A stretch of DNA of 64,000 bases, from NCBI GenBank assembly GCA_002256025.1, contig NKIB01013045.1, positions 1 through 64,000 of the forward strand, written 5' to 3'. Both the position numbers and the translations under genes were made by a program. Each line of letters starts with the position of its first letter. The first letter of the stretch is position 1. This DNA comes from Asterionella formosa (taxonomy: Eukaryota). The notes beneath the pieces are model-generated. The model made no database searches and was not told the DNA's origin. It saw only the letters and a program-made list of their open reading frames with translations. Positions 1-64,000 of this stretch are shown here, one piece after another.

Positions 1-602
1 CAACCCAGACAGAATTGAATGCCGCAAACAAAACCAATGGTGTCTTGGTACAAACGAATTGGCGATGCGCCATTACCTGCAACAAAACATCTACTGCTTA
101 CTTACCAGATATATTGATACAATGGGATGTGGCAATGCACCAGTCCCAGTTGCCGGAGCGATACCGCCACCATCAGCCTCAGGTGAAGAGGACAACGAAG
201 ATGAAGTCGTGGTGACAGAAGATTGATTTATGTTGTTCTCGCCAGTGTGGTATGGTACCTGGTACCCTGGTACCGGTACCATACAGCAATTGTTGTATAT
301 AGATATGAAATACCGGTACCGGCATATGATGCGTCCTACATGTAGTGATTCTGCGACGATATTTATTGGGTTTCTAGTGACTACATTCAAAGTAGTCAAT
401 ATGGAATCCTACGTTTAGGTAACTTTTGGGAAGAAAAACCTAAACGTAATGCCTTTGGGTAACTTATTGGGATATGGGCACGGAATCCCCTAAAGGTAAT
501 GCGTTTGCTTTGGGTTTTTCACTCCCGTTAGCATCGTTTTTTAGGGTTACCGAAAACAAAACACTGTTTGGTTTGCGTTTTGGTCCACCGTTAGCAACGG
601 CC
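1..602 (+). mobile_element. Right end of a PIF/Harbinger-like DNA transposon (truncated by the window edge)
   Basis: Frame-2 ORF tail 2..226 (NPDRIEC...EEDNEDEVVVTED*). Subterminal repeats follow (CCGTTAGCA at ~525 and 588). The end CCGTTAGCAACGGCC is followed by TAA (603-605), the Harbinger-type target. Its reverse complement TTA-GGCCGTTGCTAACGG resembles the left end at 10467. Confidence 0.5.
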
Positions 603-605
603 TAA

Positions 606-956
606 TGAGTCACAAGGACTGTGGACTCGACTCTAGTCCAATGAGTCAAATGGTGCGTTCCCATGTCAAGAAGCTTGCTAACGAGATTGATGTCTTAGAT
701 CAATCAGAAGAAGGTTTACATCAACGAAAAGGGAACACGAAGAACAGGTTCTCGAAGTGTGATGAATGGGATTGAAACTTAGTTTTAGTTAAAGCTTATA
801 ATTAAGAAACAGTGAGAATTGACAGAGTAAGGTCAATAGCGAAAACTAGCACGAAGGCTAGCAGCAGAAAGGAGATAACAATACTAGTGATACAACAGGT
901 AAGTCCTACGGAAGAGGAAACCCGTCAGACGGGAAGGAGTACGAGACCTTTGAACA
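606..956 (+). mobile_element. LTR-like repeat, copy 1 (5' part interrupted by the Harbinger end)
   Basis: Aligns by eye with 2377-2700 and 45740-46121 (AAGCTTATAATT, GAAACAGTG..AATTGACAG..AAGGTCAAT..CTAGCA.GAAGGCTAG, GGGAAGGAGTACG). Ends TGAACA. Confidence 0.6.
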
Positions 957-1171
957 CAAGGATGCATGCACGTGTTGGTCAGTGCATTGAATTTTAAGAA
1001 TTCTTTTATTAGTAAATACATTTATATTCGCGAATATGCGTATTAATATTCATAAAATACCGGTATGTGTATATGATAGACTGACACTATGATGTTGTGG
1101 AAGTCATGTCTATTTAGTTGTAGCAGTGGACTTCTCATTTCGGTCCAGCTGACAGATTCGGGACAATATAG

Positions 1172-2148
1172 CTAAATTCTATCGGGGCAGCCTGTGCCCT
1201 TAACTCTGCCATCTTCGAGCGCCAAAGTCACTAGACTGTTATACTTTCGCCCATAGGGTGGCGATAGAAAGTCATCGTGGTACTGATCATGGGTTGGGTT
1301 AGGGGTGTTGGTCACTCAATACAAGTACATCTGCCTTACATCTACTAAATGACTCACCTGGTGGTAAACTTCAGCTTGGTAAAATGGAAATTCTTTCGAG
1401 TCCATCACATATACAATTTGTTTACCCAATGTGTCTGGGTCGTTTCCTTTGCCAGCTTTAAGCGTGAAACCAGCATCAATTGCTGCAGCTTCGATGCCTG
1501 GGTACAACGGATGACCAGGGCCTCCAGGGAGTCCCAATAGAGAACGGTATTCTCCACCACGATCCATCGGGTCAACGCGATCTATCAGACTAGCCGGTTA
1601 GTTGCAAGCCCTTGCGCTACCAACAAACCATTGACTACGCATGTTGTGGGCTTACCTTTCGTTGTGGGGTTGAAGAGACTGAAGTAAACCTTGGCGAAAT
1701 CAACAATTGATTTTTCGGGAATACTCATACCAACGACCTCGCCGTGTCCCATCTTTCCATAGTCAGCAATGTTTTGAAAATTGTGGTAACACACTCTCCC
1801 TTCTTTGTCAAGTTTGGATCCGCCAGCGTATCCGGTGCGGGACGATAGCTGATGGTCGCTTCTTCCCAAAAGCTCTCGCTCTGCTCCAATGAATTCATGC
1901 TGAATGTGCCAAAAGCACCCAACTCCAAAATAAACGTTAGTGAGAAGTTCAGGATCCGCTGAAATAGTACCGGCCTCAGCATGCCGAGGTAAGAAGAGCA
2001 CACTTGTTGCAGCGGCAATCATACTTCCAAGAGCACTACGTCTTGAACTGATTTCGGTGATCTTTCCGACGTATCCCGGTACATTATTAGAGGAATATGC
2101 CTGCACGTGTTGTGTGAGAATAGATGCAAAGACAATAGCGGACTTCAT
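1172..2148 (-). CDS. msrA: Peptide methionine sulfoxide reductase A-like protein, probably plastid-targeted. Exons 2148-1656, 1581-1358, 1282-1172.
   Basis: Motifs YFGVGCFWH, TGYAGG, GHGEVV, GGEYRS and FYQAEVYHQY. GT-AG introns 1655-1582 and 1357-1283 join the ORFs in frame and give the C-terminus GCPDRI*. The N-terminus is signal-peptide-like. Confidence 0.85.
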
Positions 2149-2335
2149 CTTGATCAGGGTGAACAATTTTTCATTGTTTTGTGTCGTGGTCCAATCGAGC
2201 AACGACAAATGGATCTGGTGATATTCTTCTTTCTTACCGGTAATATTTTTTTAATTTATGTAAAGACCTACATGTTATGTGTATTAGAGCGACAGACGTA
2301 TAGATGTATTTATATTTATTCTAACTTGTACCGTG

Positions 2336-2725
2336 TGTCAAGAATATATGATAGTACGGTATATCAATGGCTATTATGAGTCGTCACGAGAATTGTGAAC
2401 TCGATTATAGTCCAATGAATCAAATGGAGCATTCCCATGTCAAGAAACTAGCTGACAAGATTGATGTTTCAGATCAATCAGAAGAAGGTTTGCATCAGCG
2501 AAAAGGGGACACGAAGAACCGGTTCTTAAATTGCGATGACTGGAATTGAACTAGGTTTTTAGAATAAGCTTATTAATTTAAGAAACAGTGAGAATTGACA
2601 GAGAAAGGTCAATAGCAAAAACTAGCAAGGAAGGCTAGCAATGATAGCTATAAGTACAAGTACTACAACAGGTACGTTATACTTAAGGCGATAACCGCAT
2701 ACAGGAAGTAGTATGAAAGCCATGT
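2336..2725 (+). mobile_element. LTR-like repeat, copy 2
   Basis: Starts TGTCAAGAATAT, the same as 45726. Clearly similar to 606-950. The 3' boundary is uncertain. Confidence 0.55.
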
Positions 2726-2939
2726 CGTATGATTGCTGAGGAAGGCAGTACACAACTGAGGTGGTCTCATGCGCTTGCGTGACAAGTGTGTGCACAAGTA
2801 TAGCATGCAAAGACATGTAGTGGCCACCAAGAAGAAAGGGTATTTAATTGAGCAAATTCACAACATATTAGCTATCTTAATGCCATTTGATTATCTACTT
2901 CCCACACACACAGAGAAAAAATGTAATTCTCAGCATCAT

Positions 2940-4330
2940 GCTATTGCCCATCATGTAAAATATATCTTGTGTATTTCCTAATACCTCATTCACATCGAAA
3001 TTTGAAATGGTGGGTCCAATACTGCCCATCATTAAAACATTTTTTTAATATATTTCATATGTTACCATTTCCTTTGGCAATAAAGTTTACGCCAATTGCC
3101 CCTAGGTTCATCATGCCTGGGATCATTGCCGAAATTTGCAGGGTTCTTCTCAAGGAAACCATTTTACATGGTGGTGCTCTACAGATTTGATTGTTATATA
3201 TCTAGAATTCACCTCCTTTTTGTTTGTCCCTGAAAAGTGACTGCGGCAATTCACCTTTCACCATGCCGATCATCATCCATCATGCCCAGTCTGAGGCGAA
3301 ATTAGTCCATTGATGAAACCAGTAGCAATTCGTCATCAAACTGATGCAGTTGGTTGTTTGTTGACTCGGCTTCTGGTGGGATTCATGTTCACGCCAGTCA
3401 TACTTGCTTAATGGAAATTCTAGTCATGTAGCCTACATACGTACAGGGTAATAAAAATAACCATGCATGGTTTAAGCTAAACTTTAATGCATACTTTGAA
3501 CATGTTATGATAATTATGCTATAGACTCAGTATTGTCTCACTAGGAGACCATTATGTTAAATTAAACTGCTCCACATATTCATTGATTTTAGGTACGCCT
3601 AATTTCTTCCTCACAATTACAATTCTCACTCTATCCTGCCAGCCATTGCTCAATCTGGGCTTCCATCAGGGGGACCTTTTGACTTTTGATTGCTCCCATC
3701 ATCTGCTACTTCATATGCTAGTAAGAGCGCCGGTTCAGTGAGTATAGCACCGAAGCACAGAATGTGCTAAGTAGATGCTACTTGTCTGATTTGCGATTTG
3801 ATTCCTTTTTTAAATTTTTTGATCTTTTCAATCATTTGTAATTGTAATATATTGTCGCTTCGGTTCGATTGTATCTATTTATTTAAGGGTCGACGTAGCT
3901 ACTGGTCAACAATAAAGAATGATTCGCTCAATAGGGGGAGTTGATAGAGGAGCAGCCTGGCGATTACGCACAGAATGAAATGAACAGGATTTCTTGGGGG
4001 TTCAGGGTGGAAGGACTGCTACTTGTATTTTACTATCAATGCATATGGTTTCAATGACCACATCAGCTGCTCTATAATAAAATATAGATCTCAATTGGGT
4101 TCAGGGAATTAATTTCTTTTCTGTGCTTTTTCGTCCTTCGATTGTGTGATGAAAAGTCAACGCTGCTGCCTGTGTTGTAAGTTCTATTACTACAATTCAT
4201 TTGCCTCCTCAGAAATTATGTTTTTTACTTCAGTTTTAGCCAAAACAATTTTTTATTTCTCACATGATGCTACATATTCCATAACTTATCATACTTTTGT
4301 TGCTCCAAACATCATGCTCAATCTTTATTC
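2940..4330. mobile_element. Unclassified decayed dispersed repeat, copy A
   Basis: 3248-3890 is the reverse complement of ~26280-27000, and 4050-4330 matches 37370-37640 and the reverse complement of 25670-25930. A stop-interrupted coding remnant lies on the minus strand. Confidence 0.65.
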
Positions 4331-4945
4331 ATATTGTAATTTAAATTTATTCTTGTGTGTTCGATGCTTGAATGTAAACACTCGATTTTCATCATATCTG
4401 TGGCGAGCAATAGCAGAAAGTAACATCAACTTTTCAATTTGATCTTTGTGTTTTGTCCTATGAATGGGTCCCCTTACCTCCTGAACATAGAACCATTTTT
4501 CATCGACACCAACCTGACCTTAAAAGCCGCTGCAAAATCCAAACTTGCCTGGGTCAAAAACCAAAGGGTGAGGGGCAAAGGGCGAAGGGTGAAGTTGTTC
4601 ACTAGAGGTGGAGTGCTGGTAGTGGGAGCACTGCTGATGTAGTCAGCAGACTTCTATTTTCCTAGATCACACTACCCCAGTAAGTGGTATCGATACTGCC
4701 AATTTACTGTTCATAGGTTGCCATAAAGTGCGATGTAACTAAATGGTAGGATCAAGAGAGAGGGAGCTCTATATATGCAAGGGTTACTGGCGGTATGAGC
4801 ACATTTTAAAGGGCATATTTCCTACCAAGGGAACCATGCTTCTATATCGACTGAGCAGACCAGTTTTGTCAAAAGAAAGGAAGTAATAATAAAAACTAGA
4901 GCTACAGTAGATTGTACTCGTCAAACCATGTATTGCTTTCGTGCA

Positions 4946-6004
4946 CTAAAAAAATACTTTCAATAGGTTGTATAGAGTAAAGCCTAGGATACCCAGCTTC
5001 CACACTTCCTGTGTTCGTACTTGCGCAATAAATAACTCTGGCGAAAAACTTCCGTCTGCATTTGTACCAATTTCCATAACAGTTCGATACAAATAAAACG
5101 CACTCATGGCCTGCGAAAAGCCAAGTTTGGAAATGAACGACCGTTTAGGTGGAGTTGCCATGTTGGAAGGGACAGGCGTGTATCCACCAGTTGCAAACTC
5201 TTGATCGAGCTCCGCGTCCATCTCTGCCAGCTTGCGGGCTTCTATCAATGCTTGCAACGACGAAAACTCAAAATTCTTTCCAGCGGAAGCGTCGTCAAAT
5301 CCAAGTTTATATGCTTCTTCTAGTTGTACTTTCGAAATGGCAACCAGTGGAGCCGACGTTGCAGAACCCTTTGCGACCGCAGCAGCTGCCTTGCGCGCAC
5401 CACTAGAAAATATCAATGATTGCAAGCAAAGGAGCACCATTAAAGCCACAATGCCAGTCGCCATCGTATTGTTGATCTTTCCTTTCAGAAATGGAACAGA
5501 CTGCTCGATTGCTTCTCGTGATCGCATAGGAAAGTTGCGGAGTACAGTTTTGTAGTCAGATCCATTCACAAGGTCCGGACCGGCCACGACAAGAATTAGT
5601 AATGCGGTACTCAACAACATGAGAGTCTTGGTGAACCCAAATAAGAGCACACCCGCAATGATAGTAGCGAAAATAATTCCCGCAACGTATTCTGGCTTGA
5701 TTCCCAGCTTGCTTTGCACGAGATTGTAATACTTCGTAACTTCCCCTTTCACACGAGGATCACGTCTCAATTGCTCGTATTGTGCCTTATAGCTCTCAAT
5801 CGTCGACGCTCTGACTAGGTTCTCTGGTTTCAAAGCCATCGTATGCTGGTCAATTACCATATGGACTAAATAACGCCCTCGACTGACGTCAAACTGAACC
5901 GCTATGCCAAGAAGACCATTTACTTCTGGACGGGAGGTGTTGATGACTTTGACGACTGTCGAAGGCGGGTTTGAGAGGAACGAAGAAGGATCAGAGGGCA
6001 ACAT
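4946..6004 (-). CDS. Hypothetical membrane protein, 352 aa
   Basis: Long intronless ORF. It has an N-terminal SH3/KOW-like segment (RPEVNGLLG..GRYLV..LKPENL), several hydrophobic helices and an AYKLGFDDA motif. Confidence 0.85.
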   Translation of the reverse strand: MLPSDPSSFLSNPPSTVVKVINTSRPEVNGLLGIAVQFDVSRGRYLVHMVIDQHTMALKPENLVRASTIESYKAQYEQLRRDPRVKGEVTKYYNLVQSKLGIKPEYVAGIIFATIIAGVLLFGFTKTLMLLSTALLILVVAGPDLVNGSDYKTVLRNFPMRSREAIEQSVPFLKGKINNTMATGIVALMVLLCLQSLIFSSGARKAAAAVAKGSATSAPLVAISKVQLEEAYKLGFDDASAGKNFEFSSLQALIEARKLAEMDAELDQEFATGGYTPVPSNMATPPKRSFISKLGFSQAMSAFYLYRTVMEIGTNADGSFSPELFIAQVRTQEVWKLGILGFTLYNLLKVFF

Positions 6005-6648
6005 GGGAGAAACTTTTCAATGAGATGGCTTCTGCAACCATCTGATTTTGAATGGAGCGAAGCAATTACCGGTGGTATCATGTACGAATCCTTTGCTTCG
6101 AACAGCATCCTCACCAAAGTACCAGTGAATACGGGGATGTACTACCGGTAGGTTAGGTTGCTATGATGTACTATCTATATTACATAGAGTTCATAATTTG
6201 CTTGGTATTCAATTCGCTGAGAGACAAGGGGCAATAGCGCACCATGCATCATGCATGAATGTGATGACGTTACTTTATGTGCCCTGGTACCGGTACCGGT
6301 ACCTGGTACCAGGACCATGGAACCGGAACCTGGTACCGTAAAACCTGGTGTCTAGTAAGTATCCCCCCATTACCTGTATCCCCTTTGTACATCTGGCACA
6401 ACACTCCCAAATATAATGTCTACAGAAAAAATGACAGTGTATTATTGTATTCTGGTTATTTGTTAATGTATTTATATTATATATGCAGGCAAATCACCAC
6501 AACATGTCTGTGTTCATCTGTTGTATGTGTCTTGCATACGACAAGCATCGTGTGATCCAGACCGGACAGGCGAGAGCAAAAAAGAAACCTTGTGTGAAAT
6601 GCTTTGTTGCATTTTCGGCCCAGCATGAACCACCACAACCTCGTTATT

Positions 6649-7806
6649 ATGCATGTTCGCCTTCTCTTCTCTAGCACCTTAGTGCTGTTTCTGACGATGA
6701 GTGAATCGTTTTTATTGCAACCTTCGCTGCTTACTGCCAAAGTTTGTGCACATAAATGCGCCCTGTTTTCTAGCAGTGACGACGCTTCCCGCTATAGACA
6801 ACAAGCTGAACGCCTTCGTGAACAGATTCGTAAAATGGAAGAGCAGCTTTTGAAAGACCGCCCTCGAAACTACGATCTTGCGCCCTCTGATTTCACCAAC
6901 ATAGACGACGAGTTCATGAGCCTCAAAGGCAAGCGCATCCTTGTAACTGGTGCAAACGGCAGGCTCGGTTCGATGGTCTGTCGATATTTGTTGCGGAATC
7001 ACCCTCAAACTGAAGTTGTAGCAGCTGTTCATTATGTAGGTGAAAACTCGTCAACAGCTCGCGGTTATGGTAGATTAGCATACGAAATCGGTGCCGAAGA
7101 TGGGGTTGGAACAATCGGACCGGCCTGGAGTGCAGAAGAACGAACGGCCTCGTTTCGGTACTCTGATGAAATGAAGGATTATAATTTGCAGAATATTCGA
7201 TTGGTAGAAGTAGAACTGTTGGATCAGATTCAATGCAACAGTATCATGGAAGGGGTGGATTCAGTAATTTGGTGCGCCACTGATTTTAACGGGAACAAAC
7301 CACGGGCTGTGTCAGGGTTAAACGTTGCCTTTTTATTTCGAGCCATCGTCGACCCAATGAAGGGAAGAGTAGAAATCGAAGGTTTCCGAAATATACTGGG
7401 TAGCCTCAAACAAGAACTTCAATCGAGAAGGGGGAAGGAGGGATCTTCGAGGTCAGCCCTGAAGAATCATAACCCTGTCAACATTGTTCTAGTATCAGCG
7501 ACTCCCGAAGCCTACAACGATTTCGAGACTCCCTTTGGTTCATTTAATGGGCTCAAAAGGCAAGCAGAAACAATGCTACATGAAGATTTTCCTAGTTTGA
7601 CATACGTTGTGTTACAAATGGCGAAGTTTGAAGACAATGTTGTGGATGAGGGCCTCGTTATCCTCACTGATGATGGAAATTGTGGCTCAGTTATAAATTC
7701 CCGACGAAGGATTAATAGAAGAGATGCCGCAAGAGCAGCGAGTGATGCGTTAATAGACAATGCGAAAATCGGAAAAGTGGTTCAGGTTTACACTACTTTA
7801 AAATGA
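6649..7806 (+). CDS. NAD(P)-binding Rossmann-fold (atypical SDR/NmrA/Tic62-like) protein, probably plastid-targeted
   Basis: Motifs ILVTGANGRLG, GVDSVIWCA, VEIEG.RN and INRRDAARA. A signal peptide ending SES-F-LLQP resembles the diatom ASAFAP motif. ATG 6649 is preferred over the ORF-caller start at 6604. Confidence 0.88.
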   Translation: MHVRLLFSSTLVLFLTMSESFLLQPSLLTAKVCAHKCALFSSSDDASRYRQQAERLREQIRKMEEQLLKDRPRNYDLAPSDFTNIDDEFMSLKGKRILVTGANGRLGSMVCRYLLRNHPQTEVVAAVHYVGENSSTARGYGRLAYEIGAEDGVGTIGPAWSAEERTASFRYSDEMKDYNLQNIRLVEVELLDQIQCNSIMEGVDSVIWCATDFNGNKPRAVSGLNVAFLFRAIVDPMKGRVEIEGFRNILGSLKQELQSRRGKEGSSRSALKNHNPVNIVLVSATPEAYNDFETPFGSFNGLKRQAETMLHEDFPSLTYVVLQMAKFEDNVVDEGLVILTDDGNCGSVINSRRRINRRDAARAASDALIDNAKIGKVVQVYTTLK

Positions 7807-8547
7807 ACACACTGACTTAACTCCTAATCCCGTAGATCGCACTTGATGTGCCACAATCCACCCTTGTGTCCTCATCAGGTACTTGAATATAGAGCGCTGA
7901 ACTAGCTATTCTATAAATGTATAGACCTAATATTATGCTTTGTGTTGTAGTCACGGCCTCGCTGGCCCACTAGAAGAACTATGAGTGGTACAAAAACAAT
8001 GCAATTGATACTCTATATGCTGTGGTGGAGCTGCTTCCCATTCCATCGGAGGAGTGGTAGCCATAGCCGTTTTCGAGTTCAACATTCTAGCTTACAGAAT
8101 GTTGCTCCTGGTGAAAGACCTAAAGTTTCGAGCTTCTTGACTGCGTAAGATGACAAATGAATGCTTGTGCCTATTCATGTTACGAACTGCAACGGAAATA
8201 AATGGTCAGACAGGTACTCGACAGGAAAACAAACTGCAAACCAACATGATTCAATGAACTACAGAAGAAGAGAGTATGCAACATTTCTTGATCATATTAC
8301 GAAGGATAATGCTCTTACTCTCTGAAATTCGCTTTCGAACAAAATTAGAAATCTCGTAGTCTCAATTTTTCTTCAAGTTATTTGTAGATACTGTACTTTA
8401 CCCATACATTCTTCATCAGATTTTGTCTTGACAATCACATTTTTTCGTGTATTCCTTCTAAAGATGTTCAATTCGGATGGACTATGAATACGAAAAAGAA
8501 ACAGCTATTGCTAGAATATATTTGTTGCTGCGTTTGGTATGATTACA

Positions 8548-9966
8548 CTACCAGTGATCCGTATTCATATCCTCGCTACCGGTTTCGGTGATATATTTCG
8601 ACTGTTCATTCGCTGAAATATTATCCTTGGCCACACCATTATTACTCGTGACCATTGCCAGGCAGATTGGTGACATGGCCCCAAAGTTTGGCGGATACTT
8701 GACCCGGCTGCTGGCAAAGCGCCGGGCATACAAACCATCAGATTTTGGCTCACGTCGAACAAGATTTGCGAGAAGAGGGCGACCCCTTAGAAAGTATTCA
8801 TGATAATAGCCACCCGCCTCGGGCCCTTCACATATTCGCTTGAACCCGTACACGTTTAGCTGTCGTTTGAAACTTTCAAGCCTAGTTTGATGGAAGTATC
8901 TCTGCATGACTTTGCTAGAAAACCTATGCCCGTCGAAGATCTTGAAGGACCTCCCGTGGGCAAAGAAAGCTACCAATTCATGATCATCGACTTCGACTAG
9001 CATTCTATACAATTTCACAGGAAAGGATTCCATTTGTGATCCACGTGACCGCAGGTTCATCAATTGTTTCTCAGTTGGGTCAGGCATGGGGGAAACGTCG
9101 GTGTATGTCCCATCATTTGTAACAAATGAAGTAGCTGGCAAAAAAACATTTGATTCTTTTGATTCTATAGAGCTTCCTTTTCGAATTAAAGAATTGGACT
9201 GGGGAGAAGTTAGATTTGACCTGGAAATAAGTTCCCGTGGGGACTCGCTTTGCTGAGGTCGATGGTTGTTGTCGTATGAAGAAAGGTCTGTGGACCAGGG
9301 AAAACCAGTGATTTGTTGTCTCCTAGACGGGAGATAGAGAGTGTGAGCATCCACAAGTGCTGACCATTCAAGGAGCTGAGTGGCGTGGCGATTGAAGTCA
9401 ATTCCGAGACTACTACCACCGGTCATGGGCTTTTTGCGCAAAACGGGGTTGGTAGCGAGATTGTCCATCGCTGACACTACCAGAGCCTCACGTCGAAGCA
9501 CTTTGGTGTTCTCTACTAGTTCTCTTCCCATAAAAGCTACTCGATGAGCAAGAAAGTCCCGGTAAGAATGGTCAATTATTGCCTTTTTCGACAACAATTG
9601 AGAAAATTCATTCTCCCGACGAGTCAAGCAGATCGATTCGCGATAGTGATCGCCTGCTGCAAGGCCTGTTGGAGCAGGATTCATCACAGAGCCTGTATCC
9701 GATAGCCTTGGATGTCTAGATAGCAATATGAGATCAGCGGCAGCCTCGGAATCAAAGAATGAACCTGTTTGGGACAAATACTCTGGTTTTGATGAGAATC
9801 GCGGCATTCGTTCAAGTGCGGCTTCCTGACCTATTCGATAATCAGCAACACCTGTATCTATCACTTCCTGAAATGATTTCGGTGTCGTCAACCCAGTTGA
9901 TGCCAGTTTCGAGGCTACGCTTTCAGACGTAACTTCAATCCTACTTTTTTCAATCGAAATTTCCAT
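8548..9966 (-). CDS. HSF-type DNA-binding transcription factor
   Basis: C-terminal HSF domain: SFPVKLYRML..HGRSFKI..QRYFHQTRLESFKRQLNVYGFKRI..GGYYHEYFLRGRP. First real ATG at 9966. Confidence 0.92.
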   Translation of the reverse strand: MEISIEKSRIEVTSESVASKLASTGLTTPKSFQEVIDTGVADYRIGQEAALERMPRFSSKPEYLSQTGSFFDSEAAADLILLSRHPRLSDTGSVMNPAPTGLAAGDHYRESICLTRRENEFSQLLSKKAIIDHSYRDFLAHRVAFMGRELVENTKVLRREALVVSAMDNLATNPVLRKKPMTGGSSLGIDFNRHATQLLEWSALVDAHTLYLPSRRQQITGFPWSTDLSSYDNNHRPQQSESPRELISRSNLTSPQSNSLIRKGSSIESKESNVFLPATSFVTNDGTYTDVSPMPDPTEKQLMNLRSRGSQMESFPVKLYRMLVEVDDHELVAFFAHGRSFKIFDGHRFSSKVMQRYFHQTRLESFKRQLNVYGFKRICEGPEAGGYYHEYFLRGRPLLANLVRREPKSDGLYARRFASSRVKYPPNFGAMSPICLAMVTSNNGVAKDNISANEQSKYITETGSEDMNTDHW

Positions 9967-10883
9967 CTCTAGAATTGGTTTGTGGTCTGTACTTCTTTGT
10001 TCGTGTTTGTGTGAAGGACTTTGTGTGTGTGTGTGTGTGCATGAAGGATGGTTTATTGCTTTTTTGTGTTTCAATTTAATCCTATCGGTATCTCACAGAA
10101 ATGCCAGAATATATATATATACCAAAGTCGTTCTTCGCATCCACTTTTCTTATGTCATCAACCTACCGGTAAGGTACTGTAATCGGGACGAAACACTCAC
10201 ATGGTTCGTTTAAAGTTATGATCACGTCCTTGGTTCGAGTACCAGTGTACACATGGTACCGTATATTTTCCTTCTTCCGATCGATGACAGCGTGCTGTGA
10301 TCGCTGAGGAGACCAGTTGCTCGTGCTTGCGGATATATTCCACTCTGAGCGACTGTTTGTATCATTAGTAGTACTATTCAGGGCTAAATATATATATATC
10401 TGATATTTGAAATCTTATTGCACGCGCTATTTACCACGAATTCATGGCAATTCACATGCATTGTCCTTAGGCGCCCCCGTCTTACGGTGCCCGAAATACG
10501 AAGATTGAGTCGCCCGGATACCTGTTGGGCGTTAAATCTTCGTAATTTTGTCCCTTACGGGCTAAATAACTCGCAAATCCCCCCCCGATTACCAATATTA
10601 AACTTCGTTCGCCCGACTACTTCGAGGGTCATCCCCGATATTGACCCAATCTTCCTATTTTCTTGAACAATCTACGTTTCCCGAAGATTAATCTTCGGGA
10701 AAAAGAAGATTGTCTCCACCAATCAGAATGTCGGAAACAATATATAATCGTCATCAGATATACTGATGATATAGTATTCGATACTTCGATACTTCTATTG
10801 TAGTATTATTGTCATTATTATTAGATATTTTTAAAATAATAATTCTTACTTTTAATATTTTTGTTGTGATAATAATTTGTAAC

Positions 10884-12290
10884 ATGACGGCTCTGCCAAC
10901 ACCATCATCAACCTTCCTGGCACATTATCAACAGTGTGTACAGCCATGGAAGCAACAATGGTTGTCATGGCAACTACCAGCAGCCTTGCCAGCTGCATTT
11001 CGAAATGAGCTGGTTTCTCAGTTCCATTTGGAAGCTCAATCTGAAAGAGGGAATCAGCAATTGCAGTCCAACAGCAATTGCCATCCAAAAACATCTGCTA
11101 AGCGAAAAAGAAAGAAACGACCTCTGGTGTCAAGGGAAGAGTCATGTTGGTGGAAGAAGTTCCTAACAAACGAAAAGACAAATCTTACAATTGGACATGA
11201 ACACATGGGAAGCAAGACTCTTTCGCAAAAATTTTCGTCTTCCATTCGACATATTCTTGAAACTGAATGATATGACAATCTCAAATGGTTTGTATGATCC
11301 GCACAGGAAAGATTGCACCAATCTTCTGTGCAAGGACCTTGAGTTGCTCCTCCTGGGTGTTCTCTACACTCTAACAACCGGTGCTTCCCATTTGTATGTG
11401 TACATTCGAACTGACATCCTCTCTAAAGAGGTACACCGAAAATTTTCATTCACTGGAATTCAAATTTTGCAGAAAAGAAGTATGAATATTTATACATACT
11501 GAGAGAGGAAGAGGAACATGATGACCAACTGCAACGAATTCTTAATGATTACAGTTCCATTGAGCTTCCAGGTTGTATAGGCTCAGTCGATTGTGTGCAC
11601 ATTGGATGGAATCGATGTCCTGCCTACCAGAAGAATATATTTAAAAGTTCCAAGGGGTATCCTTCAGTTGTTATTGAGGTGGTTTCTGATCACAGAAGAA
11701 AGATTTTATCAATCAGCTACCTACACCCAAGAACAAGAAATGACAAACACATAGTCAAGTTTGATGCTGCTGTTTCCAATCTACACGATAGAAATTCATT
11801 CTTGGCGGGCAAGAGTGGAATGTGCTCACTGTTGAGTCTTTTATTACTTGTAAAGGCTACTATTTCATTTGTGATGGAGGGTACCTACAATGGCCAGTGT
11901 TGATTTGTCCAATTATATATGACAATGAACATGGGAAAGAAGGGCATGGGGTATGATGATGGAGTTTGTTCAAAAAGATATTGAGTGTACTTTTGGTATA
12001 TTGAAAATTCGATGGTTATTTCTTAAGAACTGGAACAACTGTCTTGACCTGAGCATATCGAAAATGCGTTCACATCTTGCTGTATGCTCCATAACATTCT
12101 ATTAGAAAGCGATGGTTACCTTGACTGTGAAAGTTCTGACACACAGCATGTTGTGCATACTGTGCAAGGTGACTGCATGGAATTGAATGTGACTTCACAC
12201 CGCAACTTCTTGAATGAAACAGTGGCTGGGGGTAAACAAAGTCAATGGTGTGTGGAATAGAGTTATACTACTTGTTGATCATTATGACAA
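10884..12290 (+). pseudogene. PIF/Harbinger DDE transposase pseudogene
   Basis: Frameshifted segments FRKNFRLPFDIF, LELLLLGVLYTL, LPGCIGSVDCVHIGWNRCP, KGYPSVVIEVVSDH, NDKHIVKFD, YFICDGGYLQWPVLICP, KDIECTFGILKIRW and CCMLHNILL match DDE_Tnp_4/Plant_tran motifs. Confidence 0.92.
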
Positions 12291-12419
12291 ATTTTGCAAA
12301 AGATATAACAAGAAGCAAGAAGTTCGCAAGATAGCTTAATATATATTGTGTAACTTTATATATTAGTAAAATATATTCATGAGTATTTACTTTGCCTAAT
12401 TAGGTCCTGAACATCAGAG

Positions 12420-13800
12420 CTGTGCATAGAAAAGCAAGCACCACAACACCAAGTGTTCTTTAGATTTCGAAAACCATCATAGCAAATGGATCATACAAAT
12501 TTGTTGCAATCAATGCAAAGGTGTTCACTGTTCATGACTTGGCAGTCAGTGCAAATGCCTCCAACAAGTCCTGGGCCTTGATCTTTATCTTGCTCATCAT
12601 TACGATCAAAAAGAGGGAATTGGGGTAGTATTTGTTGGAGTGAGCTCATTTCCAAAGACACTTGTTGCAATGACAACACTTTTGTCAGTAAAAACAGCAC
12701 TTGTACTCTCAACATCATAAGTTTGTTAGGGAAGGTAGATTATCAAAACAATTCAAAACAGCTGCATGATATCTGTCTTCAGGGAGTATGTGCTTGAATC
12801 TCTCATATAGATCAAGATGAGCAACAATCTCATCAGTTTTTCCCTTTCGAGTTTGTGCTGCTTGAAAATTGAGCATCGACATATCCATCTTGGTTGGGGT
12901 TTTCTGTTTGCTTGATGATGAATATTCATCATGATGACGCTTTTGTTTGCTGCTCCTACCAAGCTCCTTATTCCTCTTCTCTTCGTGATCTGCCAGCAGC
13001 ATAGCTCGTCGACTTATATTTACAACATCACTGTCTTTCACATCTGGAACCAATTGCATATTCTTCCGAAAAATCGTTAAAGTAAGCATATAGCTAGCAC
13101 AAAGTTGGATCCCTGTATTCCCAATGATTACTTTAACTGGTACATTATCCTACCAAGAAATTTAAATAAAGGAACCTACTAAAAGAAACAATACATATGA
13201 TAATTAAATTTCCATAGTCAAAAGGGTTACTATTTAAATTACGAGGGCATTTATCAAAATTATTAGATGATATAACGAAAAATTATGATCAGATGATCTT
13301 ATAATCCTATGATGCATCGTTGGAATATCATGGTTTTTATTTGCAGACGTTCAATGTTGGAGATATTGAAAGGCGAAAAGTACCATGGCCTGTGTTGCTG
13401 GGATTGTGTGTTCATTGGGCAACAAAGAAACGAAAATCTTGTGCTAAGATGCCTTAGGCTCGTCATTTTCAATGTTGTAAGCCTCTGCCTGTTGCTTTGT
13501 ATGTGTTGAGTATTGGCAGCATTCAGACAAGTGTAAACCAGTTTACAGGGCAAGGGTTAGCCATTTGGCCAAGGATGGCATGTGATGATGCTGTTTGGGT
13601 TTGCTTCTTTTTGTGCTTGTTTGCAGAGGAAATTAAGCATTTCGTTGGTAATAGGTTGGTTTTTCAGGGTCAGTTTATTTTTCATCAAGAGATTTTCCTC
13701 ATGGATTTTTCGCAATTCATAGCAAAGTCCTTGTGTGTTGAAGTGATCTGAGGATCAAGGAAGAGTTTTTGCATCGTTGACAATTTTAACTGTCGGAAAT
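12420..13800 (-). pseudogene. Decayed Harbinger accessory ORF with a C-terminal Cys cluster
   Basis: Fragmented ORFs 12715-13089 and 12491-12718, convergent on the transposase. They end in C-x2-C-x7-H-x-C-x2-C...C...C-x2-C (B-box/zinc-finger-like). Confidence 0.5.
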
Positions 13801-14026
13801 GGTTCAGTAATTGTTGGGCAATGAAGTGTATATCTGGTGGCAAATGGTGCTTGTTTCACCAATGTGCCGTGGATTTTGTCTCCCAGGGCAAGGAGGGAGC
13901 CAGCATCTGGATGTTGCATTGGTGTTTGGAGTACCGAGAATGGGTATGCTGTTTTGGCTGCAATATTTCATGTAAACGTGACACTGAGCTGTACTAGATA
14001 GTTTTGGTTGTGGGAATAATAATTAC

Positions 14027-14616
14027 AGATCCAATATCGGGGGTTCAGGATCTTGAAGTGCTCAGGACTTGGTTGGAAGCACCTCAAAAACCTTGAATCT
14101 TGGGAATCTGGGGAATGACTTAGTGGTTGTTAGCACGTCCACTGTGGTGGCGGGTTTAATTCCTGCATTCTCCACCTGTCTTTTTCATGTAGTCCCTAGG
14201 GTTCCGGAGGGTGCGGCTGACGAAAAGACAGGTCACGTTGTACTGTACGGACGAATAAAACCGGTACTTATTGTGTCCATCTCTATTATATTGGTGGGCC
14301 TGAGTGCAATTATTGTATAGATCCAATATCGGGGGTTCAGGATCTTGAAGTGCTCGGGACTTGGTTGGAAGCACCTCAAAAACCTTGAATCTCGGGAATC
14401 TGGGGAATGACTTAGTGGTTGTTAGGACGTCCACTGTGGTGGTGGGTTTAATTCCTGCATTCTCCACCTGTCTTTTTCATGTAGTCCCTAGGGTTCCGGA
14501 GGGTGCAGCTGATGAAAAGACAGGTCCCGTTGTACTGTACGGACGAATAAAACCGGTACTTATTGTGTCCATCTCTATTATATTGCTTGGTGGGCCTGAG
14601 TGCAATTATTGTATAG
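14027..14616. repeat. 292-bp tandem duplication (2 near-identical copies)
   Basis: AGATCCAATATCGGGGGTTCAGG occurs at 14027 and 14319. ORFs 14069 and 14361 are near-identical and offset by 292. Confidence 0.95.
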
Positions 14617-15649
14617 CTTTAATGTACTATTAGATTTAAATGACATTTTGGACCTCGGGAATCTGTTGTTGGAGAGATTCAGTAGCAACATGAAAAATGT
14701 GACGTCAAGTTGAAAATAGGTGTGATCAAAATTGTTCATGATATTTTGTTGGCTTTAAACATTTTCCTCTCCCTAAGTACTAACCTTGATATAGGAACTG
14801 ATACCAATCAGTTGTTCTTCCGAAATTTGTAGTTACACAGATAACACCATTGCAATGACATTGCAAATTTAAAATGATGATAAAGTCAGGATATGAACAG
14901 GATAGAATGAGAATGAATTAATAATAATAAATTTAGCATCACTCCAATCATGCCATGCTAGAGTCGTGACATTTGTGCCCATTCTTCATCAGGATTTTGT
15001 AACAAAATATATCCAAAGGACTCTTTCGTTTGTGGTTGGTTGAAAGAACACTTGACATCTTTCTGGTCCATGCTGATGTTTGTGTTTGTCTGTCCATATT
15101 TGTGGACTGGGCCAGGGCTAGTGGTTCTTGTTGTGTATTTTTTCCAATTGCTTAATATATATTATATTAATATATATATATATATATACTCCATTCATTT
15201 CCTTCTATTATATCATTTTGAGGCTTTTTAGACAAGTCATGTTGTTTTCAAACAATTTATGTCTCTGTGTTTCTTCGATCTTCAAAATTTCCAACTCCAT
15301 GAGAATCACTTAAAATATATATAATCTCTTCTTTCTTTGTACAAACAATTGTGGATCATCCAGCTCGTGTTGCTCCTGTTTTTTCGTTTCATCGCTCAAG
15401 AGGAAAATTTGCACACATTCTTCCTCATAGTAGTAATGATTTTCAAGAATCTATAGTTTAGAATTTGCTCGCATTCTTCCTCGATAGTCCAGGTTTGCAT
15501 TTGGTGATCGCCATCAAGATTGTCCCATCTTTCACCTTTCTGAAAGAACGATGACGGGACTGGACAGCTTCTGAAGGAGCGATGCAAAAAACTGGACAAC
15601 AACTCCATGAAGTTAGTTAGTTATGAACTACTTACTTTGTACAAGTCGT

Positions 15650-15777
15650 TGTCCTTGCCGCTGGGGGCCCGGAAAGAATCAACAAATGTATACTGTCCTT
15701 GCCGTGGGGGCCGGAAAGAATCAACAAATGTATACGTTGTCCTTGCCGTGGGGGCCGGAAAGAATCAACAATGTATA
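15650..15777. repeat. Minisatellite, 3 x ~43 bp
   Basis: TGTCCTTGCCG(C)TGGGGGCC(C)GGAAAGAATCAACAAATGTATA repeated three times. Confidence 0.95.
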
Positions 15778-17959
15778 AAATCTTAATCCTTTTTTCCACC
15801 CCATGGTAAAAAACCAATGCTAAAAAGGTCTGTCTGTTTTCCACATCCATAAGATTTTGTAAGTTTTCATATCATCACACTTCTAGAGATCGATCGATCG
15901 TCAAATCGAATTCTGTGTTATCGATATCCTCAATAATACCGGTATTACAAAATTGCGTCGGGTGTACGTAGGTTTCGCAAACTGACTAGATACCGTAGTA
16001 TTTTTGGTGGCCTCGGCAGGGCTCCTTGTCCAGAGGAACGAATTTCATTTGAGGTCTTGTTTTCCTGTCACAATTGATGATTGACCGTACTGATTCATTT
16101 TCCATAAAAAAGCATTAGAATAAATTAGCTTTGCAAACTTCGTCGTATTCCTTACATCGCGAATCAAGTTGACTGATTGATATGATACAGCTTCCTTGAC
16201 GTCACTGCTCAATATTGTATATTGGATTGATACCAGCTAACTTTAAAAGTACTGTGCCGATCTGGGATAAAACGCTGCTAGTAGTAGTTGGTAGAAACCC
16301 AGACTTTGTCGATCTTCATGTTCCAATGATTAGGCACATGCAAGGACCAGTGGAATCGATCGCGTATTTGGATTTTTCCAAATGAATTAAGTAAAAAGAA
16401 GTTTCTATATCGATGTAGATTGTAGGTCCTTATTGTGATGTGCAACTTTGATGACTCCAAAACAGTTTCCTGCGTTTCATACAGATCTCTTATGAAAAAT
16501 TTTCAGACTGTTTGTCTTAATGGCTTTTGGGAGACTGCTGTTGGTTTGTGTGATGATTGGAATACATACTTCCTTCCCGGGGATAAATTTTAACACTGTT
16601 CGTTGCTTTTCTGTGCTTTCAAAAAAGCCACAGATTATCATAATTTCGTCGTCGTCTTTCTCATTCCTTTCCCGACGTTTGCGAAGATCATAATAGACGA
16701 ACACTGATGAAGTACCTTCATGATTGTTAGTGAGTCTTTCCTTCATGCCGTGATTATCAATCAGTATTTTAGTGTGTGGTATGCTATTGTAATTCTTCCT
16801 GTTCCGATGTGGTTACTGTTCTCTCTGAAATCCTGTTCTTCTGAAATTGCTCCGCCGTAGTGGTGTTGAAATTGTTCTTCTGTTTTGGAATGGTTGTAGG
16901 GACGACTGTTGCTGGATGCACCGATTGTAGTTCGGTATTGGTATCGACATGTTGAGTTGGGTGAGTTTGCCGAATGCCGATTTTCTGTTGTAGCAACCCC
17001 TTTATTCAAAGTTGCGAAATAGTTGGAAACATTCCCGGTCGTTAAGGCAATTGCTTACGCTTTGGCGCGGCTAATTTGGATTTTACGCAGTTTTGATTAT
17101 AATTTCTATAATTGATCTGTTCTTCTGTTGTTGTGCCATGCAATGCGAGCTTGTCTCCGACTATAGCGGTGAAAGGGGAAGTGATTGGAACTTGTTTCTT
17201 CTCTACCGATGACTCTCTTGCGATGTTCGTGAAACAAAACGCTTGCGGCCCTGCTTTTAATGATGATGATGCCTTAAGGGAAGAAGGCGGAGAATTTTGG
17301 GGTGACCATGTGTGCTAATTTTTGGCGGCTTTCGTAAGTATAACCTCTTCCCATTCGTTTGCGCACCGAAAAAGTTGGGTTCTCTATGAAATTGTTCTAT
17401 CCATGGTAAGCAGAAAAACTTTTCTTCCACGGTAATTTGTTCAAGCTTTGGCAGGCTTCGATTTCTTTATTCGGATTGAACAAGATATGAAAGTGTACGA
17501 AAGTCCAGGTCAAAGAAACCATTTGAATGAAACTTGCTTGATGGCTCAGCAAAACGTCGTACAAAGCTTGCTCATGATCTAGCTTGAAAGGCTTCAGAAT
17601 GTTTCGAAATCGAAATTATTCGTTTTACCTTTCTTTCATGTCTGTTGATACCAGCATCAAAAATCCAGTTAATTGGTTAATTAATTGTTTGCAATCCTCC
17701 GATCATTCCGCAGTTTTTTATTCAGTTTTTGCCGAAAAATAATATTTCACAGCGTTCAATTATATAAGGACCTCATGAAGAAACTGGCATTGTCAATGAA
17801 ATACCATGCATTGACATGAAGTGTACTAAAAAATTAAAAAATCTCAGGTTATTTAGTAGGTTCCACTGATTTCAACTTACTGCCCAAAAATAGTAAGTTG
17901 TGGTTATAGCATCCTCCACATTTTTACGCCATGAAGTTGTACTTGCATATCGGACTATG

Positions 17960-18850
17960 TCATGACCCACAATGAAACATCCCCTGTGTGGCACAACATT
18001 CACGCAAGAACGAAGCCTACAGAAGATACTAGATCGGTCGTCCTACCTTTCAACTTTGTTAACAAGGAAGGGTTTCAACAAAATGACAAAGCGCATTTTA
18101 TTTTTTGGACCACCGAACCTTGCGGCATTCGGTTTTACCGACACAGATACAGACCAAGGAATAGCGCAAATACATTGCTTCTGGAGCACCTCCGTCAACA
18201 AGACGAAATCGCCCAACTACTGCATATTATATTAGAACATGTCCAACTTCAAATGGGTATAGCGGCACTTCCATTTCAATTCCCAATTGCACCAGCCCTT
18301 CGATATATTGAGCATATCTGGATCACTTCAGTGTGGCAGTTCGTTGATCAAATCAAGGGCAAAGTACATATTGAAGAGTCATGGCAGCTACAGTTACAAG
18401 GAACTAATGGAGAATTTCTGATGGATGTGTTTCATCGGCGTCCACAATTTCAGCCATCTAAGGCCCAAGGACTTGAAGAGACTAAATGCATGTCGATTAT
18501 ACCTACAGGTGATTACTCTAGCAAACATCACTGATGGTTCCGGCACCTACATCCCATCTAACTTTCTATAGGGACAAAAATGAAAGATTGACGGAGTACA
18601 TTCACATGGCCAAATCAATCACAGCATTGCGACTTTGGAAAAACACAATATCTCGATGTTTTTGTATTTCTCGCTTGTGCACGAAGCTAGAGCACGGGAT
18701 AACAGAGCGACTTGGTTGCTGGCGGGCACCAAGAATGGACTTTTCAAATGGATATGGCCACAATGAACCTTATCCAGCAGACAGATAAAGGTATTTTCTT
18801 AGTTCACTGCCCTGGGCACTCTCCCAGAATTTTCTCCGGGGAGTATACTA
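17960..18850 (+). mobile_element. Non-LTR retrotransposon (Ambal-like LINE) ORF2 fragment, post-RT region
   Basis: Frameshifted segments KGFNKMTKRILFFGPPNLAAFGF..DQGIAQI, LEHLR..QLQMG..YIEHIWITSVWQF..FLMDVF and LNACRLYLQVITLANITDGSG are typical of diatom Ambal-type LINEs. Confidence 0.75.
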
Positions 18851-19703
18851 TCAAAGGCCATCGCTTCTACTACCAGTAACTATAAAAACAAAAACAGCAG
18901 AGTTCTTTGAAATTACAGGTCTTCCACCACTCACATTCTTGCGACGGCCACATGCATGCAACTTAGTTTCAAACCAAGCAAGAAGACAAAGAGAAACACA
19001 TCCCAGGTAGATCAGTTTCTCAAATTGGCAGCCAATACAGTGGTAGTAGCTGACATAGGTTCACCAGTTGGGTTTCTAACTTATGCAATTGGGAAATTTT
19101 GCGCCACCAAATTGATCCATTTCTTTCCTTTTATCTCGAGACTTTTCATTTCGTTCTGAGGCAACAAGTTCCCACTCATGGGATCTGTCTATGTAGATGA
19201 CTAAAATAATGATTATCTGGTTGATCCGAAACTGCTGGTGGTAAATCAGGCCTTTTGTTGGTGGTCAATCTCAATCACCTCATTGCCTGCTGTTGAAGGC
19301 GGCAGCAACTCCTTCTTGCAATTATTGCAGTTGGACATAATGCGAAAAATTCAATGATCTCAGCCTTGATGCTGATAGACTGAGAGACACAGCCAAATCC
19401 TGCTATGTTGCTTGTCTCTTTGGCACCACAAACACCATATTCGTTGCCCTCACTCTCTGAAGGTTTTAGTAACTCTTGTCCTTGCTGAAGACAGAGATGT
19501 CGATCATCAGCCTTAGAGACGAGAGGAAGGGAAACTCTCTGGCCGATCCTTTGACCAGCAGAAGAAAGGCTGCATCCCAATACAACCAGAGGATGGTTGA
19601 TTTTATTGAGTATACATATATATGTACACCCCTTTTCTAGCAAGAGCGAACCATTTCGGTAAGAGCAAGGAAGTCTTGAAAATTTCCAATTCATGAATAT
19701 ACA

Positions 19704-19782
19704 TGGTTGGGGACTCACCTACGCTAACAAAACTAGGGAAGCACAGGTCTTGTTGGCAGGGAGCACAATAAAAAACTTGCCT
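19704..19782 (+). repeat. Fragment of the SINE-like family at 21905-22216
   Basis: TGGTTGGGGACTCACCTACGCTAACAAAA..GGAAGCACAGGT..TGGCAG..ACTTGCCT matches the reverse complement of 21911-21991. Confidence 0.7.
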
Positions 19783-20388
19783 TTGATTAATAAAGCATTG
19801 ATATAAATCTTTTTATGACTTCAGATTGTACCCATTGTCTAGTACTAAGAGAAACCGTAGCTAACTCATGCAGTTCCCCAATGCATCAGGGCAATACAAT
19901 CTAAATCTATTTATATATATAAACTACACATATGCAAACAAGTTGCCCAGCATGGGGCATGCCAGCAATTGAATACCAAAATATTGACAGATTTTCGTAC
20001 AATGAACTACGCTGAAAAATACATACAATAAATCATAAGTATACATAAATTCATGATTGCGAAAAAATGAAGTCCTCTGTAAAAACAGAAGGTTGCTTTG
20101 TAGTTCTGAAATTTGAGGGTTTCATCATTCATCAAATAGGAGAACAACTTGAGAACCTGTCCACATGCTTACCCATTGGGCCACAGCTATGTACAACAAA
20201 ATTGCATGGCAACAACAATGAGAAGCCTGAAGTTCAAAAACACAGATTCTGGGCAGCTGGCAGTTTATTTTATACAATCACAAAACTGTATTTCCTGACC
20301 ATACATACGGAAATCACCAGAAAACCTATCTTGGGTTATTTTCCTTCATCAGATTGCAGAACAACCAGAGCAACTTGTCATGTACTAA

Positions 20389-20877
20389 CTACCCCATATT
20401 GGCCACATCCACTACAGCCTTGAACGAAAAGGGTTCCTGTGCAGCTAATTCAGCCAAAACTTTCCGGTTTAACGTGATGTTGCTTTTGTTTAATTTCGGA
20501 AAAAAACGTGAGTAACTCTCTCCGTATTGACTTACTCCGGCATTGACCCTGATTATCCACAACTTCCGCCATTCTCGTTTCTGTAAACGACGGTGTACAT
20601 ACATGTACTGCCAGGACTTCTGGAGGCGCCGAATGGCAATGGTATAGCAGTTCTTGGCCTTGCCTCTAAATCCCTTCGTCTGGCGTAGAACACTCTTGTG
20701 CTGCAAATGAAAATACATCATGATGGTGAGAAGGAGAGTTCGCTCGAAAGAAACGCCACGACAATCATGGTATTTTACCTGTTTGCTGGCAAAGAATCGA
20801 AGACTCTGAAGTTGGGTTGCTGGTCGCGGCTGCTTCAGTTTCAACGATAAGTTGAAGACAGAAGAAATAAACGACAT
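20389..20877 (-). CDS. rplT: Mitochondrial ribosomal protein L20 (bL20). Exons 20877-20779 and 20700-20389.
   Basis: Motifs KGFRG, RRLQKREWRKLWIIRVNAG and LNRKVLAELA. The N-terminal presequence is Ser/Arg-rich. GT-AG intron 20778-20701. Confidence 0.93.
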   Translation of the reverse strand: MSFISSVFNLSLKLKQPRPATQLQSLRFFASKQVKYHDCRGVSFERTLLLTIMMYFHLQHKSVLRQTKGFRGKAKNCYTIAIRRLQKSWQYMYVHRRLQKREWRKLWIIRVNAGVSQYGESYSRFFPKLNKSNITLNRKVLAELAAQEPFSFKAVVDVANMG

Positions 20878-21904
20878 AGCTTGTCTTTCCTTTCCTGCTT
20901 GCGTTACTTTGGTTGCAGTGGTTTCGATACTTATGATTGCTCAGAAGATAGAAAGATCCGAAAGAATGATAGATATGTTAGAGGGAATGTCGATGGAGGA
21001 GCGGACTGGCTTTGCATCCATCCTCTATCATTGTGATGATCCCTACGATACCATCAGGTACGGGTATTTATGTTGGTGGAATATTTTCGTACTACACCGC
21101 GAACGACGGAAATCCCGATCCTATTTACCGGGAACGCAGTTAACCCCGTAGTGGAAGCGGGTGCGAAAGTACAGGTACCAGGGTACGTGTATTCTGGGAA
21201 TAGACCATCGTATATATATATAGAGTACTTACTATGTAGTCACCACGAGTACATATACAGTAGCACTATATTACTGTAAATAGACGACAAAGTCTATTAC
21301 TGGTATGTACGTACATGAATAATATTCATATACCCGAAATGAAGTGAAAAAATCAATGTATAGCTAAGAATGAAAAATAGTGAAAAAAGTAATGCAACTA
21401 CAGTAGTATGAAATCATGCATCTGTGTAATAATAACTCACCTAAACACATACAACTAGCTGTGTATGACCACAAGTGTGATGATCAGCAGATATCAATTG
21501 ATTGACAATCTAATCTGTGGCACTGTTCTATCTGGAATATATACCTCATACATTTGTCAATTTGCATTGTGGCAGTGAAAAGAATACAGCTCAAAGTAGG
21601 GCAGTCATTGCATCCCACACAACACTGTGGCAAGCAACAATACTCCACCTTTCTCATTCTATCCTGCTCAACCCTTAAATTTTTTTGCTACCTTACAAAC
21701 CTAATTCCAACTTTACATTCCTTCCAAACAACAACTAGTGTTTGGTGTAATGGAAAGACTACAAGGTATCAACACAACGGTTACAGAAGAAGAACCACTC
21801 AAAGACAACAAGATAAACGACAAAGAAAATGGTTACCTCCTTTTTTCAGACAATCATGGCTGACAAAAGAAGGATAGTATGTTTTATACCCCATTTGTTC
21901 TCCC

Positions 21905-22216
21905 CTATTTCTAGGCAAGTCTTTCATCATGCTATCTGCCGACGACACCTGAGCTTCCTTATTTTTGTTAGCATAGGTGAGTCCCCAACCACTATCTTAG
22001 CGGCAGCGTTAGGGGAAACTCCGACCGGCTATGAAGGCGGCACAAGCTGCTGGTAGGGCGGCAACCCACTTTTTCTTGCACACCACCAGGCAAGACCGTT
22101 AGGAGTGGTGTGGGAGTCGAACCCAACAATTCCTTCTCAAAAAATTGCGGGAATCGAACCTCACAACCTCAGATCAAAGGCAACCAAATCAATAAGCCAT
22201 TCCCTCAGTGAGCACT
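21905..22216 (-). mobile_element. tRNA-derived SINE-like element (degenerate)
   Basis: Two minus-strand B-boxes: GGTTCGATTCC (22160-22150) and GGTTCGACTCC (22123-22113). A GC-rich body follows, and the tail is repeated at 19704-19782. Confidence 0.5.
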
Positions 22217-22979
22217 ATTACAGTGTAAGAAGGAGTGGAGTATAATAGAATGGCAATGTACAAAACATTGACAAGAATGATGAAGAAGAAAGAGAAATAA
22301 AGAAGTCACAGATGAAGAAATTGCGCCAGTGGTAGATGCACTGCTCAAATCAATAATTTTATGATGAGGAAGACAACGAAGAAAAAGACAAAAACAATGA
22401 GTTGGAAGCCCTGGAATCAGCATTTGCTATGGATACTGCACTGCAAATAGAACCAACATCTGAAGTGGGGCCAACATGTACAATCTTTAAACCAATCTAC
22501 ATTCACCATACAATTCTCTGGCTGACACGAGAAGTGGTGTCATAGCGAACATGCTGATAGTAGTTCTCAGCTAATAGGGCTTCAATCCTTCTTTAATTTA
22601 GGTCAGAAGCACACCCAAGTTCAAAATCTTCATCATATATTATTTACAGTGATGAATATAAATTTCTCGCTTTATTGTCTCCTCCATAAGCTTGTCAAAT
22701 CAATCTGTAAAGAACATAATGGTAGATGAAACCTGGCGCGCCCATGTAAAATATAAACCATGAGAAGTACATAGATATGTGTTATACATGATGTACAATA
22801 TGCCGATTTATGTCATGAAAATACCATTATGGGTACATGGGAAGTAGGTAGTTTCCCGTACCTTCCTGCATTGAACCACTGAGACTGAATTTTACATTTA
22901 TATTGATGTGAGTATCTTCTGAAAAGACGTTCAAATGAAAACAATACAAGCATACCGGTGCCTTTTGACATCAATCCCA

Positions 22980-23640
22980 AAAAAATTTCAGAGAGAAGCG
23001 AGTTAATGAATCACACAAATGGTACAATACGAGTCAATGCCATTTTTGTTGATACCATTTTAAAATTAGTTATGTTTCTTCCTGGCATGCTCAGTACATG
23101 TACTGCCCTGGAATGACTGCTGAAGATCGTTCTCATGACGCAACATATTATCCTTTGATATAAATTCTGTCAATTTCCATTTAGATACTCCAAAGACTAC
23201 ATCTAGCCTTTGGACACCTGTCGACATCAACAGCCCAACAGGCACATGCTGACAGCCGGCCATCACCTCAACAGGTTTCAAAAATTCCAATTGAGTCGAA
23301 TTATCGCCGTAACATGCGATGATATAAAGTGACAGAGTCGACATAAATCGGGACAAGCTTCAACTTTTTGAGGTTGTGCCAGGGGAATCCCAAACAACAA
23401 TCCACCTGCATCACCAATTTCATCAGGTGTGGTGTTGAAGCAGATCTGGTTGTCGAAGAAGTGAGTGATCCAGATATTGCAAAGTCGAATAATGTTGCAT
23501 TGGGAATCGATTTTACAGGGTTGGATAATTGAAGCTGTGACTGGAAGGAACAAATGCAATGATGCCTTTTGACAATGGGAATGGGAGGAAATAAAGAAAT
23601 GCAACAATGTATCACAAGAATGAAAAAGAATTCTCTAAAA
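22980..23640 (-). pseudogene. Highly decayed Harbinger-like transposase N-terminal fragment
   Basis: VGLLMSTG..LDVVFGVS..EIDRI resembles the HARBI1-type helix-turn-helix region. There are many stops and frameshifts. Confidence 0.35.
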
Positions 23641-24038
23641 TTCTTTGTATCTTTTCTTTGATGGAAGGACAGACATAGCCAATACAGTGATAAGCATTAA
23701 AAAGATTGTCCTTGTGACTTCGGTATACATTTTGAATGTCGAGTTTTTTGCGTCCATGTGATGCATGATATAATCACATGTCAATGTATCTGCCAAATCT
23801 TGTAGGCTACATAGCTATTACGGGTACACATGCATTCCATGAATTTCTATTTTCTCTTCCTTCTGTCTATTTCGAGATTCGGCAGACCAACATTGCCATC
23901 ATTCCTGGCTATGCTAATTAATCAAGGACTGTTTACGACCGTTCAGTCAGCTACAGAGTAGATTACAAAAAGTTAATGCTAGCTCGTACAAAGTACTTGT
24001 GCCTTGAATAATGATTGTAACTGACTCTTTCAAACCTC

Positions 24039-24881
24039 TTACTCCACAGAGTTGCTTGCTTCTGTGTTTTTTTGTTTCATATACTTCTTGATAAAAGCGT
24101 CTGCCCAAAATCGAGCAATAAGCAGTCTCACGATGCGTCGATCCCCTCGGAAAGAAGGGCTTGGTTTCCCTGGTTCTGTCTCTTGTGCGTCATCTACATC
24201 TCCATCCTCGCCATCATCTGTTTGGGTCTGCCTTGAGCTACGCTCCAGGAGCTTTGCTCCTCCTAGGGATTCCATCCTATCTAACCAAACCTTAAGGATT
24301 TCTTGAACTATTTCTCCTTCCTTATTGCAAACTTGCATGGTAAATCCACCTCTGCGGTCCCAGGAAATGCTTTTTTCAAAAGCAATCTCCTCTTTGCCTC
24401 TCGCATCTGTTGAGTATTTTGTTTCAGCAAAGTGTGCAACCTGTTCGACTACAGCAGTCAAAACCACAGCAAAAGCAGAATGAATGTTATATTTGCTGTT
24501 CAATCGATCTGTAACTTCAGAACGAGGCATTTGCAAAATTTTTTTAATTGATGAGGCAGGCAGGGAGCGACACCAATTCATAAATTCATGGCCGTGCTGA
24601 GTCCAAAATTCCGTATATATCGGTATCTCCTTCTTGAGCTTGTGTCTCAATCTTACACGATCGCCCCATACCTGTTCCCGCATTTCCGGAGGCCATGGGG
24701 ACTTCTGTAGAGCTTTGATTTCGTTTTCTGCTGCGTCGGTTTCAAGGTCTGAAATAGCATTGATCATTCCAGAAACACCGTCAGGAAGGAAGAGAGCCAT
24801 TCCGCAGCAGGCACAGCTTCCGCCATTCACGAAATCAAAAAGTGTTCGGTCAACGACCCATTCATCTGAAAAGCGAGGCAT
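24039..24881 (-). CDS. Hypothetical protein, 280 aa, with an N-terminal CxCC motif
   Basis: Intact intronless ORF containing GGSCACCG, SPWP..MREQVW.DRVRLR and FRGDRRIVRLLIARFWAD. Confidence 0.85.
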   Translation of the reverse strand: MPRFSDEWVVDRTLFDFVNGGSCACCGMALFLPDGVSGMINAISDLETDAAENEIKALQKSPWPPEMREQVWGDRVRLRHKLKKEIPIYTEFWTQHGHEFMNWCRSLPASSIKKILQMPRSEVTDRLNSKYNIHSAFAVVLTAVVEQVAHFAETKYSTDARGKEEIAFEKSISWDRRGGFTMQVCNKEGEIVQEILKVWLDRMESLGGAKLLERSSRQTQTDDGEDGDVDDAQETEPGKPSPSFRGDRRIVRLLIARFWADAFIKKYMKQKNTEASNSVE

Positions 24882-25432
24882 GGTAACAAAGGAATGTCAA
24901 CCACTGAGCAATAGCAGCTGACAAGCAACAGAGACGAATGAGCCGAACTTTCTGAGAAAAGTCCAAACGGTAGTTCCTTCCCTTTCATAAGACAGTTGTG
25001 AATAACCCATGATATAAACCGACGAAATCAACCTGCTACCTGGTACCCGGTACCGTGTACATCTCCTCGGGGTTCCATGGTACCAGTGTACCACATAAAA
25101 ACTGAGAATCATACAAACTTTCAGTTTTGTACTGATAGTCATAACAAAACGGTGTAATCACACGGTTTGAGACGAATATTTGTAATGTTATAAATCTGTA
25201 TTTTTTTAGACAAAGTTCTTCCTTAGGATATAATGAACAGCATTGTTCTTACTTGAACACTGCAATCTCGTACCAGTTCTTTTATTCATAGTAGCCCAAA
25301 ACTGGCTGTCGACGTTATTGGTCCAAATCAGTTTTACCCCATTGAGCCTGCATGACTTTTTCAACGCATCTGAGAAGCTGAAGCTATATAAATAATTAGC
25401 TTGTTTCAAGACTTTTCCGCATCAGTACTATG

Positions 25433-27000
25433 GCAATTCCCGCTCCAACTATCGTCTTGCCATTCGGGGACTTCTAAGTAATTTTTAGGCTTTAAGTAAT
25501 TTCTTAAGTAATTTTTATGTAAGCGCAATATGGGGCACATCGAATTTTTCGGCAATAAAATTGCCGATTTTAGCATGACAACCAGAATAACGGTAGTAAT
25601 ATGCATAGTGAAGGTACAACAAGCGTAAAACACACTAGAATGATTGTAACATGCAACATCAATGAAAATTGAACATGATGTTTGGAGCAACCAAAGTATG
25701 AAATGCGTTGTAATAATTAGCATCAAATGAGAAATAGAAGAAAAAAAATTTTGGTTAGAAATGATGGAAAAAATAAGAGTTCCAATGGAGACGTATGCAT
25801 TGTGAATCATTGTAGTACTTACACAGGCAACATTGACTTTCCATCACCATACAAGAGAAGACCGAAAGAAGAAGAAAAAAAGCTCAACCCAATGTAGACC
25901 TGCATCGTTATGTAGCGTCAATGGTCTGGTTGCTGCAACCATGCACATCGCTGTAGTAGCCTCCTGACACCAGTAGCAGTATTTCCGCCACAGTCCTCGT
26001 TCCTCCCACCAAACAACCCTGATGTCCATTCCAATCCATTCTGATTGAGTATAATCGCCAGGCTGCTTCAGCACTATTGACTCCCTCTAGCTGAATATAC
26101 GTAGCTTCTGATACGAACTTGTGGTAGAAATGTAGCAAAGCGCATTAGTACAAGAAAAGCATTGCTTGGCGGCAATATTGACATCATTGTCAATGACTAT
26201 ACAAATCAACAAATACAATCAACAACGGTACAATACCACATCTTCAATGAGTAGTCATTGATAAATGCATTGGTTCTTATGTAGATGTATACAATCGAAA
26301 CAAAACGACAGTGCAGAACGACAAACAACGACGGAAGCGATCAAAACAAACCAAGGAAGCAATCAAATCGGAAAGTCGATAAATACGATCTACAATCCAC
26401 ATTCAGCGTTTCACTGTTGTACTCACCGATCCGCTTCAAATAGCATAACAAGCAGTAGACGATGGGATCAAAGAAAGAAGAACGTTGCCTATTGCAAGCC
26501 CGAATAGAGCAAAGGCAGGCAAGATAGAGTGAGAACTATATTTGTGAGGACGAAATCGGGCATGCGGTATGTAAAATCAATGAATATGTGAATGATAAAA
26601 TTTAACATTCAGGTCTCGTAAAAATAATACCGAGTCTACAGAGATAATATTATAACGTGTTCAAAGTAAGCGTTAAAGTATAGCTTAAACCATGCTTTGT
26701 TTTTTTAGTACCACGTAAGTATGTAGACTAGATGACTGCCAGTAGCGGTAGAATATCCGTTAAGCATCATCACATACATGACCGGAGCAAAAACTTGCCA
26801 CCAACATCAGATGTATCGATATATCATTGTTCGTCCGACGAAATATGGACGATGCGACTACATGAATCCCTCGAGAAGACAAGCTATCCAACAACCAACC
26901 GCATCCGTTAGACAACAAATCGCTACTGGCGTCATCGCAGAACTGATTTCGCTTCAAATCGGTCATGATGGACGACGATTGGCATGGTGAAAGGTGAATT
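25433..27000. mobile_element. Unclassified dispersed repeat, copy B (opposite orientation to A and C)
   Basis: 25433-25974 is the reverse complement of 37323-37858 (high similarity by eye). 26280-27000 is the reverse complement of 3248-3890. Confidence 0.8.
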
Positions 27001-27002
27001 CA

Positions 27003-27915
27003 AAAATTCCAAGCCATCTTTCTCCACCAATTTAAGACCGATTTCTATCCAGCAAAGTATTCTACTTACTCGAGATCAGTGCAGTCATTTCGAATATCGA
27101 TATTCTCAGAACGAACATATATTGAACAAATTGGTCATCAGGATGTGTAAAATTTCAGTTTTTGTGGGCTGCTGCATGACCAGTATTCCAAACCATCTTT
27201 CTTCACCAATTTAACGCTGCTTCTATCAAGCAAAGTAATCGATTTACACGAGATCACTGCCGTCATTTCGAATATCGATATTCTCAGAACGAACATATAT
27301 TGATTAAATTGGTCATCAAGATGTGAAATAAATTTTCGTTTCTTGTGGACTGATCATAAGTAGTGTGGCAACAAAAATTCCATACCTCCTTTCTCCACCA
27401 ATTTAAAGCCGACTTTTATCCAATATAGTATTTGATTTTAATGAGATCAATGCTATCATTTTGAACGTCGATATTCTCAGAACAAGCATATATTGATCAA
27501 AGGAGACGTCGGGATGTGTAAATTTGCTGTGTTTGTGGACTGGTCAGCCATCAGTGCTGTGGCAGCAAAAATTCCAAACCATCTTTCTCCACCAATTTAA
27601 GGCCGATTTATATCCAGCATAGTATTCGATGTACACGAGATCAATGCCTTCATGGCGAATGTTGATTTTCTGAGAACGAACATAAAAGGAGGTATCAGGA
27701 TGTGTAAATTTTTTTAAATTTTCGGTGATAGTGGACTGATATGATCAATGCAGTAGAAACGAAAATTCCAAACCATCTTTCTCCACCAATTTAAGGCCAA
27801 TTTCTATCCAGCATAGTAATTGATGTACAAAAGATCAATGCCGTCAAGGCGAATGTCGATATACTCATAATGAACATATATTGATCAGAGGAGGAGGCAT
27901 CAGGATGTGTAGATG
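27003..27915. repeat. Tandem array 1, 5 x ~182-195 bp
   Basis: AAAATTCCAAACCATCTTTCTCCACCAATTTAA recurs at ~27003, 27185, 27375, 27568 and 27763, with similarity across the whole unit. Confidence 0.95.
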
Positions 27916-28285
27916 GTGATTGTGGCACTTCTCATTTTTGATTTCCTAGCATAGGATGTGCTAGTGTGCCATGATGATACTAGTTAGTACATCAGCAGGG
28001 GCGCACCAAAACTCAAAGCTATTATTTTCTACCAAATTACATCCATCTACTAAACTGCTAAGAGTTTTATTGGTCAAGTCAGACATCAGCAAATATTTTT
28101 TGGAGTGCATTGACTGGTGTACAGAAAAGGTGCAAAATATTGCGAAAAATACAGGTTAGCTATGGAGTGGTTGAATTCAATGAAGTTGATAGTCCTCATC
28201 TCCTTGGCCCTTGCCTTTACGACCAATTTGTTATTGCTACAGTTATCAATATAGATGTAATCTAGCCGATCGGCAAAGAAGAATG

Positions 28286-28904
28286 TCATTGCGGCACATC
28301 TCAATTTTGACTCACTATGGCAACCAACAATGAATGTTAAAATATGCAACAGCTGTTTCTTAACGAATGTACGAATTAAATTGTTGTCAGCTACTCATAC
28401 TTTGCTTCTTTTCTATATTGTACTTGCCAAAGTTATCGCTGTAGACTATTTGTAGCCGCTCCAAGAAGGAGACGGCCATTGCGGCACATCTCATTTTTGA
28501 CTCACTATGGCAACATGCATTGAATATTAAGAATATGCAACAGCTGTTTCTTAACGAATTTACGAATTCAATTGTTGTCAGCTACTCATCCTATCCTTCT
28601 TTTCCTATATTGTACTTGCGAGAGTTATCGCTCTAGACTTTTTGTAGCTGCTCCGAAACGGAGAAGGCCATTGCGGTACATCTCAATTTTGACTCACTAG
28701 TACGGCGACATGCATTGAATGTTAAAATATGCAACAGCTGTTTCTTAACGAAATAACGGATTCAATTCCTTATTGTCAGCTACTCATCCTTTCCTTCTTT
28801 TTCTATATTGTACTTGCTAGAGTTATTGCTGTAGACTATTTGTAGCCGCTCCAAGAAGGAGAAGGCCATTGCAGCACATCTCAATTTCGACTCACTACAG
28901 CAAC
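28286..28904. repeat. Tandem array 2, ~3.2 x ~190 bp (different unit)
   Basis: CATTGCGGCACATCTCAATTTTGACTCACTA recurs at ~28287, 28477, 28669 and 28867, and AATATGCAACAGCTGTTTCTTAACGAA occurs three times. Confidence 0.95.
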
Positions 28905-29670
28905 ACCAAAATAAATAGATCATGAGTCAGCATCACAAGCAGCCTGGACACTCTTGATTCCATAAGTCATGCAGTGACCGAAAAAATGAACCAGGGTTGT
29001 TGCCACTTTCAACTAAAGTTGGGCGGTTGATGGTGGCTAGGAAGTCGTCAATAGCACCAACACATCCTCTTATCATGCCCCCAGAGTTTTTGCATTCAAA
29101 GCTGGAAGCGAATTTGATAAATTATTCTTTTTCTTTTGGAAAAATAATTTCGAGTTCTTCACAGTTTAGTACAGCATCAATGAACAAATCACGACATCGA
29201 TAAAGTGAAGCAATGCTACAACCGTAGGCATGACGAATGTCGATGTAACTGCCACTAGCCAACCATTGCAAACCAATGGCTACCACAAATTCGGGAAGTA
29301 TGGGCTCAGAAGTGCCACATTTGGAAAAATTCCCTGCAATCTGAATTTCCAGCATGGAGGTGAGTTTTTTAAATGCTCTGTGTGACATTCTGTATGTCTT
29401 CTTGAAAACAATCTCGTGATTGAGTTTCTTGACATGTGATTACCAAGAGATTCTTTTGTGGTGCCACTTGTGCCTTCATTGTCATCATTGTTGTTTGGAT
29501 GAGTGATGCTGCTGTCTACAGTGTTGCCTTGTTGCCTTGTCACCTTTGTTGTTTGGATGAGTGTTCTTTTTCCTCTGCTTTCTTAGCTAAATGAAAGAGG
29601 AAGAAGAAATCCAGATCACTGCTGTCATCATTGTTATCATCAAGTAACTCAAAAGAAGGCAACGACATGA
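28905..29670 (-). pseudogene. Harbinger (HARBI1-like) transposase 5' fragment, truncated at array 2
   Basis: MSHRAFKKL..PEFVVAIGLQWLASGSYIDIRHAYG..YRCRDLFIDAVL, then RGCVGAIDDFL and VQAACDAD (frameshifted). Confidence 0.85.
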
Positions 29671-30121
29671 TTTATGCAATGGTGTGTTTTTAATATAATA
29701 TAGTTTAATTATATTTTATGTTGCTGCTTGATATCAAGATCATCATTATAATCTGGAGAGATATACACATGATCTTTGCCAGCCTGTTGCCATTGAAGAT
29801 CAATGTTACTCCATGATACACTGTGATCACAAATTAGTGATACAGTGTCACTTTTGGAATGAATGAAATTCAGTTCAAATCAAGTTACCTGTACTGTTGC
29901 TGATACATTTTCAAAAGATTTCAAATTCCGTGATAAACGAAAAAAAATGCAAAGAACGGTGTGCGACTCTTTTTTACCTCCCGATACATGCGTAAAATAC
30001 CAGCACGTCAGATATCTAGCGGTGTATACACGCATAGTCTGCTGATGGTAATACCATCAGGCAGCGATTTTTCTCAAGCAATTGTTGATTACACTTTCCT
30101 GAACAGTGTTGAGCGAAGGAA

Positions 30122-31169
30122 ATGGTAATTTCGTCGGCACCTCATGTGGACCATGTTGCTTTTCTGAGCGGTTTTCTTGCAGGAATAGCGCAAGCCGGTC
30201 TATTCAATCCATACGATCGAGCTTTGTATTTGAGCGTCGCAAATAGGACTCCTTTTCTATCTTGGGAAAACTGGCAATCGCCGTATCAAGGATTTTTGCA
30301 GTCCGTTGGTGGTAGAGCATTGTCTGGAGGACTGTAAGTTTATGTCATGCTCTGGTTTCAGTCCTGTAAAGTGAAATTTTCGAGAACAATGGAAGATCCG
30401 ATTTTTCGTGCATATGCCGAGGTTCTTTCTAACGCATCAAAATATTCTGCTGCCACTTTGCAGATATTATCCTCTTGAACACTTCTTCATTACGCTCGTT
30501 CCCAAAGATTTAGGTGCATCGGCAAATTTTCTTGCCGGTACAGCCGCTGGAATGAGCAATGCGTTAATTCTTAACCCTATATCAGCAGTCAAGTACAAGA
30601 CATGGGGACGAGAAGTCAATCGAGGCATGTGGACAGAAGTTTGCTCTATGTTCCGACAAGGAGGTGTCCGACCCTTTCTTAATGGACTGACGCCAACCCT
30701 TCTACGAGACGTTTCATTCGGAGGAGTGTATACATATCTACGGTTAGAAATGCAATTTTATGGCCTGCCGCCGGAATATCAATGGGCTGCCAACATGGCC
30801 GCAGCTGCAATAGCAACCGTGGTCAGTGGTCCCTTTAATCTGGCAAGAAACGAACAATATTCAACAAGATCAATAGCTAAGGCACCGACAATTATGGAGG
30901 TCTTTCTGGGTTTGATAAAAGAGGTACATCAACTGCCAACGACGTATGAAAAGTGTCATCACCTGCAAACACGGTTAAGAATAGGCTACGGGACAATGCG
31001 CGTTGCTGTAGGAATGGCATTTGGTCATTCTGTCTATGACACCTGCATGTTGCAATACGAATCACATAAGGCTGATTTTTATGCCTTGGAAGAGCGACTT
31101 CATCTGATACCTGCTCGACGAGAAACTCTACTGAGAGTGGAAGGGTCTGGACAGCCTAAGAAGGCCTGA
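30122..31169 (+). CDS. Mitochondrial carrier family (SLC25) protein. Exons 30122-30333 and 30464-31169.
   Basis: Three carrier repeats (NPYDRALY, NPISAVKY, GPFNLARN) and GLTPTLLRDVSFGGVY. GT-AG intron 30334-30463 joins the two ORFs in frame. Confidence 0.9.
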
Positions 31170-31486
31170 TATCTAGGACATAATCCACAAAAAGTATCCT
31201 AAGCGGTTCGCCTCGTGAACCATGCGCAACAAAAGTAAGTGGGAAATGATATCGCAGAAGAATCAGTAAAGCTGAGCTCTCCCTGTCGATGAGTTGTCTT
31301 GACATTGTTCGGAACAAGATCAACAAGAGATCGCAACTTTGCCCAGAATGGAATACCTCACCCTCATTGATTAAATGGATTCTGATCATATGAAAAAGCT
31401 TCAGAAGCAACTAACCAAATTTTGAGTTACAAAAATTCAACGAGGCCTATTCATTCTACATTCAAAGCAATATTATTTTCTTCTCA

Positions 31487-32269
31487 TTACACGAGTAGAA
31501 CGGCGTTGACACATCCATCAAGCTCGGGATTGTTTGTGACTTGTGCCATTTTTCCCCAAGCAACCTTTCCAGATGTAGTTACCAAACCTAGATCACTAAC
31601 GTTCACTTCAATGATGGTTCCTTTGGTCATTACGCCTAGGTTTGTGTATAGGTTCGACGATGGGTTCTTCTTGACAGCAAGAATATCCAACTGAAAGCTC
31701 GTCTTCAATTCAGGGTGTGTCACATTGGCTTTACGCATACGAAGTCCCGTGGGGCGAATGAATCGTTCATACTTTGGAGCCTTTCGTGTAAAGCTATCCC
31801 CGACAAATGTACACTTAGTAACCACTCTCTTCCACGCTTTATTATTCTTTTTCCCCGTTTTCTGGATCTTGAACATCTCATCATCAGCCACAGGCTTTAC
31901 CTTGGGAATAGGAACTTCCCATTTTCCGGCCTTCTCTTTTCGTTTCTGTTTGACAGTATTGCTCAATACCTTGGCCCGTGACACACCTTCACGATCAAGC
32001 AAATAAGCGGGAACCGCACCTTCAGCAACAGCTTCGTCGTTCGCATGCTTGTTTGTTCTCTCGTTGTGTTGAGCAATGGTTTTGCGCATCGTGGCCTTTT
32101 CTTTGAATCGTCGTTCATTGTAAAGCTTAGCGCGAATACCATGTACCTTCTGCGCAAAGTGAGAACGCTTGTGTACCAATCGAGCTTCTTTCTTGCGGTC
32201 TCTCTCATCGGCGTCCATTCGACGGCCATGCAGCTTCAGGTGACGCTCCATATGTTCGTGCTGAGGCAT
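31487..32269 (-). CDS. NSA2: Ribosome biogenesis protein NSA2
   Basis: [90 protein letters not shown]. 260 aa. Confidence 0.98.
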
Positions 32270-33040
32270 GGTGTCGTAACTGCTTTATTAAATAGAAAGG
32301 GAAAATAGGGTCGAAATCAGCGGGTTGCAACGGCTAACCGATATGCAATTGAAAACTACAACTCGAATGAAATTCAGAATTGTGTTCACATTAAAATCGG
32401 TACATAATCCAATGGATCGGTAGCTAAGAATACTACTACTGCTGGATCAACTTACCTACATGTGATACCTCTATTCTTGTTGTCGACGTCTATTTATTAC
32501 ACAGTAGCTACTAGACTAATAATGGTATTAATTAAAAAGTGTATTTATAAAACCAAGTCCGTTTTCGCTACGTATTTACCATAGTACCGGTAATGCTGTC
32601 GTGATAGAATGTTGTACCAGGTACCTGGTACGTATGGTGAACGAGGTTGCTCCTACCGTTACCAGGTATTAGTTGGTAACAGGGGTACCTGGTACCAGTA
32701 GCACCAAGTATGTGTTCATACCACCAGGTACCAGGTACCAGGGTACCGGGTAATTCATAACATAGATAAATAGATTTTTCCTTTCGACTCTCGTTTTTCA
32801 CTGGCTGTGAGGTATCAACGGGGCGCGTTTCAGACGTACACATAATGACAACATACCGTACACACGAAAAAACCGTAATGTACAACAAAGAAAAACCGGT
32901 TGCATTGACGGTTGATTTTGTACTCCCTTTTTGGTTGAAAAATCAAGTCTGATTAGTCGTAGAAAGTCCGGGATGTGCTTGATGATGCATAAAAATATGC
33001 ACCTGAAGATGGTGGTACCAGTACCAGGTACCACCTGGTA

Positions 33041-33070
33041 CTCCCTCTGTCTAGTAACAGTTGCATCGAT
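33041..33070 (+). mobile_element. Stowaway/mariner-type TIR, left-facing, preceded by TA
   Basis: TA|CTCCCTCTGTCTAGTAACAGTTGCATCGAT is 27/30 identical to the reverse complement of 45690-45719. Confidence 0.75.
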
Positions 33071-33199
33071 TCGCCGGCACCACCAGTGTCTGTACTGTTT
33101 GCATATGAAGGATTATGTAGCCAATATACCAAATTTCTACGTGAGGGTTGGCTTACTCGAAAAAATGCGTTTTTAATGAGTTACATAGACGTGAACATA

Positions 33200-36100
33200 T
33201 ACTTGGTTTCTGTAATTAAATTATTACCTTTTAAATAAATTAATCGAAACCAATTTAACATACACATATTCATTGCATGCATGTACATATCACCAACTGC
33301 TGTTTCACATTGGCCGGCTTGTCAAATATTTGCGGGAAACCAAATACAACAAGCCACTATCATAATTATAACATAAATAGAATAATTGTCATTCGGTATA
33401 CTCTCTACGGATGTTGCACCTACATGGACCATGCCAGCGGATGTTTGATGGTTACAATCCTCACAATGAGCATACCATCGCTTTCTTACTTCCTATCATC
33501 ACCACTTTTGGGGTTTCACATTCCTTAAAATGATTCCGGATACAAGGATGTTGCCTGGTACGTCGCCTAGTGTGTCGCCTAATAATTTGGGAATATTGCC
33601 TACCAAGATCCATTCACCATGCATCCCTTCCTGTTAAAGTTCAATTCTCTGCTTCATCATCAAATGGTCTATGGAATATTGCAGGTGTCCCCAATAAGAT
33701 TGGGCATGTATCACGGAGTAGCTAAAGATGCACCCTTGTCTCAATTGGTTCATCGTGATTTACCGAAGGGGGCCAACTACGTAAAGAGCATAGCGAATTT
33801 AGCAATAGAAATAGCAAGAACTAAAAGTCTTGAAGATGGGGTTGGGCCTGAGCTGCTTCCATTGTAAGGATTGACTTTTATTATCATGTTAAAATTGAAA
33901 GTAACATTCCCGGCCAAACTTCTATTCTATATGCATTCCGAAATGGAATAATGATTCAAATTCAGGAATCTCTGGTCGTGAATGGTTTGACTGGGTTGAA
34001 GTGAACTGGGAGAAAGGAGATGGATCAAGTTCCTACACAATTCCAGCAAAACGATTTCTTTGGGGAAATGTTGTTTTCTCCAACGCAACAACCATTCTCT
34101 TAGCGTGTATTTGTTTCATGAAAAGTTCAGCTGAAATGAAAATTCATAAAAGTTTGGTTTTTGGAAGAGGCGACACCTTATGCTATGATACAACTGATTT
34201 GAGCGACGTTGAATTTCATATCATACTTTCGGCAGCATTTGTTTTTCCTGCTTTGAAACCACAGGAATCAAGGAAATTTCTGAAACCGCAAGGAGTTTTG
34301 GAACAGAAACGGAAATATAATTTTTATGTTTCAATGCCTCCACATCATTCATGGAAATCAATTGGGTGGGACCAAAAACTAACAAGCAAACGTTGATAAA
34401 GATACAAGAATAATATAACTGATAAAAATAATTTAGTTTGCTTTCACATACTAGTTAAGGTATTAGGAGGTTTTCACAAACTACAATGTCCTAAGGAATG
34501 ATGACATTGGATGATCCCAATGGTCCATTATTTGTTCTTTTTCACTCCCAAAGAACCTAAGATGGTCCTTCTCGTTTCGTCCGGAATTTTTCTTCTCCAC
34601 TTTTCAACTGCAGTTCGATATGAGTCTGTAAACTTTTTCAATTTGACTCCAGAAGGGCTATCATCAGTTACAAAATTTGTTTTTCAACTTTTTGTCCATT
34701 TTTATGCAAGCAGAAATGTGGCCAAGAGGTGCATGATTATACCATTTGAAGATTGCAACTTTTCATTCATTTGTTGGATCATGGATTTTACGTAGACAAC
34801 ATCATCCTTCTTGAAAGATGAATTGCAAGGAAGTCGTCCAAATACTTCGTTAAACATTTTTAAATCTAAATAGGAGGCAGCTCAAAATTTTGTGGATACA
34901 AAATTGAAGAACAGTTATTTCCAACTGAAACATATCCTCACGAGAATTTGTCGTTGTCACTTGAGGCCAAACTGTTCCAAGATGAAAGTATGTTGACTTG
35001 GTTGGTGGGTCAGATGTAACAGATAATAAATGGTCTATTTGATCTGTTGCTACTACCTGACTCCAGGACTCTGTCTCCAATTGGAATTGTGCCTGGTTTT
35101 GCCATTCCTTTCTAATTGCAATAGATTTTCCAACAATTTCACAATTGAAAAAGTTCAACATGACCATCCGCTATCATCTTCTGCTTGAAATATCATGGAA
35201 TCATGTTCATACTAGTTAAGGTATTAGGAGGTTTTCACAAACTACAATGTCCTAAGGAATGATGACATTGGATGATCCCAATGGTCCATTATTTGTTCTT
35301 TTTCACTCCCAAAGAACCTAAGATGGTCCTTCTCGTTTCGTCCGGAATTTTTCTTCTCCACTTTTCAACTGCAGTTCGATATGAGTCTGTAAACTTTTTC
35401 AATTTGACTCCAGAAGGGCTATCATCAGTTACAAAATTTGTTTTTCAACTTTTTGTCCATTTTTATGCAAGCAGAAATGTGGCCAAGAGGTGCATGATTA
35501 TACCATTTGAAGATTGCAACTTTTCATTCATTTGTTGGATCATGGATTTTACGTAGACAACATCATCCTTCTTGAAAGATGAATTGCAAGGAAGTCGTCC
35601 AAATACTTCGTTAAACATTTTTAAATCTAAATAGGAGGCAGCTCAAAATTTTGTGGATACAAAATTGAAGAATAGTTATTTCCAACTGAAACATATCCTC
35701 ATGAGAATTTGTCGTTGTCACTTGAGGCCAAACTGTTCCAAGATGAAAGTATGTTGACTTGGTTGGTGGGTCAGATGTAACAGATAACAAATCGTCTGTT
35801 CTATCTGTTGCTACCAGCTGACGTTTTAAAATTTTCCAGGACTCCATCTCCAAACGTAATTGAGCCCGGTTGCCAAGAAATTTTGTTTTGCCATTCCTTT
35901 CTAATTGCAATAGATTTTCCAACAATTTCACAATTGTAATTGGTCGAAATGACCATCCATTATCATCTTCTGGTTGAAATAACATGGAGCAAATCATGTT
36001 CAGTGGCCATAATGATCTGCAATGGTGCTTTGGTACCAGTATAGAAAGATTACGATAAACCAATTTCTTCAGGTATATTGGATTCTTGTGGAAGATATCC

Positions 36101-36800
36101 TGTATCAGTGCATAACAATTTCAATTGTTTGGTGCATCTAGTGATGATGCAGTACTTCTGGGCAAGGTGAAATACTTGATCATAATGTTCGCTCATCCAC
36201 ACTTGCATCTTTTCCTAGATCATGGACTTGACATAGGAATCCATCATTTATAGCAAAAAGATAATGCACAAAATGGTTGTTTTCCTCCTCATCTGATCTT
36301 TTGCAAGAAACAATTAGAACATAAAGTAGTTACTGTCATAATGAAGTGGATGACAATCACCTTGGTATGTCATATATACGGTTTGTTATTATCCTTTTCT
36401 CTGTTCTCATCCAGATCAAATATTACCTTTACATCAGTTGGATGAAGTTAATGAATTATATAATGGATCAAAGAGCGAGGTAATTGTTTCAAGGTGCAAA
36501 TATGCAAGATCTTTAAAGTCTGAAGTTGATCAAAGTGTGGATGGAAATGTGACTCTGTAGGAATAGAGTCTTCATCCGCAAAGAACAACTGTTTGGGTTT
36601 CCTCTTCGAAAGCAATCTTTCCTTCTCTTCAATCTCTGCCACTATTGAATTCTTCCTTCATTATTTTTTCTGGAATATTATGAATCTGTTCAAATTCATC
36701 TGAACTTTGAGTGTATTCAAAGGAATCTTCGATTGATTTCATAAGTTTCTTCATCTTCTTTTCCGAAAAGATAAAGTCGTGTAGTATAAATGACGGAAGT
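33200..36800 (-). pseudogene. Unidentified decayed coding remnant, probably TE-derived
   Basis: AT-rich, CpG-poor region with stop-interrupted protein-like frames on the minus strand. No family motif was recognised. Confidence 0.3.
34447..36000. repeat. 761-bp tandem duplication
   Basis: CATACTAGTTAAGGTATTAGGAGG occurs at ~34447 and ~35208. Identical 94-aa ORFs at 34511 and 35272. Confidence 0.95.
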
Positions 36801-37322
36801 AAGTCACGTTTCTTGTTTTACTGATCCTTTCCATGAAATCTATGAAATGCCATTTGGAAAGTTGTCAAACAAGGGCCAGAAGACTATGAAGCAAAACAGT
36901 GGAAGGGAAACACGGAGCTTTCTGCGTCGCTTGGTGTGGAGGTGCAACTGGTGTGATGGTAACCGAGTGTAGGAATTTTTGAACAGAGCACAGTGTAATA
37001 TGCATGTTCCGCCAGCGTAGTGTTTACACAATACATATGCCGGTATATATAGCTTTAACAAGGAAAAACGACATGACGATGGACGTGATGGCTTGTGTTT
37101 GGGGATACCGGTATGTGATATGCATCAATCCATATCACAAATCATATTATGGTCATGAACATATCATAAATATATCATAAACATTTTAATAGATCACCAT
37201 AGTTCAATGATCAATGTATCATAGCTATGTGATATACTTTATTCAATATTACGTATCATATTTTGGCGATGTATGCATCGACGTAATCCTATCGTGATAT
37301 CACATTATCATCTTATCAATCA

Positions 37323-37858
37323 ACTGGTGTCAGGCTACTACAGCGATGCGCATGGTTGCAGAAACCAGACCATTTACGCTACATAACGATGTAGGTCAAG
37401 ATTGGGTTCAGCTTTTCCCTTCTTATTTCGGTCTTCGATTGTTGTGTGGTGATGGAAAGTCAATGTTGCCTGTGTAAGTAGCTACTACAATGATTCACAA
37501 TGCATATGTCTCCATTGGAACTCTTATTTTTTATTTCATTTCTAACCCAAATTTTTTTCTTTTATTTCTCATTTGATGCTACTTATTACATCACATTTCA
37601 TACTTTGGTTGCTCCAAACATCATGTTCAATTTTCATTGATGTTGCATGTTACATGTTACAATCATTCTCGTGTGTTTTACGCTTGTTGTACCTTCACTA
37701 TGCATATTACCGTTATTCTGGTTGTCATGCTAAAATCGGCAATTTTATTACCGAAAAATTCGATGTGCCCCATATTGCCCTTAAATAAAAATTACTGAAA
37801 GCCTAAAAATTACTTAGAAGTACCCGAATGGCAAGACAATAGCTGGAGCGGGAATTGC
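37323..37858. mobile_element. Unclassified dispersed repeat, copy C
   Basis: Inverted copy of 25433-25974; also similar to 4050-4330. Confidence 0.85.
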
Positions 37859-38447
37859 TGGAAGATAGCAGGGATGTAAATAGTGGAATTGCCATCAACA
37901 CTTCAAAGAAAACCGTCATTTCGTGCCTTCATGTAGCTCCTCCTACTCTCGTCCCATTTTGGCAGTCGATTTTTCTTAAGTAAATGGCAGTCAATTGAGG
38001 GGCTAATCAGTAATCAAATTCCCTTAAATGAAGTGGTCGATTTCGGCAATAACATCTAGGGGCTATTGAAAATATTGAAGGTAGTTTGGCAGTCAAAAGA
38101 CGGAGCATATGAAATAAACAAAATATGTTTTATTTGATGGGCAATTGCAGGATTGAGTAATCAAAAAACTTTGCGCTGCGAGAAGGTCAACCTGCGAGGG
38201 CCTCCCAAGCCGAGTATACAAGATTACTAGTAGGCAGTCTCCTCCCGAGTACTGTAGGGTTACCTTCAGTACACTACATTTACCTACATTCCTATCGTAG
38301 AAGAATATAATAAGTAAAATATTAATTTTGCATTTCATCTTTTGCAATCATATATTGCATTCACATACCTGTGGTCGATAGATTACCACTGGTAAATCAA
38401 TTTTCAAAATCGATTGTGTAAGCACAATGAATGTCGTCGTCTGAACG

Positions 38448-39797
38448 ATGTCACCACTCTTTCTCTTGTTCTTGGCGATTGCCGTGTTATATATGATACT
38501 GAATCTCGCAAGGCTTCACCATCTATGGCCGCAAATTGAGGCTGATTTTTCAAATAAAATCGATCTCAAGAAGCGTTTCGAATCGTTTCCACAAAGAACG
38601 AGAGGCGAAGGAGCGAAAGCAACTGTTGCCTATGTCATTTCAATCACAGCATGCAAAGAACTCAAGGGAATTATTGATGGAGCTGCCGTGTTGCAACATT
38701 CAATTCATTTGAACTCAATTAGAGCCTCAAATCATTCGAGCTACGACTATGCAATGGTTGCGTTTGTTCATCCCGAAGCATCAAACTGCAGCAAACCACT
38801 TGGCGCGCTCGGATATCAAGTTCAAGTACGAGAGACACCGATTCGTTTAGAAGATGTTCGAGGAGAATACAAGTTGACTGCGTCGAAGGCTGGGTGTTGC
38901 GGCGAGCTGGAATGGCTTAAATTATATGCCTTTGTCCTCACTGACCATCCTGTTGCTGTGCATTTAGACCTTGATGTTTTGATTTTGCAACCCCTTGACA
39001 ATTTGTTTGATGCCATGCTCTTCGGATCGGAATTGCAAGGAAGCATGTGGAATGACTCTCCAAAGCAGATTGATGCATTCTTTACCAGGGATTACAACAT
39101 GGTCATTCCAGGAAAACGAAAAGTGCACCAAGTTGGAGTTCAAGGTGGTTTCTTAGTCGTGCGGCCTGATCAACAAGTCTTTGATGAATTTATTGAAATT
39201 ATTCTGGAAGGAAACTTTTCAATTTCTCGCGGGTGGGGATTGATGTACGGTGGGTACTACGGCGCAGCCACTATCCAAGGCCTAGCTGCTTTCTACTATG
39301 GTCATGTGCGACCTGGAACAGCTGTGGAGCTCAATCGATGTCTGTACAATAATATGGCGGATAACCCACGAAGTGGGAAGGAGCACAAGAGTAAGTGTCG
39401 AAGTATGCAAGAAGAATGTGAAGATTGTCGCCATACAGACCTCTCGCTTGTTCGGTCGATCCACTACACCGAATGCTTTAAGCCTTGGAAATGCATAGCT
39501 GCACAACCACACGGTTGGAAGCACGAAAAACGCGATCAATGCCGGAAGTTTCATCGTGAATGGTTTGGTGTGAGATATTCGCTAGAACAGGCCTGGAAAA
39601 TGAAGGAAAATAGAGAGCACCCACGAGGAATTTATTTGCCGAATCCGGTGAGTGGCACTACTGCAACAGGTCAAGAAGATTATACCTTCCATTACTGTCG
39701 ACCAAAAGGCGACGGGGCAAAAATTTACATCCCACTCGAAATTCCTCAATCTCTCTTTGATGGACAGAATGTCGAGTTTCCTTTGTTATTGCTATGA
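38448..39797 (+). CDS. Glycosyltransferase family 8-like type II membrane protein
   Basis: N-terminal TM anchor, DGAAVLQHSI, GCCG..E.LKL, DxD motif HLDLD, QGGFLV.RP, QGL, ELNRC.YNNM and HYT.C.KPW. Confidence 0.88.
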   Translation: MSPLFLLFLAIAVLYMILNLARLHHLWPQIEADFSNKIDLKKRFESFPQRTRGEGAKATVAYVISITACKELKGIIDGAAVLQHSIHLNSIRASNHSSYDYAMVAFVHPEASNCSKPLGALGYQVQVRETPIRLEDVRGEYKLTASKAGCCGELEWLKLYAFVLTDHPVAVHLDLDVLILQPLDNLFDAMLFGSELQGSMWNDSPKQIDAFFTRDYNMVIPGKRKVHQVGVQGGFLVVRPDQQVFDEFIEIILEGNFSISRGWGLMYGGYYGAATIQGLAAFYYGHVRPGTAVELNRCLYNNMADNPRSGKEHKSKCRSMQEECEDCRHTDLSLVRSIHYTECFKPWKCIAAQPHGWKHEKRDQCRKFHREWFGVRYSLEQAWKMKENREHPRGIYLPNPVSGTTATGQEDYTFHYCRPKGDGAKIYIPLEIPQSLFDGQNVEFPLLLL

Positions 39798-40671
39798 GAC
39801 CAACGTTGATCTCCAGGATTTGGGTTGCGAGGGATTTTCTGTACTAGTTATTCTTTCAAAAACTCACAAATGCGTGGGGATTGTGACAAGTTTTTTCGTT
39901 TCGTGAGCATAAATTTTACATTAACCTTGCTTTACTCAATACTATAAGTTTCGAACCGAATTGGTATCGACAAGGCCGGAAGAACAATTCCGTCCATGAA
40001 ATCAGATCCTGTTCCCAGTACGAGCAGTATGGTTATTCCTCCTTCATAATCACACCATCACACAAGATCAAAGATCAACACACATTATGACAGGTGGATC
40101 ACAGTAAAAACCACGAATAAGAGGAAGAGAGTGGCGTTAGCAGATTCTACGATCAGAAGTGCAAGTAAAAGCTTGAATAAGATAGTTTAAACGTCAAAGG
40201 AAAATGACTCATTCATATTTAATTTCTGGTTTGCAATCAATAATCTCCCTTTGTCTTCCTCATTTCAGAATTGTTGTCTTCTCGGCACGAAGAACTATCG
40301 TTGACACGTTGTCCTCAACAGACTATGCTGAGGAAATCTATGATGAACATGTATTCCGGTATTTATCATTACGACCATGTCGAATGAATGACAACGATCT
40401 AAAAAACACAAACGACTTGTCATTCACAAACGCATATACCGGTATATGTATGTGTGTAAATCTATTTGTATATAGACTACCGTTAGCTATGTCAGTACTT
40501 ACATATGTATAAAATATGCCGGTGTGTGGGTGCAATTGCTTATTTAAGAGATGGCATAATACCGGGCTTCTAACGGCTGGGTTCGCAAACTTCATTTGTA
40601 TTTTCTTGTAAAGCATAAAATCCATCCATTCACCCCTAGATTGTTCCCGATAGACCACCGAAGCTCGAAAC

Positions 40672-41410
40672 ATGGTGCGTACAATCATTCACCATTAGTC
40701 GAGGAGGCTCATGCGAAGGCGCTGGATGAGTTCTGACCGAATGACGATCCAAAGCCTGAAACGGAACATTCCTGTGATCAATTTATTGCAAATCATTGTC
40801 GCCTTTCTGGTTTTCCACTGTTGCTCAACTCAATCACAATTTTCTCGTCCTTCGTATTTAAATGAACAGGAAGTTGGGAAACTTGTAGCGGTCATTGCCG
40901 ACGAAGTAAGTAATTCCCCATGTATGAATAGTATTTGCCATTCATTGTCGAACGGATAGATTTTGGCGACTAATAAGCAGAATCCTAAGATTCCGTCGCG
41001 CGCGCGGATCTGTGCTTTTTATGGAATCTCAGTGTCAGAAACAATGGTATCCTCGACTGGTAATTGCTCACTTCACGTTGTCTCGTTTTCATCACACACA
41101 GGACACGGTCACTGGATTCTTGTTGGCAGGTGTTGGACACCGAACTGCAAGCGGATCCAATTTTTTGGTTGTCAAGAGCGACACCAAGTTGGATCAGGTT
41201 GAGGAGGCCTTTCAGAACTTCTCGACACGTGATGACATTGGAATTATTTTGATCAATCAGCACATTGCTAATGACATCAGACATGTTTTGAAGGATTACA
41301 ATGCCACTATTCCCACTGTCTTGGAAATTCCTTCCAAGGAGCACCCATACGACCCAGAACAGGATTACATTATGCAACGGGTGAACATGTTCCTCGGAGT
41401 CGCGCCCTAG
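40672..41410 (+). CDS. ATP6V1F: V-type H+-ATPase subunit F. Exons 40672-40674 (ATG only), 40870-40905, 41102-41410.
   Basis: GKLVAVIADE|DTVTGFLLAGVG..NFLVV..DDIGIILINQHIANDIRH..PTVLEIPSKEHPYDPEQD. Intron 40906-41101 is clear. The first intron (40675-40869, GTGCGT..CAG) is inferred. Confidence 0.93.
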
Positions 41411-41521
41411 TTATACTTTCTCCCTGGATTATATTCCAATTAAAGCCTAACAGAAATCAAAACTCCAATAATTATATTTCACTCAAGTCTTTGACTGTGA
41501 CTACTAGAACGTTACGCCTGT

Positions 41522-44500
41522 TCACTTTAGCACTAGGAATGAATGGACTTCCTTGACAAACACATCGAAGTCCTTCTTGAATCGCATACGGTTCATACGA
41601 CCTTCATAGCCTCCACTGGAAACCTTAGTGAGCACTTCAGGTTGAATCAGAATTTGAAATGCCGCTTGTAGCCGTGGTTGGTGTTCGCTTGGAGCCTGCT
41701 GGGTCAGCCCGTTTACGACAATGACAAATCGATTTATGTTTGCGGCAGCCAAAGGGAGTAACAGTAACCCTGCAGGTTCAAGACGATCCCAGACAATGCT
41801 TTGAAAAACAACTTCCTGTAGAAGGCGACGAGTGCATTTGTCAAAGATATCTGGGTGGGAGGCCAAATGGTTTGCAAGAGCGTGGCTCTTTATGTGCTCG
41901 CGCACAACTGCAGCAATTCCTTGCAGTGAAGTTTTTGAGACATAGCCGTCAACATGGCTCATGCCAAACAAAAGCGACTCGAGCAAAGCATCGAAGAGCT
42001 CATAGGGTAAAATGCATACCTTGTCTGGGTACGTATCCATCATAAACGACACCAAAGAAAAGTATTGGGTGCAAAGATCAGGATACAACAAAAGACCCTG
42101 AGTCATAAGAGGAAGTATCTGTTGAAGACCAAAAAATATTATATCCGTGACCTGAGAAGAATTGACACCACTATCCGTCAATGTCGTGCAGATATCAATG
42201 AAGTCTTTCGTGCCTAGGTGAATTAGAAACTGAATAACACATAAGATATCTGTATAGCTTTGTTCTTCGTCAGTGACAAGTTCAGCCAAGGAGGAGACGG
42301 GCCTCTTCACTACTCTGGCGGAACAATGCCGAGCTGAATACAATTTCAATAGTTCGGCCGATGCGGTAAACAAAGCAACACTCTGCTCAGTTGTCAGCAT
42401 CGCAACGAATTGCTCTGTGTAATCCCGAAAAAATCGCAAGAGTCCTTCACAAATCGAGAGGTCTTCAGCATAGAATGCCATCAAACCCGAAAGATGGACC
42501 AAGGATGGAGTTATGAACAATGGAACTCGTTCAGACTCGACCATTTCGCTTGCTCGAGCTACTCCTCCATACATTTCGACGCAGAGAGAAGTCATTTCCA
42601 TCGCGTTTATGTCGCTACTTAAGATTTGCTTTGAGGAAAGAGCCTGGACTAGAGACGAGAATGCGATCTGGACGGCTCCAAGGCTCTCGTTCATCATACT
42701 TGTCGACTCGGAATTATTCAGATCACATGTGCATAGGAGAAGGGCAGTAAAGGTACGGGATCTATCGTCATAGGAAAGGCGTTGATAGCCGTGAGCCATG
42801 TCAAAAGGAATTTCGTTGGCTTTTGCCTGAATCGCGGACAGCAATTCTGAAGGAGGCGCATTGTGGCGAATGCCTGCCGTCAAGCAATGCATAGTGACAA
42901 TTTGACGAAATGACGGAGAAGCAACCAAAAGCGACCTGATATCTTCACCACGATTCGCCAGCGACACCATCAACGATTGAGTGCTTTTCTGAACATGGTG
43001 TTCATGTGGCCAATAGCACTGGTAATTTAGACATAAGGTGGTACAGAACGCAACAGTCTGTTCAGATAACGGTTGCCCTTTAGCCCAAACAAGAAGAATT
43101 AAGCTAGGTGAGTCGCCACCAGCAGACCCATACGTGATGGGGTGAATATAAGCAGGCGCCCACCGATTCAGGAACCAAAGAACTGTACTGGCAAGCAAAG
43201 GAGATAATCGTGGATCAGAAGGACGCTTCACGATCGCTGAGGTCTGCAATTCTGCCAGGGACAGAATAGACTGAACCGCCATAGTAATACCACTTGTTGT
43301 ATTGCTATCTGCTGTACACGCCAATACGATTGATTCTGGTATTACTGATGTTTCTCCAGCATTTTCGTCTGTCAAAAGGTGGCCTGTACATAAAATCAGT
43401 ACTCGAGCTTCTTCAAGCAATGCAGCACCATGAGGGCTGACGTCAAATTGGCCAGTAGGCCCCCACAAGGCACGAAGTTGGGGTTGAACGGGATGAAACA
43501 ACGAGGAAAGGTACATGATTGACTGTGCAGGATTAAGTCTACCAATGATTGCAACAGAGCTCATTTCCTCCAGAAAATTTGTAGCTGAAATATCTTCTCG
43601 GACATCGTCCAAATCTTCAGCATTGGCAGTCAAATGGTATTCTTCCAACTTCGCCATGCGTATTCGACACGAAACGAAGACTTCGTATAATGGTGTCAAT
43701 GCATTTGAGAGGGAGGTTTGAGCTTTCCTTGATTCATCGGATGTGGAGTAGACAAGCCAATGATCTCCGCAGAGCAACACCGCGCCTTCAAGTAGGATTG
43801 CCAAGGCCTCCTCACGCCAATCTCGCTGCTGCATGTCATCGATATTGCCTTTGACTGATTCACATTCCTGGACATTACCCTGTAATAAAGAGATTCCGAT
43901 GGTGGCCATCGCGTTCAAAAGCAGAAAAAATTCTGGCGACTGCGCCAAAGTCGCTATCTTGAAGTTAGCAACTATTCGCGATAGCATCGACAAAACGTCC
44001 AGAAGCTCGGACGACTTTTCCGTTGACTCGCACAACGACAGCATCGTCAATGTCCCATCCACCAGGAACGCAGAAAATGCAATTCTTTGAGGCTCGTCTG
44101 AGAATATGGGACCGCTAAGTGATGCCAAAAGCAGTAGAAGTTGGCGAATCGCATGAGCCAATTTATTATGTCCATGTCGAGCTACCGATTCATGGATATG
44201 AAAGACTGCACCAACAAAGTCTGGTCTGATCAGATACTCATTCCATGCAACTGGAAGGCGCAACAGAGTCCTGCTACTTGAATGAGTTATACGAACATCC
44301 CATGCGTCTTTGCCAAACTCCCAACCAATCAAATCAATTGCCAGCTCCACAGCAGCCAGGGCGAAGGCTTCGTCAACATCATTAGAATTTTGCAATAGAC
44401 GAGAAACTATTTCACTGAGGGAGCCCATTGATAAACGCAGCGCCTCGTTCAGCCATCCGTCTTCTTCGAATGAAGAATGTGCTTTCATGTGAAACTCCAG

Positions 44501-45109
44501 TGGTAAATGATACTGTACTGCAGATTTGCCTGAAAACTCTCCCAAGAATACCCTAAGATAGGTGCACCCTGTTGCAATCGTCTTTCCTCCTGGACGCAAC
44601 AATTCATTCTCCAAAAAGAGAAACAATCCTTTCTTATCGGCGATCCGCTGTTGATGAGGAGTCATCGCATTGTTGAGAAAAACCTCTTCAAGTCGGAGCG
44701 GATCTTGGTTAGTAATACGGTCGTTGAATGATTCGTTCCATTGACGCTTCCAACAGGATGCAGAAACACTATAGCAAGATATTTCAATTGCTCTAGGCAT
44801 ATTGCTGAGTCCGATAGTCATGAAGAAGTCTCGCACACTATCTCGAAATGGAATGGAGAAACCAGTCCACTTGTGTAGAATGACATGCCGTACACCCGTA
44901 ATGCAATGAAAGAGCAGTTCTTCATTCTTGTAAGGGTCTGTCATCAGCTCCAAAACGCTTCGTAGGAAAAGGCACCGTTCGTCTCCAGAGTTTCGTAACG
45001 CTTCCAATGCAGCATGGGCAACAGCATGTTGATTCTTTGAATCGCCTCGAAAATCAGTAGGTGGAATAGATAAGAGTTGCTGGAGCTCTGATGTTGCCGA
45101 AGATTCCAT
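41522..45109 (-). CDS. XPO4: Exportin-4-like karyopherin, 1195 aa
   Basis: HEAT-like helical ORF with an importin-beta-like N-terminus, FHMKAHSSFE, GLQQILPLMTQGLLLYPDLCTQYF and the C-terminus FVKEVHSFLVLK. Confidence 0.8.
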   Translation of the reverse strand: MESSATSELQQLLSIPPTDFRGDSKNQHAVAHAALEALRNSGDERCLFLRSVLELMTDPYKNEELLFHCITGVRHVILHKWTGFSIPFRDSVRDFFMTIGLSNMPRAIEISCYSVSASCWKRQWNESFNDRITNQDPLRLEEVFLNNAMTPHQQRIADKKGLFLFLENELLRPGGKTIATGCTYLRVFLGEFSGKSAVQYHLPLEFHMKAHSSFEEDGWLNEALRLSMGSLSEIVSRLLQNSNDVDEAFALAAVELAIDLIGWEFGKDAWDVRITHSSSRTLLRLPVAWNEYLIRPDFVGAVFHIHESVARHGHNKLAHAIRQLLLLLASLSGPIFSDEPQRIAFSAFLVDGTLTMLSLCESTEKSSELLDVLSMLSRIVANFKIATLAQSPEFFLLLNAMATIGISLLQGNVQECESVKGNIDDMQQRDWREEALAILLEGAVLLCGDHWLVYSTSDESRKAQTSLSNALTPLYEVFVSCRIRMAKLEEYHLTANAEDLDDVREDISATNFLEEMSSVAIIGRLNPAQSIMYLSSLFHPVQPQLRALWGPTGQFDVSPHGAALLEEARVLILCTGHLLTDENAGETSVIPESIVLACTADSNTTSGITMAVQSILSLAELQTSAIVKRPSDPRLSPLLASTVLWFLNRWAPAYIHPITYGSAGGDSPSLILLVWAKGQPLSEQTVAFCTTLCLNYQCYWPHEHHVQKSTQSLMVSLANRGEDIRSLLVASPSFRQIVTMHCLTAGIRHNAPPSELLSAIQAKANEIPFDMAHGYQRLSYDDRSRTFTALLLCTCDLNNSESTSMMNESLGAVQIAFSSLVQALSSKQILSSDINAMEMTSLCVEMYGGVARASEMVESERVPLFITPSLVHLSGLMAFYAEDLSICEGLLRFFRDYTEQFVAMLTTEQSVALFTASAELLKLYSARHCSARVVKRPVSSLAELVTDEEQSYTDILCVIQFLIHLGTKDFIDICTTLTDSGVNSSQVTDIIFFGLQQILPLMTQGLLLYPDLCTQYFSLVSFMMDTYPDKVCILPYELFDALLESLLFGMSHVDGYVSKTSLQGIAAVVREHIKSHALANHLASHPDIFDKCTRRLLQEVVFQSIVWDRLEPAGLLLLPLAAANINRFVIVVNGLTQQAPSEHQPRLQAAFQILIQPEVLTKVSSGGYEGRMNRMRFKKDFDVFVKEVHSFLVLK

Positions 45110-45689
45110 TCGTCGTTATGGCGTCAAGGCCAGTCGTGACAGGACTTGTGATTGCACGATAGATTTAAATGCAGTTGGGCATCTGCCATTGAGGTATTAA
45201 CTATTACAGCTGTAGAGGTGCAGTGATCGATACGCATGGTCCCACTCAACACCATTAGCAAAAATTCTGACTAACACGATCTCAGCCCCGCCCCGCTCCG
45301 CTTTAGGATAGCACAACAATAGCAAAGCGACTGTACACGTATGTTGTCTACATAAGCACGATAAAAGAAAGCAAAAAAGAAGGCGGTCGGTCAATCACAA
45401 AAAGAGTATGTACTCATTGTGTCAGAGTGTGTCTGTTAGGCTGTTGATCTCGACAGGTGTCCGAAGACTAGATGTAGTCTGAGGAATGTCCAAACGGAAA
45501 TAGACCACACCTGGTACATAGCAGAATAAAATTCTTGCGCAAACGAGCTGCGCGAAAAAGATCTGACCAGTCATTCCAGGGCAGTACTAGCTAGTGGGTG
45601 CTTGAAAAGGCGCCAAGCTGCACCATAGGGCTATTGAGCTGGAGAAAACAGTAGTAGGAGTCAAAATCGCCCCGGATAAATTTTGAATT

Positions 45690-45719
45690 ATCGATGCAAC
45701 TGCTATTGGACAGAGGGAG
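45690..45719 (-). mobile_element. Stowaway/mariner-type TIR, right-facing, followed by TA
   Basis: ATCGATGCAACTGCTATTGGACAGAGGGAG|TA; inverted partner of 33041-33070. Confidence 0.75.
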
Positions 45720-45725
45720 TACCTG

Positions 45726-46121
45726 TGTCAAGAATATTAGCCCAAGTCACAAGGATTGTGGACTCGATTGTAATCGAGCAAGTCGAATATTGCATTGCCA
45801 CGTCAATCAGCTGTCTAACGAGATCAAAGATTGAAGATTTCTATGGAAATGTTAAGTGGAAACTCGAAGAGAGTCTTAGAACGACTTTGCAGGAAGCAAA
45901 GATGCATGGAAAGGAAACATTTAGTTAAGCTTATAATTTAATTTGAGTTTTAGATTATCAACCGAGGAAACAGTGTGTTAATTGACAGGAAGGTCAATTA
46001 GTCTATCTAGCAGGAAGGCTAGAAGCAGAGACAAGAGAGAAAGTAAGTGGTACTACGATCACGTAAGAGTCTACGTGAAGAGAGACCCAGCCCGCGGGAA
46101 GGAGTACGGACCATTTCAACA
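45726..46121 (+). mobile_element. Solo-LTR-like repeat, copy 3
   Basis: TG...CA termini (TGTCAAGA...TTTCAACA), with TACCTG on both sides (45720-45725, 46122-46127). Homologous to 606-956 and 2336-2725. Confidence 0.7.
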
Positions 46122-46569
46122 TACCTGGTACCTGGTTCTAAACAACCGCTACTTTCCATACTAGAGCCAGTACCTGGTACAGACCACTTTCACAAACCGT
46201 AGCTTCGTAAGGACAGCATGCATGTCATGAGCATTGTCTAAGCAAATCAGTATTACAGGACTGGCTGGGTAACAGCATTTAGGTATGACATTACAAAGCG
46301 GTAAGTACCAGTACCGGTATGTCATGAAACAACCCCGATTTACTGATGATTTCGATTATAATACAAAAATTGTTTCTATTTTTCGTTTTTCACTTCATTA
46401 AGCCAAAAGAGTCATTTAAAATTTAGTTTGAAAAATATTCTATCATTGATAGAAATTTTTATTGCTTTGGTACATATTTAGTCAAAAAAAGTAATCATGA
46501 ATTCCTGAATTTTCCGATGCAAAAAGTGTAGCGGACAGAAAACATTGCCATGTCCATTATCCCAACTCC

Positions 46570-47350
46570 TTGTCCAAACCCTGCTGTGTGAGACGAGAGC
46601 TCAGTTTGCTGGTGGTTATCATACTGCATCATCCTCCCCTTTGTAAAATATGCGTGGAGCCTTCAATGCAAGACAAATTGCTTCCCCCTGCATGTGTGTT
46701 TCTGGTTGGGCTTGTGGGTTTGTGTCGAAAACAGAGCTATTACGCTCAGAATCGTCCGGTTCCCCCAAGGGAGACCTCATGTTGTTGGCTGCCCCTGGCT
46801 TGCTTCACCAGGTAGGGAAAATATTGGGGAATGGGGGATAGAGCGACGTCGTTTCTGTCTGTGGGGCAATTTCCATTAGGGTCAAAGGTGTTGGTTTCGG
46901 TATTTCTCTGTGGGCCTGAAGCTGTCGGGGGTGTAATTGATGAAGCATATCAATCATCAAATGTAAGTTTCCTTTAATGTCCTCGTTATCCTGCTTCAAT
47001 GTCGAGACTGTCGAAGCAAGTTCGTTTTGTGAGGCCCAAAATTCATGTAAGTTGTCTTGCATGTGAAGTAAATCTTGATGTAATGAGGAAATTTCGGTGT
47101 GAACTGCACTATTCACTTGTCTGCCACCTTCTACCTGCTGCCAATCCAGTGACGAAAATTCTTGTATTTATCATTGACAGGCGCAGAATGTGAGGTATTT
47201 ATTAGTGAGATTGGTGTTGATCTTGATCAAGGTGGTGGTAGTGGCGTTGTATGTGAGTTATTACAAGTGGAGATGGCAGGTGGAGGACAACGACAACTGG
47301 TTGATCAGCAGAGGAACAACTCACTTGGTGGGTTTTTTCACAGGATAAAA
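46570..47350 (-). pseudogene. Possible gag-like retroelement remnant
   Basis: Coiled-coil then Pro-rich fragment (46805-47116) in CpG-poor sequence. No diagnostic motif. Confidence 0.25.
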
Positions 47351-47685
47351 AGGAAACAAAACAAGAAATGAAGTTATGCAGTTGCGAATAGTGCTACTAT
47401 GGACAACGATGAATATGGGGATGACAAAGACAAATACAAGCAAGTGTCAACTGTCTTACAAGAATCATGCCATGGCACAGTTTTAGAGTTGTTGGTTCAA
47501 ATGTTGTTCCCCTATAACTGCATCAACATTTGTTGTGGTCAACAATGCATCTTAGTCCCCAAGTCAAAATAAGCTGCTATTGATGATGACGTTTCGGCAC
47601 TTAATAATTCTGATTCCGATATTTTGGCGACCGTGAAAAAGGCCAATTTTGTCGAGTTTTTGGACGACGATAACTAAACGTTGGC

Positions 47686-47932
47686 TGGGTCTTACGGGGA
47701 TTTAGATACATAGTAGGTAACTTTCAAATAGCATCATTATATAACTTCTGGCAAGAAACTGCAGAAAAGAACTTCGCTTTTTTAAATATGCCAAATTAAC
47801 AGATTTCCCCCTAATTTTCGAGTCTTTTTAGCATAGTTTAAAAACCGAAGTTCCTTTCTGCAGTTTCTGACCAGATCATATATACTGACGATATGTTGAG
47901 TGAACCTAAACCCCTACTTTCTCCGAAGACTG
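47686..47932. repeat. Long imperfect palindrome (foldback/MITE-like)
   Basis: 47747-47795 and 47825-47875 are inverted copies, with weaker pairing extending outward. The right end is GACTG|TA. Confidence 0.75.
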
Positions 47933-48147
47933 TATTTAAGCAAATGGAAAGGGTGTCTATTGGTGAAAGCTCCGTTGTGCGTTATACAAATTTAATTTAT
48001 ATGTGAAAAGTACGTGTTTGATTAGTCTGGCTCAATATTATTTTATTAACCCTACCTCGAACTACGGGTTCAAATCCAGCAACCTCAAAATTTCCGCAAC
48101 TTGCAAGACCAGTACCTGCTACAGGTACCAGCTCTGGTACCAGGTTA

Positions 48148-48244
48148 TGGTGCCTGGTGCCTGGTGCCTGGTGCCTGGTGCCTGGTGCCTGGTGCCTGGT
48201 GCCTGGTGCCTGGTATCTGGTATCTGGTATCTGGTACCTGGTAC
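48148..48244. repeat. Heptamer microsatellite (TGGTGCC)9(TGGTATC)3 TGGTACC TGGTAC
   Basis: Read directly from the sequence. Confidence 0.97.
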
Positions 48245-48797
48245 ATAAATCCACAACAATACAATATGCCGTACAACGTAGACTTATTACCGTACCCGGT
48301 CTGTATGTTACTGTTTACAGGCAGTCTACGGTTATCTGCTCCAGGTACCCGGTACTTCGGTATTGGTTGAGTACTAGTGCATCTCGAAAGTTCATGACAT
48401 TTACCGGTGCCCGGTAACTTACCAGGTAGCATACTACCTGGTAGTCAACTGGCATATCTCATACTTAGAAATACCTTGATTTTCCATACATAAATATGTA
48501 TATTGGGGTACCGGTATGCAGTCTCATCAGCGGGCAGAGGGGGAGCAACTTGTTATAAGCAAGCGCGAGGGAGACCGCTACCAGTTACCCCTGGTACCAA
48601 ACCACAAGCAAACAAGCAACAAGGAAATCAAGCAATTTTTCGGTATTAATTATCCTGTTGACTTCTACGCACCTGGTCAGACAGGAAAAAGTTTGGATTC
48701 GCCATGCAGCGGCAGGTTTGTCGTCTATTTCACTCTCTTGACCTATTATTATTCCACCAAATACACCACATACTCGACTCTATACATAATTTAGACT

Positions 48798-51700
48798 ATG
48801 GTGGCAGAGCCAGAGTTAGTGATGAAGTCTGAGATGAAAAATACGGTGCCAAGTCAAACAGTTGTCGACACTACGCAAGTCCCACGTGTTAAACAGGAAG
48901 GCGAGGACGTGACACACGGAGGCAAGCTCCAAAATTCTTCAACGGCTATTCATTCCAGACCGAATACATCACCTAATCCAAAAATCAAAATTGATGCAGC
49001 TATCGGATTGTCTCAGGGCGAAAATGCACTTCCACAACTAGAAATGAAGGCGAGGGTGTCACAAAGTTCGGTTCCTGCTTCCGGTCTTTCTGTCACCGAT
49101 GGCAAGTCATTAAGCGTCAACGCTATCCCACCTCATGGAAACACCTCATCTTTGACAGAGAATTCGCTACAAAGAGCCATCGGACCCCTCCAACATTTTG
49201 GTCACTCCCAGAAAGCACACGGGTGGCCGTCGTCACAGACCCACGGAAATGGGAATGGTTCACACCAGACGCAGTCTTGCGCTCCTATGACTGCCAAGGC
49301 CCCGTTAAACTCAGTCCCTAATGTACAGCCACCATTATCAAAGGATGACACATTGCTCGATACTATCAAGACGAGCTCTGAAGGCGATTGTGTCACCCGA
49401 TTGCCTTCTGGCACTCAACAATATCAATCTACCACTCCGACTCAGCTGAAAAATACAGTTAAAGCGACTTCAATGCCCCCTCCCCCACCGAAATTAATAT
49501 CATCGATTGAAATGCAAGATATCGATCCAACGACTGTAGTTGATGATGTTGTGCACAAACTCCGCGCTCCGCTTATCAACAAATACGGGTCATTTATTCA
49601 TCCAACCGATACTTCGTTGTCTGACGCTAGAAAGCGGCTGCAATCAGCCCTTGAACAAACAAGGATCTTGCGTTCAGCCTTCACTAATCGATTGTATGAG
49701 AAGTATAGAGTGCTTCTTCGTCCTGTTCCCAAATCGATTAATGAGATTATCGGTACAATCAATGCGGACCCCGTGGCAGCCAACGCAACACTCACGGAAG
49801 CTACTCGAATACTCAAGGAAGAAAAAGAAATAGAGAAAAAGGAAGCTCAATCGGCTGCATCCGCAGCTTTGAGCTCCGGAGATAGTGCTGCCAATTCCGC
49901 TGCTTTGATGGCTAGTTCGCTTGAGACTGCTGAACAACTTGCGTACATTGGTGCTGGTCTCAACCTCGTCATACTTCCCGAAGATGATATTGATGAGCAT
50001 GATATGGTACTGCAATCCTTTGAGCATCGCGGTCCTACCAATCCCGAAACTGGACAGCGAGTTGGAGGTATCAGTGCTGCTGCTGCCACGGCTGCGGAGG
50101 TACTGCTAGATCGAGTTCGACGTGCCCGAGCTCTGCGAGTCGACCGACAGAAACAACGAGTTACTCAGGGCGCGCCGGACGAAGCAACTGTAGGGTTCGG
50201 AATCGAGCTTTCGGTGACGAATCCAGTTTTATCAATGCTTAATCTCGTATCAAATAATACGGCGGACTCGCAGACCGTCGTGGTGGAACAAAGGGCACCT
50301 TTACCTGTCGCTCCGAAGGCGCCAAAAAAAATCGCTATCATGAAGACAAGCTCGTCGTCCCATTTGTCGACAGTATTAGGAAAGAGTGGCCGATCACGGG
50401 TGCAGATGCCCACGTCCAGTATCAATTTGCTGAGTCTTAATCCGAGCGCAGAGGAGCTGCCTTACGACGACGTAAAGTTGGCATCAACAAAAGCGCTTGT
50501 TGCTCAAGGAGTTGGTACCATATTTCAACCCAAATCTTTTCAAAATCGGTATCGTCACCCTCACCCCGATTCCCTTGGTGGGCGAAGTTCTGCAATGCAA
50601 TCCAGCGGAAGAGTCACAACATCACATGGCCCCAATCCTGTTGGGATTGAATTTTTAGATCTCCCAATGATATCAGTTGGAAAGGAACGCAGATTTAAAA
50701 AGGCTGTCAAAGTCTCTGATCGGAGGGTCGTATCGAATGAGCGCGTCGTGACGTGCCTTGATTCAATACTTGCACAATTTGCGATAGCAGGGGAAATAGG
50801 CTCGAGAGTGAACACGCAAAGTGAGCCGGAATATGCATATTCTCAAAATGAAGCAGAATCTATATCTCCAACTCCGATATGCGTCGAAAATAAATCAGAA
50901 AATCATTCTTGTAGTCAACGCCGAACCACAGAAATCGGCTTGCTTTGTGGAATGCATCACTCCGCAGAGGGATGCAACAAGCCGATGGAAGGGGATGGTA
51001 CAGTTCTGGATCAACCCTTAGAGAACGCTTCAGGGATTTCAGCTACTTCGTTAACTAAATTGGCAGTTGAGGCCATTGAAGCAGATCAACCTCTTGAGCC
51101 AATCCTTGCTTTCTCAGTGCTTCACGCATTAGGACTCGTTCGGGATACACATCACAGCCAACACTCGTTGTCAAATAACATGATGAATCGAATTGCATCT
51201 CCCTTCTCCTCGAATAAAAGGGATCAAAACACTAACGAGAAATGTTGGCCGGGTGGTAGCGCAAAGCTCAATTCCTTGTGCCAGCGCGTTTCAAAAAATA
51301 AGCGTCGATTTAGTGAATATTTCTTAGAAAGCTCCTTTAAGGTCGAAAAGGACGTTTCAGCCAAGAAGAAAAAAATTTCAGCACAAGTTCCCAAGCGTGA
51401 AGTAATCTTGACTGGAAATCCTGAGAATGACGTAACCTCACCTGGAGTAGAAGAATTGAATAACCCTTTCAAGTCCGAGACTGTTCCTGAAGGTATCGCA
51501 TTTTCGCAGTCAGAGGAACATAGCTTGAAAGCAGAGTCAAGAGGATCAGGAGAAGTTATGTCTATTCGGGGCGGAGGAGGTGGAGAAGACCCTGATTTCT
51601 TGGACGATGAGAGGACGGGCAGCACAAGGTCTGGCAAGAAGCGACGAGTAGTTCAATCGGGGTTTTCAAAAGAGAAACGGACAGGACCCGACAATGAATC

Positions 51701-54700
51701 GCCACGTCGTAAGGAAACAGACGCTGAATTCAGATCCCGCCACCCAAATTATGAATCAAGCTCGTCACTGGTCCATAAAGTCTCATCTGCAAAACGTGAA
51801 ACAAATGAAATTCTATCGCAGCCATCGGTTCAAGCTTCTCCCATGGTCAACTCAAATTGTTCTAGTTCGTCATTTTCTCCTCCTACGAGCAACTCTGCGA
51901 TGATGGTGGCTGCGCGGCAACATCAAGCGGCATTGGCACAACGAAGCGTAAATCAGGCTATTGCTGCTTCTCACGAGAGATTTCATCATTCGCCTGCATC
52001 GCTTCACTTACCAGGGTCATTGCATCATTCAAGTTTAAATAGAATGCCTGGTCATCCGGGTAATATGACGGATTTCTTTGGGGGACTTCATGCATCTGCC
52101 CAACGAGGTCCTTTCGGTAGTTTGACGGATTGGTCCCAATTAGACGCAGCGAATGCGACAGTTGGACTACTACCTTCTCACTCCTCCCTTGCCATGGGAC
52201 TTCATCAACAGCATGCTGCCATGGTGAATCTCTCAGTGGATAGAGCTGCAAGAGCCATGCTTGTTCGAGAGCATCAAAATGCTGCTGTTGCTGCCGCCCA
52301 GCGACAAGCCGCTGCGAGGGCATCAGGTGTAGCAGGCTTGTCTGCGCAACATGCTGCAATCTTGATGGGACAACAAGGAGGTGCAGCACTTTTCCAATCG
52401 TCTGCTTCTAGGTTCCAACATATTGGAGGCCATCCTGGCTCCGCAATGCTCCCATCCCCTGCAGCAACTATGATGAGCCAAGGTGCTTCTATGGGCGCTC
52501 ACCTTCAGGCAATGCAGCGCGCTGCAGGGTCAAGACCAGGATCGTCGTCGTCGGTCATCTCGGGTAGAACAAGCCGTCCATCCTCTGCAAAGGGCCGCTC
52601 AAAGATCAACAAGGAGGAAAAGTTACTGGATGAAACAGCTAATAGCAAGCTTATCGTCCCAAGTCACGGCGTTGATGACTGTTCGAATAAGAAGCGAAGC
52701 ATAGCTGAGCGACCTCAATCAAGTTCATTGATTGATGGTATAGCTGAGCGACGCCACTCAAGTTCATCGATTGGTGGTATAGCTGAGCGACGCCACTCAA
52801 GTTCATCGATTGGTGGTATAGCTGAGAGACCGGGCTCAAGTTCATCGATTGGCGATGTAGCTGAGCGACCACAATCAAGTTCATCTATCGGTTGTAATAG
52901 TAGAAGTGGAACAAGCGGTCAAAGCAAACCGTTGGTGAAACAATATGCTGACAGTCAAGGGGAGATCAAAAATTCCTATCAATCACTTGATGTTGTTCAA
53001 GAAATGAAGAGCCCAAAACTGTCTCCGCAGACTTCAGTGCCCCTGCAAGTATTAAGGCACACGAAAAGTGTCGCTCACGACATATTGTCATTAACCAAAG
53101 GAGATGCACCGGAAGAAAGTGGCAAAGAAGTCGACAAAGTCATAAAAAATGATGTCACCCAACCACGTGACCTCGGAAAATCAGCTGCAGATTCACAGCA
53201 AAGTGTAGCTGTTTTGACAGCAGGGATGCAATTTTTCGCTCCGAACATTCCGGATTCACTTTCCTCGGAGATGGCGAACGAAGTCTTGGAAGCTCGTGTC
53301 CACGTTGCCGCCAAGAAGGTCACAGATTGTAATTCCCGTGCATTACTCGAATTCGTTCAATCTGTGGGTGCAGCAGTTCCCATACCGAAAGGTCTTGTAG
53401 GTCATCCTTTGAAAGAGAGGTTTGCGTCGCCTATTTTCAAGGCCTCCGGGACAAGCTCTCAAGCAATCCCTCGTGAGGTATGTTTCTTTGCATGTGGGCA
53501 AAATGGTTTTGCTTTCGTCTAACATGTCTAACAAAAAACAGGTCGTTGCGGCAATTGTTTTGATTTGGCTTTGGGTTCAACACAAGGAGATCTTTCAGAG
53601 GGCTTTCGCAAAAAGTGGACGAATCGACGTTGACCCTGAATGCAAGTGGCTTATACAAGCTGCTGTCGATACCGCCACACGAGCATTGGCAGCTGAGTTT
53701 GTGCCTAAAACCAATTCTGTTGGAGATGGGAAGAGCAAAGGCATGTATGGGCTAGAGAGCGTTGCAAATACAGAGCTTCAGGTTGCATCAACCGTAAGCA
53801 AGGCTCTAATGACGGAAATGTGCATCGACGGAGAAATTGTAAGCAGAAATCGCTACATCGTTAAAAACTCGAGAGATCTGGTCCATCACTCACCTCTGTA
53901 TACCTGTTCACTATTTCACAGGATGTTGTACTCCCTGTTTTCGACGATCTTGTCGAACTGCTCGATGAAGCACGAATGTGCTCCTTGCGGTCAAAATGCA
54001 GCGAACGATCGCTGTTGGCGGCACTGATAGCTAGAACAGCAACAATGTCAGAATCATTTTCTCACTCGTATGTTAGCTCAATGGTTCGAGCTGGTGAAGC
54101 TTTGGGTCATGGCGAGCTTTTTGAGTTAGTTCAAGATGAAAAAACGCTCACATCAACAATGATTCCATACGACATTTTTTCGGATGAGCACGGTGCATGG
54201 GAGGATCCCTGCCGGCTTCCCTTCGGTTTTACGCCAGGTCTCGCAGGGGAAGACCTCATGAAAAGGGCTCATGCTCGAGCTATGATTCACAAGTCGTTGA
54301 GAAAAATGCAAGATAGAAACAATATCAGGGGTGGAACAACAAATTCAGGCCCATATACAGAGAGCACACCGGCGCAATCACCGACAAGTGCAAACACAAG
54401 CACTGGTCCTGGTCGCGGCTTGCAAAGGATCCCAAGTGGTTCTTTGAAGAAACGATCTTCGTTCACCTTTTCCGGGGACGTAACACAACCTGGAAGTGGG
54501 TCCGCTCCAGCTAGAAGCATTGCACAGTATAACCCCAATCATTTCTCCGCGCCTTTGTTTTGGGATAGCAATATTATCGAGAACACTCCATATGGGAAGC
54601 ATGTTAAGGGACCTCGACCAAGTGTATTTTCGTTGACCAAAAGCATGGTGGGAGGCAGAGGCGGGAAAGGCGACCGAGGATCTTCTTGTGCAGACGCCAC

Positions 54701-55124
54701 CTTAAACCTACCAATGTCGACATCTGCGGAAAGTTATTTTGAAACCGACGGCCCCATGCGAAGTACTGAAGAAGTAGAGTGGATAGAGGTCGCAGCAATA
54801 TTTGAGACTGTGAACTTGGAGGGTACTCTGTCCGTGAAACGGTCGAAAAAAATGGGTCACCTTCGAACAAATACTGTCGGGCCTCAGAAAATCATAGCGC
54901 CGTTCTGTCGAAAACTTGAAAGTGCACTTACAGACATTTATGAAGAAGAGTCTGACATCGATGAAGATTTGAGCGATGAAACTATCCTTCAGCGGCATCA
55001 ACACATACTTGATGTGATGAAAGAGAAACTTGACAGGGTGATGGAAAATCGTCCGTTAACTGCACAGCAACGTGCCCGCAATCGAGCTGAGGCTCGAAGA
55101 AATACCAGCATAGATGGATTTTGA
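48798..55124 (+). CDS. Large low-complexity, probably nuclear protein (~2059 aa). Exons 48798-53477, 53542-53838, 53922-55124.
   Basis: GT-AG introns 53478-53541 and 53839-53921 join three ORFs in frame. It has NLS-like basic clusters and a C-terminal IIAPFCR..EDLSDETILQRHQ segment. Confidence 0.88.
52701..52892 (+). repeat. Coding minisatellite, 5 x 39 bp (IAERxxSSSSIGG)
   Basis: ATAGCTGAGCGAC..CTCAAGTTCATCGATTGGTGGT repeated in frame. Confidence 0.95.
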
Positions 55125-56399
55125 AAATCGATCACTAAGTAGACAGATAAGTGGTAGACATTGTTTGCGTTGGACTGTAGGTGTTTTTAAAAGTGAAGAA
55201 GGCAACCGTGAACCAAAGGCGCAAAGGAGTGGTCGCAATTGAATCGAGGCCCTGAAGGGGTGGGGCGTCAGCAAAGAATGGTAGTGTGTAACGTCGCCAG
55301 ATGACGCGATTGGAAGAAGCAGTTGCTTTGGTTTCTTGGGCGAAATCCATCAAGATTCCCAAGTGCGGGAAAAAGTTCCATTTTCTTATGCATGCAGTTT
55401 ATGAGCCTGACACATTTACTGTACATATATACCGGTAGATGCTTCGTTCGCGCAACAGACGATGTTATGTGGATGGACTTTATTTATGTTCATGGCAATA
55501 CCAGGTATTATGTACTCTAGCGGATAGATGAATGACCAAAACATGTGTATGCATAACGAAAAGTATAAATACGTGTTCTTTTCCGCTGGAAGTTATTGCC
55601 CTTGTGACGAATGTCATGCACGAATGTGACTTGAAAAGGTAAAACCTAACGAAAAAAGCAACAGGGAGTTATATCAAAAGGGCAATTGTCCAACGCATAG
55701 GAACGAGGACGCTGATGTCTGCGGCGAACTGGCAAGCAATGGCGCAATGAACTTAATAGCGACCCTGCAAATAATCCATGGCAATCAATCCATGACTACC
55801 ATTTCCTTTTGAATGAACGAATCAGCAAAAATTGATCCTTACAAGAGAAGTCTAATTGTTGGTCGAAACAGATCACTTTTGAAGAAAAGCGGGTGTGTGG
55901 GCAGAAGAAGTAACTTACGTTTCATGTGGATGCAGCAGGGGAGCGATATTCCGACGAGTTTTCTACCTTCTGTCTGGTAACTCATTCTACATTTATTTCG
56001 AAGGAGAAGCAAATTGCTCCCTTACCTCAAACTGGATTGAAATATCATTTACGGCTAATCGCATTTATTCTTCCAGCACATGACATGTTTTTCCATCATT
56101 TCCGGTTGAAAAGAAACCAACAAAGAATATAATGCGAGCCAAAAGGAGTGCATAATACTGTTTGTTTGTGCTGAGGTGTTGCAGTACATACTACATGGTA
56201 CCAGGGTACCGGTACCAGGTACCCTGGCTGGTAACGGTATGTAGAGGGGCAATAGTCGACTGTAGATGCAGGGACTTTAAGGCGATGATTCTCCTGCGCG
56301 CAGATGAAAATATCAAACTGAATGTATCATAATAGCGGTACATACATATTATTTAGTACTCGCAGCATTATATACCGTAGCATATTAGCCGGCAATGTT

Positions 56400-57500
56400 T
56401 TGTGGAAGAAATGTGTGCATACAATATGATGCTGTGTTCTCCTTCATGGTCCCAGCAAAAACTGCCTTGACCCATTTAGAATATTTTTGTACTGCTGCTC
56501 TGATGCATTGAAAACAGAATAACATGTTTTGCTATCAAAAAAGTAAATTCTGTGAGTACTGGTGCTGGCACAGCTCTTTCCTGAGCGTGTCCTGGTGTCT
56601 AGTCAGCTATGTAATGTGGTTGAGCTTTAAAGCCCCCACCTGTTCATGCATCTCGATTTATTGCCTAGAAGGGAGAAGTAGCATTGACCCATTGAAATCA
56701 ATGTCTACTAGCTGGTATTAATTATCATATTCTCAGAGGTAAGCTTTCAATAAAAATTTGAATGCAACAGCCGGCTTGATAAATGCAGCTCTGACACTTC
56801 TAAATGAATGTTTCTAAAATTATCGATAATTTGCTTACCTCGATTTGGAGGATTCCAACAAAAAACCTAACTCAATGGGTCAAAGCAGTTTAAAAAAGGC
56901 TGCTGGAAGAACCTACTGAGTTCTCCCATTTGCTTGATTACTTCGACTAGAATTATTTCATGCTTTGTGAGAACAAAATTTAGGACTTGGTAACCAAAGG
57001 TGTCAGCAAGTTTGGGAACAGCCATGTTGAGATTCTCATTGAATGTTGAATACATTCGACGTTTATAGCTGTATGGGTCACAGCAGTACTTCCTTTTTGT
57101 ATAAAATCATAGATAATTTAACATACCATCATATTGATGAAACCCCATTACAAGTTCGACTTTTGTCAAAGTATTTTGAAGATGATTCGCCCGAAAATAC
57201 CAGTATGGCCAAGAATTTGTAAGAAATCCTTGAACTGATCAAAATCACGACACCATTGTTACTAGTATCATCATCCCCCAGCAGCTGCTCCTGACCTCAT
57301 TCCATTCCATCCCATTCTTCATGGCAGCAAGTCTACAAGTACCATGACAATTAATTCTGCCTAGTTGTGGTCATATTTGCATCCCCATTGCACTTGCTTG
57401 TACCAAGTCACCATTGTTCTCAGTTCAGCTGCATGGTAGCTAGCGGCTTAATTTCCAGTTCCTCCGACCAGGAGCGAATTAAAACCATCGTTTTGAATTG
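56400..57500 (-). pseudogene. Unidentified decayed coding remnant
   Basis: Stop-interrupted protein-like frame around 56867-57055 in CpG-depleted sequence. Confidence 0.25.
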
Positions 57501-58481
57501 ATCATCTCTAACTTATATGAACAAATCGACAACTGTCATTTTTATAATTACAAAGTAATTGCATCAATTCAGCAAAATATTCTTATACTGAGCATGATTC
57601 CAACTAAAGGCAAAAATTGCTGAGCAGTCCATTCTGTGTTTGGTACACTGGTAGTCTGTTCTGGAATCACTGGTCTCGCATTTACAAAAAAATTACCATG
57701 AACCAGAGAGTGTTTGTAGTAACTATGATGAAAGGGAGGAAGAATTAAAAACAAGAGGATGGGTTTGGCTGTACTACTAGTAAATATAATGAACGAGAGG
57801 AGGCATAACAAACAAGAGGAACCTGCATAACTGTAAAATTTTTAAACTGTTTGTAAACATAGTTAGTTATACTACTCTGTCAGGCAAACAATCTTAAAAA
57901 AAATATCAGATCACACCACACTACAATTCGTTACACTATTTTTTGCACAAATTCATTTGTGATTTCAGATTGCTCCCACTATCATACTGATAGTTGATGT
58001 TAGCTACTACTCCTACTTCACATGAGAACAGATGATTCTAGTCTGTTTTTACCATCCTACAATGTTATAATATTTGTCATCAATGATGGTGTACATATTT
58101 TTGAGCAGCGTAATCTCGACCAGCCTTTTCAAAAAGTAGAACACATAAAAACTTGTTATTGAATTTTATGATTCTATAGAAGTAGCGCTCGGGCTACTAG
58201 TTCGCAACTACCCTAGTAACTAGACAGCAATAGTGAAACACGAATATCCTCAAAAAGCAAATCTCCGAGTTTCATACCACCAAATCAAACATGTATATCA
58301 AATCTGTTGTACGTACGAGCTGTATTGAGAAATAATCACCACCTTCTATCAAGCCATGTTTTTGGATTGATCAATTAGCTCACTTTGATCCTTAAATTTC
58401 TGTTTCCCATCTCTGACATGAGACTCCCACCAAGAAATTGAGTTTTATAGCTTTGTATCATCGATTTCGACCCGAAAATTG

Positions 58482-61428
58482 TTATGATAGCTTATCAGCT
58501 TCTACCATTGCCATCAACTCTTCACAGACCTCTTTCAAATCTTTATTCTCTAACACTAGCTTCTCCTTTTCTGCAACAATAGATCCTAAGCTAAGATGTG
58601 CTGCTTTGCAGTTTTCATTAGACTCGTCAAGCTTCGTTTGCATGTCTCTTTGAGTAGCATTCAGCCTCTCGACAACTATAGTGTATTCCTGGACTTTTCT
58701 GGCTGAGTTCGCCTCATTTGTTGCAATGACTAAAATAGATTGAGTGAGATTTAAAACAAAAAAGCCATCACGAAGAAGTATGCTTACCAGCCTTTGCTTG
58801 AGCTAATTCTGCCGCCATATCCATCTCTTTGGTTGCTTGTTCCTTCCGCGCCACTTCAAGTATTATGCTCATAGCCTGTATTTCACGTTCTGCCTTCCCT
58901 AATCTAGCTACTGTCAATTCGAACTCTGATTTGAGGCGCAAGTATTCCACATTAGCTTTGGCAAACTGCTCCTCAGCTGCAGCAATCATTTCTGCTCTGA
59001 CCTCGTCTCGAGCCTCGTGGCGCTTCCGTTTCTCGTCATCCATCGCCTTCTTGTGTTCAAGTTTAGATCGTTCCCATGAGCCTAACAACGTCGAATATTG
59101 AATTTTCGTCAAGTTTGCCTCTTCTGTCGCCGCCTTTAACGCATCAACATATGTTTGATGCTCGGCATCTAGCTCACTACTTCGACTGGTGGCTTCGGCT
59201 AACTGAGTTCCAAGTGCGGCAATAATTGCGTCCTTTTGCTTCATCTTGGTTTCCAGGGCGATAGACACTTTCTTGTTCTCTGCTTCAACCAAGTCTAGCT
59301 GAGAAATTAATTCATCAATCTCACCGGTGTGCTCCTTACGTAATTCTTGCACTCGCGTTTGTGAATCACTGTGGGCCCGCTCATTGTCAGCCTCCAACTT
59401 AGACACTAGATCAATGAGTTCTTTCTCACGAATGCTGGGTTCTAAATGTTGTGAAAGGGCTTCAACCTTTTCGCATTCCAGTTGTACCCTCAAAAGGCCG
59501 AGCTGCGTCTCTAATTCAACCTTCGACTGCAGTCTCTCAGCCTCATGCTGTGCTAACATCTTATCGATTTGAGTTGAATAATCTGCGGACAAAGATAGCA
59601 GTTTACTCTCAAGTACTTGAATTTTCTTGTGACTTTCGCGCTTCTCGTCGTCACATTGGGTGAAATAGGAACTGTGTGCTTCATCAAACTTGGCCTTCAT
59701 TCGTGCTACCTCGTCCATGTGAAACATCTCCATTTTCTCAATAGCAGCAGCTTCTATGGCACTGGAAGTAGAAGCTTTCTCCACTAAATGATTGATTCTC
59801 TCTTGCAACTCCTTCCTCTCCACCTCGAACGCATCGACCAGTGATTGTCTCGCTGTTGCGAGTTCAGTCACCACAGTATGCATTTCAGCTTTATATTTAG
59901 CATCGGCCAACATGCGCTGTGAATTATAATCATCGTGTAACTGACTGATTTGCACTTCGTATTGCATCTGCAAATCGTTTCGAACTTGCTTTTCCTGTGA
60001 AAGGAGATCATCAATCGAGGAACGAAGTTGCTGGATGTCTAACTTCAACTCCTCCGCCTCTGCATTCATTCGATGGGCTTCTTCGACATGAATGGCCACT
60101 ACATTTTTTAGTTCGGTATTCAGCTCGCTGATGTCGTGAGCGTATTTTGTATTCGCCCTATTATTCAGGGACTCCACCTCATTTTGATGCATACTTGAAA
60201 TACTGGCAATAGCCTCCTCGTGCTTAAAGCGAAGTAGATTTAACTCATGATCAAGACTCAATGAACACTCTAGCTCCAGAGCTTTCTTCACATTTTCTAT
60301 CGCGATTTTGTGTTCAGAGTCACATTTACTACGTTGGTTTGTATGATAGTCTTCAATTTCCTGGATGGCTATTCCATGCTCAGCTTTCATCAACACAATT
60401 CCTTCCCCGGTATTTTTCTCCAAAAGATCTATCTTTGCTTGCAGCCCCTGAATAACGTTAGCACTGTTACCTTTGAAAGTGGTATGTTCCAGCTCCAGCT
60501 CCGCGACACGATCTTTAAGGTCTCGATTTTCAGTCTCAAAACAATTCTTCATGTGATCCGATGCGTTTTGGAGATCAGCCACCTTGGATTTTTGTTGGTT
60601 AACTAATTCTTCAACCATATTTTCATAGTTGCTATGCGCGAGTTTGACCATCATCTCCATCTCTTCAACAATCTCCCGTTCCAATTCAGCTTTTCGGGCC
60701 TCCACCAAGGTATCCATTTGGGATTGAAGCTTTGCTACTTCTTCCTCGTGCTCAGCACTCCAAGCAGCACCATGTTTCTCCAATTCTTCTTGTGCTTCTT
60801 TCTGCACTCGCTCGGTGATTTCCTTCTCAAATTCTTGCTTTGCTTGTTCGATCCATAATTTTTTGGTCCTCTCAAGAGCTTCGTCCATCTTGGCTTGTAT
60901 TTGCACCGACGGTGAGCTTGACCGCTCCTCACTATCACTGAACTGAAAGTTTTCATTTCCAATTCGAATTGGATTGAAGCGTTCGCAAAAGTCATCGGGC
61001 AAAAATGCAGTGTCGTCAAAGCCAACTAAAGCTTCTGATGAGGCTGAAGCCTGGACCTTCAGTTCTCCGTCAAAGCTGTCATAGGCATCGTAGAATTTCT
61101 GAGAGGATTGATTCGGGTCAACTTTGAGTCGAGAGAGAGCTGGAGTAGGAATGGCCAAACCTGGGGTCTTCATGGCAAACGAAGATTTATGTTGCGACGG
61201 AGTGGAGACTTGGAAATGTCGTTGGAGGTCATCCTTGGTGTGGGGCGATTCCCAACTTGATGCTATTGACGTCGTGTCATCGGACATTGTAAGATCAAGT
61301 TTGATACCTTGATTATCATTATTTTCATCCATGACGCCCCTGAGCAAGTTTGTTTGACTCTTTCGAGCTCTAAGTCTTGCAGGTGACCCAGTGAGCAAAG
61401 ATTCAATCATTTCCAAATCACGATCCAT
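58482..61428 (-). CDS. Long coiled-coil protein with a TACC-like C-terminus. Exons 61428-58788 and 58729-58482.
   Basis: Extended heptad-rich E/K/L region. Intron 58787-58730 gives the tail ENKDLKEVCEELMAMVEADKLS*. Confidence 0.85.
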
Positions 61429-62939
61429 TCGCTTTAGCTTAGGTATATTGCTGATGACCACGACGCGGTGTTTGATTTGAGGATGTATGAATAAATAAAC
61501 TAATGGAAGTCAAAATGAAAGATTCACAATCTCAAAATCGTTGTATGGATGGTGCTCAAACTTAACAATAGAGTCGCTTCTTTTCCATGGTCGCATCCAT
61601 GCATGGGCGATCGATAGTAAAATAAAATTTAAAATCGGAACATTATCAGCAATGCTACGACTGCTGAATGTATATACCGGTACCGGTTTTTGTAAAAATT
61701 ATCCGGAATGTACACCAAACACCTACCTGTACCTGTTTACATGTTGCTTGCTTCTACCACTTTGCCTCCGGCAGTGATACCGGTAGGACCTAGTGCCGGT
61801 ATAACGGTACCAGGTAACTGTATATCATACCTGCACTTGCCGCCGGGTCTCTCAACTGTGCTACCGGTAACGTCGTAATCATAACGACAGAAAAAAAACT
61901 CGGTACCGGGTACCTGGTAACTGGTATCTGGTAACATACCTGTTACCAGGTACCCGTTGCGGTACCAGGTACGAGGTACCGGTACCTGGTACCAGGTACC
62001 GAAGAATGACCTTGGTAACAGGTACTCTGCTAACCATCAGGTACCTGGTACCAGGTACTCCTGGTATGGTACTCTACATACCTGATAATCGGTAGAAACA
62101 GGATCATACTGGTATGCATACCACCGTTGCCGTGTTAAATACCGGTACAATCATTTACCGGTGTATGTACTGTAACCGACAAAATATTTCAAAATTACAA
62201 AACTGTTGTGACTTGCTTGCTTGTTCGTTGCTGTGTACATTCGTCGTCCGCCAAAATGCGCTGGTATGTCTTATGTACCGGTATACCTTATAATTCATTG
62301 TCCTGGCCATTCACTTATTAAGGTTGCGGCCCCGGCTTAACCCTAGTTCGGAGAAAATATCGCTAGGGTTGTAAAAACGGCGTGGAACAGGGAGTTTCCT
62401 GCTACGAATTCTCATGATTCGAGTGTCCATTTGAATATTTGAATTAAATAGGAATCGGCGCCAGATTGATAGAATTCCATTAAAAAATGATATTCAAACA
62501 TTTATACTATTTCGACGTTGCTGAATGTAGACATAATTTTACTCAACGCCAAAACACATACATAAATTGGGAGTATTCCAACATGTATGCTCATGGCTCT
62601 TGTTTATGCGTTTATATTGAATCTACGTTGCTGAATGTAGTTTCAATATCACTTAACGCACAAAGGTATATACCGGTGTGTGAATCAGTACCAGTACCGG
62701 AGTCCCAGAGTAATGGTATTTCGGTACTCGGAGTACCAGGTAGTACACAATATTGGTTCATCATGATGGAGGACAGGATGTACTACTGGTGGTAGTACCG
62801 TTACTGATTTTACCAACCAGGATTCAAAACATCTAATACGTGTGGTTCAAGTGTGGCTGGCGAGATTATACTACCGGTAGAACGGGATACTTCAGCGAAT
62901 CTGAAGCAGGTGAATAAATTAAATTCAACCAATCAGAAT

Positions 62940-63525
62940 ATGTGTAGTGAAGCGGGAACTTACCCTGGAGTCTTTTCGGACTAAGAATTATTCAGCGAAA
63001 CATCCCTACACAAGACACCAAGTATACGAGAACGTTTTTGCACGTAGAAATTCTGATTCCAATATTTTGGCGACTGTTGAAAGAGCCGATCGGGTCGACT
63101 TTTTGGAGGAGGATTGCTCTACATCTACCGGTATGGGGTTTCATGAAGAATGAAATAGATAGCCGTGTACCCTATAACGTGAGGAGTTAACTTCTGCAAA
63201 GAAGTGGCAGTTATCCCTCGTAGATATTTTCAAAAGCTTGATGGCCCCCTTTTTTGACTATTTTTGGATAGTTATGATTCCAAGAGAGATAACTGCCACT
63301 TCTCTCCAGAAATTAGGTCCTTGCCATATCTGAATATAGATCATAGCCCTAAGTCGAGGAATGACTGTATCTAAGCATATGCAAAGTGGTCGTCTTGGTG
63401 AAAGCTAATTGTACCTTTAACTATTTTATTTCGTTGCGAGTACTGTGTAGATTAAAGTACACAATAAAATTAGGAAAAAGATATTTTGTCCCCCTATTTC
63501 GATATTTCGTCCCCCTCTTTTTATA
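62940..63525 (+). mobile_element. Tc1/IS630-like transposase 3' remnant with a putative right end
   Basis: Frameshifted TKYTRTFL, VWGFMKNEIDSRVPYNVEELTSA..KWQLSLVDIFKSLMA resemble the Tc1 C-terminus. ATTTCGTCCCCCTC..TA resembles a Tc1 TIR end. Confidence 0.5.
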
Positions 63526-63822
63526 AACCCTTAAACCCTAGCCTACATAGCCTTCATATAAACCACCAATTATTTTTTGCTAGTACACGGAAATCAGTTG
63601 GCTTGATGACACTGCCGTGACAGCTGCTACTCATACTACACATGCACATCATTGTGTTCAAATTGACTCTGATGGCCTCAACCAAAGCAGTCAGAGCCTA
63701 TTGAGGACAATACAGAGGAGGGACTGGACGGCTCTGTACAGGTGTTCTACGGCGCTGTAATTCGAAGATACAGAGCGCATTTGTGCACTTGAATAATCAC
63801 CCCTCGACCCTCAGTCTACATC

Positions 63823-64000
63823 ATGTTAAGGCGAGATAATTGTGGAGTTCATCATCTTTGCTGGCTTCCATTAAAAGACCAACAGAGGGAAAGCGACGGT
63901 ACCTTGTCCACCGAAAATTCAATTGAGCAGAAACCAGACCAACGAATCTTGGAAGTTGCATCTTGGGCTTGTCAGGTATTAACTCTCTCCAATCTATCTG
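63823..64000 (+). CDS. Possible 5' end of a gene running out of the window
   Basis: ATG at 63823 opens a frame (MLRRDNCGVHHLCWLP...) with no stop to the window end. Confidence 0.3.
   Translation, partial: MLRRDNCGVHHLCWLPLKDQQRESDGTLSTENSIEQKPDQRILEVASWACQVLTLSNLS

Follow-up and report, generated by a model that had tools for sequence, protein, structure and literature searches.

A short palindrome, TACCGGTA, and its close relative TACCWGGTA are strongly over-represented in the non-coding DNA of the freshwater pennate diatom Asterionella formosa, as seen in the 64,000-nucleotide stretch analysed here (the window). Comparisons between repeat copies showed that such units arise as 6-base gains that duplicate a TA dinucleotide, and the units also decay by mutation and in places expand by slippage. 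The best explanation for them, unproven and held with slightly less than even confidence, is that they are footprints left by the excision of Tc1/mariner-type transposons.

The 8-bp palindrome TACCGGTA occurs 24 times in the window, or about once per 2.7 kb, whereas 100 dinucleotide-preserving shuffles averaged 0.27 copies and never held more than 3. An earlier note on this DNA had listed more than 20 copies by position, with about one expected by chance; all 24 of its coordinates were exact, and the enrichment holds with a chance figure that was slightly generous. Lists of enriched k-mers in the window were headed by GGTACC, TACCGGTA and TACCWGGTA words. We tallied each sequence X lying between consecutive TAs, with both strands merged and expectations from a second-order Markov model. 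The largest excesses were found for CCGG (24 versus 0.68 expected) and CCAGG/CCTGG, or CCWGG (25 versus 0.48), followed by CCAGGG/CCCTGG (4 versus 0.13), CCCGG/CCGGG (4 versus 0.22), CCGT/ACGG (7 versus 0.87) and CCAG/CTGG (9 versus 2.5). The set of linkers proposed in the earlier note is thus borne out for CCGG, CCAGG/CCTGG and CCAG/CTGG, but not for CAGG/CCTG (5 versus 2.1 expected) or CAG/CTG (12 versus 9.5), neither of which was enriched between TAs. Nor was CCA/TGG (8 versus 11.4 expected), and CCATGG was not found between consecutive TAs anywhere in the window. The distance from TACC to GGTA was 0 in 24 cases and 1 in 29 (25 with A or T, 4 with C or G), with only 4 cases at a spacing of 2, and the tetramers TACC (261) and GGTA (276) were far more frequent in the window than TAGG (113) and CCTA (127). 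Lone GGTACC was near its chance frequency (about 8 lone copies, compared with about 10 copies in total expected from base composition); hence, the unit is the 8-mer rather than the 6-mer. One-mismatch variants of the unit numbered 45 where about 10 were expected, and the commonest class among them (9/45) consisted of the CpG-transition products TACCAGTA/TACTGGTA. The unit population accordingly looks neutral and decaying.

None of the 49 perfect units, which form 23 clusters, lies within a long or Pfam-supported ORF; such ORFs cover 34.8% of the window (P = 5e-5 under uniform placement), in agreement with the previous remark that no palindromes were noticed in coding exons. Units lie on the 5' side of some genes and the 3' side of others, as well as within transposons, and keep to no set place in promoters (Table 1). 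Clusters upstream of gene starts include those at 2235, 6143-6337, 10164, 25037, 32585-33032, 48124-48598 and 61675-62058; those at 254-320 and 55430-56223 lie 3' of genes, and those at 62734-63126 are inside transposon copies.

Table 1. Units, chains and associated repeats in the window (positions from the first nucleotide of the window)
Positions	Feature	Strand	Context
254..320	Chain GGTACCTGGTACCCTGGTACCGGTACC and TACCGGTACC at 311		Directly beyond stop of ORF running off window start
1058..1065	Lone TACCGGTA		AT-rich intergenic DNA
2235..2242	Lone TACCGGTA		Immediately upstream of ORF 1585-2208(-)
6143..6337	TACCGGTA at 6143 and chain 6286-6337 (TA-CCGG-TA-CCGG-TA-CCTGG-TA-CCAGG...)		Between divergent ORFs 4946-6004(-) and 6604-7806(+)
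10164..10171	TACCGGTA		About 90 nt upstream of HSF-domain ORF 8548-10074(-)
15937..15944	Lone TACCGGTA		
25037..25084	Degenerate chain TACCTGGTACCCGGTACCG...GGTACC		Upstream of ORF 24039-24881(-)
32585..33032	Three unit clusters		Upstream of ribosomal protein S8e ORF 31487-32269(-)
37106..37113	Lone TACCGGTA		Outside 95%-identical repeat 37332-37858
40437..40444	Lone TACCGGTA		Between ORF 38448-39797(+) and V-ATPase F ORF 40928-41407(+)
46122..46319	TACCTGGTACCTGG, TACCTGGTA and TACCAG-TACCGGTA units		Adjoin high-copy repeat
48124..48598	Cluster: TA-CCAGCTCTGG-TA at 48126, pair TACCAGGTAGCATACTACCTGGTA at 48420, TACCGGTA at 48509		Upstream of ORF 48798-53522(+)
48148..48243	Pure 7-mer microsatellite		(TGGTGCC) about 10 copies, (TGGTATC) 3 copies, then TGGTACC
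55430..56223	TACCGGTA at 55430, TACCAGGTA at 55499, chain 56197-56223		Downstream of ORF 53976-55124(+)
61675..61869	Units and half-units		Upstream of ORF 58768-61461(-)
61902..62058	Densest chain, imperfect 156-nt palindrome		Arms 84 nt, 74% complementary; centre TACCGGTA at 61977
62140..62283	Two TACCGGTA (62140, 62276)		Just outside left end of TTAA-flanked repeat
62322..63472	TTAA-flanked TIR element, high copy	+	Ruler for unit gain/loss; metagenome locus L004 is a 93%-identical copy
62734..62742	TACCAGGTA inside TTAA-flanked repeat		L004 with extra CCAG-TA: TA-CCAGG-TA-CCAG-TA versus window TA-CCAGG-TA
62872..62879	TACCGGTA inside TTAA-flanked repeat		L004 without unit; alignment ambiguous
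63126..63133	TACCGGTA inside TTAA-flanked repeat		6 nt absent (junction CATCTAC-GGGG) in L001, L004, X6/X8 loose ends and X1 contig

Direct evidence on how units arise comes from the TTAA-flanked element, which is unrelated to the units. A scan of metagenome contigs for the repeat-family pattern yielded five diatom-related loci (L001-L005; 7,074 nt), and the same pattern had no match in genome contigs or viral contigs. The motif thus recurs in related diatom DNA from other samples: these loci contain five TACCGGTA, although L003 and L005, which are near-identical, account for two of them at one and the same position of their alignment. MAFFT alignment of the window copy with L004 gave 1067 matches, 80 substitutions and 6 gaps, including two clean 6-nt unit indels at TA, at 62740 and 63129; on one tally, 2-3 of the 6-7 indels that separate the two copies are unit indels. 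The indel at 62740 reads TA versus TA-CCAG-TA, so that a single TA in the empty site is matched by a residue between duplicated TAs, and it is not a tandem duplication; it is 6 nt long where the local repeat is 7 nt. The second indel (unit at 63126) reads TAC versus TACCGGTAT: the empty copies L001 and L004 have C-TA-C where the window has C-TA-CCGG-TA-T, and an exact TA-duplication model requires one extra C>T at the CpG adjoining the unit. Since this unit is missing from L001, L004, the X6/X8 loose ends and the X1 contig (X denoting independent sequencing runs), it was gained by the window copy. At 62872, the alignment can be read either as a 6-nt gain accompanied by a 4-nt difference (GATA) or as a 2-nt gap with 10 mismatches. 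An older repeat pair (80% identical) differs by a 12-nt insertion at TA, TA-CCGC-TA-CTGG-CA, which may arguably represent a decayed double unit.

The indels between TA and TA-X-TA that the earlier note had suggested looking for among repeat copies were thus found, as two clean 6-base cases, one ambiguous case and one old 12-base double; these informative indels are few, two clean and two arguable, and all separate paralogous repeat copies. The 6-nt indels at TA between 93%-identical copies indicate that units, far from being conserved sites, appear de novo and duplicate a TA as they do so. Moreover, the sequence surrounding the gains at 62872 and 63126 contains no pre-existing unit, and the gain at 62740 is not tandem; slippage therefore cannot seed these gains. 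No unit-type indels were present in the repeat pairs 25380 versus 37910 (95% identical) and 560 versus 2335 (81% identical). The pair 47500 versus 62940 showed a 6-nt gap at 63126 that was ambiguous at 75% column identity until L001 and L004 resolved it, and when each unit, together with its 200-nt flanks, was compared by BLAST with the window and the metagenome loci, no further informative paralogs came up.

Contigs assembled from other studies support the sequence itself. An X2 contig spans 55430, 55499 and the chain 56197-56223 without gaps, an X6 contig does the same for 55430 and 55499, and the chain 56197-56223 is covered by another X6 contig with one gapped letter. Because these units are covered by contigs of two other studies, the sequence is genuine and no product of faulty assembly, and the agreement of independent runs likewise excludes a sequencing adaptor artefact. 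No TA versus TA-X-TA polymorphism was seen among the 12 listed of 46 indel rows from four runs compared over 44001-64000, where an X2 contig across 56198-62358 has 26 gapped letters. Unit k-mer repeats do break short-read assemblies, with run contigs joining distant chain loci.

Lone and clustered units differ in composition. Lone units comprise 11 CCGG and 2 CCWGG, compared with 13 and 23, respectively, among clustered units (p = 0.004), and the 11 lone TACCGGTA have no related sequence within 25 nt. A single footprint process would be expected to give equal ratios and hence does not, on its own, predict lone units that are mainly CCGG and clustered units that are mainly CCWGG. Chain neighbours are a mixture of 6- and 7-mers with A or T as the centre base, and only 1 of 7 adjacent perfect pairs in window chains is identical, versus 79 of 86 in the GGTACCW slippage arrays of 43 bacterial contigs (p = 1.5e-5). 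The latter microsatellite contigs were recovered by searching prokaryote genomes for the chain pattern; they include no diatom DNA and served as a slippage control only. Identical head-to-tail units, as slippage would produce with length changes in whole units, were observed at 48148-48242 but not at the 13 lone units, in 6 of the 7 adjacent pairs or at the 62740 gain. The arrays at 48148-48242 clearly result from slippage of mutated units that have lost TA, and chains owe some of their growth to simple slippage during replication. Contigs from X1 and X2 at approximately single-copy depth skip 62000-62039, between two arrays. In chain-bearing contigs elsewhere in the genome, the flanks disagree (loose-end agreement 0.43-0.53); hence, chains are not the ends of one high-copy element.

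A scan for TA-flanked inverted ends starting with C or CC revealed no TA/CC...GG/TA-ended element in the window or in L001-L005. It returned self-matches of chains and one weak 12/14 pair at 55501/56198, which was rejected as an element, the read depth of this stretch matching that of single-copy DNA. Likewise, no Tc1/mariner transposase domain was detected by Pfam in 60 ORF translations from the window (all 12 ORFs of at least 200 aa and 48 of 111 stop-to-stop ORFs of at least 90 aa). Pfam did match a Plant_tran/DDE_Tnp_4 (PIF/Harbinger) transposase fragment at 11427-11900, which together with the TTAA-flanked repeats represents the transposon-related sequence recognised in the window. Scans for tRNAs and Rfam families found nothing in the window, and the T-arm-like GGTTCAAATCC at 48070 was rejected as part of a tRNA, as it belongs to the TIR of a TTAA-flanked element. 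Failure to find the donor in 64 kb plus 7 kb says little against its existence, given that an element family numbering a few tens of copies would, by our rough and uncalculated estimate, rarely be sampled.

Insertion at TA sites could, in principle, have an agent other than a transposon. Cleavage at TA by a host or domesticated nuclease with CCGG added during repair, or short templated patches from unit-bearing loci, in either case followed by expansion through slippage, would fit everything observed here: the TA-duplicating 6-nt gains, the constant core and the lack of a matching transposon in the window and loci. Furthermore, 2-3 unit indels among 6-7 between 93%-identical copies is a very high share for scars that need both insertion and excision. 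We nonetheless regard this alternative as unlikely. The missing donor weighs little in a sample of this size, we know of no mechanism by which a fixed CCGG would be added at TA, and templated repair normally copies nearby sequence, for which no template was seen near 63126. Less probable still is the proposal that the units are nothing more than micro- or minisatellites of GGTACC(W), created and expanded by slippage and broken by point mutation, with lone TACCGGTA as worn remnants. The pure 7-mer arrays at 48148-48242, the mutated blocks without TA, the slippage arrays built from the same heptamer in 43 prokaryote contigs, the skipping of 62000-62039 between arrays by X1 and X2 contigs and the concentration of CCWGG units in clusters are all consistent with it. 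It is contradicted by the 11 isolated TACCGGTA, by gains at the unit-free sites 62872 and 63126, by a gain of 6 nt at 62740 where local slippage would add 7, by mixed neighbours (1/7 identical adjacent pairs versus 79/86 in bacteria) and by lone GGTACC being only about as frequent as chance predicts.

Similarly improbable, in our assessment, is that TACCGGTA and TACCWGGTA are putative sites of a dimeric DNA-binding protein (with a promoter, insulator or nucleosome-excluding role), selected in intergenic DNA. A palindromic and strictly non-coding motif with many clusters upstream of gene starts would suit such a role, as would the units at 55430-56223, which are unchanged in the runs of other studies (apart from the one gapped letter in the X6 chain contig). 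However, units also occur 3' of genes and within transposon copies, and they show neither the consistent gene-relative position nor the positional conservation expected of a selected site, being gained and lost between 93%-identical copies instead. A centre of 0 or 1 base, overlaps that share a TA and a cloud of decayed variants (45 versus 10) are also atypical of a selected site, and a literature search with the exact word gave no motif match, with only apparent primer, construct and barcode papers among the matches listed, judged by their titles. CCGG and CCWGG are classical methyltransferase sites, and this raises the prospect of a eukaryotic counterpart of HIP1, in which biased mismatch repair tied to a CCGG/CCWGG cytosine methyltransferase would generate units mainly by substitution. 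HIP1 is an over-represented palindrome, the methyltransferase link of which has been discussed (PMC4390886). A palindrome of 8 bp found once in every 2.7 kb or so would suit such a counterpart, but we consider one very improbable here: units appear as 6-nt insertions and not by substitution, they are absent from coding DNA (0/49 in ORFs), and the T:G-type variants TACCAGTA/TACTGGTA, which should have been repaired away, are the commonest one-mismatch class.

In the excision-footprint explanation that we favour, TA would be converted to TA-CCGG-TA or, less often, TA-CCWGG-TA, with 6 or 7 bases added and TA duplicated. The source would most likely be one or more TA-targeting cut-and-paste transposons of the IS630/Tc1/mariner type with ends 5'-CC ... 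GG-3'. Insertion of the element at TA would duplicate the TA, 2-3 terminal bases would stay behind on either flank after staggered excision cuts, and end joining would turn these remnants into TA-CC(W)GG-TA. Staggered cuts leaving 2-3 terminal bases per flank are the cleavage geometry of transposons of this type, and a nearly constant inserted core of sharp size is as expected of transposon-end remnants. Each scar, carrying two TAs, could then receive further nearby hits, so that chains lengthen with neighbours sharing a TA, possibly through repeated hits at the same accessible TA in open chromatin. The scars would subsequently evolve neutrally, through CpG decay (CCGG to CCAG/CTGG) and other point mutations; replication slippage and inverted duplication would expand 7-base units into arrays, and purifying selection would exclude units from coding sequence. 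The earlier note had likewise interpreted the units as possible excision footprints, which accords with the TA-duplicating insertions, near-constant core, non-coding placement and heterogeneous chains but leaves unaccounted for the share contributed by slippage and the split of CCGG and CCWGG between lone and clustered units. Several other origins were dropped: hAT-type hairpin or P-nucleotide scars do not predict a constant core, lone units lack the GTAC or 6-7-bp target duplication of another scheme, scars of a TTAA element would read TTAA-GG..CC-TTAA, and units are far too short for splice-site mimicry or introners.

The Tc1 excision scar is TA-CA-TG-TA and that of Sleeping Beauty is TAC(A/T)GTA. 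The diatom units resemble Tc1/mariner footprints in having a duplicated TA with a few constant bases between the TAs and in being restricted to places that tolerate a small insertion, and their centre, absent or a single A/T, recalls the mismatch position of the Sleeping Beauty scar. They differ in lacking a known donor and in their abundance, with about 49 perfect units per 64 kb and chains of up to about 15 units; our literature search found no report of excision scars accumulating at such a scale and nothing describing the diatom motif. Mariner elements typically leave 3+3 or 3-only scars, the classical 3-base residue being of the CCA/TGG type; the absence of CCATGG (3+3 end bases) and lack of CCA/TGG enrichment in the window argue against excision scars. 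Heptanucleotide slippage microsatellites are matched at 48148-48242 and in parts of 61902-62058, but not by the lone 8-bp palindromes, mixed 6-/7-base neighbours and 6-base TA gains in non-repetitive context. Cyanobacterial HIP1 (GCGATCGC) is likewise a short palindrome far above chance, yet genes, too, commonly contain HIP1, and substitution or selection has been held responsible for its spread; diatom units, unlike HIP1, insert, avoid coding sequence, form chains and decay freely.

More broadly, we tentatively suggest, while considering it rather doubtful, that in this diatom lineage a highly active TA-site insertion process writes a fixed 4-5-base palindromic core (CCGG/CCWGG) into non-coding DNA, accounts for about one-third of small indels between recent repeat copies, feeds itself through the two new TAs and so builds a eukaryotic iterated palindrome and chains. 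Were its agent not a transposon, or a matching element nonexistent, this would represent an undescribed TA-specific insertion mechanism. With a transposon as the agent, the units would form a genome-wide, datable ledger of excision events. Diatom DNA transposons have, to our knowledge, been little studied, and excision scars would provide a record of cut-and-paste transposition that leaves no element behind, the density and decay state of which would allow excision rate and target preference to be estimated through time. The units provide a lineage marker and, with their CpG and palindromes, could cause local instability (e.g., at the 156-nt palindrome 61902-62058). If they are indeed excision scars, promoters and the rest of the intergenic DNA in this diatom would owe a large share of their small indels and new microsatellites to them.

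The palindrome TACCGGTA occurs 24 times in the window, against a mean of 0.27 and a maximum of 3 in 100 dinucleotide-preserving shuffles, and all 24 positions listed for it in the earlier note were exact. Among 6-, 7- and 8-mers, the strongest enrichment in the window belongs to GGTACC, ACCGGT, TACCGGTA, GTACCAGG and related words. Between consecutive TAs, CCGG was found 24 times (0.68 expected) and CCAGG or CCTGG 25 times (0.48 expected), with enrichment of one-step variants as well (CCAGGG, 4; CCCGG, 4; CCGT/ACGG, 7; CCAG/CTGG, 9 versus 2.5 expected). The shorter cores that the note had included (CAG/CTG, CAGG/CCTG and CCA/TGG) fell to about chance level, and CCATGG was absent between consecutive TAs in the window. 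TACC and GGTA were directly adjacent in 24 cases and one base apart in 29 (25 A/T, 4 C/G), after which counts dropped to 4. GGTACC standing alone was at about chance level; it follows that TA-CC(W)GG-TA is the unit, with GGTACC arising only where two units meet. Contigs from other sequencing runs indicate that the unit sequence is real: one from X2, a different study, is gap-free over 53872-56225 and hence over the loci at 55430, 55499 and 56197-56223, and one from X6 is gap-free over 53197-56117 (55430 and 55499), with a second X6 contig spanning the chain at 56197-56223 with one gapped letter.

None of the 49 perfect units (23 clusters) lies inside an ORF, with ORFs occupying 34.8% of the window (P = 5e-5), which bears out the initial impression that coding exons are free of them. 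Units occur upstream of starts, downstream of stops and inside transposon copies, ruling out a fixed-position promoter element. The ends of a high-copy element were likewise ruled out, as the loose ends of chain-bearing contigs from elsewhere in the genome agreed at only 0.43-0.53.

Positions of unit clusters, repeats and transposon remnants in the window
Feature	Position	Details
Clusters upstream of starts	2235, 6143-6337, 10164, 25037, 32585-33032, 48124-48598, 61675-62058	
Clusters downstream of stops	254-320, 55430-56223	
Units inside transposon copies	62734, 62872, 63126	
Repeat stretches	45335-46668, 47336-48669, 62010-64000	depth 100-1000 times single-copy level
TTAA-flanked TIR family	62318-63472, ~47560-48092	non-autonomous, high-copy; also L001-L005; ends GGTTGC(G/T)GC...
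Internal hairpin of TTAA-flanked element	47728-47894, 63182-63321	
Second repeat family	45720-46120, 560-1000, 2335-2800	three copies, 70-81% alike
PIF/Harbinger-type transposase remnant	11427-11900 (+)	ORF fragment; Plant_tran (E=1e-9) and DDE_Tnp_4; gene-poor 10.3-13 kb
Tandem repeat, ORF-poor mid-window	27001-27930	194 nt, ~4-5 copies
Tandem repeat, ORF-poor mid-window	28190-28905	198 nt, ~3-4 copies
Tandem repeat, ORF-poor mid-window	14024-14616	292 nt, 2 copies, 96%
39-nt (13-codon) repeat	52701-52896	five copies, 84%; within 1574-aa ORF 48798-53522

The window comes from the nuclear genome of a pennate diatom. It encodes exportin-4 (a 1195-aa ORF), whose best named relatives are from Nitzschia inconspicua, a Bacillariaceae MAG and Pseudo-nitzschia (46-48% identity; 72% for the closest relative overall), as well as an HSF-domain ORF, ribosomal proteins, a mitochondrial carrier and a V-ATPase subunit. 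Runs containing this DNA came from 13 studies, which sampled lakes, fresh water and an algal culture. Over the 39-nt repeat, the alignments of X2 and X8 contigs are split in two and omit 52736-52774 (39 nt), which suggests that the copy number of this repeat varies. In X1, X6 and X8, most copies of the second repeat family have an additional stretch of about 10 bases at 46050-46055, with a loose-end agreement of 0.96-0.99 in X1 and X6.

One-mismatch variants of TACCGGTA number 45, versus about 10 expected; 9 of them are the CpG-transition products TACCAGTA and TACTGGTA, and only 6 lie in ORFs, about chance level. The excess of TACC (261) and GGTA (276) over TAGG (113) and CCTA (127) points to many half or worn units around the perfect ones. 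By these signs, the unit population appears to bear the marks of neutral decay.

Scanning metagenome contigs with a conserved 23-mer of one repeat recovered five copies from related diatoms (L001-L005). The family has TTAA flanks and inverted ends: both are present in L005 (28 nt each, CTTAAGGTTGCTGCATTTGAACCCCTAG), and the window copy starts TTAA|GGTTGCGG at 62318-62322. The TTAA target suggests that the family may be piggyBac- or Kolobok-like. Because the ends of this element have no relation to the units, it was used purely as a ruler. The last ~55 bases of locus L003 (match on the minus strand), at one end of an ENA metagenome contig, resemble a sequencing-library adaptor, presumably left untrimmed in the public assembly.

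Copies of the TTAA-flanked family, compared as the earlier note suggested, do differ by TA versus TA-X-TA indels, cleanly at two sites and arguably at a third. L004 aligned to 62316-63472 at 93% identity (MAFFT; 1067 matches, 80 substitutions, 6 gaps). At 62740, GAG-TA-CCAGG-TA-G in the window corresponds to GAG-TA-CCAGG-TA-CCAG-TA-G in L004, a clean 6-nt difference that slippage of the 7-nt local repeat cannot produce. At 63129, the window has CATCTAC-CGGTAT-GGGG versus CATCTACGGGG in L004 and the more distant L001; the bases are also missing in loose ends of X6 (6 reads) and X8 (4 reads) and in an X1 contig, so that TACCGGTA was gained by the window copy, although exact TA duplication requires one more C>T at the adjoining CpG. 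The unit at 62872, missing in L004, is arguable, as the alignment can be read in two ways: a 6-nt gain beside a 4-nt GATA repeat difference, leaving 3 mismatches, or a 2-nt gap that leaves 10. A unit common to both copies at 62796 is mutated (TACCGTTA versus TACCGGTA), and hence the units in these copies differ in age. In an older repeat pair (3200 versus 27050, 80% identity), a 12-nt insertion at TA reads TA-CCGC-TA-CTGG-CA, which is how a double unit would be expected to look after about 20% divergence. The remaining indels were ordinary short tandem duplications.

Slippage clearly contributes to the chains. The array at 48148-48243 is a pure 7-mer array, with ~10 TGGTGCC copies, then three of TGGTATC and a TGGTACC; TA is gone from most copies, indicating growth by slippage. 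The densest chain (61902-62058) is an imperfect 156-nt palindrome centred on TACCGGTA (84-nt arms, 74% complementary), of which X1 and X2 contigs at about single-copy depth skip 62000-62039, possibly representing a second allele. As a pure-slippage control, we used 43 prokaryote contigs with four GGTACCW units (L006-L048). The variable base was uniform in 38/43 of these, and adjacent pairs were alike in 79/86 cases, versus only 1/7 adjacent perfect pairs in the diatom (p=1.5e-5). CCGG:CCWGG was 11:2 in lone units versus 13:23 in clustered ones (Fisher p=0.004). Slippage thus expands arrays but leaves seeds and mixed chains unexplained, and as the sole cause it is improbable. The control arrays, from Gemmatimonadota, Acidimicrobiia, Planctomycetota, Cellulomonas, Rhizobium, Streptomyces and others, adjoin variant-heptamer blocks (GATACCT, GGTGCCC, GGTACTT) and are probably ordinary heptamer microsatellites.

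The pattern bears the signature of scars left by the excision of a cut-and-paste element that targets TA and has ends starting CC and finishing GG; this is the most likely of the explanations considered, at somewhat below even odds. The donor that the earlier note called for was not found in the window or L001-L005, where TA-flanked inverted ends starting C or CC comprised the chains themselves and one weak pair in a stretch at single-copy depth; Pfam searches of 60 ORF translations from the window gave the PIF/Harbinger fragment and no Tc1/mariner domain. This absence says little because the search covered just 64 kb; by a rough estimate, such a density could come from a few tens of active copies, which would rarely land in a stretch this short. 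In the literature searched, including passages of PMC4390886, neither the motif nor an accumulation of scars at such density was described. A TA-specific insertion mechanism of unknown kind is a less likely source, a selected protein-binding site about as improbable as slippage alone, and a HIP-like repair bias very improbable. Excision scars or otherwise, the data show a process by which non-coding DNA gains CCGG, or more rarely CCWGG, at TA sites, the TA being duplicated; decay and slippage come afterwards.
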